This document shows, in pieces, positions 1 to 64,000 of a stretch of 64,000 bases of DNA. The DNA comes from a virus (lineage: Duplodnaviria > Heunggongvirae > Uroviricota > Caudoviricetes): positions 45,091 to 109,090 of the IMG/VR virus record IMGVR_UViG_3300022697_000186; one strand, 5' to 3'. The notes under the pieces were generated by a model that was given only the letters and a program-made list of their open reading frames with translations, was not told the origin of the DNA and did not search any database. How positions within the stretch are numbered: the stretch's first letter is position 1; the number at the start of each line of letters is the position of its first letter. The position numbers were made by a program, and so were the translations under genes.

Positions 1-265
1 GTTAGAAATCATGTTAATCATAAAGAGTATAAAGAAAAACATGATAATATAGATGATTGTCCTACATGGTATGATGGTTGTAATTGTAGAGAAGTACCTT
101 GTCCAGAATGTAACCCTAATGGATCAATACTTGATCTTGAATGTATATTATGTAAAAATATAAGTGCATATAAATATTACAGAGAGACTAAACTATTTGA
201 TATAGATATAATTGTACATATTGATTGTTTAAATTTTTTAAAATCAATTATTAAGTAGGAATATT

Positions 266-517
266 ATGAAAATAGAAATAGATGGTAAATTTTTAATTAC
301 AGATTCAAATATTTTAACTTATATAGGTAATCAAGAAGGACCTAACAATTACATGAGAATATGTTTAGATATGCAGTATAGTTCCACTAAGTATTATGAT
401 TATAATCCATTATATATTATTTGGGAAAATATATATGAACAATCTAAGTATGATCTTATAAAATTAGAGAAATGTATTAATAAAAAATTAGATGATATTT
501 TAGGTAAATTCCAATAA
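266..517 (+). CDS. hypothetical early protein
   Basis: ORF track; part of co-oriented tightly packed early block. Confidence 0.5.
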   Translation: MKIEIDGKFLITDSNILTYIGNQEGPNNYMRICLDMQYSSTKYYDYNPLYIIWENIYEQSKYDLIKLEKCINKKLDDILGKFQ

Positions 518-555
518 GTTATTTTAAACTTTATAAAAATTTACAGGAGTAATAA

Positions 556-852
556 ATGAAAACAATATATAAATATCCACTAAGAATTATTGATTTTCAA
601 ACTGTACAAATGCCAGTAGGTGCTAAACCAATTAGTGTAGGTATACAGAATGAAGAATCAATACCAGTAAGAAATATAGAAATACAAATGTGGGCAATTA
701 TCAATGCTTCTAATAAAATTGCATTTCATAATATATGGATTGTAGGTACAGGTAATCCTATACCAAAAACTAAGGCACCTCTGGAGTTTATTGGAACTGT
801 ACAAATGAGAACAGTACCTTTAGTATGGCATGTATTTAAAGAAAAGATTTAA
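556..852 (+). CDS. hypothetical early protein
   Basis: ORF track; SD caggag 8 nt upstream. Confidence 0.5.
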   Translation: MKTIYKYPLRIIDFQTVQMPVGAKPISVGIQNEESIPVRNIEIQMWAIINASNKIAFHNIWIVGTGNPIPKTKAPLEFIGTVQMRTVPLVWHVFKEKI

Positions 853-1181
853 TGTCAATCAAACTATCTGATGAACAAGTATACTGCATAATTGAAAATT
901 ATATTGAACATACATATAAAAATATTCAAGTTAAAATAATAGGAAAACCGAATAATTTTAATTCAGAATGTAGATTAATGATGACTACACCTTGTAAAAA
1001 TTGTAAATTAATATACCATGTCTCATTTATAATAGATATAGAATTAATAGAATTATGTGGAGGTGAGAAAATAATTGAAGATATTGAATTAAATTTTAAT
1101 AAATTGATGCCTAAAAGTGATAACTTTTGTAAAGTATGTGAAGATAAATTTATTAATTTAATTAGATTATGTGGTAGATAG
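852..1181 (+). CDS. hypothetical Cys-rich early protein
   Basis: ORF track; stop/start overlap with upstream gene. Confidence 0.5.
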   Translation: MSIKLSDEQVYCIIENYIEHTYKNIQVKIIGKPNNFNSECRLMMTTPCKNCKLIYHVSFIIDIELIELCGGEKIIEDIELNFNKLMPKSDNFCKVCEDKFINLIRLCGR

Positions 1182-1193
1182 GAAGGGATTTAG

Positions 1194-1421
1194 ATGAGAT
1201 TACAAGTAAAGAATGAATATGATAAAATTTTAAAGTATGATATAAATAATAATGTATATCCACTAATTGATATAGATAGTTTTATATATAAATATATGGA
1301 ATATAAAATAGCTCAGAAAATGGGTTCTGTTGAAAATCTAAGAAGAGTAACAGTTCCAGTCCAATGGGCTATAAAGAAATTAAAATTTACTAATTTTGAA
1401 TTAGAATGGTTTGAATTATGA
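1194..1421 (+). CDS. MRLQ-family small early protein
   Basis: ORF track; conserved 5' motif ATGAGATTACAAGT shared by ~10 paralogs. Confidence 0.5.
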   Translation: MRLQVKNEYDKILKYDINNNVYPLIDIDSFIYKYMEYKIAQKMGSVENLRRVTVPVQWAIKKLKFTNFELEWFEL

Positions 1422-1553
1422 GCAGTATAAAAAGAAATCCTTTAATATTAATGAAACCTGTAGTGTTTGATTCAGTTTGTGTCATATGTCAAAGTTCTGT
1501 ATACAAATTGATCCTGATATAATAACTACTAATAACAAATTAGTACATAAAAA

Positions 1554-1769
1554 ATGTATAACGACACTAAAGAGGATTATAAAATGAGAATAGAAGTTTT
1601 AAGATATACTTATGAAAAAGTATGGGAAAAATTCAGAGAAAATATAGCATACACTTTATTACCTAAAGGTTCTTATATTCATACTAAAGTAGCAATGTGT
1701 GATATATTAGATTTATATGATGATATAAAACTACAAGATCTGAACATGAAACCTTTTATTAAAACTTAA
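1554..1769 (+). CDS. hypothetical early protein
   Basis: ORF track. Confidence 0.45.
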   Translation: MYNDTKEDYKMRIEVLRYTYEKVWEKFRENIAYTLLPKGSYIHTKVAMCDILDLYDDIKLQDLNMKPFIKT

Positions 1770-2024
1770 ATGATATTAAAAGTTAAAAATAAAGAAGATA
1801 CTTACACAGAGTATTCTTATCCACCTAATGATGTAACTATATATTATAAATTAATAAATTCAATAGAATCTAATTTAAAATATGACCTCAATATATTTTG
1901 TTGTAAATATAGATTCTGTCGTAATTGTTACTTTAATAAATATTGTACCGAGTCCAACTTTATGCAATTTAATTTAAATATGATACTACATAATTTAGAT
2001 ATAAGAAAGGTGTTTAATATATGA
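1770..2024 (+). CDS. MILK-family Cys-rich small protein
   Basis: ORF track; N-terminus MILKVK shared with 3956 and 5363 ORFs. Confidence 0.45.
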   Translation: MILKVKNKEDTYTEYSYPPNDVTIYYKLINSIESNLKYDLNIFCCKYRFCRNCYFNKYCTESNFMQFNLNMILHNLDIRKVFNI

Positions 2025-2161
2025 TAATGAAATATAATAGATATGATGGATGGTTTTGTAGTGATGAACAATATTTTGATGTTATAGTTTTAGCAGATTT
2101 TATATCATTTTTTCAACAAAGTTCTTATATTAATATGCAACTGTTATTAAAACAATTTTAA
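2021..2161 (+). CDS. hypothetical small protein (46 aa)
   Basis: ATG overlapping upstream stop (ATGATAATGA); SD aaggtg; below track size cut-off. Confidence 0.3.
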   Translation: MIMKYNRYDGWFCSDEQYFDVIVLADFISFFQQSSYINMQLLLKQF

Positions 2162-2167
2162 GCTAAT

Positions 2168-2302
2168 ATGAGACTACAAGTATATAAAAATAAGGAATTA
2201 ATTCATAAATGTATTCTGTTATCTTTTACATTTTATATGGGTAAAGATAGTTACCCTAGTAAAAAAAGATTGCTTAATACATCATTAAGAATATTTCAAT
2301 GA
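2168..2302 (+). CDS. MRLQ-family small protein (44 aa)
   Basis: starts ATGAGACTACAAGT like paralogs; below track cut-off. Confidence 0.35.
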   Translation: MRLQVYKNKELIHKCILLSFTFYMGKDSYPSKKRLLNTSLRIFQ

Positions 2303-2357
2303 AAATACAATTATTTTATGGCACTAAAGTACTTATATTAAATAAATTTAATTATTT

Positions 2358-2390
2358 TTTAATTTTGAAAGAATTGAAGATTTTACGATT
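2358..2390 (+). promoter_or_regulatory. candidate sigma70-type early promoter (TTGAAA-17-ATTATA / TATAAT)
   Basis: -35/-10-like hexamers in 150 nt gap upstream of gene 2452. Confidence 0.25.
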
Positions 2391-2451
2391 ATATAATAAT
2401 TCTTCAGAATTACCAGTATCGTTTTTAGATACATTTTAAAAAGGATCAACT

Positions 2452-2655
2452 ATGAATAAAAATGATAGATTTTTTAAAGTTAGTCAATGTGATAGATGTG
2501 ATACTATACTTAAGGTTAAAACAATGTCATGGTTTACTGAAGAAGTATTATGTACAAATTGCGAAGATTTAGAATCTGACTTAAGAAATACATTACCGGA
2601 TTATGGTTTTGAATATGAAGGGTGCGGATATATACCTCCTAAAATAATGAAATGA
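2452..2655 (+). CDS. zinc-ribbon small protein
   Basis: ORF track; CDRCD...CTNCED motif pairs. Confidence 0.5.
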   Translation: MNKNDRFFKVSQCDRCDTILKVKTMSWFTEEVLCTNCEDLESDLRNTLPDYGFEYEGCGYIPPKIMK

Positions 2656-2843
2656 GATTAGAAGTATGTACACATGATTTACCTTGGGCTAACGTAGGTC
2701 ATTATAAATGGGAATGTTGGAAAGATGAAAATAAATGGGTAAAAGGTGTTCGTTATTTAGGACAAAGAAATAGATTACATCAATTACATAGATATGATTC
2801 ATCTAATATTATGTTAAATGTGTTTAATATGGGTAAATTATGA
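2652..2843 (+). CDS. MRLQ-family small protein
   Basis: ORF track; ATGAGATTAGAAGT start motif. Confidence 0.5.
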   Translation: MRLEVCTHDLPWANVGHYKWECWKDENKWVKGVRYLGQRNRLHQLHRYDSSNIMLNVFNMGKL

Positions 2844-3046
2844 GAATACAAATGATAAAATATACATATAATCCCTATCTAGGTAATATAAATCAATTTT
2901 GGATTAAAAAAATTATTAATAACTATAAACCAACAATGTGGGATACCATACCTTATAGGTCTACAAAAGATATATTACCAATATCAGTTCTTGGTGAATT
3001 ATATGATAATCATTCACCAGATGTACCATTACATTGGTTTAAATAG
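2840..3046 (+). CDS. MRLQ-family small protein
   Basis: ORF track; ATGAGAATACAAATG start. Confidence 0.5.
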   Translation: MRIQMIKYTYNPYLGNINQFWIKKIINNYKPTMWDTIPYRSTKDILPISVLGELYDNHSPDVPLHWFK

Positions 3047-3058
3047 GAAATATACAAA

Positions 3059-3238
3059 ATGAAATTACAAGTATATACAGAAATAATGACTATTAAAAAA
3101 ATTAAGTGTGATAAAAAAGAATATACATCAGAAAGTATTATTGGATATACTTATAATAGTACAGATTATTTATACGCTAATAGATTTTCTGATAATTTAA
3201 AAAATAATATACATTATTCTTATTTAAAGTCATTCTAA
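3059..3238 (+). CDS. MRLQ-family small protein (59 aa, MKLQVYTEIM...)
   Basis: ATGAAATTACAAGT start; ends TAATG overlapping next gene; below track cut-off. Confidence 0.4.
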   Translation: MKLQVYTEIMTIKKIKCDKKEYTSESIIGYTYNSTDYLYANRFSDNLKNNIHYSYLKSF

Positions 3239-3483
3239 TGAGATTACATTTACTACAATATATGGATAAGGATACCGTTAGAACTAAAAGTCCTATTTGG
3301 AATAAATTTAATGTAATGTTACATATATATGTATCTTTGTTTGAATCAATACCATACTTAGATAATAAATTAAACCAAAATAAAAGACTTATATTACGTA
3401 AATTATATAATTCATGTAATACAAAACTAAATAATCATGTTCCATTAGAAATATGGGAGACATATGATGAGATTAATGATTAA
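3238..3483 (+). CDS. MRLQ-family small protein
   Basis: ORF track; ATGAGATTACATTT start. Confidence 0.5.
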   Translation: MRLHLLQYMDKDTVRTKSPIWNKFNVMLHIYVSLFESIPYLDNKLNQNKRLILRKLYNSCNTKLNNHVPLEIWETYDEIND

Positions 3484-3703
3484 AATAAAGCATGAAATTA
3501 AAAAGAAAAGACATCCCATAATATATAGACATTCAACAAGGGGTTGGTATAACAAATATGGACCAGACGATATTATAATTGATGGACTTAAAATATATCT
3601 ACCTATATTGAATATATTAAAAAATCAAAATAATGATCAAACTATAATAGATATAATTATAATGAAACTTTGGAGTTCATCAGGTTTTTTAAAGGAATTT
3701 TAG
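3464..3703 (+). CDS. hypothetical basic protein
   Basis: ORF track. Confidence 0.45.
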   Translation: MMRLMIKIKHEIKKKRHPIIYRHSTRGWYNKYGPDDIIIDGLKIYLPILNILKNQNNDQTIIDIIIMKLWSSSGFLKEF

Positions 3704-3725
3704 GAAGTATAATTAAAGGAATTAC

Positions 3726-3908
3726 TTGATGAAATTAAAAATAAATCAAATTAGTTACAAAAGTCAACCGGAAGATAAATGGATTGGAGCACTAAAATAT
3801 TTTAGTATAAATTATTATATTATGGATATTATGTCTATTAATAAACTGCACAGTGGTCGTACATTTAATTTAAAACTTATGCAAGTACCATTAAAGATAT
3901 TTGAATAA
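3726..3908 (+). CDS. hypothetical small protein
   Basis: ORF track. Confidence 0.4.
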   Translation: MMKLKINQISYKSQPEDKWIGALKYFSINYYIMDIMSINKLHSGRTFNLKLMQVPLKIFE

Positions 3909-3955
3909 TTGATTAACATAAAATCTTTAGAATTAAATTTATAGGTGACTACTAT

Positions 3956-4144
3956 ATGATATTAAAAGCAAAACAAGATAATAAGAGTTCAGTAATCGTA
4001 TCAGATAAATACTATTCGGAATGGATTGATGGGTTTTATTATTTAAATATTAATGGATATTACGAAATGTATTCAGAACATTGTTATAGTCACGCTCTAA
4101 ATCTTACTAATACACCAATAATGTTATTTAAAATAAAATTATAA
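3956..4144 (+). CDS. MILK-family small protein
   Basis: ORF track; MILKAK start. Confidence 0.45.
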   Translation: MILKAKQDNKSSVIVSDKYYSEWIDGFYYLNINGYYEMYSEHCYSHALNLTNTPIMLFKIKL

Positions 4145-4165
4145 TCAAAAAAGGTAAAATTTAAA

Positions 4166-4363
4166 ATGTCTAGAATATGTCATCAAACAGAACCAATTAA
4201 TGATATAGATGAAGTGTGGTGGTCATATAGTTGTGATTGTTGTATTTCTCCACAATCAAATCATTATATATTTACTAATAGATTAGGTAATGGTAATTAT
4301 TTATGTGACCGATGTAAAACTATGATTGAATATTGTACAAATATGAAGAAAAGAGTTAACTAA
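4166..4363 (+). CDS. Cys-rich zinc-binding small protein
   Basis: ORF track; CDCC...CDRC motifs. Confidence 0.45.
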   Translation: MSRICHQTEPINDIDEVWWSYSCDCCISPQSNHYIFTNRLGNGNYLCDRCKTMIEYCTNMKKRVN

Positions 4364-4365
4364 TT

Positions 4366-4530
4366 ATGGACCATAAATTTCATTATGCTCCTTTTATACC
4401 TATGGTATCTTCAAATATTTGTAAAATATGTAAGAAATATAGAAGAACTTCAAATGACCCTTCGGAAATATGTTCTTATTGTTATAAGATGATTAAATAT
4501 ACAAGTACATACAAAAATATAATAAAATAA
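4366..4530 (+). CDS. zinc-ribbon small protein (54 aa)
   Basis: CKICKK...CSYC; below track cut-off. Confidence 0.35.
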   Translation: MDHKFHYAPFIPMVSSNICKICKKYRRTSNDPSEICSYCYKMIKYTSTYKNIIK

Positions 4531-4566
4531 CTTTTTAAAGATTGGTATTTATAAGGATAAAACTTA

Positions 4567-5028
4567 ATGATTAAATATGGATTAAAGCATATTAAAGAAA
4601 ATAGACGTATTACTTATGGAATATCATCTAATTCCGATGGTGATTCATGTAATGAAAACCAATATTATTTAACAACATCAGGAGATGCAGAATGGGTTGT
4701 AAAGAAAGCAGAACTAGCTGAATGGGTTAGACAAAATTCAACACCATGGTATAATTCAGAATATGAAACACCAACAAATGATTTTAAACCAGAAGAACTT
4801 GAAGTAGTAAAAATAGAAACTATAGAAACTAAAATAATAGTCAGTATACCTACAGCTAAAGAATTATATCCTATAATATATAAGGATGATGTTGGTGCAA
4901 AATTTATATTGAAAAACGTTGTATTAGGTAAAATAACTAGTTATTCTTGGTATGATTTAATAAAATATAATGCCAAAGTTAATAAATTAAAAACCTATAT
5001 GAATAAACTTTCTAAGACAAAATTATGA
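4567..5028 (+). CDS. hypothetical protein
   Basis: ORF track 153 aa. Confidence 0.55.
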   Translation: MIKYGLKHIKENRRITYGISSNSDGDSCNENQYYLTTSGDAEWVVKKAELAEWVRQNSTPWYNSEYETPTNDFKPEELEVVKIETIETKIIVSIPTAKELYPIIYKDDVGAKFILKNVVLGKITSYSWYDLIKYNAKVNKLKTYMNKLSKTKL

Positions 5029-5189
5029 TGAATTTAATGGTAAGATGTGATAAACAAAGTAATACTTGGTGGTGGGGTGAACATTATTTAACAATTATAG
5101 GATTTGATATAACTACAACCAGGCGTACTACAACTTTAGAACGTATGTATCCACACCCTACTGATATACAATTCTTAAGGATATTCTAG
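5025..5189 (+). CDS. hypothetical Trp-rich small protein (54 aa)
   Basis: ATGATGA overlap with upstream stop. Confidence 0.35.
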   Translation: MMNLMVRCDKQSNTWWWGEHYLTIIGFDITTTRRTTTLERMYPHPTDIQFLRIF

Positions 5190-5356
5190 TGATACTAAAA
5201 GTAAGAAAAGATAAATTAAAAAATTTAATAAAATTAAACTATAAGTGGACACCATATAAAATAATAGATATTAAAAATTATATAGGATTTCATTATATTT
5301 CACATAAGTCACATAAATATCAAATGCTAAACATTAATTTAGATTTGTTTAAGTAA
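5189..5356 (+). CDS. MILK-family paralog with GTG start (VILKVRKDK...)
   Basis: TAGTGA overlap; N-terminus resembles MILK family. Confidence 0.25.
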   Translation: MILKVRKDKLKNLIKLNYKWTPYKIIDIKNYIGFHYISHKSHKYQMLNINLDLFK

Positions 5357-5362
5357 GAAGAG

Positions 5363-5587
5363 ATGATATTAAAACTAAATTATAAAAATCAAGGATTTAT
5401 AAATTTAAATAATAAACATCAAACTGTATTTTGTATAATGTCAGATGAATTGGTGTGTATAAAATGGAAAAGATCTGATTATTTAAAATATTATAAAATT
5501 GGATCTATTGAGCATAGACATAAACTTAAGCTATTAAATACTAACTTAATGTTATTTGTAAAGAATAAAGGAGATATTAAAATATGA
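5363..5587 (+). CDS. MILK-family small protein
   Basis: ORF track. Confidence 0.45.
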   Translation: MILKLNYKNQGFINLNNKHQTVFCIMSDELVCIKWKRSDYLKYYKIGSIEHRHKLKLLNTNLMLFVKNKGDIKI

Positions 5588-6249
5588 ATCCAGCATTTGG
5601 AAAAGAGTATATGAGAAACAAAAGAAAAGAACAGTCACAAAATCTGGATAAATATACTCATCCAGAAAAGAAAAAGAAACATCTTGAAGATCTAATGCAA
5701 ACATTTTATTTTGATAATGTATTAGAAGTATATGGAGGAGATGGTAATCTTACAGAATTTTATAAAGAATATTGTAAAAATGTAGTATCATTAACTAAGT
5801 ATGAATCTACCTATAAAGGTGTAAGATTAATGGGTAATAGTGAACATGATATTCATATAGTAAGAGGTATTAGGAGTAGAGGTAACAAAAATACTCAATT
5901 TAATCTTATCGATATTGATGGGTTTGGTTATCCATGTAGTCATCTTAGATTAGTATTTCAAATGATGAGAGATACATCATTATTAATATTAACAATACCA
6001 GGTAAAAATAAGATAGTCCCTACTATGATACGATTTTGGAATGTGCATTTTAATACATTAACCTCACCAACTACAGATGATATTACAAAAAAATTAGAAC
6101 AACTAGCAGCTGAAGATAATTATGGCGTTGAATATATAAATGAAGTATCATTAACGACTAAAGGTACTAAAAGAATAGCATATAAATGCCATAAATTAAA
6201 TACCTGTAAAATTACAGGACAAGCTACCAAACGAAAGGTTGTAATATAA
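5584..6249 (+). CDS. putative SAM-dependent amino-methyltransferase-like protein (Trm1-like motifs), short paralog of 16744-17718
   Basis: shares LDKY, EVYGGDGNLTEFY (motif I-like) and IDIDGFGYP (Trm1 DLDPFGSP-like) with 16744 gene. Confidence 0.45.
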   Translation: MNPAFGKEYMRNKRKEQSQNLDKYTHPEKKKKHLEDLMQTFYFDNVLEVYGGDGNLTEFYKEYCKNVVSLTKYESTYKGVRLMGNSEHDIHIVRGIRSRGNKNTQFNLIDIDGFGYPCSHLRLVFQMMRDTSLLILTIPGKNKIVPTMIRFWNVHFNTLTSPTTDDITKKLEQLAAEDNYGVEYINEVSLTTKGTKRIAYKCHKLNTCKITGQATKRKVVI

Positions 6250-6251
6250 TT

Positions 6252-6683
6252 ATGGAAATGATAGAGATTGATATTGATGAAGATGATTTAAAATGTCCTT
6301 CATGTGGTAGTGTATGGTCAGACTATTTTACAGAAAAGGATAAAGATCCTAATATATGTGATCATTTATGTTTTTTATGGGATGATTTTGATTCAGTTGG
6401 TCCTTTTATAATGAATGATAATAAATGGCAAGGTGAAAAGTTTACTAGAGAATATTTAAAACTATATAATAAACCTGAATATGAAACGGATGATATTGAA
6501 TCTTTGAGTCCAAATTGTGATATATTAGAAGAATTAGATTCTAAAGATATGAATATAGATTCTATCTTTGTTTTTAGTAATGCTTATGGTAGTGATCACA
6601 CTATTTATTTTGGTTATAATAGTCTAGGTGGAACTATAGATTTAGTTAAAGTATCAAAAAAAACCTATATAACAAAATCATAA
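6252..6683 (+). CDS. zinc-ribbon containing protein
   Basis: ORF track; CPSCGS motif. Confidence 0.55.
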   Translation: MEMIEIDIDEDDLKCPSCGSVWSDYFTEKDKDPNICDHLCFLWDDFDSVGPFIMNDNKWQGEKFTREYLKLYNKPEYETDDIESLSPNCDILEELDSKDMNIDSIFVFSNAYGSDHTIYFGYNSLGGTIDLVKVSKKTYITKS

Positions 6684-6698
6684 TTACGGGGACTAAAT

Positions 6699-6890
6699 AT
6701 GAGATTACAAGTGAACGTTTATAATATATTTAATAATATTGATATAAAATGGCATAAATTAAGTGAAACAACTAAATATATATTAAATGATTTATATATA
6801 GTACCCCATAACAAAATACTAAACAAAATATTAATTGATTATAGTAATACTAAATATGACACCAAATATAACTTGAATGTATTCAAATAA
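6699..6890 (+). CDS. MRLQ-family small protein
   Basis: ORF track; ATGAGATTACAAGT start. Confidence 0.45.
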   Translation: MRLQVNVYNIFNNIDIKWHKLSETTKYILNDLYIVPHNKILNKILIDYSNTKYDTKYNLNVFK

Positions 6891-6959
6891 TCGTGGGGTC
6901 ATAAACATATATAACTTAAATGTATCAAATAATCGTGGGGTTTATTCAAAGGAATTTAA

Positions 6960-7199
6960 ATGAGAATATTAGTCAATAATATAATATTAACTAGAAAAGA
7001 TTTACCAACATATGATATGAAACACCAATTTATAAGTGATAAATTATACTCAATATTATGTAATAATTATAAAAATGTGAAACTAGTTGAGGATTTATTA
7101 GGTTCTATATTCTATTTTACTAAAAATTATGAACAAGACTCAGATGATTGGTATATAACAGATGAATTCAATAAAATAATATGGAATGTATTTAAATGA
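6960..7199 (+). CDS. MRLQ-family small protein
   Basis: ORF track. Confidence 0.45.
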   Translation: MRILVNNIILTRKDLPTYDMKHQFISDKLYSILCNNYKNVKLVEDLLGSIFYFTKNYEQDSDDWYITDEFNKIIWNVFK

Positions 7200-7495
7200 G
7201 ACTAAGATATAACAACTATTCATATACTTTAAATAGAGGTCTACATGCATTATCAAACTGTAATAGGAGACAATTTATAACACACACTATGATAATGAAA
7301 TTTGATAAACAAATAAGGAATAAATTCAATTTAAATTTACTATTTTCTGGATATTGTGTAGATACATTAGGTAACTATTTTTATAAAATAACACTAATGT
7401 ATTATAATAATAAACCGTTTAACTTACCATTTGAACCATATGTTACATATTCAAGTATTATATCAATGCCTAATATAGAAGAGATATTCCAATGA
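7196..7495 (+). CDS. MRLQ-family small protein
   Basis: ORF track. Confidence 0.45.
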   Translation: MRLRYNNYSYTLNRGLHALSNCNRRQFITHTMIMKFDKQIRNKFNLNLLFSGYCVDTLGNYFYKITLMYYNNKPFNLPFEPYVTYSSIISMPNIEEIFQ

Positions 7496-7513
7496 ATTTA
7501 GAAAGGAGAATAT

Positions 7514-7744
7514 ATGATCAAAGGAAATATACTATATCAAAAAGAACGAGATAGTATAGAAAAAGAACTTAAAGAAATCATGAAAATAGAGAATACTACT
7601 GGTAGGACAATGGGTATATCGTTAATTATAGATAGATTATTAACACAAAAAGAAGCTATTAGACAATCTAAAATACAATTAAAGAAAAAATATGATAAAG
7701 ATATATCAGACTTAATGGATATGCGTAAAAATAAAGACGAATAA
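7514..7744 (+). CDS. hypothetical charged small protein
   Basis: ORF track; SD aaggag. Confidence 0.5.
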   Translation: MIKGNILYQKERDSIEKELKEIMKIENTTGRTMGISLIIDRLLTQKEAIRQSKIQLKKKYDKDISDLMDMRKNKDE

Positions 7745-7755
7745 GGTTATTCAAA

Positions 7756-7977
7756 ATGAGACTACAAACATTAACATATGGATTACAAAAAAGAAAACCA
7801 TTAGTATGGTGCTCTTTAAATACTAATCCATTATGTATAATACATCCCTATTATATAACAAAGCTTACAGGAAGTTTAAATATAAAGTATGATGTAAGTT
7901 ATGATGTCACCAAATACAATTTAAATCAAAATGGTCTATTAACTAAAATAGGAGTAACTTTAAATGATAAGTATTAA
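7756..7977 (+). CDS. MRLQ-family small protein
   Basis: ORF track. Confidence 0.45.
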   Translation: MRLQTLTYGLQKRKPLVWCSLNTNPLCIIHPYYITKLTGSLNIKYDVSYDVTKYNLNQNGLLTKIGVTLNDKY

Positions 7978-8188
7978 TAAGTATGATAATTTAACTAAAT
8001 TATTTACTAATAAAGTAAACAAACGTACTAAAGAGATACAGGATACATTAATTGAAAAATATAATGAAGATGCTAAATATGTTCCTGATACTTTAGAATA
8101 TAGAATAGGTTTTAAACATGGTATGGAAGAAGCATTATCTATGTTTAGTTTAGTATCACATGATGCATTATTTAATGAAAAGGAATAA
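7964..8188 (+). CDS. hypothetical small protein
   Basis: ORF track. Confidence 0.5.
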   Translation: MISINKYDNLTKLFTNKVNKRTKEIQDTLIEKYNEDAKYVPDTLEYRIGFKHGMEEALSMFSLVSHDALFNEKE

Positions 8189-8191
8189 AAT

Positions 8192-8416
8192 ATGACTATA
8201 TGTAAATTATGTTCTAAAGAAGATGGAAAAGAAGTTATAGATGTATTTACGGGAAAAGATATAATGATGTGTGATGCTTGTCAAGTAATTACAGGTACAA
8301 ACTTGATTAACCCTATTATGGGAGCCTTGAGGGATATCCCTGGAGTAGATGGTATGCCAGCGGACAATTTGGCAGATGCTATGGAAAGTTATATACAAGA
8401 AAAGAAAAGTAAATGA
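8192..8416 (+). CDS. zinc-ribbon small protein
   Basis: ORF track; CKLC...CDAC. Confidence 0.5.
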   Translation: MTICKLCSKEDGKEVIDVFTGKDIMMCDACQVITGTNLINPIMGALRDIPGVDGMPADNLADAMESYIQEKKSK

Positions 8417-8770
8417 ACTATACAAATCATTTCCCTAATACACCAATATTCCATATAGTATACACTATAAGAATTTAATGTATATTACCCTTATAACTAA
8501 TAATACATTCTAATAACTAGATTTCATGTATAACTTATTGATATTAGGATAGTTTAAAGATAGTATATTATCTAATAGTACTAACGATACAATTATAATA
8601 ATCTAAATGGATATTCTTATAGATGACACTATATGAAATTTCTAATAGTATACTTATAATATACTTGATAATAAGAAATAAATGTAGAATAATATAAGAA
8701 AACTATAAAAAACTATAAGAAATTAATAGACTAACGTAATAATAACTAAATATAAACTGAAATATAAAAT

Positions 8771-9078
8771 ATGGAATACTAAGTAAATACTATGTTAAAT
8801 ACTATGTTAAATACTGATTATTGAGTTGAATACTATATGTATATGAATACTATGTGACTCAATTCTAATGAATTATATATGAATACTATGTTAAATACTA
8901 TGTAAATACATGGAATACTATATGAAATACTATATGAATACATGGAATACTATATGAAATACTATATGAATATTGAAGTAAATACTATGTGAATACTATA
9001 TGAATACTATATGAATATTGAAGTAAATACTATGTGAATACTATATGAATACTATGTTGAATACTATATGAATATTGG
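8771..9078. repeat. tandem array of ~25 copies of 11-12 bp unit (G/T)AATACTAT(A/G)T with higher-order ~42 bp periodicity
   Basis: direct reading; lies in 770 bp ORF-free region. Confidence 0.8.
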
Positions 9079-9188
9079 AGTGATGATAGGACGATTTTTA
9101 TATATATAGGACCAGATTGTGTAACATATTATTATATCGTATGTAATATCCTGTTACATATCTTAACAATAAATTAATGGAGTAATAC

Positions 9189-9383
9189 ATGAAACCTAAT
9201 AAATTAGGATGCTGTATATTATGTAAGTCACATCTTTACAATGACTTAATTATAGCAACAGTATCAACTATCAACTATTCAATACATGTTCAGGATAGTA
9301 TATGTAAAAAATGCACTCAGCTACTACATCAAATCAGCCATCACCGTCCATCATCTAACATCATGCATCAAATCAAACAATAG
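9189..9383 (+). CDS. Cys-rich small protein
   Basis: ORF track. Confidence 0.4.
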   Translation: MKPNKLGCCILCKSHLYNDLIIATVSTINYSIHVQDSICKKCTQLLHQISHHRPSSNIMHQIKQ

Positions 9384-9423
9384 TTGTTTCTTATTTAAAT
9401 ATTATCATGCAGTTATCCAAACA

Positions 9424-9497
9424 AATTCAATGAATGCATAGTGAATATCGTATAGAATAAATTAATTCAATGAATGCATAGTGAATATCGTATAGAA
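9424..9497. repeat. 34-bp perfect direct repeat x2 (ATTCAATGAATGCATAGTGAATATCGTATAGAAT)
   Basis: direct reading; immediately upstream of SD of gene 9518. Confidence 0.8.
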
Positions 9498-9517
9498 TTA
9501 AAAAAGGAGATAGTATA

Positions 9518-9694
9518 ATGAGTAAACATTTATTTAAACATTGTATTATATGTGATTCATATCAAGATCACAATGCAGATTTAAAGTATATAACAGATAA
9601 TGATTCAAATATATCAACTGATATAGATTACCAAGAAGGTATATGTGTTATATGTATAGATACGTTATTATTAATGAGTAGTTGTAGATTATAA
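9518..9694 (+). CDS. zinc-ribbon small protein (58 aa)
   Basis: SD aaggag; CIICD...CVICID; below track cut-off. Confidence 0.4.
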   Translation: MSKHLFKHCIICDSYQDHNADLKYITDNDSNISTDIDYQEGICVICIDTLLLMSSCRL

Positions 9695-9818
9695 TTAGAC
9701 CTAAGGTCGTATATAACGTCCTCTCTGTACTTTAATAATAGAATTAATGGAATATCAGTATATATTGTATTAAAATATCTATTCTAGTCGTCCGTTAGCA
9801 TCGTCCGTAGGAGAATAA

Positions 9819-10121
9819 ATGTCAACTAAAACTTTATCTTTATTAGAACCGTGTATATTGTGTAATAAATCTAGTTTTTATTTTAAAAGAATTATAAATG
9901 GTGTTAGTTTTTGTATTCCATGTCAAGTACTACTTAAAAATATAACATTTAAAGAGGAAAATATGGAAATTAATCCTGGAGAGTTAAATAAACATGCTAG
10001 TATATGTAGTGTATGTAAAAAAACCTATGTATTAGTATTAGAAGAGGGAGAAGAACGACCTAATGAGTTAGACTTTGTATGTATAGATTGTAAAATAGAT
10101 AAAATTGAGCAAAAAAAATAG
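9819..10121 (+). CDS. double zinc-ribbon small protein
   Basis: ORF track; four CxxC pairs. Confidence 0.5.
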   Translation: MSTKTLSLLEPCILCNKSSFYFKRIINGVSFCIPCQVLLKNITFKEENMEINPGELNKHASICSVCKKTYVLVLEEGEERPNELDFVCIDCKIDKIEQKK

Positions 10122-10145
10122 GTTTAATATTATAAATATTAAAAT

Positions 10146-10202
10146 TGTGGAGGAGTAGTACTTATCAGGGGAGGTTGATGTTGTACTACTCCTTTATCCA
10201 CA
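10146..10202 (+). other. long imperfect hairpin (16-18 bp stem) whose loop carries a GGGGAGG SD and an 11-codon mini-ORF (10178-10213)
   Basis: direct reading of inverted repeat TGTGGAGGAGTAGTAC / GTACTACTCCTTTATCCACA. Confidence 0.4.
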
Positions 10203-10216
10203 AACTGAAATGATGC

Positions 10217-10263
10217 GTTTACTGTCAGACCAGGCAGTAAACAGGTTGGAATCTTTTTTTTTT
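10217..10263 (+). terminator. hairpin (GTTTACTG/CAGTAAAC) followed by T10 run
   Basis: direct reading; end of + strand early block. Confidence 0.5.
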
Positions 10264-10275
10264 GCTAAGATTTTT

Positions 10276-10389
10276 ATACCGTGTCATATCATGCCTCTAT
10301 ATATGAGATAAGAGGACGCAATTAGCTATACTTAGATGTGGGTGTTCTGAGTATATACTCTTATCCCACAACAATCAATGACACGGTAT
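10276..10389. repeat. 12-bp inverted repeat ATACCGTGTCAT / ATGACACGGTAT flanking ~90 bp with internal hairpins
   Basis: direct reading. Confidence 0.6.
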
Positions 10390-10444
10390 GTAATATTTTA
10401 ATATAGGTCTTTCAATTTGGCATTTTTACCATATCTCTTTAGAT

Positions 10445-10696
10445 TTAACAACCATCACCGTTACCATCGCCATTACCATGGTTATGGTCATAACCATCAC
10501 CGTTACCATTACCATTATTATTACCATATCCATATCCATCACCGTTACCATTACCATTACTATTACCATATCCATCACCGTTACCATCGCCATTACTATA
10601 ACCATATCCATTACCATTACCATTACTATTGACATTACTATTACCATAACCATAGCCTATTTGCGAGTCTTCACCTATATTTATTTTAAATTCCAT
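10445..10696 (-). CDS. Gly/Asn/Tyr/Asp-rich low-complexity protein, possibly expressed as -1 frameshift extension of upstream gene
   Basis: ORF track; built on CCATTA/CCATCA trinucleotide-type repeats; same strand as neighbours. Confidence 0.4.
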   Translation of the reverse strand: MEFKINIGEDSQIGYGYGNSNVNSNGNGNGYGYSNGDGNGDGYGNSNGNGNGDGYGYGNNNGNGNGDGYDHNHGNGDGNGDGC

Positions 10697-10998
10697 TTTG
10701 CACCATCGCAGTTAATCATAGCTATAATTGTCAATTCATGAAACTCAACAGTTCCACAAGGGTCTAATTTAGTATCCGGCAGTGTTCCATTAACAAGTTC
10801 ACCAATACCTTTGCTCGTACCCCAACTTCTAATCACCGAGGCGTTTTCTAGTTTGCAGTTCTGGTCTTTTTTAGAAAAAATACCGACCATAACCCAACCT
10901 CTTTGAAGAATAACTATTTTAGTATCGCCCTCTGGTATAGTAACTGAATCCGCTCTAACATAATCAACGCCATTTAAACTAATTTTCTTTAAACTCAT
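10681..10998 (-). CDS. hypothetical protein ending at slippery heptamer T TTA AAA + TAA
   Basis: ORF track. Confidence 0.5.
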   Translation of the reverse strand: MSLKKISLNGVDYVRADSVTIPEGDTKIVILQRGWVMVGIFSKKDQNCKLENASVIRSWGTSKGIGELVNGTLPDTKLDPCGTVEFHELTIIAMINCDGAKWNLK

Positions 10999-11185
10999 TA
11001 TTCTTACTCCTTATTAACAGTGTTAATCATCAACATCACCTGATTACGTAGGTTTCTCCATGAATATTCCCTTTAAAAAAATTAATAATTATAACATAAA
11101 CTCTAAACTAAGGTTTTAAACCCTAGATAATAAACATAATTAGTAGAGGGGCAGGAACATAATTTTCCCACCCCTCATTATAAGA

Positions 11186-11473
11186 CTACTCTTCAGTAGT
11201 AGTATTATATTTGTTATATCCCAGTAGGATACAACCTATTCCGATAACAGTAACACCAACAACACCGAAGACTTCTGTCCAAGTCATTGGTTCATCTGCC
11301 GCAGCATCATCAGAAACAGCAACCTTTGTGGATTTAGCAGCAGGAGCAGGAGCCTTTGTAGTTATTTTTTCAACTACTTGTGGTACTTCTTTTTTAAGAA
11401 TACCGGCATCTTTCGCAGCTTTTGTTGCATCCTCTAGGTTCTTCTTGATTAGGTCTTTCTCTTTCTTCTTCAT
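11186..11473 (-). CDS. membrane protein (C-terminal TM helix)
   Basis: ORF track; hydrophobic segment VFGVVGVTVIGIGCILLGY. Confidence 0.55.
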   Translation of the reverse strand: MKKKEKDLIKKNLEDATKAAKDAGILKKEVPQVVEKITTKAPAPAAKSTKVAVSDDAAADEPMTWTEVFGVVGVTVIGIGCILLGYNKYNTTTEE

Positions 11474-11851
11474 TATACTATTCCTCCAAAGGAAGTTAAA
11501 AATAAAAGTTTAATATCCAACTTAGATACTAAACATATAACACATTAATGTCTGCGGGAAGATTTAAACTTCCGCCTCTTGTAATATTACTTACAAGTAT
11601 GCTAAGAGTACACCACACTCAGACATGTTAAAAATTAGGGTTATGACAATTATACTATACCCCTGGATAGTAGTCCAATAACAAATACTATATAGGCCTT
11701 TATATAAAAAGTACCTCAAAAGGAAGGACATTTCAAATCTCTTTAATTGAAGTTTCTTAGTGTAAAGTAAATTAAATAGATTTACACATTGTCATCAATG
11801 TCATGAAACAAAAGGTACCTTACACATCAAACCAGTGAGACACGGGATTGT

Positions 11852-12298
11852 TTAAATAATCTCAGATAGCTGATTAACGAAAGTCATCTGTATTTCTTCA
11901 CATTTAGTTTTCGTTTCATTATTCATATCTGAATACAAACTAGTAACAGTATATGTATATACAAGACCATATACTATGTTAACACCTACAGCTAAAACAA
12001 AATCATATAAGGAAAACGTATATAACGAATAAACATATAAACTTAATATAGCATAACTACCTATATTAGTAATAACAAACAAAGGAGTACCTAGTATTAA
12101 TTTACTAGTTTTCATACTCATACTAAAACTATGACCCATAATTGTAATATAGGTCTTTATATTTACCCACACATTTCGACTTAGTAAGTAAAGACTTACA
12201 ACTATACTAATAAACTTACTACCAAACAATCTTACTTTATTCATGATATACCTCTTTGAATTAATAATTAAAAACAAAATATGCTTATAAACAAACAT
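11852..12298 (-). CDS. multi-pass membrane protein
   Basis: ORF track; several hydrophobic helices. Confidence 0.5.
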   Translation of the reverse strand: MFVYKHILFLIINSKRYIMNKVRLFGSKFISIVVSLYLLSRNVWVNIKTYITIMGHSFSMSMKTSKLILGTPLFVITNIGSYAILSLYVYSLYTFSLYDFVLAVGVNIVYGLVYTYTVTSLYSDMNNETKTKCEEIQMTFVNQLSEII

Positions 12299-12364
12299 AC
12301 CTCTTATATATACGGATGATTATATATCCACATAATATATAACCACCCATATAATAACAATACT

Positions 12365-12526
12365 TTAATAACGAGTAATAGTAGAATTACATCTCTTATA
12401 CTGTTCATTCCCTTCATCATTAATAGTTCTACAAAATCCACTATTAATTTGTCTATGTCTAACTGTTACTACCTTTTGATTTGGTTTAACCATCTCAATA
12501 ACTGTAACAATGACTTTCTTTTTCAT
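12365..12526 (-). CDS. hypothetical small protein (53 aa)
   Basis: strong SD GGAGG 8 nt upstream of ATG; below track cut-off. Confidence 0.4.
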   Translation of the reverse strand: MKKKVIVTVIEMVKPNQKVVTVRHRQINSGFCRTINDEGNEQYKRCNSTITRY

Positions 12527-12586
12527 ATCTAATACCTCCACAAAAAATTACAATTTAGGTATAATAGAGTTATACCCATTAAAAGA

Positions 12587-12973
12587 CTATTCTGATTTTG
12601 AACTAAAATATGCTGAAGCTAAAATACTAACTACTGTACAAACACCAACAAAACAGAAAGAGTAAAACCTCTTTTTTTCTTCTCTGTTTATTTGTTCTAT
12701 TGCATCATTAACAATTTTAAGTGATTGTATATCATCCTCAATTTTAGCCTCTTTCATTCTTTCCTCATACTTGAGATCGATAAATTTGAGTTCGTCATCA
12801 ATGTTATAGCTATCCTTATCATTAAGAATTTTGATGTCATTATCTATTCTTTTTCTAATCTCACTAAGTTTCAAACCTTTGTAACTATCCAAATTAACGA
12901 CTTTTTTAGTATCAGTACCTTTATTCATAATTGACTCCTTTTGATTAAACGATGTATACCCATTAAAAGACAT
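12587..12973 (-). CDS. coiled-coil protein with C-terminal TM anchor
   Basis: ORF track. Confidence 0.55.
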   Translation of the reverse strand: MSFNGYTSFNQKESIMNKGTDTKKVVNLDSYKGLKLSEIRKRIDNDIKILNDKDSYNIDDELKFIDLKYEERMKEAKIEDDIQSLKIVNDAIEQINREEKKRFYSFCFVGVCTVVSILASAYFSSKSE

Positions 12974-12979
12974 GATTGA

Positions 12980-13174
12980 TTAAATGAATCTAAGTTCTTC
13001 AATAATTCGTTCATTAAGAATATCTATAGATCCATATGATTCAACAATTTTATCCCACCACATTTCGTTTTTGGTTTTTTTAAAATTGTTAAAATATTGT
13101 TGTATATTTGCACTTATAGTATCTATCTTTTTATGACACTTTTTGATTTTGTCTAAATGGATGTTCTTATTCAT
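12980..13174 (-). CDS. hypothetical small protein
   Basis: ORF track; near-identical upstream leader to 12587 gene (ttgactccttttgattaaa). Confidence 0.5.
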   Translation of the reverse strand: MNKNIHLDKIKKCHKKIDTISANIQQYFNNFKKTKNEMWWDKIVESYGSIDILNERIIEELRFI

Positions 13175-13513
13175 AATTGACTCCTTTTGATTAAAATTGA
13201 TTAAATGACGATTTTCCCGAAATTAGCAAAAATTGAGGAAAAATCATAATAATTGGAAATCTCATCTTTTTATAACAGTAGATGAGGAAACTGATAATAG
13301 AGTTGAATGTTGTTGAAGTAATAAATGGGTGTGTCTATAATTGTATATATATAGTCGTTGAAGAACCGTTTTTACCCCTGAGTAGATCTGAAAGTCGGAA
13401 AGGAATCCAGGTAGTAGTGTAGGTTTAGAACGTCACAATTTGACTATATAGTTTCAAACTATACAAGTATTGATCCTATATTTTTTCCAAATATAAAAAT
13501 ACTCTAATACCAC

Positions 13514-13585
13514 CAGTTCTACCATCAGTAATAAATCCAGTAATCAGTTCTACCATCAGTTCTACCATCAGTTCTACCACCAACC
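13514..13585. repeat. tandem 12-bp repeat ACCATCAGTTCT (~5 copies)
   Basis: direct reading in ORF-free 480 bp region. Confidence 0.7.
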
Positions 13586-13665
13586 CTAAAAACCTAACCC
13601 AAACTCCACCACCAACAAATCCAAGTCATACAATTCTCATCATATATAAATCTAAGATGTTTCCT

Positions 13666-13866
13666 CTAATCATCAACATTTAAAATCCGATAATCTTCTT
13701 CTACCTTAAACCCATCTCCTCTCATCAAAGTTATTTCCAATTTAGAGTAACCACAATTAGAACATCTACCAATGTTATGTTTTTCACCACTTAAATCAAG
13801 ACTATCACCATAAGGCCTTCCATACTTTTTCTTTAATTCTCTATTACTACACTTTTTATCATCCAT
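13666..13866 (-). CDS. zinc-ribbon small protein
   Basis: ORF track; CSN...CSNCG. Confidence 0.5.
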   Translation of the reverse strand: MDDKKCSNRELKKKYGRPYGDSLDLSGEKHNIGRCSNCGYSKLEITLMRGDGFKVEEDYRILNVDD

Positions 13867-13991
13867 AATAATTACCCCTCTACTACTTAAGAATTACACC
13901 ATTTAGGTATTTGTTTCTATACTCCTTACCATAGATACCTCCTTAAGTGGATACACATTGTTCATAGTAGGTTCAATTTAACTTCCTTCTT

Positions 13992-14324
13992 TTATACCCT
14001 TTTATTCATTATTAGACGTCGTTTAAATTCTAGATCCTCAGGTGATCTATTTAAATTTTCACCAACAGTCTCTCCTAGTTCATTGAAGTAATCCCTTATA
14101 GTAGAGTCGAGTTTTTCTTTCTGTAATAAATCATTCCAATAACAAGAAGGAACTACAACATATTTGTGATGTTGATTACGCCTATATATTTGAAATTCTA
14201 CATCATAATCATCTGATATTATCATTGATACATGTAATGCACTACTAATAAAAATATGATTTGTTTTAATAAAGTTTCTTGTACCTTTTGCTCTGATCCA
14301 GAGTTGAAAATGTTTTGAGTTCAT
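13992..14324 (-). CDS. hypothetical protein
   Basis: ORF track. Confidence 0.5.
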   Translation of the reverse strand: MNSKHFQLWIRAKGTRNFIKTNHIFISSALHVSMIISDDYDVEFQIYRRNQHHKYVVVPSCYWNDLLQKEKLDSTIRDYFNELGETVGENLNRSPEDLEFKRRLIMNKRV

Positions 14325-14412
14325 TTTATTTTTCTCCTTTATGTTTATATGAATTTAGATACGGTTGATGAAAATCTGTGGTAGATCTAAAAAATTGCGG
14401 GGATAAAACTCC

Positions 14413-14937
14413 TTATTTTAAAAATTCACCATTAGTATCCTTTGTAGATACGATTGGACTAATTATAGGCCATTTAATATTTATAGTTGGATCATCCCAT
14501 TTAATAGTACATTCTGAATTAGGGTCATAGTAGTTAGTACATTTGTACATAAACAACGCAGTATTACTGGTTACGCAAAAACCATGAGCAAACCCAGGTG
14601 GTATATAAATCTGCTTATGATTTTCATCTGATAGAATCACACTGATATATTGTCCGTACTGAGATGACTCGGGTTGTATATCAACTACAACATCAAATAC
14701 TTGACCTTGAACTACAGACACTAACTTACCTTGTACATTAGATTTCTGGTAATGTAAACCACGTAAAACATTAGAACTGGAAAACGACATATTATCCTGA
14801 ACAAAAGGTTCTTTAATTCCTAACTCTTCATATATCTTAGTATTCCACATTTCCATGAAATAACCCCTAGCATCAGAGAATACATCAGGTTCAATTATAA
14901 CAACACCATTCAATTTAGTTTTAATTAATTTTATCAT
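14413..14937 (-). CDS. rmlC: dTDP-4-dehydrorhamnose 3,5-epimerase-like cupin (RmlC family)
   Basis: near-collinear match to RmlC hallmarks: EPxVFxDxRGxFxE, RGLHYQ, QGKLV, GFAHGF, YxxxNYYDP. Confidence 0.9.
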   Translation of the reverse strand: MIKLIKTKLNGVVIIEPDVFSDARGYFMEMWNTKIYEELGIKEPFVQDNMSFSSSNVLRGLHYQKSNVQGKLVSVVQGQVFDVVVDIQPESSQYGQYISVILSDENHKQIYIPPGFAHGFCVTSNTALFMYKCTNYYDPNSECTIKWDDPTINIKWPIISPIVSTKDTNGEFLK

Positions 14938-14940
14938 AAA

Positions 14941-15210
14941 TTATACCCCATATTTTTTAATACACTTACTGACATAATCTAACAATGAATCAAGACCATC
15001 TGCAGCTTCTTCCTTGCTATCAAAATGCAATCTTTTTTTCCCTTCTACTAGTAACCACCAATGTCTTGAATCTTCATCAGGATTAAAACTATATATACTA
15101 ACATTCTTAATTTGATCATACCTGACAAATATTATTTCATATTCAAATTCTCCTTTAAATCTAATAAACAATTCTCCTTTTACATCAAATGGTAGTTTGT
15201 TTTTAGCCAT
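14941..15210 (-). CDS. hypothetical protein
   Basis: ORF track. Confidence 0.5.
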   Translation of the reverse strand: MAKNKLPFDVKGELFIRFKGEFEYEIIFVRYDQIKNVSIYSFNPDEDSRHWWLLVEGKKRLHFDSKEEAADGLDSLLDYVSKCIKKYGV

Positions 15211-15325
15211 AATAATCTCCTACTTTAAACATCAGTAATCTAATAATAGTATTCTTTATAATACTTAGAAACTGTAATAAGATTTAAATTATCCATCTCT
15301 TCTAGTTTATTAATCATACTTCACA

Positions 15326-15541
15326 TTATAATAATTCTGGTATAATACAACCAATGTTTAATAGTTTTAGTAATGCGTTATCTCTACTTTTTGATTTTAA
15401 ACCAAAATTAAGTTCTAATCTTATCTTTTTTAAAGCTTCTTCTTTTAGAATTAGTTCTTTTTCTAACTTATTATTTTTTTCTTTTTCAACTGCAAGTTTT
15501 ATATTAAGGTTTTTAATTTCATCATTATAATTAATCATCAT
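15326..15541 (-). CDS. coiled-coil small protein (start probably at internal MMM cluster)
   Basis: ORF track; GGAG upstream of ATGATGATG. Confidence 0.4.
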   Translation of the reverse strand: MMINYNDEIKNLNIKLAVEKEKNNKLEKELILKEEALKKIRLELNFGLKSKSRDNALLKLLNIGCIIPELL

Positions 15542-15791
15542 CATCTCCAAAATAATGCCCTTGAGTTTTAAGCCATTGTTTACCTTCATATCTTAACCAA
15601 ACTTTAAGTAATACATAAGTATAAACTATTAGTAATTCCACAACAAAACATTGGTTTTTTATAAGTATTTCCTTATCATATAAATAAATAAAATCAATTA
15701 AAGGAAGAGTTCCCCATAGTATGATATTTTTTAACCACTCCTCAAACCAATTAACAGTATGACTAATTGCAAATATAATTTGTGTTCTCAT
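15531..15791 (-). CDS. hypothetical membrane protein
   Basis: ORF track. Confidence 0.4.
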   Translation of the reverse strand: MRTQIIFAISHTVNWFEEWLKNIILWGTLPLIDFIYLYDKEILIKNQCFVVELLIVYTYVLLKVWLRYEGKQWLKTQGHYFGDDDD

Positions 15792-16166
15792 TTAATCCTT
15801 TCTAATCTCTTTGTCTATTTCTTTTCCTTTAGTTACTCCTTTTAAGGCTTCGGACGCAATAAGGACATGACAATCACAAGGTTGATTTGCACCTTCATCA
15901 TTACTTGAACAATTATCAGCACATTCAAGTTGTCTTATTTCCTCTAAAGCCTTAACTTTTCGGTTTAATTCTTTTGCTACAAGTTCTACAAAATCTTGGT
16001 GTTCCTTTTCTAATTTCTTTAATTTATGCTCATACATCTTTACATATTCAGCATAATTATTATCCTTTTGTTTTATCTCTTTTTCTAGCTGTTTAATCTT
16101 TTCTTGCTCTTTTTTCTTACCTATTATTATTCCTGCAGCTAAACCTACTCCATAATTGTTAGACAT
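15792..16166 (-). CDS. coiled-coil protein with Cys cluster
   Basis: ORF track. Confidence 0.55.
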   Translation of the reverse strand: MSNNYGVGLAAGIIIGKKKEQEKIKQLEKEIKQKDNNYAEYVKMYEHKLKKLEKEHQDFVELVAKELNRKVKALEEIRQLECADNCSSNDEGANQPCDCHVLIASEALKGVTKGKEIDKEIRKD

Positions 16167-16231
16167 TTTTATAATTCTCCTTTTAGTTGTTCGGTTTTTC
16201 CGAACAAGTCATTTGTGTAGAAATGATTATT

Positions 16232-16372
16232 TTAATTAATATTAAAAGGAAAAGTAAAACCATTTACAAACCAACTAAATAAATACCCTAAAAAGAAACC
16301 AGTCATAAACCAATTCCAATACCATATAAATTTACTACGTATAAACCAATTCCAATCTTTTTTAAAACTCAT
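16232..16372 (-). CDS. Trp-rich hydrophobic mini-protein (46 aa)
   Basis: SD gaaggag; below cut-off. Confidence 0.3.
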   Translation of the reverse strand: MSFKKDWNWFIRSKFIWYWNWFMTGFFLGYLFSWFVNGFTFPFNIN

Positions 16373-16374
16373 TT

Positions 16375-16674
16375 TCATTCTCCTTCTAATAGTTTAGTTT
16401 CTGTTAATAAGTCTTGTAAATCTTTAGCAGTGAAATCCTTATTATCTGGTAGTAATTCATTAGGGTTGTCAATTATATTGGTTAGAGACTTCATATAAGT
16501 TTTTAATACTGCAGAATTAGGAGTATTTTTATTAAAAGATTTTAATACATACTTTAAGATAACAATTTGTGATTCTAATAATTTAGTTTTTTCTTTCTCT
16601 GTTTTTAGTTCTTTTTTAAGTAGCTCTATCTTTTCGACTATCTCCTTTACCATATCTTTTGCTTTGCTGGTCAT
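16375..16674 (-). CDS. coiled-coil protein
   Basis: ORF track. Confidence 0.5.
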   Translation of the reverse strand: MTSKAKDMVKEIVEKIELLKKELKTEKEKTKLLESQIVILKYVLKSFNKNTPNSAVLKTYMKSLTNIIDNPNELLPDNKDFTAKDLQDLLTETKLLEGE

Positions 16675-16743
16675 AATTTTAATCTCCTTCTTTAGTAGGT
16701 GTTTAAAGTGGTTATCCTACTACCACAAGAAAAACAAACTAAA

Positions 16744-17718
16744 TTATTGTTTTTGTAACAACCTAGTTCGTTGTTGATAAATAGAACCTTTAGTTTTCCC
16801 TAATTCAGCTGCTATATCAGCTATAGGTTTAGAAGATAAAATAAGGTTATTCATTTTTTTAGTATAAACTCGTCTTCTATTTCCACCTCTTGTTTTAGTA
16901 TTAGTATTCACTTTTATACTATTTTTAGATTTAGATGCTGGTGAAATACTTAAAAGATGTCTTCTCCATTTATACACTACAGCTGAAGATAAACCTAATT
17001 GTTTAGCTGCTACTAAAGGAGTATTATTTAATACAATATCATTCATTTCTTCTGTCCATATTGTATTTGGTCTTCTTTTACCTTTAGTTTTATTGTCATT
17101 AATATCTAAACTATTATCTCCTTTGATATATCCCATCATATCATTAGGATTAATTTTCTTGCACTGAAAAACATATCTCCAAATAAATCCTATACGTCGA
17201 TAATCTAAACATGACGGAATCATCCATTGATACTTTCTTGCAAGGTTAGTAACAGTACCAACTATATCTCCAGAATCCGGTCTTAATGATCCCCATGAAT
17301 CAACAAAATTCATTTCTTTAACTCTACTAATAGGTGAACTATTAATAATAGGGAATGTAAATATTAAAAGACCATTATCATTCAACATATCAAAACTTGC
17401 ATGAAGTAATTTATCAGGAAAACCATAACCATCAATGTCTATAACATCGAACTTCTTTTTCATGGCTCTTAACATGTTACTGAAATCGTAAGCATCACCA
17501 TGAATATCTTTCTTCATCTCAAAAACAGAATCAGCGTGTTTGTTGTAAAACTTAGACAAGTTACCTTCACCACTGAATATTTCTAAAACAGATCCAGAGA
17601 TATTAGGAAGTACATGTTCCAGTTGTAACTGTTTAATTTTTGCTTTTGTATTCCTGTATTTATCTAAACCTGCTTCTTGACCTTTTTTCTTCTTTTTATT
17701 ATATTCTTTTGAAAACAT
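16744..17718 (-). CDS. Trm1-like amino-methyltransferase motif protein fused to tandem C-terminal HTH modules (candidate DNA MTase or terminase-small-like DNA-binding protein)
   Basis: VLEIFSGEGNLSKFY (motif I-like) and FDVIDIDGYGFP (cf. Trm1 FDVIDLDPFGSP); two repeated HTH-like segments ...AAKQLGLSSAVVYKWRRHL / ...IAAELGKTKGSIYQQRTRL. Confidence 0.5.
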   Translation of the reverse strand: MFSKEYNKKKKKGQEAGLDKYRNTKAKIKQLQLEHVLPNISGSVLEIFSGEGNLSKFYNKHADSVFEMKKDIHGDAYDFSNMLRAMKKKFDVIDIDGYGFPDKLLHASFDMLNDNGLLIFTFPIINSSPISRVKEMNFVDSWGSLRPDSGDIVGTVTNLARKYQWMIPSCLDYRRIGFIWRYVFQCKKINPNDMMGYIKGDNSLDINDNKTKGKRRPNTIWTEEMNDIVLNNTPLVAAKQLGLSSAVVYKWRRHLLSISPASKSKNSIKVNTNTKTRGGNRRRVYTKKMNNLILSSKPIADIAAELGKTKGSIYQQRTRLLQKQ

Positions 17719-17832
17719 CTGTTGATTACTCCTTTGTTTATGAAATTATTAATAATTAATATAGATAATTTATTGAGTTTATTTTGTACATACATCTTTA
17801 ATAAATAAACTAGTTTTTGATTCCTTGATCAT

Positions 17833-18340
17833 AATGATACACTCTATATCCTTGGGTTTCTAAGATGATTTGGTACACTTTAACCTGATGGGTTTCTACC
17901 TCCGAATGGTACACTTCTGCACTATGGGTTTCTGATACAAATTGATACACTTTATCTGAATGGGTTTCTTACCGTTATTGGTACATTTTATTATTTATGG
18001 GTTTCTATTGGTTCTTGATACATTTTGATATAGTGGGTTTCTATTAAAGATTGATACACTTTGTTGCCTTGGGTTTCTATTAAAGATTGATACACTGAAA
18101 AGCTTTGGGTTTCTTCTTCTGACTGATACACTTTACCTAGATGGGTTTCTACTTGTTAATGATACACTGAAAATCTTTGGGTTTCTTCTTGTTAATGATA
18201 CATTTTGATGTACTGGGTTTCTATTAAAGATTGATACACTTCTTCTTAATGGGTTTAGGAGGGGCTATGGTACACTTGGCGTCAATGGGTTTCTATTATC
18301 GAGTGGTACACTTGGGGGTTGTGGGTTTCTATTGGAATTT
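17833..18340. repeat. array of ~14 tandem 37-38 bp units with bipartite conserved boxes (G/T)GATACACT - N9 - TGGGTTTCT - N9-11; 27-mer TGGGTTTCTATTAAAGATTGATACACT exact x3
   Basis: direct reading. Confidence 0.9.
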
Positions 18341-18352
18341 GGTGCATAATTA

Positions 18353-26894: not shown

Positions 26895-28367
26895 TTATAT
26901 AACTCTTTTATATTTTTCTATTCCTGAAATATCATTTTTATGAGGAAAACATTCTATAAATTCACTAATAGAATCTTCATGATTTAGATTTCTATTTTGA
27001 CGTTCCACTTCATCAATAGAATTTTTAAGTTCAGTTATACTTAAACCAAGAGGTTTTCTTTTTAACAAATCTCTCTTTAATGCTATTGATATCGCTTGTT
27101 CAACAATACTTGCAATCATTCCACCGTTTACTATATTTCGTAGTGTAACATCATGTACACCATTACTCTTAGTATGTATTTTATATAAAATACGATTATT
27201 ACAGTGTAATTCTTTCCCTGCAAAATTTGCTAATCCAGATATAGTAGAACCTTTATGTATAGGTATACCTTTTAAGTTTAATTTAAATATCTTCTTTGTA
27301 TTTTCTGTATTAGGTCGTCCAATTAAAATTTTACGATCAATTCTTCCATCACGTAAAACAGCAGGGTCTAATGTATCAGCTCTATTCGTAGCTAAAATTA
27401 CTAATGAACTTGAATTAGTTAAACCATCCATCTCTGTTAAAAACATTGGTACAATAGTTTTTTCCATATCTGAACTTACACCTGTACCTCTTTTACCTAA
27501 GATAGAGTCTGCTTCATCTATAAAAATTATACCAGGGTAACCATTTTCTTTAAAGTGATCTTTAGTTTGTTGAAATATTTTTCTAATAGTTTCTTCACTA
27601 TTACCAACATACTTATTTAAAATCTCTGGACCTTTTATGTAAAAGAAACCAGAAGTCTTTTCACTTTTATTATGTACCTTTGCTAAAGCTGTAGCTGTAG
27701 CTTTACCTAACATTGTTTTACCACATCCAGGAGGTCCATATAATAGTATTCCTTTAACAGGTTTCTTTTTGTAGAATTTAAAAATCTTAGGATTTTTATA
27801 TGGTAGTTCTACTGTTTCAATCATTAGTTCTTTAGCATTTTCAAGTCCACCGATATCTTTCCAGCAAACATTTGTACTTTCTTCACAATTAAAATCACTT
27901 GTTTCTTTTCCAAGATTATTTATAATAATCATTGAACCTGGATCAAGTATTACACGATCTCCAATTTTAATATTTTTAAATTTCCCATTAAATATTATTT
28001 TAGATTTTGATTCGTGTTCTATTTCAGAATATGATTCATCAATAACTTTTTTAATAGTTATAACAGTGCCTACATCTTTAAGTACTTCATTATTTGATAC
28101 ACCAATAATTTGTAAAGTTTCCATATTTATGTTAACATTATCACCAGGTTCAATTTTTTTATCAGTTGGTGCATATACTTCTAAAATTTTATTGTTGTAG
28201 TTTATTGTAGCTGTATCATAATTTTTCTTTTTAGTTACATGTATTACTGTAGCAAAAGTAAATGGAGGTGATGTAAGTTTTTGTATAAGTATATCTTGTT
28301 TTTGTAATTGTATTTTGGCTTCTTCTAGTGCATCATTTAATCGATAAACTTCTTCTTTAATATTCAC
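26895..28367 (-). CDS. classic-clade AAA+ ATPase (proteasomal-ATPase/CDC48/FtsH-like module) with N-terminal coiled coil
   Basis: Walker A GPPGCGKT, Walker B IIFIDEAD, SRH region LATNRADTLDPAVLRDGRIDR. Confidence 0.85.
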   Translation of the reverse strand: MNIKEEVYRLNDALEEAKIQLQKQDILIQKLTSPPFTFATVIHVTKKKNYDTATINYNNKILEVYAPTDKKIEPGDNVNINMETLQIIGVSNNEVLKDVGTVITIKKVIDESYSEIEHESKSKIIFNGKFKNIKIGDRVILDPGSMIIINNLGKETSDFNCEESTNVCWKDIGGLENAKELMIETVELPYKNPKIFKFYKKKPVKGILLYGPPGCGKTMLGKATATALAKVHNKSEKTSGFFYIKGPEILNKYVGNSEETIRKIFQQTKDHFKENGYPGIIFIDEADSILGKRGTGVSSDMEKTIVPMFLTEMDGLTNSSSLVILATNRADTLDPAVLRDGRIDRKILIGRPNTENTKKIFKLNLKGIPIHKGSTISGLANFAGKELHCNNRILYKIHTKSNGVHDVTLRNIVNGGMIASIVEQAISIALKRDLLKRKPLGLSITELKNSIDEVERQNRNLNHEDSISEFIECFPHKNDISGIEKYKRVI

Positions 28368-28381
28368 TATTTTCTCCCATG

Positions 28382-28684
28382 TTAAACATTATTTATTACT
28401 GCCATATATTGTTGTAATTCTTTACTTACTGTGTGTAATTTATTTATATCTACAAGAAAAACTTTTTTAGGTCTATTGTCTGTTGGATCAATAAAACGTT
28501 CCCATGCACTCTGACAAAATGCGATAGCTGCTGCAGTAAATGCACCATTGTCTACTAATACAACTGGTAAAATATTAGAATCTAATTTATTATAATTTAT
28601 AGAATTTATTGATTCAATTTCTGTACCATTTTTATTTAACCATTTTTCTTTTGATATATCTTTAGGATTTACATATGCTCCCAT
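28382..28684 (-). CDS. hypothetical protein
   Basis: ORF track. Confidence 0.5.
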   Translation of the reverse strand: MGAYVNPKDISKEKWLNKNGTEIESINSINYNKLDSNILPVVLVDNGAFTAAAIAFCQSAWERFIDPTDNRPKKVFLVDINKLHTVSKELQQYMAVINNV

Positions 28685-28781
28685 TTTTCCTCCTGTATTA
28701 ATTAATTAGGTCTAAATCCATAGGGAAAAGATTTAATAAACTCTATCTCTCTAACCTAGTACTAAATTTAAAATGTTATAT

Positions 28782-28997
28782 CTAATATTCTGAATTTATT
28801 TGTTTTAAGCATTCTGAACATAATCCCATATATTGACCTTTTGCATTTGTTAATGATTTTTTAGAGCGATGTTTAACACATGTTGATGAATTAGATTTTA
28901 ATGATTTTTCATATATATCATTTGTTAGCATTTCATGCGTTATCATATCATCAACAGGACGATCAGATTCAAATAATTTTAACGGAGTTTTACTCAT
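28782..28997 (-). CDS. Cys-containing small protein
   Basis: ORF track. Confidence 0.45.
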   Translation of the reverse strand: MSKTPLKLFESDRPVDDMITHEMLTNDIYEKSLKSNSSTCVKHRSKKSLTNAKGQYMGLCSECLKQINSEY

Positions 28998-29127
28998 TTA
29001 AGTTTCCCACCTATAAGTATTTAATTAGATAAAAATAAAGTGACGGACTTAACATTAAACCCACCACAAGAAAACTAAATTCGACCTTTATTTTTAACTC
29101 GTGTAATGTCTTTTATTCATACTTACT

Positions 29128-29349
29128 TTACCTCCTTTTACTCTGAGATTTTCGTTTTACAAGTTTTATAAAATGTCTACAATGTTTACCTTGAAATTCT
29201 GGATATATTGTAATACAACTTTTAATCAAACTACGTACACATGTTTTTTTAATCTTTGGTTTACAATCAACACCATCACACTTTTCTTTTGGTTCAATAT
29301 TATTTATCATAACATACCTCTTAACTAATTTAAAAATTAATGAAAACAA
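29128..29349 (-). CDS. basic Cys-rich small protein
   Basis: ORF track. Confidence 0.45.
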   Translation of the reverse strand: MFSLIFKLVKRYVMINNIEPKEKCDGVDCKPKIKKTCVRSLIKSCITIYPEFQGKHCRHFIKLVKRKSQSKRR

Positions 29350-29399
29350 ATAGTGTCTTCACTGAGAACCCTTTATATCCGTTCTCATTAATTTAATAT

Positions 29400-29657
29400 T
29401 TAAAGAGAAGATATAAACTCAGGTATTTCTTTTTTCAATTTCTTGATCGTAATTTGCGAAATTAATAAATCATGATCCATAAATCCAAATATTTTAATAA
29501 AATCATGAATTGTTACACCAACTTTAATTTCTTTACGATCATTGTTATAAATATGTAATGAATGATCAGTATCTAATTTGTAAAATTTATGCTCATATTC
29601 AATTTCTCCTTTACTAAGTAGAAATTCTAATGCCATTAATATCTTATTATTTTTCAT
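29400..29657 (-). CDS. hypothetical small protein
   Basis: ORF track. Confidence 0.45.
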   Translation of the reverse strand: MKNNKILMALEFLLSKGEIEYEHKFYKLDTDHSLHIYNNDRKEIKVGVTIHDFIKIFGFMDHDLLISQITIKKLKKEIPEFISSL

Positions 29658-29817
29658 TACATACCTTTTTTATTAAAAGTTTAACATATGATATATTAAA
29701 TTTATCTTTATACGGTTCCAAATTTAATATATCATAACCTTGATTTCCAAGACTTGTCTCAATTTCATATTTATGCTGCCAAAATATCTCAGCAAAATAA
29801 TGTTTCTCTTCATTCAT
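29647..29817 (-). CDS. hypothetical small protein (56 aa)
   Basis: SD aggtg; overlaps next gene by 11 nt. Confidence 0.3.
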   Translation of the reverse strand: MNEEKHYFAEIFWQHKYEIETSLGNQGYDILNLEPYKDKFNISYVKLLIKKVCNEK

Positions 29818-29825
29818 AATTACAC

Positions 29826-30263
29826 CTATAAACTATATTGTTCCCAAGAACGCCCCGCGTTAATCCAAATACCTTTTGATCTTTCTGAATGAGGATAATT
29901 TAATTCAAATACTATCCTCTGACAAGATGTACTAATTAATAATTTAACACAATGTATACAAGGTGCTACTGTAGTATAACATGTATCAATTGAATAAACA
30001 TTAGTACATTGTATCAATGCATTAGCTTCAGCGTGTACAGCTTCACATAAATCCAAACCAGTTCCAGAAGGTTCTCTAGCACCTGGACAAGGATCTGATT
30101 CACTACAATGAGAAGCTCCTGAAGGAGGTCCATTGTAACCAGTACCAATGACATGTTTACGTTCATTAACCAAAACACATCCTACTTGTCGTCTTACACA
30201 TGTACCTCTAGTAGATACTAAAGTTGCCATATTAAGAAAATAATTTTCAATACTTGGTCTCAT
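29826..30263 (-). CDS. dCMP deaminase (cytidine/deoxycytidylate deaminase zinc-binding family)
   Basis: HAEANAL and PCIHCVKLL zinc-binding motifs; length 145 aa. Confidence 0.85.
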   Translation of the reverse strand: MRPSIENYFLNMATLVSTRGTCVRRQVGCVLVNERKHVIGTGYNGPPSGASHCSESDPCPGAREPSGTGLDLCEAVHAEANALIQCTNVYSIDTCYTTVAPCIHCVKLLISTSCQRIVFELNYPHSERSKGIWINAGRSWEQYSL

Positions 30264-30272
30264 TTAATACTC

Positions 30273-30554
30273 CTATTCTATATGTATTGCAACTTTAGTA
30301 TTACATACGATTCTGCTAATATTTGTATCTATATCTTTTAATACTGTAACATTTGGACATTGATTCATTATTTGATAAATATTTACTTCATTATCTAATA
30401 ATATCTTTGAACCAATTCCGAAATGAATTAATTCTTGTTCTTTTAAATTTCTATCAGGTTTTTCTGATTCGATTTTTAATAATTTAAATGTTTTACTTGT
30501 AATCCCACCATCATTTAAAATAGCATTTAAAATATTTTTGGTATCATCACACAT
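30273..30554 (-). CDS. hypothetical protein
   Basis: ORF track. Confidence 0.45.
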   Translation of the reverse strand: MCDDTKNILNAILNDGGITSKTFKLLKIESEKPDRNLKEQELIHFGIGSKILLDNEVNIYQIMNQCPNVTVLKDIDTNISRIVCNTKVAIHIE

Positions 30555-30565
30555 TATGAAATCTC

Positions 30566-30871
30566 CTATATAATCATAACTTTTTTCTTTGATTCACCTA
30601 CAATTATAGTTTGTTCTACTTTCGTTAAATTCCCATTATACGGATATTTAGTATAAACTATACCACCAATTTTTTTCGACTTTTTTAAAAGATTTTGTCT
30701 TTCATAAAACAGATCAACAATTTTTATCCAATCTTCATCATTTTGTCTTCTGATTGAAGATTTTTCACATTCAGGACATTGATCATATCTTTTATATTCG
30801 ATACTTATTTTTTTCTTAAATTTTTTGGTACGTTCACATGTACCACATATTATATTATAATTATTATTCAT
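30566..30871 (-). CDS. zinc-ribbon protein
   Basis: CGTCE...CPECE. Confidence 0.45.
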   Translation of the reverse strand: MNNNYNIICGTCERTKKFKKKISIEYKRYDQCPECEKSSIRRQNDEDWIKIVDLFYERQNLLKKSKKIGGIVYTKYPYNGNLTKVEQTIIVGESKKKVMII

Positions 30872-30922
30872 TGTTCCCCCTTTAAAATAAAAAATTAAAT
30901 GGTAACCTATATAAATTTTATT

Positions 30923-31153
30923 TTATACAGGTTTTCCATTTTTAAATAACAATGTAACTCTAGGTTTAAGCCATGCTAAAGCTCTAAATCCATCTCCTTT
31001 TTTCTTATGAATGATTTTTAACATCTGTTCAAATTTACGTTCAACATAAGGATTGCATTCATATCCATAAGTGTTCTTTCCGACAATTAATTCCAATATA
31101 TCAGGATTTCTAGTATAACTTAATAATTCAACCATCTTCAGTTTTTCCTGCAC
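30923..31153 (-). CDS. hypothetical small protein
   Basis: ORF track. Confidence 0.45.
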   Translation of the reverse strand: MQEKLKMVELLSYTRNPDILELIVGKNTYGYECNPYVERKFEQMLKIIHKKKGDGFRALAWLKPRVTLLFKNGKPV

Positions 31154-31280
31154 TAATTTTAAAATTGAAATAAATCCATACTATTGTACATAATGTACCA
31201 GCAACCATATTATCAATTAAACGATTCGGCATAATTATAACCATACAAAAATTAAATATTGCTATTAAATATAAAATCAT
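31128..31280 (-). CDS. small membrane protein (50 aa)
   Basis: strong SD GGAGG; hydrophobic. Confidence 0.35.
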   Translation of the reverse strand: MILYLIAIFNFCMVIIMPNRLIDNMVAGTLCTIVWIYFNFKISAGKTEDG

Positions 31281-31378
31281 AAATTCCTCCTAACCAAAAA
31301 TTATCAAAAATTACCAATATATGATTTAATATATGGGTAATTTTGGGAGAGTATTTAATATATACTCTCCCAGATAAA

Positions 31379-32620
31379 TTACTCTTTAGTAGGTACTTTT
31401 AGATTAAGTGATAGATCTTTAGCTGCTTTAACAGTTAATAAATCTATCAGTGCAGTAGCTTCATTACTACTTCCACTACGCTTACCATTATTACCAGAAG
31501 TAAAGTTTATTTCAGATACCCATCTTTGTTTACCAAACTCTTCTGCAAACTTACCCATTACTTTTTCATAAGTATTAAGTTTTTGTTTCAATGCACCATC
31601 AGCTTGCATTATTAAACGTTTTTTAGTACTTTCACCTTCACCCTGAAGTATCAGTTTTTGTTTTTCAAAAACAGCTGCTTGCTTTTGTAGTTTAGCAACT
31701 TCTAATTCCTTCAGAGCATGTAATTCTGCAACTTCTTTTTCTTTTTGTGCTTCTACTACTGCTTGAACTTTTATTTGTTCTTTCTCATATCTTGCTGCCA
31801 TGACTTTAGCTTTACCCTGTTCTTCTGTAGTTTTTTTATCTTGTTCAGCTTTTAGTGCATTAGCCATTGCTGTTTGTACACCCATAATAGCTGTTTGTTG
31901 TTCTGCTATTTGTGCATTGACTTTTTTAGGATACAAGAATTGTTTAATTTCGAAGTTAGCCACTTCTATTCCAAGACCATCCATAGGAGATTTTTCATAT
32001 AACTTGTTACCATCTTTATCCGTTTTAACAACTGTAACAAGAGTATCTTCTTCTTCTTTAGTTAGAGGATCAATTGTTTTTGTAGTTTTTGTGGTAGTTT
32101 GATATATACCGTTCTGTATTTGATCCCATGCTCCACTAATAAATTCGGCACGCCTGTCTGTGTACGATTCTTTTGCACTCATAAGGTTAGCCATATTTCT
32201 TAGAGCATTACGTACATGTGGTCTAAGTAATCTTCCCATCAGATCTTTTTCATTTATATAACTATTTTTTGTAACAAGTTCTATAACTTGTTTTGGTGAT
32301 GTGGGCATAACAATTCTTATCGTGCCAGAAAGATTAGTCATTGATCCATCATTGAACCGTACTTCAATTGACTGGTTATCATTTTCATCACCTTCACTAT
32401 CTGCAGTAAAGAAAAATGTTGTAGCTATAGGCCATGTCTGAATATCACCAAACGCTTGTAAATACATTCCTGGAGTCATTCTTGCTGTCATTTTTCCAGA
32501 AAATGCAGCCTGTTTAATTTGGTAGTAACCTTTTTTATTGGTCTCTACAATATTTCCACCAAGGAAAATTGCAAGAATTAAAGTTACGATACCTATACCA
32601 ACTGATACTTGTTTATACAT
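31379..32620 (-). CDS. SPFH/band-7 (flotillin/HflK-like) membrane protein
   Basis: N-terminal TM helix, central domain, long Ala/Glu/Lys/Gln coiled-coil typical of flotillin-like proteins. Confidence 0.5.
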   Translation of the reverse strand: MYKQVSVGIGIVTLILAIFLGGNIVETNKKGYYQIKQAAFSGKMTARMTPGMYLQAFGDIQTWPIATTFFFTADSEGDENDNQSIEVRFNDGSMTNLSGTIRIVMPTSPKQVIELVTKNSYINEKDLMGRLLRPHVRNALRNMANLMSAKESYTDRRAEFISGAWDQIQNGIYQTTTKTTKTIDPLTKEEEDTLVTVVKTDKDGNKLYEKSPMDGLGIEVANFEIKQFLYPKKVNAQIAEQQTAIMGVQTAMANALKAEQDKKTTEEQGKAKVMAARYEKEQIKVQAVVEAQKEKEVAELHALKELEVAKLQKQAAVFEKQKLILQGEGESTKKRLIMQADGALKQKLNTYEKVMGKFAEEFGKQRWVSEINFTSGNNGKRSGSSNEATALIDLLTVKAAKDLSLNLKVPTKE

Positions 32621-32634
32621 TTATTTAATATCCC

Positions 32635-32937
32635 TTATTTCTGTTCTAATTTTTTAAGATTATCTGTTTCTATTTTAAATTCTTCTTCTAGTTCTTTTAT
32701 CATATTTTCTAACTTCGTTAAATCTTTAGTAGTTTGTATCTCCTTTCTCAATGTCTTAAGTTTATTCTCCATATCATTTATCTGTTCTTTTTTAGTCTTT
32801 ATTTCTTCAGTATCATTTATGAATGCATCCTTGACAGTTGCTTCAGGTTTTATTAAACCCATAAATTTTGCAAACTGCATAACCGTTACGAATATAACAA
32901 CTATGAGAAATAATGTACCTATTATTTGAGCTAACAA
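32635..32937 (-). CDS. TM + coiled-coil small protein
   Basis: ORF track. Confidence 0.45.
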   Translation of the reverse strand: MLAQIIGTLFLIVVIFVTVMQFAKFMGLIKPEATVKDAFINDTEEIKTKKEQINDMENKLKTLRKEIQTTKDLTKLENMIKELEEEFKIETDNLKKLEQK

Positions 32938-32949
32938 ATTATACCTCCT

Positions 32950-33120
32950 TTATAAATTATTTTTTTCAATTTTATCTCGAATATTTTTTGATACTAATGC
33001 TGAACGTTTTATTGTTTTCTTACGTATTTTTTTAAATCTTTTTTCACTTTGTAGTGAAAAATCATCACAATATTTTTCAAGTAGTTTTTTGGATTTTTCT
33101 TTTTTTATCCACTGTTTCAT
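32950..33120 (-). CDS. lysine-rich small protein (56 aa)
   Basis: ATG abuts stop of upstream gene; below cut-off. Confidence 0.35.
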   Translation of the reverse strand: MKQWIKKEKSKKLLEKYCDDFSLQSEKRFKKIRKKTIKRSALVSKNIRDKIEKNNL

Positions 33121-34032
33121 TTAATTATTTATTAAATTATTAGTTAATTCTACAATACAACTTTCAACTTTCAAATCTCTCAAATTATCATATATAAATT
33201 CCTCACCTAATAATTTATGATTAAATTCTATAGGATTATCTAATTTATGATTTAACAATTTTATATTATCTTGTAACATAATTAAATTATTTTTAAGATC
33301 TTCAAATATATATTTTATCTTAGATGTAGAAAGATGTAATCTATATAAACTACCAAGAGTATATCTGAAAAGACTAATTACAGAAGGAAAACCTTCAATT
33401 TTTTTTTTTCTAGTTTCTTTAATATACTCTATTAAATCTTTATTAGAATTAAGATATGCTAATCTATTTCTTTTACTTTCTTTCTTGAAATAGTTTAGTA
33501 ATTTATATAATGCAAGTGTTGGTCTTTTATCATTATCTAGTTGATTTAATATATTTAAAAAATCTTTACAGTAAGACATTATTAAATTAAAAGAAAGATT
33601 ACTATTCCATTTCCAAATTCTTAAAGGAATAAATTCATTAATACTTTTAATATCATTAAATATGTAACCATTATCATTTTCATATTGCCAATGAATTGGA
33701 GTTGATACATTCTTTCTTTTACTACCATCTACTAAAGCTATAGCATCAGGTCCTAAAAATATTGCTGTTAATGGTGATATTGATAATTGATATAATTGTT
33801 GTCTTTCATTTTTTACAGTTAGCCATTCTTGTGAATGTATACGTCTTTTTTCATTGTATGTAATATAATTACCATATGAATTTATTTTTAGAGGAATAAA
33901 TCCAAATAAGTTTTCTTGTTCATTTGGATTTATATGATATAAATCATCATGTGATGGTTCAAAAATACTTCCATTTCTATGTCCTCTATAATGGGTACTA
34001 TGTACAATTGTTGGATTTAAATACTTGTTCAT
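33121..34032 (-). CDS. hypothetical protein
   Basis: ORF track 303 aa. Confidence 0.55.
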   Translation of the reverse strand: MNKYLNPTIVHSTHYRGHRNGSIFEPSHDDLYHINPNEQENLFGFIPLKINSYGNYITYNEKRRIHSQEWLTVKNERQQLYQLSISPLTAIFLGPDAIALVDGSKRKNVSTPIHWQYENDNGYIFNDIKSINEFIPLRIWKWNSNLSFNLIMSYCKDFLNILNQLDNDKRPTLALYKLLNYFKKESKRNRLAYLNSNKDLIEYIKETRKKKIEGFPSVISLFRYTLGSLYRLHLSTSKIKYIFEDLKNNLIMLQDNIKLLNHKLDNPIEFNHKLLGEEFIYDNLRDLKVESCIVELTNNLINN

Positions 34033-34349
34033 TTTTTCTTAGATTTTTTCTTTGCTACTTTTTTCTTAGATTTTTTCTTGCTAGTTTTAGAAGTAGGCAT
34101 TTTCATCTTTGGTTTAATATTAACTCCATCCATTTGATCAATAATCATTTGAAATGATTTCATATTTTCTTTCCATTGTGATTTATGAACACATATTTTT
34201 TCATATAATTTTAACATCAGTTTTGCTCTACCTAAACCACCTTGAAAACCTTGTTCCATTATAACATTAAATTGTCTAAACACCATTTCATGAAAATCAT
34301 CAATTTCTTCTTTAGTATTTAATTCAAAATCTATTTTTATTTTTTTCAC
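34029..34349 (-). CDS. hypothetical protein with poly-Lys C-terminal tail
   Basis: ORF track. Confidence 0.5.
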   Translation of the reverse strand: MKKIKIDFELNTKEEIDDFHEMVFRQFNVIMEQGFQGGLGRAKLMLKLYEKICVHKSQWKENMKSFQMIIDQMDGVNIKPKMKMPTSKTSKKKSKKKVAKKKSKKK

Positions 34350-34358
34350 ATTGTTCTC

Positions 34359-34805
34359 CTAAGCAATAAGTTTAATACCTTCATATATTCCACGAACTCG
34401 AATTAGCATAAAATTTCCTAACGGAGTTTTTACAAATTCTGATTTGTTTTTAATATTTCTAATTAAAATTTTAAGATTCTTTTTAGCTAAAACTTTATCA
34501 GGTAAAGTTTCATCAAGAAAATGTTCTTCTGTTTTTTTTAAGCCCAATTTTGTAAATTTTTCTTGTATATTATTTAAAAATATTCGACCATGTTCATCTT
34601 CTATTTTTTTAAGAATTTTATTCATACTATTTTTATATTCTACTATTTTATCTTTGACTGAAGATTCTTTAACTGAATTAATATCATATAGAGCTATTAT
34701 AAATTGAGTTACACCTCCAGAATCATGAATTAAACTATCGGATAATTTGTTTAATTCATCAAATATGTTATTAAGTTCATTATTTAAATGTTGTTTACTA
34801 TCCAT
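34359..34805 (-). CDS. hypothetical protein
   Basis: ORF track. Confidence 0.5.
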   Translation of the reverse strand: MDSKQHLNNELNNIFDELNKLSDSLIHDSGGVTQFIIALYDINSVKESSVKDKIVEYKNSMNKILKKIEDEHGRIFLNNIQEKFTKLGLKKTEEHFLDETLPDKVLAKKNLKILIRNIKNKSEFVKTPLGNFMLIRVRGIYEGIKLIA

Positions 34806-34821
34806 AAATTTCCTTTCTTTA

Positions 34822-34839
34822 TTAGGACAAACTGTAAAT
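34822..34839 (+). promoter_or_regulatory. late promoter motif TTAGGACAAACTGTAAAT
   Basis: one of 8 copies of consensus TTAGGACAAAyTrTAAAT upstream of + strand late genes. Confidence 0.55.
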
Positions 34840-34874
34840 TTTAAAATTAATTATATTGAAATATAAATAATAAG

Positions 34875-34892
34875 TTAGGACAAATTATTAAA
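34875..34892 (+). promoter_or_regulatory. late promoter motif variant TTAGGACAAATTATTAAA
   Basis: motif copy. Confidence 0.4.
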
Positions 34893-34965
34893 ATATTATA
34901 TGATATTACTGTACCATTATTAATAAGGTAGAGTAGTGCTTACATTTTAAATAGGAGAAAGTTTT

Positions 34966-35277
34966 ATGTTTGATGAGTTTGATGAGTTTCATGACATGTT
35001 AGATGATAGTATTAAAAATTTTGATGAAGATAAAGAATACGATATTCAGTTAAAAATTACAGGTGGTGAAATAGGTGCATTAATTAGAATGCTTCAATTT
35101 GTATTTGAAGAATCACTTGATGGTAATGCAGATTTAAGTGAAGAGGGTTTATCATTAACTCGTAAACTTAGTAATACTATTTATACAATATTTAAAATAC
35201 CTGAAAAAATACAGAATAAAGTTAGAAGTAGAATTGAAGATTCTATTGAAAAATTAAAAAACGCTAATTTAAATTAA
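34966..35277 (+). CDS. acidic hypothetical protein
   Basis: ORF track; late promoter upstream. Confidence 0.5.
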   Translation: MFDEFDEFHDMLDDSIKNFDEDKEYDIQLKITGGEIGALIRMLQFVFEESLDGNADLSEEGLSLTRKLSNTIYTIFKIPEKIQNKVRSRIEDSIEKLKNANLN

Positions 35278-35293
35278 AGTGGAGATTTAAAAT

Positions 35294-35878
35294 ATGTCAT
35301 CTGTTATACTCAATATTGCTGCGGGAAAATTTCGTCCTTTAAAAAATAAACCTAATTCATTTTTAATAAATCTTGATACAATGTATTATAAGACTACACC
35401 TGAAAGTGAGATTGAACAAGCATATGAGTCTTGGTCTAAATCTAAAGATATATCATTTAGTAGTAATGAAGATGCATTCACATTTATGGAACGTACAAAA
35501 ATAAACTTTTCTGATATATGTTTATATCGGTTTTTAGAACATGTAGATAAAGATAGAGTTTTATATTTTATTTATCTTTTAAGTACATGTATGGATATTG
35601 GAGGTATGGTTGATGTAATAGTACCAAATTATAAAATATTAGCTCAGAGAATATTAGATGAGGATGTTTGTGATTTTAATTTTCCAGCAGATGATATAAC
35701 AACAACATTTGAATTATTAAATGAACCTAATTGTCCTCATGCTTCTATATGGACAGCAGATCGTGCATCACATTTTTTTAGTTTAGAAGGTAGATTTGAA
35801 GTTTCTAATATAGAAGAAAATTTCGAATTCGATGGTAGAAATTTATACTTAAGATTTCAAGCAAAAAGAATAAAATAA
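35294..35878 (+). CDS. hypothetical protein
   Basis: ORF track. Confidence 0.55.
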   Translation: MSSVILNIAAGKFRPLKNKPNSFLINLDTMYYKTTPESEIEQAYESWSKSKDISFSSNEDAFTFMERTKINFSDICLYRFLEHVDKDRVLYFIYLLSTCMDIGGMVDVIVPNYKILAQRILDEDVCDFNFPADDITTTFELLNEPNCPHASIWTADRASHFFSLEGRFEVSNIEENFEFDGRNLYLRFQAKRIK

Positions 35879-35903
35879 AAATTTAAATTAATAGTATAAT
35901 TTT

Positions 35904-35938
35904 AAGGGAGTTGAACAATATCTGAATTCAACTCCCTT
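35904..35938. terminator. perfect 12-bp stem hairpin AAGGGAGTTGAA/TTCAACTCCCTT, bidirectional
   Basis: direct reading between convergent genes. Confidence 0.7.
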
Positions 35939-35951
35939 AAAAATTTATGTT

Positions 35952-36362
35952 TTATCTAGATGTTTTTCTTTCTAAGTCTGTAAGATAACATTGTATTGCA
36001 CAATTTATTGCAGTATACAAATCAGTTTTGGTATTAGCTCCAAATAAATTTAAACAAATATTATAGTCTGAAAACATTCGAGAATAACCACTAGGATTAT
36101 TCTTTTGAACACAGGTGTTTACACATAAATCAATGCAAACTGTCAAATAATCATCATGATTAATAAACGGTTTTAAAGTCTTACGTATGACAACTGATAT
36201 ATCATCAAAAAATTCACTAATTTTTAAATTTTTATCATTACCTCTAGGAATATAACGTTCATAATAATCTTTATTTAAAAAAGACACCTGAATGTTATTA
36301 AAATTCAGGTCGTTTTCTAACCTCTTACTAGATATAGACATTAACATAAACCCCCACACCAA
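35952..36362 (-). CDS. hypothetical Cys-containing protein
   Basis: ORF track. Confidence 0.5.
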   Translation of the reverse strand: MVWGFMLMSISSKRLENDLNFNNIQVSFLNKDYYERYIPRGNDKNLKISEFFDDISVVIRKTLKPFINHDDYLTVCIDLCVNTCVQKNNPSGYSRMFSDYNICLNLFGANTKTDLYTAINCAIQCYLTDLERKTSR

Positions 36363-36705
36363 AATTTGAATAAAAATTTTACAGAATTAAATACTAGTAA
36401 CACCTCCTTAAATTGTATTTAATTCTACATTAAATTGGAATTCACATCCTGTAAACACCAATAATAAAATTTGAAAAAATAATATTAGACCATTACTCTA
36501 TTCTGAGTATTCTAAACTATTTAGGTTTAATATACATAATTAATTATAAACTTAATAAGGTTTATATCTAAAGATTCAGAACATATCATTTATTCATCAG
36601 TTATTTTAATTTCAATAGACCATGAATTTAAAAAATTGAGAATTTTGATAAAAAGCTCGCAATTAATACTTACTTCTAATATTTAATATATATAGATAAG
36701 TAAAT

Positions 36706-36723
36706 TTAGGACAAACTATAAAT
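36706..36723 (+). promoter_or_regulatory. late promoter motif TTAGGACAAACTATAAAT
   Basis: 24 nt upstream of ATG 36748. Confidence 0.6.
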
Positions 36724-36747
36724 TATATAACAATGAGGTAGAAATTC

Positions 36748-37029
36748 ATGAAAATTAATTTAGTTAAACGTGAAAATATAAAAAAAGACATAGATGAAGG
36801 TTTATTATATGATTCTATTAAGAGATATATTAAAGAATCAAAATACCCGAAGAACTTAGTTTTTAAAAAACAAAAACTATTAATAAAAGAACTTGATAGT
36901 AGATTAGATAAGACTATTAGATTAGTAAATCTTGGTGAAAAACAAATTAAAACAGCAGAACAAGAAAATGGAATACTGTGGCAGAAATGCAATTCCATTT
37001 TACGCGAATTAAGAGATAATATGGATTAA
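36748..37029 (+). CDS. hypothetical lysine-rich protein
   Basis: ORF track; chosen over antisense ORF. Confidence 0.5.
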   Translation: MKINLVKRENIKKDIDEGLLYDSIKRYIKESKYPKNLVFKKQKLLIKELDSRLDKTIRLVNLGEKQIKTAEQENGILWQKCNSILRELRDNMD

Positions 37030-37086
37030 ATTGATAATATCCAAAGTTTCTTATAGTTAAAACAATGTGAAATTTGAGATTTCACA

Positions 37087-37105
37087 TTAAGGACAAATTT
37101 TAAAT
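37087..37105 (+). promoter_or_regulatory. late promoter motif variant TTAAGGACAAATTTTAAAT
   Basis: motif copy. Confidence 0.4.
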
Positions 37106-37123
37106 TAATAGAAAGGTCTAGAC

Positions 37124-37519
37124 ATGGAAATTTCTAGATTAAGTAATAGTTTTAAAGAGCAAAGTTCTACTCTTCCTCTTGATTCCTTGTTGTCATATTT
37201 ATCTCAGATTGTTTTGAGTGAAACTGACAAGGAGATAAAAATAAAACAACTGGAATTAGATGAAAAGAAGATACAATTCAATAATTTGAAGGAAAATCTT
37301 AGAGTAGTTAAAAATCGCTTAGTTAATGTATCTACTGAAGAAAATAGATTGAATGCACTATATAAAGTTCTTCGTATAATCAGAACCTTAAAAAAAGAAG
37401 GTTTACTTGTAGGGAATAATAGAGCAAAGATAGATAAAATTTTAGGTAATATACATGACCAAGAGGAAAAAACCTTGATAACTTTATTAGACAGATTAAC
37501 ATTGTATTTACCAGATTGA
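37124..37519 (+). CDS. coiled-coil hypothetical protein
   Basis: ORF track. Confidence 0.5.
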   Translation: MEISRLSNSFKEQSSTLPLDSLLSYLSQIVLSETDKEIKIKQLELDEKKIQFNNLKENLRVVKNRLVNVSTEENRLNALYKVLRIIRTLKKEGLLVGNNRAKIDKILGNIHDQEEKTLITLLDRLTLYLPD

Positions 37520-37555
37520 TAATACATGAAATATTAAATTTATAGGAGATAATAA

Positions 37556-39007
37556 ATGAAGCATCTTTTACAAGAAGCCTATAAGGTATCTAAAAGAATG
37601 ACTGGAATTACAGTCAATACACCTGATGGCTTCAAACAAACTGTATCTGATAAAAATGCATGGGGTATTTATACTAATGCATTATCAGAAGGATTGGATA
37701 GAGACGCAACAGAACAATTTCAAGTGATGTCAGAAAACACTAGAATTGCTCTGATGGAGAACTCTATGTTCCAATTAAACCCATATGAATCTTTAACAAT
37801 GCCTGTTCTTAGAGTATTTTACCCTAAGCTTATTGCTAAAGAATTAGTTAATGTTATGCCAATTGATAAACCAGACGTAGTTAAAGGATTTATCCATGCT
37901 AAGTTTAAGAAAAATGGTGACGCTGGATTCGGAAGAAACTTCCCAGATACTACTGGAAATATTTCGCAAGGTCCTGATGTTGGTGTTACAGTTACTAAAA
38001 CAGCGTTAGTTGGTACTACTGATATTCTTGCCGAGGCAGGATTAACATCCACTAACTCTCATATAGAGAAAAACTTTAAAATCGTAGGACTTACTGATAG
38101 TACTGCTAATACAGCAGTTGTATCACTTGGTATTGATGTTGATGGTAATTTCTCACATACTGTTACTATTGCTACACAAACAGACGTGATCTCTGGTCAT
38201 GTTGACTTTGAAGCAGGAACTATTACTTTCTCTTCCGCTAATAGTATTGTTACTAGTATTGATTATGAAGCATATGCTTCACTAGAAGAAAATGCTATTA
38301 ATCCTGCTGTAAGATTCGAAGTTGAAAAGATTAGATTGACAGCAATTGATAGACGTATTTCTGCAGAATGGAGCATGAACATAGAGCAAGATGTTAAAGC
38401 ATTGTTCGATGTTGCTCTACAATCAGAATTAGTTAATATCATTGGTGAACAGATTGCATTAGATATTGATAATGAAATTATCAATACTTTAATTTCTTCT
38501 AATGCTGCATCAAATCCAATTTCTCATACTGATACATTCGACCTTAATCCTCCTACTACATTCACTTGGGGTAGAAAGAATTGGTACGAAAATATCATAC
38601 CTACACTAAATGAGCTATCCGCTCAGGTTTATAATAGTTCATTAATGGGAGCTGCTAATACTATTGCTGCTAACCCACTTGATGCAGCTGTTCTTGAATC
38701 TCTTAACGGATTTGAATATGCTGGTAATAGTGTTGATGGTGGAGATGTAGGATATAGAAGTGCAACAGTAGCTGGTGGAAAATGGAAAATACTTGTATCT
38801 TCTGTTGTACCACAAGGTAAAATGATTGTTAAATACCGCTCTAATGATTTGGCGAGAGCGGCATTCTGTTATGCCCCTTATGTACCAGCACTTTTGAGTC
38901 CATATCCATTAGGGAATAACCCCTCAATGACAATACTTAGCAGATACGCAAGCAAAATGATTAGACCTGAAGCATTGGCAGTTCTTAATATTACTGACAC
39001 TGCATAA
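37556..39007 (+). CDS. major capsid protein, T4 gp23-like
   Basis: C-terminal similarity to gp23 (GKxxVxxxxxxxxYAPYVxxLxP motif: CYAPYVPALLSPYPL vs T4 YYAPYVALTPL); highly expressed context (promoter + terminator). Confidence 0.65.
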   Translation: MKHLLQEAYKVSKRMTGITVNTPDGFKQTVSDKNAWGIYTNALSEGLDRDATEQFQVMSENTRIALMENSMFQLNPYESLTMPVLRVFYPKLIAKELVNVMPIDKPDVVKGFIHAKFKKNGDAGFGRNFPDTTGNISQGPDVGVTVTKTALVGTTDILAEAGLTSTNSHIEKNFKIVGLTDSTANTAVVSLGIDVDGNFSHTVTIATQTDVISGHVDFEAGTITFSSANSIVTSIDYEAYASLEENAINPAVRFEVEKIRLTAIDRRISAEWSMNIEQDVKALFDVALQSELVNIIGEQIALDIDNEIINTLISSNAASNPISHTDTFDLNPPTTFTWGRKNWYENIIPTLNELSAQVYNSSLMGAANTIAANPLDAAVLESLNGFEYAGNSVDGGDVGYRSATVAGGKWKILVSSVVPQGKMIVKYRSNDLARAAFCYAPYVPALLSPYPLGNNPSMTILSRYASKMIRPEALAVLNITDTA

Positions 39008-39039
39008 TTATTACGATTAATTACGTAGAATAATTACTC

Positions 39040-39073
39040 GGCTCCTCAGCTTATTTATTTAAGTTGGGGAGCC
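39040..39073. terminator. weak hairpin GGCTCC/GGAGCC followed by T-run, between convergent genes
   Basis: direct reading. Confidence 0.3.
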
Positions 39074-39078
39074 ACTTT

Positions 39079-40755
39079 TTACTCTCGAATTAATTCATAT
39101 ACATAATTCCCACAATCCCAAATACGGTCAAATTTATTTAATTGCATATTCTGCCATTCAGTAAGATTTGGATCAAACACTTCTAATAAGTTTTCTAACT
39201 TATGTTTCTGATACTTCATTCTTGATTCTCTACTTATATAATTTGTATAGAAATAACCTGGACTAGTTAATTTCTTATATTTAAATCCACAAGATTCATA
39301 TCCCTTACCTTCACCATATCTTGCATCAGCATAAGTAATAATTGAACTATTTGGGTTTAATTTCTTAAAATACTTTAATAATTTTGAAAGTCCACCAGTA
39401 ATAGAATAATTTAACTTATTACAGAATCTAAGTATCTCATAGTCATAATTCTTATTGAATCTTGATTTACCCATCGTAATCATAGATACTAATTTCTCTT
39501 CATAATAAAGACCTATATGAATTCCGTTTATAGGTCCTTGTAAATGATTATCAAAAAGAAACTGTTTAGCAATTTTATTAGAAACTTCTTTAATAATACA
39601 TTTTCTAGCGAATATCTTATTAGGAGATTTACCCATTTTGTTTAGTAATATACTTTTAACTATATCTCTTTTGTTTAACCACTCATCTTCAAATATCTGA
39701 ATCAAATGAATACCTTTTTGTTTAGCTAATAAAGTTTTATTCTGATGGTATTTAGAATCTTTATTATTACTAAGTTCACTATGCCAATATAATCCGTTGT
39801 ACTCAATTCCTAATTTTAACTCTTCAATATAGACATCTATTTCTTTCCCATTAAGTATTGTTCTATCTGATTTAGCATTTGGGTAGTATTGTCTTATGAA
39901 AGATAGGATTTCTAATTCACCTTTAGAACTGATTAATGGTGGATTACATGATGGACATCTAGGTAAAGTTCCGTTATCTATATTACTTTTAAATTCATTT
40001 CTACAGTTCTTACATATCCATTCATATTCTGTATTTTTAACACCAGTATAATCTTCTAATGTAAAATTTGGAATATATAAATCTTTCAATCTTTCAGAAT
40101 TAAAAAGTTTATTGAAAAACTTTTGTAAAATGGAACTTCTAATATTCTCTTTATTTTCTTTTGTTTGTGTAAAATATTCCACCCCAAATTTCTTAATACA
40201 TGTATCTCTATGTTTTTCCATATTATTATAATTTTCGTTATTATATCTTTTTAATTTGGTTTTCTTTCCTTTTTCTGGATTACAATACCCTATATTTCCA
40301 TATTTCTCTAATTTCGTTTTCTTCATTTTTTCTGGATTTACATATTCTGAATTTCCATATTTTTCTTTTTTTGATTTCTTTATTTTACTGGTATTATTAT
40401 ATTTGGAATCTCCATATCTTTCGATTTTTGTTTTATTTAATTTATCCCTAACTTCTTTTACATTTTGTGAACATTTAGGACTAGGACAGTACTTGCTGTA
40501 ACCTCTAGGTATTGTAACAAATTTAGTAGGAGGATTACCAAAAGGACAATTGATATTTTGACAAACTCCTTCTTTATCTATTTTTAGATAAATATCATAA
40601 TATTCTTTAGCAGAATTAGGATGTCCATTTTTTCCATAATTTGATCTTAGATGATTAGCAAATCCAGTAGTATTAAAAGTATCCTTTTTATGATTACAAG
40701 TTGACACTAAACATTTATGATATTTTGTTTTTTTCTTGAGTTTTTTTCTTTCCAT
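39079..40755 (-). CDS. free-standing homing endonuclease-like protein: N-terminal Zn/Cys region, K/E-rich (E)KYG(N/V)xxY repeats, C-terminal Vsr/DUF559-type PD-(D/E)XK nuclease domain
   Basis: IEYNGLYWHSE...IHLIQIFEDEW motif; paralog of 40778 and 63154 genes. Confidence 0.6.
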   Translation of the reverse strand: MERKKLKKKTKYHKCLVSTCNHKKDTFNTTGFANHLRSNYGKNGHPNSAKEYYDIYLKIDKEGVCQNINCPFGNPPTKFVTIPRGYSKYCPSPKCSQNVKEVRDKLNKTKIERYGDSKYNNTSKIKKSKKEKYGNSEYVNPEKMKKTKLEKYGNIGYCNPEKGKKTKLKRYNNENYNNMEKHRDTCIKKFGVEYFTQTKENKENIRSSILQKFFNKLFNSERLKDLYIPNFTLEDYTGVKNTEYEWICKNCRNEFKSNIDNGTLPRCPSCNPPLISSKGELEILSFIRQYYPNAKSDRTILNGKEIDVYIEELKLGIEYNGLYWHSELSNNKDSKYHQNKTLLAKQKGIHLIQIFEDEWLNKRDIVKSILLNKMGKSPNKIFARKCIIKEVSNKIAKQFLFDNHLQGPINGIHIGLYYEEKLVSMITMGKSRFNKNYDYEILRFCNKLNYSITGGLSKLLKYFKKLNPNSSIITYADARYGEGKGYESCGFKYKKLTSPGYFYTNYISRESRMKYQKHKLENLLEVFDPNLTEWQNMQLNKFDRIWDCGNYVYELIRE

Positions 40756-40777
40756 TGGTTTTATATTTTTAAATTCC

Positions 40778-42676
40778 TTAATTTAAAATTAATTCATATA
40801 CATAATTACCACAGTTCCAAATTCTGTCGAAACCGTTTAGCTGCATATTTTGCCATTCAGTAAAAGTTGGGTCAAACGTTTCTAATAAGTTTTTCAACTT
40901 ATGTTTCTGGTATTTCATTCTAGATTCCCTACCATTATTTTTTAAATAAAAATAACCTGGACTAGTTAATTCCTTGTATTTAAACCCACATTTTTCATAC
41001 CCTTTACCTTCACCAATTCTTGCGTCAGCGTAAGTGATAATAGATTCTGGATTATACTCTTTTCTAAAATACTTTATTAACTTGGATAGACCACCAGTAA
41101 CTGATGTATTTAATTTGTTACAAAAACGAAGTATTTCGTAATCAAATGACTTGTTAAATCTAGATTTACCCATCGAAATCATCGAAATTAATTGATTTTC
41201 AAAATAGATTCCAATATGTGTACATTGTATACCACCTTGTAAATGATTGTCAAATAAGAATTGTTTAGCTTCTTTGTTTTCTACAGATTTAATTATACAC
41301 TTTCTAGCGAATACTTTATTGGGAGATTTACCCATTTTGTTTAATAGAATTGATTTCACTATATCTTGTTTATTCAACCATTCGTCTTCAAATATCTGAA
41401 TCAAGTGAATACCTTTGGATTTTGCAAGTAAAGTTTTCTCTTGATGATATTTAGAATCTTTATTACCACCTATTTCACTGTGCCAGTATAATCCGTTATA
41501 TTCAATACCCAGTTTAAGTTCTTCGATATAAATATCTATTTCTTTTCCATTAAGTATAGTTCTATCTGATTTAGCATTTGGGTAATACTGTTTTATAAAT
41601 TCTAATACTTCTTGTTCAGCTTGAGAAGTACCAGAATTTGTAAGTCTTGGGTAACAATAATTACATTTTGGAATATGACCATCATCAATATTATCTTCAA
41701 AAATTTGTTTACATTTTTTACATTCCCAGGAATATTTTTTATTTTTTACACCATCATATTCTTCCAAATTAAAATTAGGAATACATCTTTCTTTCAATCT
41801 ATCTGAATTGATTAATGATTTAAAAAATTTGTTCTGTAAAGATCTTCTAACTTTTTCTTTTATTTCTTTAGATTCCATAGGATGTGAACATTGATATTTT
41901 TTCTTCATTGATTCACATACTTTTTTACTAAGTGCTTTAGAAGCAAATGTATATCCACCATATCTGTTAATTACTGTCTTTTTTCTTAATTCTAATATAT
42001 TCTTAGTTTTTTCTATACCATATTTTTCTATTAATGGTCCTTTAAATTTATCTTTAGTTTCTTTTCTTTTCATAATATTATTAACACCATATATTTTCAT
42101 CATGGTATCTTTAGTTTTATTTGCTAATTCTTCACTAGCAAATCCTGTACCACCATACTTTTCTTTATTTGTATTTTTAATTTTTTCATTTACACCTGGT
42201 ATATGTCTTACATTTGTTATGTTTTTTCCATGTTTTTCTTGAAGGGTATTCTGGCGTTTCAATTCTGCATTAGATGAAGTACGACCGTCCGGATTTTTTT
42301 TACCTAAATTTATACACGTATTACATATAAGTTTTGAAGATGGTGATGTAATAGGAACTTCTATTTCATCTTTAGGACAATCATTATCATTTTTATAATA
42401 ACAAAAAACTATTTTAGTTTTATTTAATTTGATATTTGATTTGAGAGTATTGATTCCATTTCGACCTCTTTCTTTTCTCAATCTAAATTCAACTAAAGTC
42501 ATTGTTGGATGATTTGGATAATTTTCCAAAATCTCTTCTAATGTAGTTCCATGATTTTTTGCATGTTTTGGATGTAAAAATTTCATAGGTTTATTATTTG
42601 TATCTGAAGATACATTACAAATTGGACATGTGATTTTTTCTATATCATCAACGATATATTTTTTAGTTTTAAACAT
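40778..42676 (-). CDS. homing endonuclease-like protein, paralog (Vsr/DUF559-type nuclease domain + KYG repeats)
   Basis: C-terminal ~280 aa nearly collinear with 39079 gene. Confidence 0.6.
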   Translation of the reverse strand: MFKTKKYIVDDIEKITCPICNVSSDTNNKPMKFLHPKHAKNHGTTLEEILENYPNHPTMTLVEFRLRKERGRNGINTLKSNIKLNKTKIVFCYYKNDNDCPKDEIEVPITSPSSKLICNTCINLGKKNPDGRTSSNAELKRQNTLQEKHGKNITNVRHIPGVNEKIKNTNKEKYGGTGFASEELANKTKDTMMKIYGVNNIMKRKETKDKFKGPLIEKYGIEKTKNILELRKKTVINRYGGYTFASKALSKKVCESMKKKYQCSHPMESKEIKEKVRRSLQNKFFKSLINSDRLKERCIPNFNLEEYDGVKNKKYSWECKKCKQIFEDNIDDGHIPKCNYCYPRLTNSGTSQAEQEVLEFIKQYYPNAKSDRTILNGKEIDIYIEELKLGIEYNGLYWHSEIGGNKDSKYHQEKTLLAKSKGIHLIQIFEDEWLNKQDIVKSILLNKMGKSPNKVFARKCIIKSVENKEAKQFLFDNHLQGGIQCTHIGIYFENQLISMISMGKSRFNKSFDYEILRFCNKLNTSVTGGLSKLIKYFRKEYNPESIITYADARIGEGKGYEKCGFKYKELTSPGYFYLKNNGRESRMKYQKHKLKNLLETFDPTFTEWQNMQLNGFDRIWNCGNYVYELILN

Positions 42677-42779
42677 TCTATTTTACCTCAAAAATTTAAA
42701 TAATATACTTAGTCTATATTATTTAATATATATAACATAATTATTAGTTTTATATTTGTCCAGAATAAAAATAATTAAA

Positions 42780-42797
42780 TCAGGACAAATATAAAAC
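42780..42797 (+). promoter_or_regulatory. late promoter motif variant TCAGGACAAATATAAAAC
   Basis: motif copy 25 nt upstream of ATG 42822. Confidence 0.4.
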
Positions 42798-42821
42798 TAT
42801 TGATATAAGGAGTATAAAATT

Positions 42822-43127
42822 ATGGCAGGAACACCATCATCAAGAAAAGATGATTTATGGGAAGGAACTTGTAATGCAACTGGTCACGGGTATGTTAAAG
42901 GTGGTACTATAGTAGAAGGAAGTCTTGATGTTCTTTTGAATGGTAAACCTAATGCTCGTAAAGGTGATAAAGTTGTAGCTACTTGTGGACATGAGGGTAT
43001 TATATCTTCAGGTAGTCCTGATTGTACAATTAATGGAGTACCTGATGCAAGAGTTGGAGATACAGTTACTGGTCTAACAATTGATGGTATCATTACAACA
43101 GGGTCTCCAGATTCTGGTTCTAATTAA
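42822..43127 (+). CDS. PAAR-repeat protein (tail spike tip, T4 gp5.4-like)
   Basis: repeated PNARKGDKV / PDARVGDTV PAAR-like motifs with conserved Cys/His. Confidence 0.65.
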   Translation: MAGTPSSRKDDLWEGTCNATGHGYVKGGTIVEGSLDVLLNGKPNARKGDKVVATCGHEGIISSGSPDCTINGVPDARVGDTVTGLTIDGIITTGSPDSGSN

Positions 43128-43153
43128 TATTTATAAGTGAGGGTTTTGGTTTT

Positions 43154-43594
43154 ATGAAAGTATATATTGCATCTAGTTTTCAAAATAAAGTATTAATAAA
43201 ATCATTAGAACTTTATATGAAACTTGTAATAAACGAAGTTGAAATAGTTTCTGATTGGTATAATGATATTAAAATTGGAACATTAAAAGAAAGAGCTCAA
43301 CTTGATTATAGTGGTATAGATGAAGCTGATTTAGTTTTAGCTATACATAAATTTGGTTATGGTACTAGTTCTGAAATGGGATATGCTTTAGGAAGTAACA
43401 CACCTTTAATTTATCTTGTTGATGAAATATTTTTTCCAGGTATGGATTCTACTGGAGAATCTATAGATGAAATATTACCTTCAGGTCTTTTAGAATTATA
43501 TAATGGTGAAAATGATATAAAGAATATTCATGGATTAATAGTTCATAATATTAAAGATCTTTTAAAAGTGTTAAAATTATATTTGAAAGAATAA
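43154..43594 (+). CDS. nucleoside 2-deoxyribosyltransferase / DNPH1 (Rcl)-like protein
   Basis: VYIASSF ... DxxGIDEADLVLA ... GTSSEMGYALGSNTPLIYL matches family core. Confidence 0.5.
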   Translation: MKVYIASSFQNKVLIKSLELYMKLVINEVEIVSDWYNDIKIGTLKERAQLDYSGIDEADLVLAIHKFGYGTSSEMGYALGSNTPLIYLVDEIFFPGMDSTGESIDEILPSGLLELYNGENDIKNIHGLIVHNIKDLLKVLKLYLKE

Positions 43595-43599
43595 ATTAA

Positions 43600-43929
43600 A
43601 TGCTAAAAGAAAATAAAGAAGAAAAACAAAGACTTAAAACTGGATTAGATTTAATAAAGAAGATTGAAAAGTCTGGTACAGTAATGATTAAATTTAAGAA
43701 AAAAGATGGTTCAAATAGATTAATGAAATGTACATTAGATTTAAAGTTAATACCAAAGGACAATCTTCCCAAGAGTAAAGATCTTAAATTTGTAAGAGAA
43801 CGTATAAAGAAATATGGTTTAGTAGTTGTATATGATTTAGAAAAAGAAGGTTGGAGATCAATACTATTTAATAATATAGAGTGGTTAAAAAATGTGAATA
43901 ATGAATCATTTTTAGTAGGTTTATCATAA
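43600..43929 (+). CDS. lysine-rich hypothetical protein
   Basis: ORF track; preferred over antisense ORF. Confidence 0.45.
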   Translation: MLKENKEEKQRLKTGLDLIKKIEKSGTVMIKFKKKDGSNRLMKCTLDLKLIPKDNLPKSKDLKFVRERIKKYGLVVVYDLEKEGWRSILFNNIEWLKNVNNESFLVGLS

Positions 43930-43944
43930 ATATAAGAATTAAAA

Positions 43945-43963
43945 TTTAGGACAAACTGTAAAC
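43945..43963 (+). promoter_or_regulatory. late promoter motif TTTAGGACAAACTGTAAAC
   Basis: motif copy. Confidence 0.5.
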
Positions 43964-44025
43964 ATTTATGGTATAAAGACCTTAAAATAATTAGAAAGAT
44001 CTTAAATTTAACAGGAGGAATAAAA

Positions 44026-45552
44026 ATGAGTTTTGAATTATTAGACAGCATTCTAGTAGAGAATGGTAGAGAGCCAATTTTGGCTGATAATGTAAAGACT
44101 GATTCTACATCAGAAGTAATCAGTGAAGATGCAGAAATCTTTTCAAAAGTTGATAGTTTGATAGAAGAAGCAATGAGAGCTTCTTTGAGATCAACAATTG
44201 TTGAGAGTGCAATTAATAGTGATACTAAAATAGATCATTTGACATTGGTTGAAGATGCTGTTTTTACTAAAGAACAAATGGAAAGTTTCATGGAAACAAC
44301 TATTCATCCTATTTTAGAGTTGGGTGGTTATATTAATGGAATTACTGATCTTGGTGGAAAAGACCCAGTAGCAGTATCACTTCCTGTTTATGAAACAGCA
44401 TTAACAATTTATGAAGAAGCTTATGGTTGGGCTGATCCAGACGTTACGTCTGATGAAGAATCACTAGAAGAATCACTAGAAGAATCAGTAATAGAAAATT
44501 CACGTTCATTATATCAATCAATTCTTTCTGAATCAGAATCAGTAGATACTGATGAATCTGGTGAAGAAGGGGATGAAGCAGGAACAGGTGATGCTGTTGA
44601 TGAAGATGATGATTTAACTGCTGATGGAAATGGACCTACTCAAAGTGATTCAATTTTGAAGGATAGTTTTATTAATAAGTTAGCAGACATATTTGAAACT
44701 TATGGTATTAGTGATGATGATGAAGATGCTCAAAATTATATTCTTGATGAAGCTATAGATCATCTTGTTGCTTATGGTTTAGATAATTTAAGACCATCAA
44801 TTAGTGATTTAGCTGAAGTTGTAGTTGTTTCTAATATGATTTCTGAAAGAGATGGTACACCTACAATATCTCAAATTTTAGAAAGTGAACTACATGAAGT
44901 AAATCCAGTAGATCTTGGAACTAAATCGAATCAAAAACTATTAGGAGCTAAGCCTGGTAGAGTCACCGCTGCTAAGAATTATATCGGTGACAAAATGAAA
45001 AATGCTTCTATACATGCTAAAACTATAGGTACCAAACTTAGTGGTGCGGCTAACTCAGCAAAAGACGCAGTTAAGAATTCTGCTAAAAAACTTCATGGGT
45101 ATTTAAAAGGTTCAACTGAAGCCCAAAAGAAAGCAGCAAATGCTCCAAAGAAAGGTATAATTAGTAAATCAGCAGAATTAGCAAGAAAAGGTTATACTGC
45201 AGTTTCTAAAGGACTTGGATCAGCAAAAGACGCAGTTAAGAATGCTTCTACAGCTGCTGGTAAGGCCATTTCAGATAGAGCTTCAAAAATAGGTCCATAT
45301 ATTGCTAAACACAAAATGGGAGTAGGAGTTGGAGCTACTGCTGTTGCTGCAGCTACTGGTGCTGCATTAGCTTATAAAAGACATCAAGCTAAAGGTAAGA
45401 CTAAACAGGAGTCAGCAGTAGTTGCTCGTAAATTAGTAGAAGCTCAATTGGCTCCAGGTCAATTAATTAGATCTGAAGAAAAAAGTAATAGTTTAATGTT
45501 AAGTCAGATAGCAGATTGGAAAAGAAGAGAAGTAGAATATACTAATTCCTAA
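44026..45552 (+). CDS. virion-associated protein, acidic central region and Lys/Ala-rich repeated C-terminus (scaffold or internal head protein candidate)
   Basis: ORF track; repeats SAKDAVKN(S/A); late operon. Confidence 0.5.
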   Translation: MSFELLDSILVENGREPILADNVKTDSTSEVISEDAEIFSKVDSLIEEAMRASLRSTIVESAINSDTKIDHLTLVEDAVFTKEQMESFMETTIHPILELGGYINGITDLGGKDPVAVSLPVYETALTIYEEAYGWADPDVTSDEESLEESLEESVIENSRSLYQSILSESESVDTDESGEEGDEAGTGDAVDEDDDLTADGNGPTQSDSILKDSFINKLADIFETYGISDDDEDAQNYILDEAIDHLVAYGLDNLRPSISDLAEVVVVSNMISERDGTPTISQILESELHEVNPVDLGTKSNQKLLGAKPGRVTAAKNYIGDKMKNASIHAKTIGTKLSGAANSAKDAVKNSAKKLHGYLKGSTEAQKKAANAPKKGIISKSAELARKGYTAVSKGLGSAKDAVKNASTAAGKAISDRASKIGPYIAKHKMGVGVGATAVAAATGAALAYKRHQAKGKTKQESAVVARKLVEAQLAPGQLIRSEEKSNSLMLSQIADWKRREVEYTNS

Positions 45553-45586
45553 TCTTTAAGATTAGTTTAACTTTCTTTTTATGCGT

Positions 45587-45627
45587 TGGAGTTAGGTTAT
45601 ATTAATATAGCCTAACTCCATTTTTTT
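45587..45627 (+). terminator. 16-bp stem hairpin + T7 run (rho-independent)
   Basis: TGGAGTTAGGTTATAT/ATATAGCCTAACTCCA then TTTTTTT. Confidence 0.8.
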
Positions 45628-45657
45628 CATAATTTTTTAAAAGTTTTAATTATAAAT

Positions 45658-45677
45658 TTAGGACAAACTATAAATTA
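45658..45677 (+). promoter_or_regulatory. late promoter motif TTTAGGACAAACTATAAATT
   Basis: followed by AGGAG SD and ATG 45690. Confidence 0.6.
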
Positions 45678-45689
45678 GGAGTTATTTAA

Positions 45690-46322
45690 ATGAATCTAAT
45701 TTCAGGAGCTACTCCTTCTGCTTTTGGTCAATGTCTAGTAAATGAAACGGATAAGATATGTTTAATAACTATTCCAAAATGTGGTTCAGTCTCACTAAAA
45801 TCATCTTTAGAAAAAACAAAAATGTTTACTGCTACAACTGTAAATAATATTTCTAATTTAAATGATCCTGGATGGATATTCATATGTGTTATTCGTAATC
45901 CATTAGAAAGATGGATAAGTGGTTTTGTTCAATATGTTTATATTTTATTTTGTTCAGGAGAAGGAAATAAAAAGGAATGTAGAAATGTTTTATATAAAAA
46001 GACTCAACAAATATTTGAACAATTTACATTTGATGCTCATACTGAAACACAAGTATCTTATTTAAATTATTTTAAAGAATATATAGATAAACCTATTATA
46101 TTTTTCAAGTTGGATAAAATTAATGAATTATATAAATGGTTTTCTGATCATGGTTATAATATAGAAAAAACCAAAAAAAATATTAGTAATGATATACCTT
46201 TAAAAAAAGAAATTAACAGTATATTAAAAACCTTTATAAATAATAATTCTATTTATAAAGATAAGATTAATGAATATCATAAAGATGATTGGTGTTTATA
46301 TAAAGAATTAAATATTAATTAA
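45690..46322 (+). CDS. putative sulfotransferase (Sulfotransfer_2-like)
   Basis: 5'-PSB-like IPKCGSVSL and 3'-PB-like IRNPLERWISGF motifs at expected spacing. Confidence 0.5.
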   Translation: MNLISGATPSAFGQCLVNETDKICLITIPKCGSVSLKSSLEKTKMFTATTVNNISNLNDPGWIFICVIRNPLERWISGFVQYVYILFCSGEGNKKECRNVLYKKTQQIFEQFTFDAHTETQVSYLNYFKEYIDKPIIFFKLDKINELYKWFSDHGYNIEKTKKNISNDIPLKKEINSILKTFINNNSIYKDKINEYHKDDWCLYKELNIN

Positions 46323-46353
46323 AGATAATTTTATTTAAAATAAGGAGACATAG

Positions 46354-48519
46354 ATGGCTATTGTAGCAACAGATTGGTCCGTGGACAGAGCCACGGGAAA
46401 TATTAGGTATATAGGAAACGACCATAATGGTGCAGCACCTTCCTATGCAACTGTAATCCAACTTCACAGATGGTTACAAGGGTTAGCAGATGATCCAGTA
46501 TCTTCTGGTGATGATGAAATGGATGCAACAGATGTTCTACCATCCAGTAGAGCTACAGATAATTTAATAACATTATTGGGTTCATATAATATTAATGCAA
46601 TAGCCGCAGAGCATTTATATGATGGTTCTATCGTACAAGGTACAGGTGGTACAGAAGTTTATTATGATGGTATCGTAAACTTTGGTAATGTTGGAGTTGT
46701 TATTCAGCTTCAACAAAATGGTGCAGTATTAGTAGATGATTTCTGGAACTATGGTGTAGGTGGAGCAGATACTACAAGTGCTGGTGCAGCATTTATGACT
46801 GATACAGGTCAATCATGGACTACTGATCAATGGGTAGGATATGTAATTAAGAATACTACAGATGGTAGTCAAGCATTAATCACAGCTAATACAGCAACAA
46901 CTGTAACAGGTGTTCTATTTGGAGGTACTGCTAATACTTGGACTTCAGCAGATGCTTATCTAATAAGTCAAGGATTAAACTCAGATTCAGCACAGGGTAT
47001 TTCTCACAGGTTCTTAATTCAGACTAGAACTGCTGGAGCTGATATTGATGGTAGAGTTCTTCTTGGAACAAACAGAACATTTGGTAATACTTATGGAGAG
47101 TTCAAGATTAACGGAACTTCTAGAGGTAATAACGTTCTAGCTTTATCAGATGCTGGAGATTTGAATAACACTACAGCAAGAGCTACAACAGATGCTTATA
47201 CAGATGTTTTTATTGATAGAACAGTAACTACAGCTACAATATCAGGTGTTAATGCTACAGGACAAACAATATTAAATGTATCAGATGGTACACAGTTTGC
47301 TGTAGGTGATTTTATTATGACTGCTGTTGATAACCATGAGTATAAAATTGTATCTATAGCAACTAATGCTTTAACTTTAAATAGAAACTTAGTTACTGCT
47401 ACTACTGGTGGTGAAGCTACTTACACTCTTAACATAGGTTTCAGTCAGATAGATGTCAATAATGATACAATTAGTGAAAATTACTATGCACATTGGGATA
47501 GAGGTGCTCAGTCAGTTAATAGTTTCTTCGAATATACGAAGAATTTGTCAGCTGATGCAACAAACCATTATTTATATGGTATTCCAGGTGAATTGTTTAG
47601 AGGTATATCACATGAGTTTGTAATAGATACTCCTACAGGTACTTTTGAAGCAGTTGAATCAGTATCTTGGACAGCAGGTACAGCAGGTACAGCAGGTACT
47701 GGACAGATGCTTGCTATAGATTCACCAACAGCAGGTACTAAAATGTGGGTTCAATTACTCACAGGTGGTACTCCTGGTGATAATGCAACAATTACTGGTG
47801 GTAGTTCTACAGCAACTGCTTTAGTGAATGTAACAGTAACGGATAGAAGTTCATTAATTAAAACCCCGTTTGTTGGTGCATCTACTGGTTCTGCATTGAT
47901 TGGTTCTTATGGATTAACAATTCAGACAGCGGATTTATCTTCTAATGATAAAGTGTTTGATTTAACTAATGCTCAGATTACTCCTCCAAATAATGTAACA
48001 TTCACAGTTAGTGGTGTTGTAACTGCAGAAGATTATATATTAGTAGGACCTTGGGATGGAACAACAACAGACGCTAACGGTGATCCAGAGATTAATTACA
48101 ACCAGCTTACAGTTAATGCTACAATTAATACGGATAATATTACATCATTGGTAACGGCTTCACCTATTCCTTCTGATACTCCTTCTACAGGGTTTATTAG
48201 AGTAGTTGATGATAATAGTTTCTTTAGGAAACTTCATTACTCAAGTTGGACTGGTTCTACTTTCACTATCGATACTACTGATGGTCAAGAGGATTTCTTA
48301 ACTGTTAATGCTACAGCAGGTAACAATGTGTTTATTGCTTACATTGATTTAGTAGCGACTGCAGGTAGTGAAGCATTTACATTTGTTTATAGTACTGATA
48401 GACAGTTTGTTATTAAAGTTCGTGATGGTGGTGGTACTCCAATTAAAGAGTATATCACATCAGGTACTATGGGTGTTAATGGTGGTTCAACAACTGCTAT
48501 TAGGACTGCTGATGCATAA
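46354..48519 (+). CDS. large Thr/Gly/Ser-rich virion structural protein (tail fibre/baseplate candidate)
   Basis: ORF track 721 aa; late operon; terminator downstream. Confidence 0.5.
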   Translation: MAIVATDWSVDRATGNIRYIGNDHNGAAPSYATVIQLHRWLQGLADDPVSSGDDEMDATDVLPSSRATDNLITLLGSYNINAIAAEHLYDGSIVQGTGGTEVYYDGIVNFGNVGVVIQLQQNGAVLVDDFWNYGVGGADTTSAGAAFMTDTGQSWTTDQWVGYVIKNTTDGSQALITANTATTVTGVLFGGTANTWTSADAYLISQGLNSDSAQGISHRFLIQTRTAGADIDGRVLLGTNRTFGNTYGEFKINGTSRGNNVLALSDAGDLNNTTARATTDAYTDVFIDRTVTTATISGVNATGQTILNVSDGTQFAVGDFIMTAVDNHEYKIVSIATNALTLNRNLVTATTGGEATYTLNIGFSQIDVNNDTISENYYAHWDRGAQSVNSFFEYTKNLSADATNHYLYGIPGELFRGISHEFVIDTPTGTFEAVESVSWTAGTAGTAGTGQMLAIDSPTAGTKMWVQLLTGGTPGDNATITGGSSTATALVNVTVTDRSSLIKTPFVGASTGSALIGSYGLTIQTADLSSNDKVFDLTNAQITPPNNVTFTVSGVVTAEDYILVGPWDGTTTDANGDPEINYNQLTVNATINTDNITSLVTASPIPSDTPSTGFIRVVDDNSFFRKLHYSSWTGSTFTIDTTDGQEDFLTVNATAGNNVFIAYIDLVATAGSEAFTFVYSTDRQFVIKVRDGGGTPIKEYITSGTMGVNGGSTTAIRTADA

Positions 48520-48552
48520 TCTTAATTGCGTATAGTAGTTAGGATAATTAAT

Positions 48553-48579
48553 GGGATGGTAACTAATCCTTACCATCCC
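48553..48579 (+). terminator. 10-bp stem hairpin GGGATGGTAA/TTACCATCCC
   Basis: direct reading. Confidence 0.6.
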
Positions 48580-48600
48580 TTATTTAATGAGGGTATTTAA

Positions 48601-49893
48601 TTGGCTTATAGGAATGACATAAGTGCACTTGGAGCTGATCACCATTGGATTTTCGATGGTAATTCTAATGATAACATAGGTACAGCTAATGGTGTAGATA
48701 CTACAATGATTTACACAGATGCAGCTATATCAAAAGATGCAACTAATTGTGCAACTACAGATGCTCTAACTGATAGAATAACTTTACCAACTACTATAAC
48801 AATTAATAATTCAGCACAAGCTAGAAAAGCTATAGCAGGATGGTTTGAAACTACTGCTTATCAAGCTCCTCCTACTAGGATATATGGTGAAGGTACACAA
48901 CTTACATGTTTTCAATTTTGTATGGGATTTGGTAATAATCTAATTTTCGAAGTTACAGAGCCTACAAATTTTGCCACAGGATTACAAATTTATGGGTTAG
49001 CTTTGATACCTAATAGAGTATATCATTTATGTGCTATATTCTCTGGTAACGCTTACGATAATTTGATAAAGTTATTCGTTGATGGAGTTTTACAAACAGA
49101 TGCTGACCCAGTAGCCAGACAACCTAATACAGCAAGTTTAGATAGTCGAGGCGTTGGTGAATTTGGGGATGCTGTGGGTACTACAGGATTAGGTGGAGGT
49201 GTAGTTTTACAGCAAGCTTCAAGAAATGGCAGATATCAGCATTGGGCGGCGTGGGGTGATACTGTTAATGCACTATTAACTGATACAGAAGTTAGAGTCA
49301 CCTTATTTGAAAGAGGAGCGTTAGCTCAGAATACAATAACTACCGGAACACAAGTAGCAATGCAAACATCAGTTGATTCTTTATCAAATCAAATAAATGC
49401 ACCGTGTTGTGTAGAAGTAGAAGCAGTTACTGGTGGAGGTAATTTTCAACTTACTTCTCCTATAACATATGATTCAAAAGCATCTATTCATGTGAGATAT
49501 AATGGAATTGCAGATACTTTGACATGGGTTAACACTTCAGGTGGGAACGCTTCCATTGGGTCTGCCCCATTTGGAGGTACTTTAATTATAGCCACGAGAC
49601 AAACACTAACAATAACAGTTAAAGATGCAACAGATAAAACTGCAATAAGTGGAGCAAGAGTATATATGAAAGCTGATGTTGGTGGTGATTTAGCTGTAGG
49701 AACTGTTATTATGAATACAACCACAAATATTTCTGGAGTAGCTACAATTAGTTATGATTATACAAATGATCAACCAATTATAGCTTATGTAAGAAAAGGT
49801 TCAGTATCTAAATTTTATTCAGAAGCAAGTATAGATGGACCTTTGACTTCTACTCCTTTTAATGCAATCGTTTTAATGGTACTGGATGAATAA
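48601..49893 (+). CDS. structural protein with LamG/jellyroll-like N-domain and conserved C-terminal module (TTG start)
   Basis: ORF track; N-term ...ADHHWIFDGNSND; shares C-terminal module with 49893 gene. Confidence 0.5.
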   Translation: MAYRNDISALGADHHWIFDGNSNDNIGTANGVDTTMIYTDAAISKDATNCATTDALTDRITLPTTITINNSAQARKAIAGWFETTAYQAPPTRIYGEGTQLTCFQFCMGFGNNLIFEVTEPTNFATGLQIYGLALIPNRVYHLCAIFSGNAYDNLIKLFVDGVLQTDADPVARQPNTASLDSRGVGEFGDAVGTTGLGGGVVLQQASRNGRYQHWAAWGDTVNALLTDTEVRVTLFERGALAQNTITTGTQVAMQTSVDSLSNQINAPCCVEVEAVTGGGNFQLTSPITYDSKASIHVRYNGIADTLTWVNTSGGNASIGSAPFGGTLIIATRQTLTITVKDATDKTAISGARVYMKADVGGDLAVGTVIMNTTTNISGVATISYDYTNDQPIIAYVRKGSVSKFYSEASIDGPLTSTPFNAIVLMVLDE

Positions 49894-52826
49894 TGGCAGC
49901 AGGTGATTTCTATATTAGGCGTAATAATGCAGAGACTTCTACTCTGCCTAATGCAGGTGCAAACCTAGACGCAACTTGGGATACCTTAGAACTTGATGAA
50001 GGTTCTGCCGCAACGTACAGTGCTGGTGTATATACCATTTCAAATATCGGTCCTCATTTAATTTTATACTCCGAAAGATTTTATACATCCGATACAACTA
50101 ACAATGAACGTATTGAAGGACAAGGTCGTTTAAGAATTGGTGGCGTAGATGTTGTAGAAGGTGCCGCTGAAGGCTATATAAGAAAAACAAGTGGTCAACA
50201 AGATATGGTTATCAGTGGTGCTTGTATATACCGAACCACTGGAATAAACACTAGTCTTATCACTAGATTTTCTAGAGGTGATGATTCTACAACAGGAACA
50301 GTAACGAGAGCTAGCGGTTTTGGTGGAGTACAGATATTCCAGCTAGATGATGCAAACAGCTTTGCAAGGTACTCTACGACTGCTACACAAACACTTTCAA
50401 CGACAGAAGCCATAGTAACAAATTGGACTAATGATGAAGAAGATGTTGGATTTTCGAGGACTGCTGACACAGTAACAATAAGTAGTGCTGGTCGTTATGT
50501 CATGTCAGTTAGTGGCACTGTTAGTATCACAGGAACTTCGAGAACAGAAGGAGTTATTTTCGCAAAAAATACATCTGTTGCTATAACAGGCTCTCGTGGT
50601 AGTTTTCATATGAGAGGTCTTGACGGTTGTCAGAATGGTGCTTTTAATGTCACTATGATTATAGATGTTGCTGCAAATGACACTATTACATTACATAAAG
50701 ATTTGACTGGAGGTTCCACTCCAACAATAGGTACTGGTATGGTATGGCAGTTTTGGAAATTACCAGCAGGTAGCGAAACTGCAATAATGGAAGCAACTAC
50801 TGGGGACATGAATACTCCAGGAGCGTTCACCTGGGACACACTTCCTCAAATAGATACATTAGGATTTACAGCTACGGCAGGAACATCTAATATTGATGTA
50901 GACCAAAATTGTCATTTAATTGCTTTCTGGCAGATGGGTAAGACTGTAGTAGATTCAGTACAGAGAGCTTATCCTATGTCGAGAGTTACTGTTAATTCAA
51001 ATCCTTTAAATTATGTGGCTGGTGGTTCTTACCACAGAAACTCTGGTGGTATCGGTGCGTTCATGTCACAAGGTGCTTCAAGTATTGTACCTAATGTAGC
51101 AAGTGGTAGGTCTATAGAAATTGAAATCACTCCGTTAGCCGCTAGCGGTGTATTAGATTGTGATACTGGACATTTCTCACTATTAAACTTAGAAAGTATA
51201 TTCACTTATACTTATTCAATACCTCCAGAAATAACAGACTTTAATACAACCGAGGTCTTTGATTGGGGGGATACAGGGTTAATTATTACAGGAAGTATAT
51301 TCGGAGCAACGCAAGGTGTAGGCAAGGTAGAGTTCTGGAGTGATACTGCTGGAACAATAAAAACAAGCCAGACAGTTAATAGTTGGTCTGCAACATCTAT
51401 ATCTATAGATACAGTCCAAGGTTCACTAAGTAACAATTCTATTGTGTACCTTGTTGTTACTACAAATAGTGCATTAGAAAGCAATAAACTTTTAGTCACA
51501 GTAGGATTAGTTGCTTACAGTGCGTTGATAGTATCGAACTTAAAAGCCGACCATTATTGGAGATTTAATAATACGATGGCTGATACTGGAGATACAGGTC
51601 CTGCCAGAGATATGCTTACTGAAATAGGGACTACCACCTATTCTACAGGAAATATAGTTGACGATAATACTCATGCTTTAATCTTAAATGAGATTACAGA
51701 AAGAATAGGTCCTGCAGATTCACCTAATATGAATATAACTATTGATGCCCAGCAAAGAACCTTATGCGCTTGGATACAGTTAAACAGTATCCAACATCCA
51801 TTAGGTTGTATATTCAAGGAAGGTGCTCAAATACAAAATATGGCATTCCTAGCTGGATATGGAAATATTATACTAGCTCAGATGGCAGATACTCCTAGCT
51901 TAACAGGAAATGTACAAGCGTGGTCAGATTATAAATTAACTGTATCCAGACCGTATCATATATGTATGCGGTATGATTACCCAAACAATTTTGAGTTGTT
52001 TGTAGACGGAAAATTACAAGCTAATACAGACGGCAATCCTTTAGGGGTTGGTACATTTAACTCACACTCTGGAGATATTGCAATAGGCTCACCTGATACC
52101 ACACTAGAAACTGGAGGGACTGACCTTACTTATGGAGGTATGGAGAATATGTTGATGTCGGACTTTGCAAGCTGGTCAGACAATTCAGCAGGAGTTAATG
52201 CAGGTGCAATTTCTAATTCAGATATTAAAGAACTTCTTTTTAGAAGAGGGGCTCTTCCAAATTATACTGTAGCCACTGCAATACAAGCGACTATGCAGAC
52301 AGATGTAACTACTAATCTTGATAATACTACAGTACCTGACTACCCGTTAGGTGTTAGGATTAATAAGGTTACAGGTAATGGTAATGTAGAATTAACATTT
52401 ACTAACGTTGTGTTTGATAGCCGTGTTACAGACCATATAGAGTATAGAGGTGGAGGTACAATAACTTTAGTAAACAGAGGTACATCTAATATAGTTGCTT
52501 CTCAATGTTTTTCTCCAGCAGGTGGTACAATATCAGTAGTTAATGACGTTAGTGTCACTATAACTGTAAAAGATATTAAAACAAAAGCTACAGTACAAAA
52601 CGCATTTGTCTTGTTAAAAGAAGACCCTAGTGGTGTAGAGCTTATAAAAACTGCGACAGATGTGAACGGTCAGGTTACTGTATTCTATCGTTACGGTGCA
52701 GACCAAGCAGTGATTGGGGTAGTTAGAAAAGGGACAACCTCACCTTTGTATAAAGAATCAGTTATTGCAGATACAATAATTAGTAGTGGTTTAGATATAA
52801 CTATATTTATGATTTCAGACGAATAA
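49893..52826 (+). CDS. large tail fibre-like protein containing internal copy of the 48601-gene domain architecture
   Basis: 977 aa; residues ~540-977 parallel the 430-aa neighbour (KADHYWRFNNT..., ...VTITVKDIKTKA..., ...VVRKGTTSPLYKES...SDE). Confidence 0.55.
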   Translation: MAAGDFYIRRNNAETSTLPNAGANLDATWDTLELDEGSAATYSAGVYTISNIGPHLILYSERFYTSDTTNNERIEGQGRLRIGGVDVVEGAAEGYIRKTSGQQDMVISGACIYRTTGINTSLITRFSRGDDSTTGTVTRASGFGGVQIFQLDDANSFARYSTTATQTLSTTEAIVTNWTNDEEDVGFSRTADTVTISSAGRYVMSVSGTVSITGTSRTEGVIFAKNTSVAITGSRGSFHMRGLDGCQNGAFNVTMIIDVAANDTITLHKDLTGGSTPTIGTGMVWQFWKLPAGSETAIMEATTGDMNTPGAFTWDTLPQIDTLGFTATAGTSNIDVDQNCHLIAFWQMGKTVVDSVQRAYPMSRVTVNSNPLNYVAGGSYHRNSGGIGAFMSQGASSIVPNVASGRSIEIEITPLAASGVLDCDTGHFSLLNLESIFTYTYSIPPEITDFNTTEVFDWGDTGLIITGSIFGATQGVGKVEFWSDTAGTIKTSQTVNSWSATSISIDTVQGSLSNNSIVYLVVTTNSALESNKLLVTVGLVAYSALIVSNLKADHYWRFNNTMADTGDTGPARDMLTEIGTTTYSTGNIVDDNTHALILNEITERIGPADSPNMNITIDAQQRTLCAWIQLNSIQHPLGCIFKEGAQIQNMAFLAGYGNIILAQMADTPSLTGNVQAWSDYKLTVSRPYHICMRYDYPNNFELFVDGKLQANTDGNPLGVGTFNSHSGDIAIGSPDTTLETGGTDLTYGGMENMLMSDFASWSDNSAGVNAGAISNSDIKELLFRRGALPNYTVATAIQATMQTDVTTNLDNTTVPDYPLGVRINKVTGNGNVELTFTNVVFDSRVTDHIEYRGGGTITLVNRGTSNIVASQCFSPAGGTISVVNDVSVTITVKDIKTKATVQNAFVLLKEDPSGVELIKTATDVNGQVTVFYRYGADQAVIGVVRKGTTSPLYKESVIADTIISSGLDITIFMISDE

Positions 52827-52839
52827 TAAGGAGTACAAT

Positions 52840-53139
52840 ATGTCCAAAAAGAAAAAGAAAAAAGATAAAGTAGATAAAGAGGTTCAGAATATGCCAAGTT
52901 TTAATTCAGGGTCTGTTGGTAAAGGCAAGCAACTTAGGAGTGAATCTAACAAGGTTGTAAATCCAGAAGTAGGTAAATTGATTATAGATAATCCAGCAAG
53001 AATATGTGAAGTATGTGATGAACCTACTTTCAGAGGTTTTATGTATAATGATTTAACTATTTATTTATGTGCTAAACATGAAGGTATAGAATTTCATAAG
53101 GAAGCTATAAAATCTGTTAATAAAATTATAGGAGTATAA
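52840..53139 (+). CDS. small protein with poly-Lys N-terminus and Zn-binding CxxC...CxxH
   Basis: ORF track. Confidence 0.5.
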   Translation: MSKKKKKKDKVDKEVQNMPSFNSGSVGKGKQLRSESNKVVNPEVGKLIIDNPARICEVCDEPTFRGFMYNDLTIYLCAKHEGIEFHKEAIKSVNKIIGV

Positions 53140-53367
53140 ATGAGTAATAATGGGACTAATCCAGAAATAGCGAAGGCACATCAAGAGATAGCTACTAGGA
53201 ATTCTAGGGCAGCAGTTGAGAAAGTTGATAGTACTAGAAATGAATTATTAGAAAGATTAAATCACTTAGAGCAGTTAGTAGCTACACAGCAACAACAGAT
53301 TACACAACTACAACAAAAGTATAACCTTCTTTTAACTAAGAATTTTGATGGTAGAGCAACTGAATAA
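53140..53367 (+). CDS. coiled-coil small protein
   Basis: ORF track. Confidence 0.5.
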   Translation: MSNNGTNPEIAKAHQEIATRNSRAAVEKVDSTRNELLERLNHLEQLVATQQQQITQLQQKYNLLLTKNFDGRATE

Positions 53368-54515
53368 TGTCACTATCAGTGGATTGGAGTGTTACACCTT
53401 GGTTAATTACAATACCTAAATCTGATTTAACATTAGAGACAGGTACTAAATATAAATTAACAGTAGATACATTCTGGCAGTTATTAAGGGACTTTAATGA
53501 TAGTCCTGAAGCTATGCCACTCCCTAAACTCTATTCTAGAATACCTGCTACAGCATCAACTCCAAGTATTACAGAAATAGATGGTACTTATTATGCTTTA
53601 CAATTTGAAAATGGAACTTACTCTGTTAACATAATTGACGGTAACACTAATATTAGAGATGTTGAATTGAAGAATTCTGTGTCAGTAAATACAAACAACA
53701 CTACTGGATTTATTGACCCTACATTCCTTGAGTATAGTGTCTTTGATGGTAGAGTTACAATGGATGTAGTTAATGGAGAAGCAGGTACTGGTAAGAATGC
53801 TCAAGGGTTTAGAATTGGCACTGGTAAAGCACCTGTTAATAATCTTGCAGATGCTAAGATTATTGCAGCGAATGATGGATTTAGTACAATAAAAGTTATA
53901 GGTAATTTTACTTTTGATGCTTCTGATATATTAAACGCATTTACAATGGAAGGAGAGAATCCTCAGAAGACTATGATTACATTAACAGAAGCTGCAATAA
54001 TAACTAATTGTGAATTCTTTCATGCTACAATATCAGGTTTCCTTGATGGGGGGACTACTGTACATCATTGTCATTTAGGTAATCTTGATTATATAGATGG
54101 GGATGTAGAAGATTGTGAATTAAACCTAGCGATTATAACTTTAAATAGTATATCGGCAGAATTTATAAGATGTTATTCAGGAGTCTCTGGGTCTCAAACA
54201 CCTATCATTGATTTAGGTGGAAGTGGTACAACATTAGGTATTCGTAATTATAATGGTGGAATTAAACTTATAAATAAAACTGGAGTGGATAAAGTTTCTA
54301 TCGACTTAAATTCAGGACATATAATTTTAGATAGCACTATTACTGCAGGAGAGATTATCTGTAGAGGAGTAGGAAAAATTACAAATAACAGTAGTGGAAC
54401 TACTGTTGATACTTCAGGATTAATTAATCCAAGTAATATAGCAAGTAATGTATGGTCTGATACTACAGGAGATAAAGTTTCTAAAAATACTGGACTAATT
54501 CCAGCGACATTGTAA
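53367..54515 (+). CDS. structural protein, possible beta-helix (tail spike-like)
   Basis: ORF track 382 aa. Confidence 0.45.
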   Translation: MSLSVDWSVTPWLITIPKSDLTLETGTKYKLTVDTFWQLLRDFNDSPEAMPLPKLYSRIPATASTPSITEIDGTYYALQFENGTYSVNIIDGNTNIRDVELKNSVSVNTNNTTGFIDPTFLEYSVFDGRVTMDVVNGEAGTGKNAQGFRIGTGKAPVNNLADAKIIAANDGFSTIKVIGNFTFDASDILNAFTMEGENPQKTMITLTEAAIITNCEFFHATISGFLDGGTTVHHCHLGNLDYIDGDVEDCELNLAIITLNSISAEFIRCYSGVSGSQTPIIDLGGSGTTLGIRNYNGGIKLINKTGVDKVSIDLNSGHIILDSTITAGEIICRGVGKITNNSSGTTVDTSGLINPSNIASNVWSDTTGDKVSKNTGLIPATL

Positions 54516-54525
54516 GGAGAATATA

Positions 54526-54882
54526 ATGGGTTTTAAAATATCAGAAATATCAAGTGAAGCAAAAGCAGTAATGGCTATGATTCTTATAGTTGGAGCTGGA
54601 TTTACTAGTGCCATCACATGGATGGAAGTTAAGTTTGTAGGAGCAGCTGAGTATGCAACTAAATCAGAACGAATGCAATTAGACATAGGTCAATTAAGAG
54701 AAGCTTATACTACAGAAAAACAAACACAAAGATTTGAATTTTTAGAGGAACAAATATCTAAATATGAAGAAAAGTATCCTGATGGAAGTAATACAGCACC
54801 ACCTAGAATTAAAAATACTTGGAATAGGTACTTAAAAGAATACTCTATTTTAGAACAAAAAGTATTTGATAAGTATAAATAA
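54526..54882 (+). CDS. TM + coiled-coil protein
   Basis: ORF track. Confidence 0.5.
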   Translation: MGFKISEISSEAKAVMAMILIVGAGFTSAITWMEVKFVGAAEYATKSERMQLDIGQLREAYTTEKQTQRFEFLEEQISKYEEKYPDGSNTAPPRIKNTWNRYLKEYSILEQKVFDKYK

Positions 54883-55371
54883 ATGTCAGTAATAACAACT
54901 AAATCTTTTACTGCAGGTGGAGTAACTATTACAAAAGGATCAGGATCTCCTACATCAATACCTAAGAAACATGGAGATATGTATATTGATGTAACAAATG
55001 ATTATGTATATGTAGCAACAGATATATTAAATTCAAGTAATTGGATTATTGTTTCTAATGCAGGTGCAGGCGGTGTTTATAATCAAGCAGAGAAGAATGC
55101 ACTTGAATTAGAAATGGGATTTAAAAATGCTAATGGTTCAAATTATAAAGAACTTGGATATGATACAACTAGTGGAGATTTAAGTTCTATAAATATATAC
55201 ACAACTAGTGCTAAAACTACGCAGTTATTTAGTAAAACATTAGGATATAATTCTAATGGTAATTTAATACAAGTAAGTACAACAAGATCATCTGATAATA
55301 AAAATTTAACAAAAAATATAAGTTATAATATATATGGTGATTTATTTTCAATAGAGGCAATTTTAATATGA
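54883..55371 (+). CDS. hypothetical structural protein
   Basis: ORF track. Confidence 0.5.
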   Translation: MSVITTKSFTAGGVTITKGSGSPTSIPKKHGDMYIDVTNDYVYVATDILNSSNWIIVSNAGAGGVYNQAEKNALELEMGFKNANGSNYKELGYDTTSGDLSSINIYTTSAKTTQLFSKTLGYNSNGNLIQVSTTRSSDNKNLTKNISYNIYGDLFSIEAILI

Positions 55372-56369
55372 CATTAGAAAAATTTTCGTATAAATATTTA
55401 GAAAGTATGCAACTACCATGGATTATATGTAAACCATGGAAGTGGGTTGTAACCAGATTATTTAAAGGTATAGATATATTAAATCTTCTTTATAAAAATC
55501 CACATTATAAACAGCTAGCAGAACTTAAAGGTAAACCTACATTAAATACTTTAAAAAATAAATATATCAAAGAGTTAAAATTTTTAAAAAATGGTTTATA
55601 TAATTATAAATATGAAAATAATATTGATGATGTTGGAGATCAAGGATTACATAATGGTATATATGCGGCATATAGATTAAATATTTTTAATGATAATAAA
55701 TTTTTTTTAAATTATATAAAACAAATTCTTATTAGAAATGATGATGGTGATCTTGTATTATTACGTGGTATAAATATTCCTAAAAATAAAAATATTGATG
55801 ATTACGAATTTGGTAATTTACTTAGAGATGATTGTAGTGGAGATCAACTAGGTGGATTTGTTTTAGCTTGTTCAGAATACAGAAAACAAAATGGTAAATT
55901 ACCTGACATAGTACATGAATTCTTTAATCAATTTTTTAAAGAAATTGAATGTAAGTTTTTAAATATACCTTTTATAAAATTTAAATCATTAAATTGTAAA
56001 TTATATCAACTAGATGGTACCGTTAGTAAACATGGTAATTTAAATCCTAATATATTTATGTCTGCATTTCCAATTGGTATTGTATTAGCTGCTGCAGTTG
56101 TATCAGGTAATTGGAAAGCTTTTAATTATTTATATTATAAATGTGGTTATAAATATATGTTACCTCATTTAAATCTTTATGTATTAGGTGGAGAAATTGA
56201 TACAATTAAACCTGTAGTGTTTGGTAAAAAAATTACTGGACAAAGAAGTTGGTTTAATTATAATTTAGCTGCTGTAGGTCTTTCAATATTAAATACATGG
56301 GATAAACATTCAAAACGAAAATTTTTGTATCAACTTGCTCTGGACAAACTATTAGTAGACACAAGTTGA
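55368..56369 (+). CDS. hypothetical Asn/Lys/Tyr-rich protein terminated by TGA that is followed in-frame by an 89-codon start-less open frame
   Basis: ORF track; see finding. Confidence 0.5.
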   Translation: MTLEKFSYKYLESMQLPWIICKPWKWVVTRLFKGIDILNLLYKNPHYKQLAELKGKPTLNTLKNKYIKELKFLKNGLYNYKYENNIDDVGDQGLHNGIYAAYRLNIFNDNKFFLNYIKQILIRNDDGDLVLLRGINIPKNKNIDDYEFGNLLRDDCSGDQLGGFVLACSEYRKQNGKLPDIVHEFFNQFFKEIECKFLNIPFIKFKSLNCKLYQLDGTVSKHGNLNPNIFMSAFPIGIVLAAAVVSGNWKAFNYLYYKCGYKYMLPHLNLYVLGGEIDTIKPVVFGKKITGQRSWFNYNLAAVGLSILNTWDKHSKRKFLYQLALDKLLVDTS

Positions 56370-56639
56370 AACCCATGGTGTACACTGTTAGCAAAAGAAG
56401 CTGATTTTGATGTAAAACATGAAAGTATTGTTGAAAGTTTAGAGTATTTTAGAACGTTTAGAGTCACTTTACTAGACTCTACTAAAACTGTATACTATCC
56501 GCTGGGTGGACAGAATTTAGATTGGTCATGGCAAAGATGCCCATTTAAACTAGATAAATCACCAGAACATATACATTATGGGAAATTAGATTTTTTATAT
56601 GTATTAGGTTTAGCTAAAAAATTGAAAGTGCTAATGTAA
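56370..56639 (+). other. in-frame downstream open frame (89 codons, no start codon) ending TAATG on next gene; candidate readthrough extension or disrupted gene
   Basis: hand translation of frame continuing from TGA 56367-56369. Confidence 0.4.
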
Positions 56640-57058
56640 TGTCAGATTCAAATTGGATAATATCACATTTTGCTGATTCTGGTGTACCAAAAACGGGTCT
56701 CTCTCCTATTATAACAATTATTGATTTAGCTACAGATAGTGTAGTAGTTAATGGAGCATCAATGAGTGAAGTTGCTAATGGTACATATAAATATAACTTT
56801 ATAACATTAGATCCCAAGAATGATTATTCAATAAGTGTGGATGGAGGAAATTTATTATCAGATGTAGATAGATATCAAGCTTCTACAAATGAAAGTTATA
56901 ACGGTGATATTAGAAAACATCTCACCAACAAGCAAACAATAACTAAAATTGATGATAATAATTCAACACATATTGTATTTGCAGATGATGGTATAAGTGC
57001 AGATTCATCTTATGCTTATTCTAAATCTGGAAATACTGAAACTAGGAACCCTATATGA
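56639..57058 (+). CDS. hypothetical structural protein
   Basis: ORF track. Confidence 0.5.
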   Translation: MSDSNWIISHFADSGVPKTGLSPIITIIDLATDSVVVNGASMSEVANGTYKYNFITLDPKNDYSISVDGGNLLSDVDRYQASTNESYNGDIRKHLTNKQTITKIDDNNSTHIVFADDGISADSSYAYSKSGNTETRNPI

Positions 57059-57786
57059 TGAAATATGTAAGTGAAGAATATATAGAAGAAAGTTTATTAG
57101 AAGATTTTGGTGGAATAGTTTTTGTTGTTGTATCCTATATATTATTTATGTTTACTATACTAATAATAGGTAAAATAGGAGTAGCTAGAGGTAACTCTTT
57201 ATTTAAAGAATTAAAAGATGATTTAATAAAAATAGTTAAACCTAAACTTAAATCTTTAACTTCTAAATTAATACCTATTGGTCGTAGTCTTTATAAGATA
57301 ATATCTAAAAATAAAGATCTAATTATATATTATGAATATATTAATAAAATTGTTGGTAATAAGAAAAAAGTACATAGGAGTGGAAAATTAAAGGATTTAA
57401 TTGATATTAAAATATATGATAAATCTATATTGGGGTTTATGAAAAACCGTTTATGGAGAGGTGGATGGTTTGGAACAAAAAGAAGTTTGTTTAAAAGAGG
57501 CAAATTTGCTTCAAATTTTAGAATAGATTTTTTTAATGATGGTAATAATTCTCCTTATTTTGTAGATTCACTAAATAGTAAAGATGATTTAGATTATAAT
57601 TATATGAGTAATGTATTTTCAGATATAAATATTGATTTTGATTCTAATAGAGGACAACAATTAATAGAATCATTAATTAAAATTAATCCAATTGTTGTTT
57701 CTGCTAACAAAAAAATCTCAAATTACTTTAAATATTTTGTTGAAGAAGTAACTAATGAAATGAAAATATTAATAGAAGAAAAATAA
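57055..57786 (+). CDS. membrane-anchored hypothetical protein
   Basis: ORF track; TM helix near N-terminus. Confidence 0.5.
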   Translation: MMKYVSEEYIEESLLEDFGGIVFVVVSYILFMFTILIIGKIGVARGNSLFKELKDDLIKIVKPKLKSLTSKLIPIGRSLYKIISKNKDLIIYYEYINKIVGNKKKVHRSGKLKDLIDIKIYDKSILGFMKNRLWRGGWFGTKRSLFKRGKFASNFRIDFFNDGNNSPYFVDSLNSKDDLDYNYMSNVFSDINIDFDSNRGQQLIESLIKINPIVVSANKKISNYFKYFVEEVTNEMKILIEEK

Positions 57787-58053
57787 ATGGCTATAGAAAA
57801 TACAGCAATATTTAGTAATGGAATTTTTCCTAGTTTTCCGTTACCTGTTACAAAGATAGTTGGCGGTGGACCAGGTGCTAGTAGTATTATACGTAGGAAA
57901 GAAAAAGGTGTATGTGTAATGCCTAAGTTTAAATTTTTTAAATTAGATAATGAAGAAGTACTTGAAGCAACAGCTAATATCAAGAATGTTACATTAGAAA
58001 ATGGAGATAACATAAATGTTACTATTGGACGCATCAAAACCGAAGACTCTTAG
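57787..58053 (+). CDS. hypothetical small protein
   Basis: ORF track. Confidence 0.45.
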   Translation: MAIENTAIFSNGIFPSFPLPVTKIVGGGPGASSIIRRKEKGVCVMPKFKFFKLDNEEVLEATANIKNVTLENGDNINVTIGRIKTEDS

Positions 58054-58846
58054 TTTAGACTTTGAAGTTGAAGGTTTAAAAAAGGAAGACCTAAAAATAC
58101 TATTGCGTGTTGAAATCGCAGGAGTAGAATATGGTTTTCCAGGTGAGTTTACTAAAAGTGGTAAAGTTAAAATATCTATACCTCCAATTTCAGAAGTATG
58201 TTCTGGTTCATATAACATGGATGATAAATATCCAGCAAGAATTGATGTCACTGGTAGTGGGTTTTATTTAAATCCTTGGTCTGATGAGGTTTCTATTAAA
58301 TCTTCACCTAAAATAGAAATGACAATTAAAGAAGATACTGGGACAGATGATGGTTTACCTAAAGCTAAAATTAGTTCAATTAAAGAAAGTGATTTAATTG
58401 AGGAAGAGCCTGAAGTTGAAGAAATTGTAAAAGAAGAAAAAATAATTAAACAAAAAATCAAAGAAGAAGTAATTGAAGAAGATACAGATGATGATCTACT
58501 TTCTGATGATTCATTAAAACTAATTGAAGAAGTAGAAGGTCTAATTGAAAAACGTCCAATAAAAAGGAAAGCTAGACCAATAAGATCTGAAAATTCAATA
58601 ACTTCAAAATATTTTGATGAATTAAAAATATATGCACTTGATAATAAATCTATATTAGAACATAACAAAATAGCTTTAAAATCTGCTCATAGAAGAATAC
58701 ATCAATTATATATTACATCTACTGAAAGAGGTAATATAGGATTCTCTAAGGCACTTAAAAAGGCTCATAAACTGATAGTACAAGAAATGACTAATAAAGG
58801 AGTTAAACATAAGAAAGTCTTAATAGAAAACATTTCTAAAATGTAA
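58016..58846 (+). CDS. protein with highly acidic Glu/Asp-rich central region (prohead core/scaffold-like candidate)
   Basis: ORF track; SD GGAGA 8 nt upstream. Confidence 0.5.
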   Translation: MLLLDASKPKTLSLDFEVEGLKKEDLKILLRVEIAGVEYGFPGEFTKSGKVKISIPPISEVCSGSYNMDDKYPARIDVTGSGFYLNPWSDEVSIKSSPKIEMTIKEDTGTDDGLPKAKISSIKESDLIEEEPEVEEIVKEEKIIKQKIKEEVIEEDTDDDLLSDDSLKLIEEVEGLIEKRPIKRKARPIRSENSITSKYFDELKIYALDNKSILEHNKIALKSAHRRIHQLYITSTERGNIGFSKALKKAHKLIVQEMTNKGVKHKKVLIENISKM

Positions 58847-58932
58847 GGGGTTGTAAAGTTGTTTATTACCAAAGTTCTTTAAATACAAAGGACCCTTTAC
58901 ATGTCACTTTTTTTATATACATGGAGTAATAA

Positions 58933-59838
58933 ATGGCTTATAAATATTTCCCTCAGCTAGATTTTTATTTTTCTACCTACTGGCAATTCAATAGAGAAAT
59001 AACTATTCATGATAATATTTTAGATCCTGAATCAATAGCAAATATTGATATTAAACGAGGTTCATTTGTAGAAATGTTATTTTCTAATACATATGAATTA
59101 AGTTATTATCATACATTATTTGAAACTGTTGGTATAGGTACATTAACTAAAAGTATTAGTGAAAGATTACATACAATTAGTTCAACTATAACATGTTATG
59201 TATCTGATTCTACGAGCGGTATAGATGTATTTTCTTTAGCTCCTGAGGACAATATAATGTTAGATCTTTTATTAGAATACAGACAAACTATTACACCTGA
59301 TTTAAATACAGTAACATATTCTTCTTTGACAACTAATTTATCTAAGTTAATATATAAATATTTAGATTTAGTGGTTAACTTAAATTTTGATACTTTAAAT
59401 AATAAAGTATTAGATAGTAGTTCAACAAGTATTTTAGAAAATTTATATGAAGTGTATGTTACAAATGAAACACATAGAATTATTAGAAATTGGTCTTTCA
59501 TGGTTGATGCAGGTATAGTAGAACTTAGACCAGTAAGAGATAAATTTGAAGTAACTACTGCTATAGAAACAGCAGAGAAAGTAACAACATCAGGCGATCC
59601 ATATGACTTCGATGTTTATATGTATAAAAATGGAGACCCACTAATTCCAATTACAGATTATACAATAACACAAGACTCAACAGGTACAATTGATGTTAGT
59701 TGGTCTACAACTCCTACAACAATAGTCGTTGGTGATTGGGTAGTGTTAGATTATTATGTGCGAGTAATACAATCTGATACAGGTACAACTCCAATGGATG
59801 GTCAAAATGAAATCACATCAAATTTGAGTTGGATTTAA
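58933..59838 (+). CDS. hypothetical structural protein
   Basis: ORF track. Confidence 0.5.
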   Translation: MAYKYFPQLDFYFSTYWQFNREITIHDNILDPESIANIDIKRGSFVEMLFSNTYELSYYHTLFETVGIGTLTKSISERLHTISSTITCYVSDSTSGIDVFSLAPEDNIMLDLLLEYRQTITPDLNTVTYSSLTTNLSKLIYKYLDLVVNLNFDTLNNKVLDSSSTSILENLYEVYVTNETHRIIRNWSFMVDAGIVELRPVRDKFEVTTAIETAEKVTTSGDPYDFDVYMYKNGDPLIPITDYTITQDSTGTIDVSWSTTPTTIVVGDWVVLDYYVRVIQSDTGTTPMDGQNEITSNLSWI

Positions 59839-59841
59839 TTC

Positions 59842-61347
59842 ATGTCTGAAAATGAAACATTTAAAGTCTTTCAAAAAATATATGATTGGTTAAAATCAGA
59901 AGGTACTATAAGTACTGACCTTGATTATAAATTTGCACAAACTGCATTATCTGAAAAACAAAAAGTTACAGCATTCTTTGAAGCTATAATAGATCAACCT
60001 GCTTTTCTAACTGAAGATCATAAAAGAATAAGAGAATTTTTAATTAACTGGTATGCCACACATAGATCCCAAGTTACTAAAACTAGGCAGGTTACTGATG
60101 CATTTAACTTAGATACTGAATCACTTAATGAAGTTATTAAGGGAATGGGATTTCCTTTTCCAGATAGAATTGGTACGAACGAAACAAAGGCTCAATTTTT
60201 ATTAGATTTAGTTTCGTTATACCAGAAAAAAGGAACACCAGAAGTATTAGTTAAATCATTACAAACATATTTTGGTTTAACAGATGTTGTTCTATCCGAA
60301 TGGTGGGTACATAAACAGACTGATGATTTAATTGTAGCTAAATCTAGACCAGTATATCCTACTACTAAAAAAGGTCAAAGAGAATTATATATAACTTCTG
60401 ATATAGATATTTTTACATCTACAGATCCATTATGGAAAATGTCAGGAGCAGAAATATTAGAATTATATCAAATTAATAAAATATCATTACCATCAATTAC
60501 ACCATATGTTTCTTTACAAGCTGGTGTAAATGTATCTAGTTTAAATGCTTTCTTCTCTGTAATAACAAAAAGAATGAATGAAGATTATGATTACTGGGTA
60601 GCTAATGGGACTTTAGTAAAGGATATAACCCTTACAAAATTTGAAGGACAATTTTCATTTTTAGAAGTGTCTTTAGCAATACATTATCTATTTGGTAATG
60701 ACAATTTTTCTACAGATAAAAATTTCTTACAATATACAGGACAATATGCTCCAATAGATCCTGATGGTACTGGTAATAATAATATTGATGTAAATTTAAT
60801 TATAGATGAATGGAATAATTTAACTACAAGACAAACGACTAAATTAGAAAGAGAAACAAATTTAGCTTCAAGAAATTCATCCTTTACAAATACTACTACT
60901 AATTCATCAATCTTCATTAATATATTAAAGAATCCTGATATATATTTGGATTTAATTAATCCTATATTTAAAGCAGAAATAGATGAAGTTACAGGTAATC
61001 TTGATCCAGAAAAAGTACCCACAGTATTAGAGAGTATTATTTTAGATTATGAATTTTATTTAAAGGAATCAATGCCTTTACTTAACAATGCTTTGAGTTT
61101 TATGATGGTTGGTTCACCTACATGGGACGGTCTAGATGATGTTATGGAAGTATTAAAACCATATAGAGTTAGACTTAAAGAATTTTTAATATCATTTGTT
61201 TGGAACGATCCTCTAGCAGATAGTCAACTGGAAGCTGATGAATTTTCAATGGCTCAAACTGTTTTATTTGTAGATAAACATCCAACTCATCCATTTGATA
61301 CTGGTATTGTATATGATAGTTTTAGTGTAGAAATAATAAATTTATAA
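59842..61347 (+). CDS. hypothetical structural protein (501 aa)
   Basis: ORF track. Confidence 0.55.
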   Translation: MSENETFKVFQKIYDWLKSEGTISTDLDYKFAQTALSEKQKVTAFFEAIIDQPAFLTEDHKRIREFLINWYATHRSQVTKTRQVTDAFNLDTESLNEVIKGMGFPFPDRIGTNETKAQFLLDLVSLYQKKGTPEVLVKSLQTYFGLTDVVLSEWWVHKQTDDLIVAKSRPVYPTTKKGQRELYITSDIDIFTSTDPLWKMSGAEILELYQINKISLPSITPYVSLQAGVNVSSLNAFFSVITKRMNEDYDYWVANGTLVKDITLTKFEGQFSFLEVSLAIHYLFGNDNFSTDKNFLQYTGQYAPIDPDGTGNNNIDVNLIIDEWNNLTTRQTTKLERETNLASRNSSFTNTTTNSSIFINILKNPDIYLDLINPIFKAEIDEVTGNLDPEKVPTVLESIILDYEFYLKESMPLLNNALSFMMVGSPTWDGLDDVMEVLKPYRVRLKEFLISFVWNDPLADSQLEADEFSMAQTVLFVDKHPTHPFDTGIVYDSFSVEIINL

Positions 61348-61384
61348 AAAATTAATTTAAAAATAGTTCAAGGAGATTATTTGA

Positions 61385-62179
61385 ATGAAAAAAGTACAGA
61401 AGATTAATGTAGGTATTACAGATAATCAAAAGAAAAATATTAAAGATAAAGTTTTATCATCTACACCAATTAATGATAAAACCAAATTCCAACCTAAAGG
61501 TCGTGTAAGAGTTTATGAGAAAAAAGTAGATTCAGATGGAAAAAAGAAATTATTCTTGATTGAGGATACTAGTAATTTAATTGTATATAGAGGAAGACAT
61601 TGGTTACTACAAAGAGCTTTCAATCAAAATTTAACTACAACTACTGGTGATAGATCTGGGTGGTCTGACAAATGGATAAATTGGTTTGGGGTTGGTATTG
61701 GAGGTTCTACAGCTAACCCATTGGTACCTGCATCTCCTATATTAACAGATTGTGAATTAAATACTCATGGTACAATGGATACTGGTACTAGCAGAGTTGT
61801 TATTCCTGGTGGAAATGAATTTCATAGTTTTGATACTAATTATCCTAGATTTATATTTGATACAGATATAACTAATTCTGAATTATGTACTGGTTGCACT
61901 GCTCTTGATGCAGAGAATGGCACAGGTCCATTTAATTGTGATGGTTTTTTAATTGGATTAACAAAGATTACATTACTTTCTGCTGAAGCTAATGGTGGAA
62001 CAATTCCTGGTAATTCTCAAGATATTAATGAAGCAGGATTATTTGTTAGTGAAAGTGATTTGACAACATATTCTAGTTTTACAAGTACATCAATGCAAAC
62101 ATTTGCAAGAGTAACATTCTCTACTATACGTAAAGATGATTCTAGAGAACTAATTTTTTCATGGTATATTTATTTTTAA
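61385..62179 (+). CDS. hypothetical structural protein
   Basis: ORF track. Confidence 0.5.
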   Translation: MKKVQKINVGITDNQKKNIKDKVLSSTPINDKTKFQPKGRVRVYEKKVDSDGKKKLFLIEDTSNLIVYRGRHWLLQRAFNQNLTTTTGDRSGWSDKWINWFGVGIGGSTANPLVPASPILTDCELNTHGTMDTGTSRVVIPGGNEFHSFDTNYPRFIFDTDITNSELCTGCTALDAENGTGPFNCDGFLIGLTKITLLSAEANGGTIPGNSQDINEAGLFVSESDLTTYSSFTSTSMQTFARVTFSTIRKDDSRELIFSWYIYF

Positions 62180-62207
62180 ATTCAGCAAAAAAAAATAAAT
62201 TAGGATA

Positions 62208-62233
62208 GTAAGGGGGATTAATTTCCCCCTTAC
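62208..62233. terminator. 10-bp G/C-rich stem hairpin GTAAGGGGGA/TCCCCCTTAC, bidirectional
   Basis: direct reading between convergent genes. Confidence 0.7.
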
Positions 62234-62245
62234 TTCCACGTATAT

Positions 62246-62941
62246 TTATATTACATTACCAGAACCAAATTTAAATTGTTTTTCATTTCTATATAAACTT
62301 TTCATTAACCAACTATTATTCTTATTAGATATTGCACCCATTATATTTTTTTTGTTTAGTAAAGTTTCATGCTGTTTATTTGCATTAACTATATAAATGT
62401 TTTCATCTGATAATGTTGTAAGTAATTCTTCTATACTATATTTTATTTTAGGAACCAATGCTAATTTTAAATGACTAATAGCAATATTTCTATTATTGAA
62501 GTATCCTTCTTCTAAAAGTTCATTTACAATATGTTCTAATTCTATCATAAATATTTCTTGTAGATTATTAGATTCTAATATATTGTCTATATCTAGTGAT
62601 AAATTATTATCACTTAAATTAAAGAGTATATGATATAATTCATCTTCTCTTTGATTTTTTAATAAATTTAGTAATTCTTTAGATTGATATTTAGGTTCAT
62701 CTATTAATAATTCAATTCCCTCTTCAGATACTATACTAAAAGATGGTACTAATTTTATATTGTATCTTTTTGCATAATCTATTAAAGGAAAATGCTGATA
62801 AATAAACATATTATCATGATTAGATATACTAATCTTGCAGGTCTTATTCTCCTTTATTTGTTCATGATGTAGGTTAAATATTAGAGCTTTAGCTTTGTTA
62901 AAATCATTAATATGAATATGATAGTCTATATGTTCTGTCAT
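62246..62941 (-). CDS. possible PHP-domain metal-dependent phosphoesterase
   Basis: N-terminal DYHIHIN resembles PHP motif I (DxHxH); otherwise weak. Confidence 0.3.
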   Translation of the reverse strand: MTEHIDYHIHINDFNKAKALIFNLHHEQIKENKTCKISISNHDNMFIYQHFPLIDYAKRYNIKLVPSFSIVSEEGIELLIDEPKYQSKELLNLLKNQREDELYHILFNLSDNNLSLDIDNILESNNLQEIFMIELEHIVNELLEEGYFNNRNIAISHLKLALVPKIKYSIEELLTTLSDENIYIVNANKQHETLLNKKNIMGAISNKNNSWLMKSLYRNEKQFKFGSGNVI

Positions 62942-63031
62942 ATGTAGTTTACCTCTAAAAAGAATTTTATGTTAATACGTTAAGTTATTGTTTTTAAATG
63001 TTTTATCTCGATTTTTTTAAATCTCCTCTAC

Positions 63032-63048
63032 TAGGACAAATTATAAAT
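63032..63048 (+). promoter_or_regulatory. late promoter motif TAGGACAAATTATAAATA
   Basis: motif copy. Confidence 0.5.
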
Positions 63049-63153
63049 AGGAATATAGGGTTGTGTAAATTTAAGTAATGGAGGTTTGTTATAGTTGATT
63101 CAAATCATCAACAATTTAAAGATTCTTTATTATTATCAATTAATAAGGACTTA

Positions 63154-64000
63154 TTGGATAAATATAAAGAAGGTTTAAATATTAATCCAAAAAAATTTGT
63201 TAAAAGGGTTTTAAGTTTAAAGAACCATAATGGTGAAAAATATTTTAGTTTGATTCAGAGTAGAACCAAATTTTTAATGAAAAATTCAACTTTTGGATCT
63301 AGATTATATTGTGTTATCAATAAAATAAAAACAGTTCCTAAGTGTCCAGTTTGTAATAAACCTAATAATTTTATTGATTGGAAACGTGGATATGCAAATC
63401 ATTGTTCAAAAGGATGTACTAGAAAAGATCCTAAAGTTAAAGAAAAAGATAAACAAACATGTTTAAAAAAGTATGGTGTGGAATACACTGGACAAGCTGA
63501 AAGAACTAAGAATAAACGAGAAGATACACTTCTTAAAAGATATGGAGTTGAGAATCCTAGTCAAATGGTTGATTTTGCAGAAAAATCTAAAAAGACATTT
63601 CTAAAGAATTATGGTGTAGATCATCCATCTAAATCTAAAGAAATTAGGGAAAAAACTGAAAAGACTAATCTAAAAAGATATGGTGTAGATCATCCATCTA
63701 AATCTAAAGAAATTAGGGAAAAAACTGAAAAGACGTCTTTAGCTAAATATGGTAATAAATGTAGTCTACAAAATAAAGATGTTAGAAAAAAGTGTCAGAA
63801 TATTAGAAGAATTAAATTCGTAAGTAAATTATTAAATTCCAACAGATTAGGAGAATTAGTCAAACCAAATTTCGACTTAAATGAATTCAAAACTGTTTTT
63901 AATAATTATTCTTGGAAATGTGTTAAGTGTGAAACTGAATTCGAAGATAATTTAGACAATGGTAAAACACCTAGATGTCCTACTTGTTATCCTATGCTAA
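63154..64000 (+). CDS. third homing-endonuclease-like paralog (N-terminal Cys region + KYGV...P(S)... repeats), 3'-partial; start uncertain (TTG 63154 after AAGGA)
   Basis: repeats KKYGVEYTGQ / KRYGVENPSQ / KNYGVDHPSKSKEIREKTEKT x2 as in 39079/40778 genes; runs off window. Confidence 0.45.
   Translation, partial: MDKYKEGLNINPKKFVKRVLSLKNHNGEKYFSLIQSRTKFLMKNSTFGSRLYCVINKIKTVPKCPVCNKPNNFIDWKRGYANHCSKGCTRKDPKVKEKDKQTCLKKYGVEYTGQAERTKNKREDTLLKRYGVENPSQMVDFAEKSKKTFLKNYGVDHPSKSKEIREKTEKTNLKRYGVDHPSKSKEIREKTEKTSLAKYGNKCSLQNKDVRKKCQNIRRIKFVSKLLNSNRLGELVKPNFDLNEFKTVFNNYSWKCVKCETEFEDNLDNGKTPRCPTCYPML

What the first reader, a model, noticed from the sequence alone, without database searches (positions are those of the whole stretch)
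34822..63048. Extended late promoter consensus TTAGGACAAAyTrTAAAT repeated 8 times
Eight + strand late or structural transcription units start with the same 18-20 bp element. Full copies are at 36706, 43945 and 45658. Variants are at 34822, 34875, 37087, 42780 and 63032.

The 3' part is the T4-type late -10 element TATAAAT(A). The conserved 5' extension TTAGGACAAAC has no counterpart in T4 late promoters. It suggests an additional sequence-specific factor, such as a phage-encoded late activator or an extended-sigma contact. A truncated copy, TTTAGGACATTG, occurs at 22549 in the GC-rich ORF-free island.
Basis: seen in the sequence. Interest (0 to 1): 0.55.

Follow-up and report, generated by a model that had tools for sequence, protein, structure and literature searches.

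The report
Clade-specific late promoter of jumbo phage

Summary
The motif is real. Nine oriented copies, eight on the + strand and one divergent on the − strand, all sit between genes and upstream of capsid, baseplate, tail-fibre or homing-endonuclease genes. The window belongs to an uncultivated, 25% GC jumbo phage contig of 236 kb.

In relatives (capsid protein 64-73% identical), GGACAAA is the most over-represented word upstream of genes (17.7-fold). It also occupies the same position before the capsid operon.

The invariant part is aGGACAAA plus two A's 12-13 nt further on. The TATAAAT half drifts, and TATAAATA alone is not enriched between genes. Ribosome-binding sites start 14-17 nt after the first G, and one start codon sits at offset 14. 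Transcription must therefore start inside the motif, which contradicts T4 geometry. No −35-like element exists.

More distant relatives (capsid about 52% identical) use a one-base variant, GAACAAA, before terminase, protease and capsid genes. They also encode two unsplit multisubunit RNA polymerases. The layout resembles the AR9 late promoter, AACA-N6-TA.

Whether the window's own phage encodes such a polymerase could not be checked. The polymerase assignment is inference. Verdict: a new variant of a known kind, of moderate interest.

The parts
34822..34839 (+). Late promoter copy 1, TTAGGACAAACTGTAAAT. It is the distal member of a tandem pair before ORF 34966-35277 and the methyltransferase-like ORF 35294-35878.
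   Evidence: Exact match. PWM score 29.1. Intergenic, between divergent gene blocks.
34875..34892 (+). Late promoter copy 2, TTAGGACAAATTATTAAA. It is the proximal member of the tandem pair, ending 73 nt before ATG 34966.
   Evidence: PWM score 22.2.
36706..36723 (+). Late promoter copy 3, TTAGGACAAACTATAAAT, before ORF 36748-37029.
   Evidence: Exact match. PWM score 30.3. Context.
37088..37105 (+). Late promoter copy 4, TAAGGACAAATTTTAAAT, before the 131-aa ORF 37124-37519 and the major capsid gene 37556-39007.
   Evidence: The same position is occupied in relatives L080, L081, L082, L177 and L083. The capsid protein matches PHROG 20655 and PF07068.
42747..42764 (-). With copy 5 it forms a perfect 15-bp inverted repeat.
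   Evidence: PWM score 16.6. Sequence. The endonuclease genes match PHROG 3339/559.
42780..42797 (+). Late promoter copy 5, TCAGGACAAATATAAAAC (one base shorter), before the PAAR-like gene 42822-43127.
   Evidence: PWM score 22.7. PAAR match to PHROG 281.
43946..43963 (+). Late promoter copy 6, TTAGGACAAACTGTAAAC, before the 508-aa conserved gene 44026-45552.
   Evidence: The orthologue in L083 is preceded by GGACAAACTGTAAAT.
45658..45675 (+). Late promoter copy 7, TTAGGACAAACTATAAAT, before ORF 45690-46322 and the tail-fibre-like block. The SD AGGAG lies at 45677-45681.
   Evidence: Best PWM score, 32.2. The SD and ATG spacing constrain the start site. It lies 38 nt after a terminator.
63031..63048 (+). 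Late promoter copy 8, CTAGGACAAATTATAAAT, before an ORF that probably starts with TTG near 63094 and runs on towards the window end.
   Evidence: The same arrangement follows the 62246-62941 homologue in L007 and L075.
30602..30619 (-). Possible weak copy of the sister-clade form, GTAGAACAAACTATAATT. It lies inside the 3' end of ORF 30566-30871 and upstream of 30273-30554 and the dCMP deaminase gene. Its function is uncertain.
   Evidence: 3-mismatch hit. Context. The GAACAAA form is the promoter-like word of the sister clades.
39040..39073 (+). Intrinsic-terminator-like hairpin (14-bp stem) that ends the capsid transcription unit.
45587..45620 (+). Intrinsic-terminator-like hairpin (15-bp stem followed by TTTTTTT) 38 nt upstream of promoter copy 7. 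It marks a boundary between transcription units.

Best explanation
The element is a compact, single-block late promoter with core a-GGACAAA-y-T-n-T/A-A-A-A, about 15 bp long.

Inferred layout: transcription starts at the conserved A's, 12-13 nt after the first G. GGACAAA then occupies roughly −12 to −6, where a −10-type recognition element sits. The A/T-rich 'TAAA' is the melting and initiation region rather than a T4 −10 box. There is no −35 partner.

Inferred reader: phage-specified transcription machinery. The most probable candidate is a phage-encoded multisubunit RNA polymerase of the kind carried by the nearest relatives whose polymerase genes could be seen. That enzyme would be made earlier in infection and would play the role of the non-virion polymerase of AR9 or phiKZ.

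Shown: the motif, its orientation, its position before late genes and after terminators, its conservation, its clade-specific one-base variant, the absence of a −35 element, and the upper bound on the start site.

Inferred: the exact start site, the identity of the polymerase, and the presence of that polymerase in this phage.
For: - Enrichment and placement in the window: (P about 7e-5).
- Terminator followed by motif.
- GGACAAA is the top over-represented 7-mer upstream of genes in 11 loci of the subclade: 32 of 145 upstream regions, 17.7-fold, above the SD words. Logo positions 12 and 13 are A at 0.94 and 0.97.
- The motif keeps its position before the pre-capsid ORF in relatives with GC from 0.30 to 0.45.
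- The SD starts 14-17 nt after the first G in the window copy at 45661 and in L082, L075 and L081. In L177 and L180 the ATG is at offset 14.
- No position from −45 to −9 carries a consistent signal: information content is at most 0.25 bit, apart from one 0.43-bit position at −16 in the 26-site subclade set that is absent from the 131 sister sites. There is no −35 element.
- In 171 sister-clade loci GAACAAA is the top word: 125 of 1008 upstream regions, 11.3-fold. It has the same A12/A13 and an SD right behind it.
- There it precedes terminase, a 415-aa gene, the gp21-like protease and the capsid operon.
- It is absent from the 10 kb before, and the roughly 9 kb of, the β'-β operon.
- A 268.8-kb contig carries a capsid protein (52% identical to the window's), β' and the methyltransferase together. 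Other contigs link β' with the methyltransferase, or the capsid protein with the methyltransferase.
- The window shares the methyltransferase (up to 61% identity) and an SPFH-like protein (45-53% identity) with these phages.
- Sister genomes carry two paralogous unsplit β' genes.
- The AR9 late promoter is AACA-(6N)-TA/G(+1), read by its non-virion polymerase (PMC5312081 and PMC7598289). The same geometry puts +1 on the conserved A12 here.
Against: - No polymerase or sigma gene lies in the 64-kb window.
- The rest of the 236-kb contig could not be retrieved.
- The six IMG/VR contigs of the GGACAAA subclade never appeared in three β'-directed scans. Those scans hit row or best-80 limits, and at least one of those contigs is a truncated copy.
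- No transcript 5' ends are available, so the start site is only bounded.
- The head module is T4-like (gp23-type capsid protein, gp21-type protease). That keeps a gp55-type factor on host polymerase plausible.
- The match to the AR9 consensus is imperfect: GACA rather than AACA in this subclade, and A/T-A rather than T-A/G at −1/+1.
Confidence: 0.55

Rival explanations
1. Late promoter read by the host RNA polymerase carrying a phage-encoded minimal late sigma (gp55-like, with or without a gp33 or clamp co-activator). Its −10 specificity would have shifted from TATAAATA to GGACAAA.
For: - The head module is T4-like: gp23-family capsid protein PF07068 and Peptidase_S77 prohead protease.
- gp55-type promoters are also single-block elements without a −35, which fits.
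- A GGACAAA at about −12 to −6 with a start about 6 nt later fits the SD constraints as well as the main explanation does.
Against: - No gp55-, gp33- or sigma-like protein turned up among about 60 window ORFs scanned against PHROGs, Pfam and NCBIfam.
- None appears in the Pfam tables of six relative loci of about 21 kb each.
- Relatives that use the one-base variant of the motif encode two RNA polymerases of their own.
Confidence: 0.22
2. Not a promoter but a signal at the RNA or operator level. It could be a 5'-leader element such as a processing site, a translational enhancer or operator, or the binding site of a late activator or repressor next to an unrecognised promoter.
For: - In sister clades the motif sits at a very regular, short distance from the SD and ATG, with a mode of 24-32 nt.
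- It is strictly strand-specific with respect to the downstream gene.
Against: - In the window the distance to the ATG varies from 15 to more than 140 nt, and two copies stand in tandem.
- The motif is the only conserved element between a strong terminator and the next SD.
- No other conserved upstream element exists that could serve as the promoter.
- No Rfam family matches.
- In L177 the start codon directly abuts the motif, leaving no room for a leader element.
Confidence: 0.1
3. Promoter of a T7/SP6-type single-subunit RNA polymerase. The window copies align in register with the SP6 promoter: ATTTAGG-5 nt-CTATA, then +1.
For: In my own alignment against the SP6 consensus recalled from memory, 12 of 15 positions match in the three best window copies. 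This would also place the start inside the motif.
Against: - The CTATA and TTA parts are not conserved in relatives.
- No single-subunit polymerase motifs occur in the six-frame translations of the window or the first relative loci.
- Relatives encode multisubunit enzymes.
Confidence: 0.03
4. T4-type late promoter as proposed by the first reader: TATAAAT(A) is the −10 element, the start lies 6-8 nt downstream, and the 5' extension is contacted by an additional factor.
For: Four of the nine window copies contain TATAAAT.
Against: - The SD or ATG would be cut off at 45658 and in several relatives.
- The TATAAAT part is the variable half of the motif.
- TATAAATA is not enriched between genes.
Confidence: 0.04

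Closest known systems
AR9 (PBS1-like) late promoters, AACA-(6N)-TA/G(+1), read by the non-virion multisubunit RNAP with gp226
   Same: - Single short block with no −35 element.
- An xACA tetranucleotide about 11 to 8 nt before an A start in an A/T-rich stretch.
- Placed before late genes of a jumbo phage.
- The sister-clade form GAACAAA contains AACA, and AR9 geometry puts +1 on the conserved A12.
- The window's capsid protein has AR9, PBS1 and phiR1-37 among its best cultured hits.
   Different: - The block here is longer and much better conserved: 7 invariant bases plus AA, easily found by word counting. AR9-type late promoters could not be predicted bioinformatically (PMC7598289).
- This subclade has GACA rather than AACA, and A rather than T at −1.
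- The relatives' polymerases have unsplit β and β' about 30% identical to any cultured phage enzyme.
- No gp226 or gp68 homologue and no dU-DNA were shown.
T4 late promoters (TATAAATA at −13 to −6; gp55, gp33, gp45)
   Same: - Single-block, A/T-rich late promoter without a −35 element.
- T4-like head genes in the clade.
- Some window copies contain TATAAAT.
   Different: - The conserved part is GGACAAA, not TATAAATA.
- The start site must lie within the TAAA stretch, not 6 nt beyond it.
- No gp55 or gp33 was found in the sequence available.
phiKZ non-virion RNAP late promoters (TATG, with G as +1) and the A/T-rich early promoters of virion RNAPs
   Same: Phage-polymerase promoters confined to the region from about −12 to +1. 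A two-polymerase strategy is seen in the relatives.
   Different: The consensus is different. The phiKZ late motif is only 4 nt long. Virion-RNAP early motifs precede early genes, whereas this motif precedes structural genes (PMC7598289).
T7/SP6-type single-subunit RNAP promoters
   Same: A contiguous block of about 18 bp that includes the start site. The window copies resemble the SP6 consensus.
   Different: The resemblance is not conserved in relatives, and no single-subunit polymerase was found.

Membership tests
T4-type late promoter | TATAAATA is the conserved element | tested here: not met
   Only four of the nine window copies contain TATAAAT. In relatives this half varies (CTAAAAA, TTTAAAA, CTGTAAA) while GGACAAA is invariant. 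TATAAATA is not enriched between genes.
T4-type late promoter | Transcription starts about 6 nt downstream of the box | tested here: not met
   The SD begins 2 nt after the motif at 45658. In relatives the SD starts at offsets 14-17, and the ATG is at offset 14 in L177. This is an indirect test: no 5' ends were mapped.
T4-type late promoter | The phage encodes gp55 (late sigma) and gp33 | tested here: inconclusive
   None was found among the window ORFs scanned. Only 27% of the genome is available.
AR9-type non-virion RNAP late promoter | AACA at −11 to −8, then 6 nt, then T(−1) A/G(+1) | tested here: inconclusive
   The sister-clade form GAACAAA-N5-AA contains AACA, and the conserved A12 falls at the predicted +1. 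The window's subclade has GACA. Position −1 is A (0.75-0.81) rather than T. The start site was not measured.
AR9-type non-virion RNAP late promoter | Recognised by a phage multisubunit RNAP with a gp226/gp68-type specificity subunit | not tested
   Relatives encode β' and β. No gp226 or gp68 homologue was looked for systematically.
AR9-type non-virion RNAP late promoter | Template-strand recognition that requires deoxyuridine in the DNA | not testable with these tools
   Needs biochemistry or base-composition analysis of virion DNA.
σ70-type bipartite promoter | −35 and −10 hexamers 16-18 bp apart | tested here: not met
   No conserved −35 element: information content from −45 to −9 is at most 0.25 bit, apart from one 0.43-bit position at −16 in the 26-site subclade set that is absent from the 131 sister sites. 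σ70-like sites are no more frequent than in shuffles.
T7/SP6-type single-subunit RNAP promoter | Conserved −17 to +6 block with TATA at −4 to −1, plus a single-subunit RNAP gene | tested here: not met
   CTATA is not conserved across relatives. No motif A or motif C signatures occur in the window or the first relative loci.

The most novel reading that the evidence does not exclude
The motif would be the late promoter of a previously uncharacterised kind of phage transcription machine: one of two unsplit β/β' RNA polymerases carried by a very large uncultivated jumbo-phage lineage. Like the AR9 enzyme, it would read a short template-strand element at about −12 to −6. The clade-specific GG/GA switch would reflect co-evolution with its specificity determinant.

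The G's might be chemically modified. GTP cyclohydrolase FolE2 and a radical-SAM gene flank the polymerase operon in a sister-clade contig. Promoter recognition could then double as discrimination of self from host, as deoxyuridine does for AR9.
Probability: 0.12. Interest if true: 0.8.

Novelty: new variant of a known kind. Interest (0 to 1): 0.5.

Why it matters
Reviews of jumbo-phage transcription state that the late promoters of polymerase-encoding jumbo phages cannot be predicted from sequence (PMC7598289). Here a late signal is strong enough to be the top over-represented word upstream of genes. It comes in two clade-specific one-base variants across hundreds of metagenomic contigs.

That has three practical uses:
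- It gives a ready handle for annotating late operons in an abundant uncultivated lineage.
- It gives a defined template for in vitro work on the unsplit phage polymerases of that lineage.
- It offers a natural specificity switch, GG versus GA, for mapping the promoter-recognition determinant.

Tried and rejected
- Near-identity search of 16 kb against cultured phages found nothing.
- Retrieval of the rest of the contig failed. The capsid protein is not in the encoding index. The contig is not in IMG/VR. It is not in the metagenome collection either: the 18-mer scan returned 41 loci, none of them relatives.
- Three scans aimed at β' in the six IMG/VR contigs of the GGACAAA subclade did not find them. 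All three hit row or best-80 limits, so the result is negative but not conclusive.
- The genome-contig scan with the β' profile was swamped by bacterial rpoC genes.
- Searching 50%-identity representatives of β' and looking one of them up led to a much more distant group without the motif.
- Homologues of the methyltransferase 35294-35878 were searched in the hope of finding polymerase genes next to it in close relatives. No relative above 61% identity exists.
- The SP6-like reading of the motif was rejected because CTATA and TTA are not conserved in relatives.
- L020, a motif hit with a β'-like gene, proved to be an unrelated phage with the match inside a coding region.
- The moraphage lineage from the literature was rejected because it lacks polymerase genes.
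- No second, early-type motif was detectable in 43 non-late upstream regions of the window.
- Literature searches for the motif returned nothing.
- A PDB sequence search and an NCBIfam scan of candidate small proteins gave no significant match to a transcription factor.

Full report
**Observation.** The 18-mer TTAGGACAAAyTrTAAAT, allowing up to 3 mismatches, matches 10 times against 1.87 expected. None of 100 shuffles reached 10. A weight matrix built from the eight + strand copies separates them cleanly (scores 22-32) from everything else. It also reveals a ninth copy on the − strand at 42764→42747, TCTGGACAAATATAAAAC, scoring 16.6.

The exact copies are at 34822, 36706 and 45658, and 43946 ends in TAAAC.

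Nine of the 13 GGACAAA words in the window lie between genes and point at the next gene. With an intergenic fraction of 0.18, the binomial P is about 7e-5.

The 'truncated copy' at 22549 behaves like a chance 8-mer. The five TTAGGACA matches outside the true copies compare with 2.9 expected. This one lies antisense in the leader of a − strand gene, and the region has GC 0.27, so it is not GC-rich.

**Anatomy in the window.** The genes behind the copies are:
- a 103-aa ORF plus a SAM-methyltransferase-like ORF, behind two tandem copies 53 nt apart;
- a 93-aa ORF;
- the 131-aa ORF that precedes the gp23-family major capsid gene;
- a PAAR-like spike protein;
- a conserved 508-aa protein;
- the 210-aa ORF that heads a block of large tail-fibre-like genes;
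- an ORF at the window end;
- on the other strand, two large homing-endonuclease genes.

Strong terminator-like hairpins end the capsid unit at 39040-39073. Another stands at 45587-45620, 38 nt before the copy at 45658. None of the strong copies lies in the 34.8 kb of small-ORF and nucleotide-metabolism genes to the left. No tRNA gene or Rfam family is present.

**What the phage is.** The window is 25% GC. It has no near relative among 50,697 deposited phage records. Its capsid protein is recorded from one JGI contig of 236,091 bp.

The best cultured capsid matches are only 22-25% identical: phiR1-37, AR9/PBS1 and the staphylococcal jumbo phages. Metagenomes hold a continuum of relatives on contigs of 150-335 kb. 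Relatives also carry a gp21-type prohead protease.

**Conservation.** In relatives whose capsid protein is 64-73% identical, with GC from 0.28 to 0.45, the same element stands before the orthologous pre-capsid ORF and before other structural genes.

An unbiased count over 11 loci (225 kb) makes GGACAAA the most over-represented 7-mer upstream of genes. It occurs in 32 of 145 upstream regions, 17.7-fold over expectation and ahead of the Shine-Dalgarno words.

The logo is a(0.84)-GGACAAA-y-T(0.91)-n-T/A-A(0.81)-A(0.94)-A(0.97). The 5' TT and the 'TATAAAT' look of the window copies are not conserved. From −45 to −9, information content is at most 0.25 bit, apart from one 0.43-bit position at −16 in the 26-site subclade set that the 131 sister sites do not share. 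There is therefore no −35 partner. TATAAATA on its own is not enriched between genes in the window.

**Where transcription must start.** At 45658 the SD AGGAG begins 16 nt after the first G, and the ATG follows 15 nt after the motif ends. In relatives the SD starts at offsets 14-17 in L082, L075 and L081. In L177 and L180 the start codon of the pre-capsid ORF is itself at offset 14.

A start 6-8 nt beyond TAAAT, the T4 geometry, would remove the ribosome site. The 5' end must therefore lie inside the motif. The natural candidates are the two nearly invariant A's at offsets 12-13. That places GGACAAA at about −12 to −6. This is an inference from sequence. No 5' ends were available.

**A one-base variant in the wider lineage.**
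- A scan of IMG/VR for ADFDGD codons picked up L284. It encodes an unsplit β' (896 aa, with NADFDGDQMAVY) and an unsplit β (1018 aa). Homologues of two window proteins follow: the methyltransferase (51% identical) and an SPFH-like protein (45% identical).
- This β' family is very large in metagenomes and about 30% identical to bacterial or cultured-phage enzymes.
- One 268.8-kb contig carries the β', the methyltransferase and a capsid protein 52% identical to the window's.
- In the late region of that contig the upstream signal reads TAGAACAAAtaTTAAAt.
- Over 171 sister-clade loci GAACAAA is the top upstream 7-mer: 125 of 1008 regions, 11.3-fold. It has the same conserved A12/A13, a T-rich 5' flank, and the SD immediately behind it.
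- It precedes the terminase large subunit, a 415-aa gene, the prohead protease and the capsid operon.
- It is absent from the 10 kb before, and the roughly 9 kb of, the β'-β-…-methyltransferase block. It then appears in 25 copies just beyond that block across 46 loci.
- Three sister contigs carry a second, paralogous unsplit β' of about 1000 aa, 29% identical to the first. These phages therefore have two polymerases.

**Most likely mechanism.** The element is a compact late promoter whose recognition core, G[G/A]ACAAA, sits where a −10 element sits, and whose A-run is the initiation site. The most probable reader is a phage multisubunit polymerase made earlier in infection, as in AR9 and phiKZ.

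The AR9 late consensus is AACA-(6N)-TA/G(+1), read on the template strand by the non-virion polymerase with gp226 (PMC5312081 and PMC7598289). The sister-clade form contains AACA, and the same spacing puts +1 on the conserved A12.

The weak link is that no polymerase gene could be shown for the window's own phage or for its GGACAAA subclade. The window has none. The rest of the contig is in none of the searchable collections.

**Rivals.**
- A gp55-like late factor on host polymerase with altered specificity fits the geometry and the T4-like head genes. No such gene was seen.
- An RNA-level or operator signal is disfavoured by four observations. The distance to the ATG is variable. Two copies stand in tandem. 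A terminator directly precedes a copy. No other conserved upstream element exists.
- The SP6-like appearance of the window copies disappears in relatives.

**Verdict.** It is a new consensus of a known kind of element. It belongs to an uncultivated jumbo-phage lineage whose relatives have unusual unsplit polymerases. Interest is moderate, at 0.5.

Noticed in passing
window 8780-9080 (within the 772-nt gap 8417-9188): A dense array of at least eight direct copies of AATACTATATGAA, plus a related word TAAATACTATGT (five copies), spaced 11-34 nt apart in an ORF-free stretch. It looks like an iteron array, possibly a replication origin.
   Followed up: no
window 17998-18333, next to ORF 18399-19433 (−): At least six copies of TGGGTTTCTATT in register with a 36-nt period (17998, 18034, 18070, 18214, 18286, 18322). 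They lie in the 680-nt gap beside a transposase-like gene (PHROG 4285, E = 9e-28).
   Followed up: no
window 10436-10620: Tandem repeats with a 42-bp period (CCATCACCGTTACCATTACCATTA) inside overlapping ORFs on both strands, in the locally GC-richer stretch 10-12 kb.
   Followed up: no
window 39079-42676 (−) and 42747-42797: Two large homing-endonuclease-like genes (558 and 632 aa; PHROG 3339/559) are wedged between the capsid gene and the baseplate genes. Relatives carry a homologue just after the capsid gene. The upstream endonuclease gene has its own copy of the late promoter, which forms a perfect 15-bp inverted repeat with the + strand copy.
   Followed up: partly
window 45690-58846: A block of about 13 kb with higher GC (0.32-0.38 against 0.25) holds large unannotated ORFs of 721, 430 and 977 aa. 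It separates genes (44026-45552 and 58933-62179) whose homologues lie within the same 9-21-kb locus in relatives (L083, L007, L036) that contain no homologue of this block. It looks like an acquired or hypervariable host-recognition module.
   Followed up: partly
L284/L319, L582, L611, L201 (sister-clade IMG/VR contigs): Relatives encode two paralogous, unsplit β' subunits (about 900 and about 1000 aa, 29% identical to each other), and an unsplit β follows the 900-aa type. Described jumbo-phage polymerases have split subunits. No cultured phage has a β' more than about 31% identical.
   Followed up: partly
L319 504-9557 and L284 5725-6567: In one sister-clade contig, a ubiquitin-like conjugation set (E2-like, JAB, two ThiF and a ThiS-like protein) and a radical-SAM gene lie upstream of the β' gene. 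A FolE2-type GTP cyclohydrolase I lies downstream of β. This hints at 7-deazaguanine DNA modification.
   Followed up: no
window 35294-35878 (+): A SAM-methyltransferase-like protein lies within 10 kb of the β' gene in 52 of 80 sister loci. In the window it sits behind the tandem late promoters with no polymerase nearby. No relative above 61% identity exists in the 5.8-billion-protein collection.
   Followed up: partly
L177 and L180, about 9567: The start codon of the pre-capsid ORF directly abuts the motif (GGACAAATTAACAAATG). This implies a leaderless or nearly leaderless mRNA in that relative.
   Followed up: partly
window 1-34800: No second conserved upstream motif could be found for the 43 non-late upstream regions. 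Only Shine-Dalgarno words are enriched, and σ70-like sites are no more frequent than in shuffles. How the early genes are transcribed is unexplained.
   Followed up: partly

What the first reader, a model, noticed from the sequence alone, without database searches (positions are those of the whole stretch)
55368..56639. In-frame TGA separating a 333-codon ORF from an 89-codon start-less open frame that ends TAATG on the next gene
After the TGA at 56367-56369 the same reading frame stays open for 89 codons (NPWCTLLAKEADFDVKHESIVESLEYFRTF...GLAKKLKVLM) up to a TAA at 56637-56639. That TAA overlaps the ATG of gene 56639 by one base, which is the typical coupling for real adjacent cistrons.

The extension has no ATG, GTG or TTG in frame, so it can only be expressed by decoding or reading through the TGA. 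A chance 89-codon open frame in DNA this AT-rich is improbable.

Possible explanations are as follows.
- Programmed UGA readthrough giving a C-terminally extended minor structural variant.
- Localized stop-codon recoding of a late gene, as described for some large phages.
- A recent nonsense mutation creating a pseudogene.
- A sequencing error.
Basis: seen in the sequence. Interest (0 to 1): 0.6.

Follow-up and report, generated by a model that had tools for sequence, protein, structure and literature searches.

The report
One phage gene split by TGA
A large phage's gene for a barrel-shaped, glycosidase-like protein carries one premature TGA stop exactly where its relatives have tryptophan, so this is one gene with a probably recent, possibly leaky nonsense change, not two genes or a special genetic code.

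Summary
ATG 55368, in-frame TGA 56367-69, 89 further sense codons, and TAA 56637-39 overlapping the ATG of the next gene. The extension is coding sequence of the same gene. Nine distant homologs (373-404 aa) are all uninterrupted. Their last ~75-98 residues align collinearly with the extension (E down to 4e-20). The TGA occupies a column that is Trp in five homologs, Tyr in two and His in two, so TGG to TGA is one transition. A model of a full-length homolog is an (alpha/alpha)6 barrel, and the stop would remove its last helices and 7 of the 31 family-invariant residues. The extension shows no decay. TGA is otherwise a normal stop here (17-21 genes). No other gene in the 64 kb is TGA-interrupted. 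No tRNA, SECIS-like element, release factor or stimulatory RNA structure was found. No homolog shares the stop. Best reading: a recent Trp-to-opal nonsense change (or consensus error) in a single gene, giving mostly a truncated product, with near-cognate Trp-tRNA readthrough able to restore wild-type protein at low level. Tolerated suppression or incipient recoding is not excluded, because the rest of the 236-kb contig could not be retrieved. Ordinary kind, modest interest.

The parts
55368..56366 (+). Codons 1-333 of the gene (N-terminal ~80% of an (alpha/alpha)6-barrel-like protein). The ATG overlaps the TGA of upstream gene 54883-55371 as ATGA.
   Evidence: sequence and ORF; 9 homologs at E 3e-35 to 7e-11; the alignment starts at residue 1; fold.
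56367..56369 (+). In-frame TGA (codon 334) in the context AGT TGA AAC. It occupies exactly one alignment column, with no indel. That column is Trp in 5 homologs, Tyr in 2 and His in 2.
   Evidence: TGG to TGA is a single G-to-A transition (direct from the genetic code).
56370..56636 (+). Codons 335-423: the conserved C-terminal part of the same protein, with motifs EYFxTF and YPLGGQxxDWxWQRxPFK...LDFLYV. There is no usable start codon.
   Evidence: BLASTP E = 1e-13 and 4e-20 to the C-termini of P0002 and P0006; a single HSP crosses the stop against L004; coding score; leave-one-out profile score of 0.81 bits per residue, within the range of intact members.
56637..56639 (+). TAA, the ancestral stop of the full-length gene. 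It overlaps the ATG of the next gene by one base (TAATG).
   Evidence: The homolog C-termini end at the same alignment position, within a few residues.
56639..57058 (+). Downstream 139-codon gene with no Shine-Dalgarno sequence. It belongs to the class of genes in this module that start at or on the upstream stop, so it is presumably translated by coupling to ribosomes that finish the extension frame.
   Evidence: genes after spacers have GGAG/AGGAG at -9 to -13. Overlapped or abutting genes 49893, 53367, 54883, 56639 and 57787 have none.

Best explanation
Positions 55368-56639 are one ancestral gene of about 422 codons. It encodes an uncharacterised (alpha/alpha)6-barrel, six-hairpin-glycosidase-like protein of a T4-type-capsid jumbo phage.

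Shown: codon 334 reads TGA, where the closest-fitting ancestral state is Trp (TGG), one transition away.

Inferred: the change is evolutionarily recent, a real nonsense variant in the sequenced population. Ribosomes mostly terminate at 56367-69 through RF2. That releases a 333-residue fragment lacking the last barrel helices and the conserved YPLGGQ..WQRxPFK..D region, so the fragment is probably non-functional.

A small fraction of ribosomes would read UGA with near-cognate Trp-tRNA(CCA), a few percent by analogy with E. coli. Because that reinserts Trp, it would regenerate the wild-type full-length protein. Only those ribosomes reach the TAATG junction that couples to gene 56639, which has no Shine-Dalgarno sequence. 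The mutation should therefore also be polar on the downstream gene.

This is not a programmed two-isoform device and not a genome-wide code change.
For: Single gene:
- All 9 homologs are uninterrupted at 373-404 aa.
- The extension aligns collinearly to their C-termini at 28-44% identity, as good as the N-terminal part at 29-38%.
- The TGA fills one column with W in 5, Y in 2 and H in 2 homologs, with no indel.

The C-terminal part is integral to the protein:
- 7 of 31 invariant columns lie in the extension.
- The stop maps to P0009 W310, ahead of helices 312-318, 324-331 and 371-386.

Recent, or still constrained:
- The leave-one-out profile ratio of C-terminal to N-terminal score is 1.13, against 0.75-1.33 for intact members.
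- The open frame is compatible with less than ~10% neutral divergence.

Not recoding:
- 17-21 genes end in TGA, mostly in ATGA overlaps.
- There are 105 TGG codons and no other in-frame TGA in 9237 codons, although A-ending codons are preferred 76-91% in comparable codon families.
- No other TGA-interrupted gene exists in the window.
- No tRNA, no Rfam match, and no release-factor domain among the 25 window proteins scanned against Pfam.

Not programmed:
- No homolog shares the stop.
- The downstream RNA fold has z = +0.39.
- No terminator or promoter signal.

Readthrough chemistry: UGA is read by Trp-tRNA in competition with RF2 at about 2-4% in E. coli (PMC10570021). Coupling.
Against: - The extension shows no decay at all, and all 7 invariant residues are kept. 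That is equally what one would see if the extension were still translated and under selection.
- The downstream gene depends on coupling, which makes a stable null allele costly.
- Stops follow TGA and TAG termini unusually closely, which hints that weak stops are read through at a noticeable rate in this system.
- No reads, close relatives or population data were available. A real mutation cannot be separated from a consensus error.
- Only 64 of 236 kb could be searched for a suppressor tRNA.
Confidence: 0.55

Rival explanations
1. The TGA is tolerated or exploited because UGA is decoded at a useful rate during infection. Possible causes are a phage-encoded opal suppressor tRNA elsewhere in the 236-kb genome, a host with weak RF2, or a host that reads UGA as Trp. 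On this view the gene is functional. The TGA may delay or limit expression of this late-region enzyme and the genes coupled to it, as an early step of TGA-to-Trp recoding.
For: - The TGA sits at a Trp column.
- The extension is fully conserved with no relaxed constraint.
- Downstream gene 56639 lacks a Shine-Dalgarno sequence and is coupled to the extension's stop.
- The genome is 28% GC, and TGA (17%) and TAG (15%) stops are rare.
- A second in-frame stop lies within 3 codons after 67% of TGA termini and 61% of TAG termini, against 26% of TAA termini. The frame-matched control gives 9/11 against 41/110, p = 0.005.
- Published path to recoding: low GC, then suppressor tRNA, then recoded stops in structural and lysis genes (bioRxiv 10.1101/2021.08.26.457843).
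- Phages compatible with two codes show clustered stops at gene termini (PMC10746230).
Against: - There is only one such codon in 64 kb and about 100 genes.
- No suppressor tRNA or release-factor gene was found in the window.
- Reading TGA as sense would fuse 26247-26699 to the next gene and lengthen three other genes by 13-35 codons.
- The crude coding-density gain under code 4 is 3.8 points, below the 5% criterion, and a TAG-sense control already gives 1.5. The real gain is 267 nt, or 0.4%.
- The back-up-stop signal rests on small numbers and is not specific to TGA. Against the strictest control p = 0.036.
- No homolog shares the stop.
Confidence: 0.27
2. Sequencing or assembly artefact. The true base at 56369 is G (TGG, Trp), and the gene is intact in the real phage, or the consensus captured a minority defective variant.
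For: - A single G-to-A difference fully explains the anomaly.
- Everything else about the gene is intact.
- The source is a metagenome-assembled JGI contig of 236,091 bp with a single member sequence.
Against: There is no homopolymer or repeat at the site (AGTTGAAAC). Substitution errors in a consensus are rare (general knowledge, not tested). No reads were available, so there is no direct evidence either way.
Confidence: 0.13
3. Two genuine cistrons or a split protein. The 89-codon piece would be made separately from a non-canonical start and assemble with the 333-residue piece.
For: In-frame CTG 56385 and ATT 56427 exist.
Against: - Neither codon has a Shine-Dalgarno-like sequence upstream, while this phage uses strong GGAG motifs for independently initiated genes.
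- No homolog is split, and the family is always a single 373-404 aa chain.
- The homology runs right up to the codon after the TGA.
Confidence: 0.03
4. Selenocysteine insertion at the UGA.
For: UGA is the Sec codon. That is the only support.
Against: Homologs have W, Y or H at this column, never Cys. There is no Rfam SECIS match. The hairpin downstream is no more stable than in shuffled sequence, z = +0.39.
Confidence: 0.01

Closest known systems
Leaky opal (UGA) nonsense alleles read by near-cognate Trp-tRNA(CCA) in bacteria
   Same: A premature in-frame UGA in an otherwise intact gene. UGA is the leakiest stop. Trp-tRNA competes with RF2, at about 2-4% in E. coli reporters (PMC10570021). Native UGA readthrough products have been seen in E. 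coli K-12 (PMC5373646). Here readthrough would reinstate the residue most homologs have.
   Different: The host and its RF2 efficiency are unknown. No product was measured. The +4 base (A) is not diagnostic.
Programmed UGA readthrough in phage Qbeta (coat protein to A1 minor capsid protein). This comparison rests on my own knowledge and was not checked with the tools.
   Same: A UGA read by Trp-tRNA at low frequency gives a C-terminally longer phage protein from one ORF.
   Different: In Qbeta the upstream product is a complete functional protein, the extension is an extra domain, and the arrangement is conserved. Here the upstream part is an incomplete domain, the downstream part is the conserved end of that domain, and no homolog has the stop.
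TGA-to-Trp (code 4) stop-codon-recoded phages (bioRxiv 10.1101/2021.08.26.457843)
   Same: A low-GC, large phage with an in-frame TGA at a Trp position in a gene of the late/structural region.
   Different: Recoded phages carry many in-frame TGAs, gain more than 5% coding density under code 4, and often encode tRNA(UCA), RF1 or Trp-tRNA synthetase. This window has one such codon, uses TGA as a stop in 17-21 genes, and encodes no tRNA.
[quoted passage not shown]
   Same: In-frame TGA is absent from genes, and different stop codons lie close together at gene termini.
   Different: That signature is defined by having no in-frame TGA at all. The signal here is statistical, rests on small numbers, and is shared by TAG termini. 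The host is unknown. Homologs have Trp at the column, not the Gly of code 25.
Six-hairpin (alpha/alpha)6-barrel glycoside hydrolases (such as GH100 invertase 5z73, GH15, GH8, GH76)
   Different: Sequence identity is only 6-13%. There is no Pfam, PHROG or PDB sequence match. Catalytic residues were not identified. The conserved C-terminal loop is modelled with low confidence (pLDDT below 50 at residues 334-369).

Membership tests
Programmed stop-codon readthrough (two functional isoforms) | The leaky stop is conserved at the same position in orthologs. | tested here: not met
   All 9 homologs have a sense codon there (W, Y or H) and are single ORFs. No close relatives exist to test within the lineage.
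Programmed stop-codon readthrough (two functional isoforms) | The upstream ORF alone encodes a complete, functional protein, and the extension adds a module. | tested here: not met
   The stop falls inside the conserved domain. 7 of 31 invariant columns and the last 3 helices of the barrel model lie downstream of it. No family member ends there.
Programmed stop-codon readthrough (two functional isoforms) | A stimulatory context or RNA structure 3' of the stop. | tested here: not met
   The fold of 56355-56480 has z = +0.39 against shuffles. No Rfam match. The UGA-A context is not diagnostic.
Programmed stop-codon readthrough (two functional isoforms) | Both the short and long products are detected. 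| not testable with these tools
   This needs proteomics or ribosome profiling of infected cells.
Stop-codon-recoded (code 4, TGA=Trp) phage | Many in-frame TGA codons in conserved genes, especially late genes. | tested here: not met
   One case in 64 kb. The other candidates are antisense shadows or in-frame neighbouring genes. 105 TGG against 0 other in-frame TGA in 9237 codons.
Stop-codon-recoded (code 4, TGA=Trp) phage | Coding density rises by more than 5% (contigs of 100 kb or more) when TGA is read as sense. | tested here: not met
   The crude ORF-based density goes from 80.1% to 83.9% (+3.8), with +1.5 for a TAG-sense control. The genuine gain is 267 nt, or 0.4%. Prodigal was not available.
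Stop-codon-recoded (code 4, TGA=Trp) phage | TGA is not used as a genuine terminator. | tested here: not met
   17-21 genes end in TGA, 14-16 of them in ATGA overlaps with the next start.
Stop-codon-recoded (code 4, TGA=Trp) phage | Suppressor tRNA(UCA), and/or phage RF1 or Trp-tRNA synthetase. | tested here: inconclusive
   None in the window. The remaining ~172 kb of the 236,091-bp contig could not be retrieved.
Gene inactivated by a recent nonsense mutation | Orthologs are uninterrupted and collinear across the stop. | tested here: met
Gene inactivated by a recent nonsense mutation | The stop is one substitution away from the orthologous sense codon. | tested here: met
   TGA against TGG (Trp in 5 of 9 homologs).
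Gene inactivated by a recent nonsense mutation | The downstream part shows relaxed constraint or decay. This is expected only if the mutation is old. | tested here: not met
   No decay: leave-one-out ratio 1.13, within 0.75-1.33. This limits neutral divergence to less than about 18-20%. The mutation is therefore recent, or the segment is still translated.
Gene inactivated by a recent nonsense mutation | The variant is supported by reads and is polymorphic or absent in close relatives. | not testable with these tools
   No reads. No close relative in the viral, metagenome or genome collections.
Selenoprotein gene | A bacterial SECIS hairpin directly 3' of the UGA, and Cys in orthologs. | tested here: not met
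Six-hairpin (alpha/alpha)6 glycosidase superfamily | The (alpha/alpha)6 barrel fold. | tested here: met
Six-hairpin (alpha/alpha)6 glycosidase superfamily | Sequence-family membership and identifiable catalytic acid/base residues. | tested here: not met
   No Pfam, PHROG or PDB sequence match. The invariant D91, D155, D159 and D408 are candidates, but they were not mapped to an active site.

The most novel reading that the evidence does not exclude
The phage experiences substantial UGA decoding late in infection. The cause would be an opal-suppressor tRNA encoded in the unseen ~172 kb, or a host that reads UGA as Trp. On this reading the codon is the first recoded TGA of an AR9/phiR1-37-related jumbo-phage lineage at the very onset of TGA-to-Trp recoding. 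It would gate a late glycosidase-like enzyme and the genes translationally coupled to it. The close back-up stops after TGA and TAG termini would be the accompanying adaptation.
Probability: 0.1. Interest if true: 0.65.

Novelty: new member of a known kind. Interest (0 to 1): 0.25.

Why it matters
The practical value is for annotation. The 333-aa gene call in the public protein collection is a truncated call. The 270-nt "intergenic" stretch is the conserved C-terminus of the same protein. The locus should be annotated as one interrupted gene, either as a pseudogene or as a transl_except candidate.

The work also defines a small, previously uncharacterised family of (alpha/alpha)6-barrel proteins in large phages, with 9 metagenomic members and no Pfam or PHROG family.

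If the minority reading were true, this would be a rare snapshot of the first step of stop-codon recoding in a phage group where recoding has not been described. The present evidence does not favour that.

Tried and rejected
**Searches that found nothing**
- Nucleotide and tblastn searches of 50,697 phage records with the locus or the fused protein: no match.
- Pfam and PHROGs on both halves, and Pfam on all family members: nothing significant.
- PDB sequence search with the family profile: nothing.
- BFVD viral structure search: nothing with E of 0.001 or better.
- Word-indexed protein search: it returned only the window's own protein for the fused query, the window's own protein plus P0009 for the profile, and nothing for the 89-aa piece.
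- Degenerate DNA motif scans of the viral and bacterial genome collections: no hits.

**Searches with limited yield or blocked**
- The metagenome motif scan gave only two loci, both uninterrupted.
I therefore used the 333-aa part and a full-length homolog instead.
- The single-sequence AF2 model of the 333-aa part was too poor to use (pLDDT 52).
- The AlphaFold database (afdb50) library was unavailable.
- Retrieving the rest of the 236-kb source contig failed by exact-protein look-up and by metagenome scan.

**Ideas rejected**
- A second TGA-interrupted gene at 63111-63560 (-): it is the antisense shadow of a plus-strand repeat-containing ORF.
- Genome-wide code 4.
- Selenocysteine.
- Independent initiation inside the extension.
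- An internal terminator or promoter.
- A chance ORF.
Full report
**1. The observation**

The sequence is as described.
- An ATG at 55368 overlaps the stop of the upstream gene as ATGA. It opens 333 sense codons.
- A TGA follows at 56367-56369, in the context AGT TGA AAC.
- The same frame then stays open for 89 codons, to a TAA at 56637-56639.
- The last A of that TAA is the first base of the ATG of the next gene (56639-57058).

One detail needs correcting. In-frame TTG, GTG and ATG codons do exist in the extension, but only in its last six codons (56622, 56628, 56634). They cannot express the extension.

The open frame is not chance.
- None of 2169 off-frame stop-to-stop intervals in the window's long genes reaches 89 codons; the maximum is 69.
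- Only 0.028% of shuffles of the segment stay open.
- A codon-usage log-odds trained on 22 long genes of the window gives +0.40 bits per codon in this frame. That is above all 486 off-frame control windows (mean -1.36), though near the low end of true coding windows.

**2. What it is: one gene**

Sequence searches at first found nothing.
- No Pfam or PHROG family matched.
- No nucleotide or tblastn match was found in 50,697 phage records.
- The word-indexed protein search found only the window's own 333-aa gene call, from a JGI contig of 236,091 bp.

An exhaustive HMMER search with the 333-aa part found eight real homologs, P0002-P0009, at E 3e-35 to 7e-11 and 373-404 aa. A ninth hit, P0010, is repetitive junk. 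In every homolog the match ended roughly 75-100 residues before the C-terminus.

Those tails are homologous to the 89-codon extension.
- BLASTP of the extension alone gives E = 4e-20 (44% identity) to residues 300-385 of P0006, and E = 1e-13 to residues 302-386 of P0002.
- In the multiple alignment the extension is collinear with all eight C-termini. It contains 7 of the 31 family-invariant columns: F361, F364, L379, W388, R390, P392 and D408.
- A ninth member, found by a degenerate DNA motif scan (L004:3124-4320, 398 aa), aligns in a single HSP straight across the stop.

The TGA occupies exactly one alignment column with no indel. Homologs there have Trp (P0002, P0004, P0006, P0009, L004), Tyr (P0003, P0007) or His (P0005, P0008). 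TGG to TGA is a single transition.

It comes out the other way: orthologs are single, uninterrupted genes.

**3. What the protein is**

The similarity is at fold level only. There is no sequence-family match and no viral structural relative.

The TGA maps to W310 of P0009. Truncation there would remove helices 312-318, 324-331 and 371-386, plus the conserved loop YPLGGQxxDWxWQRxPFK. That loop is modelled with low confidence. From this I infer that the 333-residue product is an incomplete domain and probably non-functional.

That argues against the classical readthrough design, in which a complete protein gains an extra module.

**4. Genomic setting and the genetic code**

The window is 28% GC. 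It encodes a Gp23-type major capsid protein at 37556-39007. Its nearest cultured relatives, at about 23-25% identity, are the jumbo phages phiR1-37, AR9/PBS1 and Staphylococcus phage S6.

The gene lies in a long same-strand block (about 44-62 kb) of mostly unannotatable, probably late genes.

TGA is a working stop in this genome.
- 17 of 103 candidate genes of 60 aa or more end in TGA, or 21 of 127 at 40 aa or more. Most of these stops sit in ATGA overlaps, including both neighbours of the gene.
- In 9237 codons of long genes there are 105 TGG codons and no other in-frame TGA. Yet A-ending codons are preferred 76-91% in comparable two-fold codon families. A TGA=Trp code would therefore have left many TGAs.

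A direct scan for other TGA-separated coding segments found only antisense shadows and one pair of in-frame neighbouring genes. A candidate at 63111-63560 (-) turned out to be the antisense of a plus-strand ORF containing a 69-bp repeat.

The window holds none of the usual supporting machinery.
- No tRNA.
- No Rfam family, and therefore no SECIS-like element.
- No release-factor domain among the 25 window proteins scanned against Pfam.
- No significant RNA structure 3' of the TGA, z = +0.39.
- No terminator or promoter excess.

The published criterion for recoded phages is a coding-density gain above 5% for contigs of 100 kb or more. It is not met. My crude gain is 3.8 points, a TAG-sense control already gives 1.5, and the real gain is 267 nt.

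**5. How old is the stop, and is the extension still used?**

The extension is as similar to homologs (28-44% identity) as the upstream part is (29-38%).

In leave-one-out profile scoring the extension gets 0.81 bits per residue, against 0.72 for the window's own N-terminal part. The ratio of 1.13 lies inside the 0.75-1.33 range of intact members. There is no detectable relaxation of constraint.

This is weak evidence about mechanism. Simulated neutral drift leaves the frame open with probability 0.45 at 3.7% divergence, 0.13 at 10% and 0.03 at 20%. The data say only that the TGA is recent or that the extension is still translated.

Two observations lean toward some translation.
- **Coupling.** Genes in this module that follow a spacer carry strong GGAG/AGGAG motifs. 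Genes whose start overlaps or abuts the upstream stop have none. Gene 56639 is of the second kind. Its translation appears to depend on ribosomes that finish the extension frame.
- **Back-up stops.** A second in-frame stop lies within 3 codons after 67% of TGA termini and 61% of TAG termini, against 26% of TAA termini. In a frame-matched control the figures are 9 of 11 against 41 of 110 (p = 0.005), or p = 0.036 against the strictest control. This resembles the clustered stops reported for phages compatible with two codes (PMC10746230). The numbers are small and the effect is not specific to TGA.

**6. Mechanism**

Shown: this is one ancestral gene, the TGA sits at a Trp column, the C-terminal part is integral and undecayed, and the window shows no recoding.

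Inferred: RF2 terminates most ribosomes at 56367-69. Near-cognate Trp-tRNA reads UGA at a low rate, about 2-4% in E. coli reporters (PMC10570021), and native UGA readthrough products are documented in E. coli (PMC5373646). Because Trp is probably the ancestral residue here, readthrough would regenerate wild-type protein, making this a phenotypically leaky allele. Only those ribosomes reach the TAATG junction, so the allele should also reduce expression of gene 56639.

My probabilities:
- About 0.55 for a real, recent nonsense variant of this kind.
- About 0.27 for tolerated or exploited decoding. This covers a suppressor tRNA in the unseen 172 kb, a leaky or TGA-sense host, or incipient recoding.
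- About 0.13 for a consensus or sequencing error.
- 0.03 or less each for a split gene with a non-canonical start, or selenocysteine.

**7. Comparison with known systems, and novelty**

It works like a leaky opal nonsense allele.

It is not a member of the programmed-readthrough class. The stop is not conserved, the upstream part is not a complete protein, and there is no stimulator.

It is not a member of the recoded-phage class. There is a single codon, TGA is used as a stop, and there is no machinery in the window. The tRNA criterion remains open for the rest of the genome.

The protein belongs at fold level to the six-hairpin barrel superfamily, but to no described sequence family.

The phenomenon is ordinary: a new member of a known kind. 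What is new is minor. The public gene call needs correcting, and a small orphan family of large-phage proteins can now be recognised.

**8. Limits**

- No reads and no close relatives were available.
- The remaining 172 kb of the contig was inaccessible.
- The structure is of a 26-36%-identical homolog, with a low-confidence C-terminal loop.
- Gene sets for the statistics are ORF-based, not from a trained gene caller.

Noticed in passing
window-wide; for example 54883-55371, 56639-57058, 1770-2024, 2452-2655, 6960-7199, 7196-7495: TGA and TAG termini are followed by a second in-frame stop within 3 codons far more often than TAA termini (67% and 61% against 26%). 16 of 21 TGA stops sit inside ATGA overlaps. 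The frame-matched control gives 9/11 against 41/110 (p = 0.005), or p = 0.036 against ATGA-start controls. This may mean weak stops are leaky in this phage-host system. It may also be a 'dual-code-compatible' signature like that described in PMC10746230.
   Followed up: partly
window 63580-63779 (+): A 69-bp (23-codon) tandem repeat, 2.9 copies at 79-90% identity. It reads EKTEKTNLKKYGVDHPSKSKEIR in a plus-strand ORF that runs off the window end. The same region mimics TGA-separated coding segments on the minus strand.
   Followed up: partly
window 39079-40755 (-) and 40778-42676 (-): Two large paralogous HNH/homing-endonuclease-like genes (phrog_3339 at E 1e-113 and 1e-120; DUF7487; the second with a Mom-like domain). 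They lie back to back, immediately downstream of the Gp23-type major capsid gene 37556-39007 and on the opposite strand.
   Followed up: no
window 37556-39007 (+): The major capsid protein is Gp23-like. Its best cultured matches (23-25% identity) are the AR9/PBS1, phiR1-37 and Staphylococcus S6-type jumbo phages. The 236-kb source is therefore a very distant member of that assemblage.
   Followed up: partly
window 26247-26699 (-) and 25743-26237 (-): A 150-codon gene ends in TGA and is in frame with the next gene, which starts 3 codons later. Reading TGA as sense would fuse them into about 320 codons. This is most likely just adjacent in-frame genes. It was not checked against homologs.
   Followed up: no
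window 53367-54515 (+): The 382-aa protein two genes upstream has a repetitive Gly/Asn/Thr-rich sequence that suggests a beta-helix (tailspike or depolymerase-like) protein. Next to the barrel glycosidase-like gene, this would suggest a polysaccharide-degrading pair. This is by eye only; there is no Pfam or PHROG hit.
   Followed up: no
window 44026-62179 (+), gene starts: There are two classes of translation start. Genes after a spacer have strong GGAG/AGGAG at -9 to -13. Genes whose ATG overlaps or abuts the upstream stop (49893, 53367, 54883, 56639, 57787) have no Shine-Dalgarno sequence. This implies extensive translational coupling and a Shine-Dalgarno-using host.
   Followed up: partly
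L001 2731-3900; L004 3124-4320: Homologs of the gene sit among HNH, Fic, TSCPD and dCMP-deaminase genes, not in an obviously structural module. They are followed by a ~180-265-nt gap, not a coupled gene. The family's genomic context is therefore not conserved.
   Followed up: no
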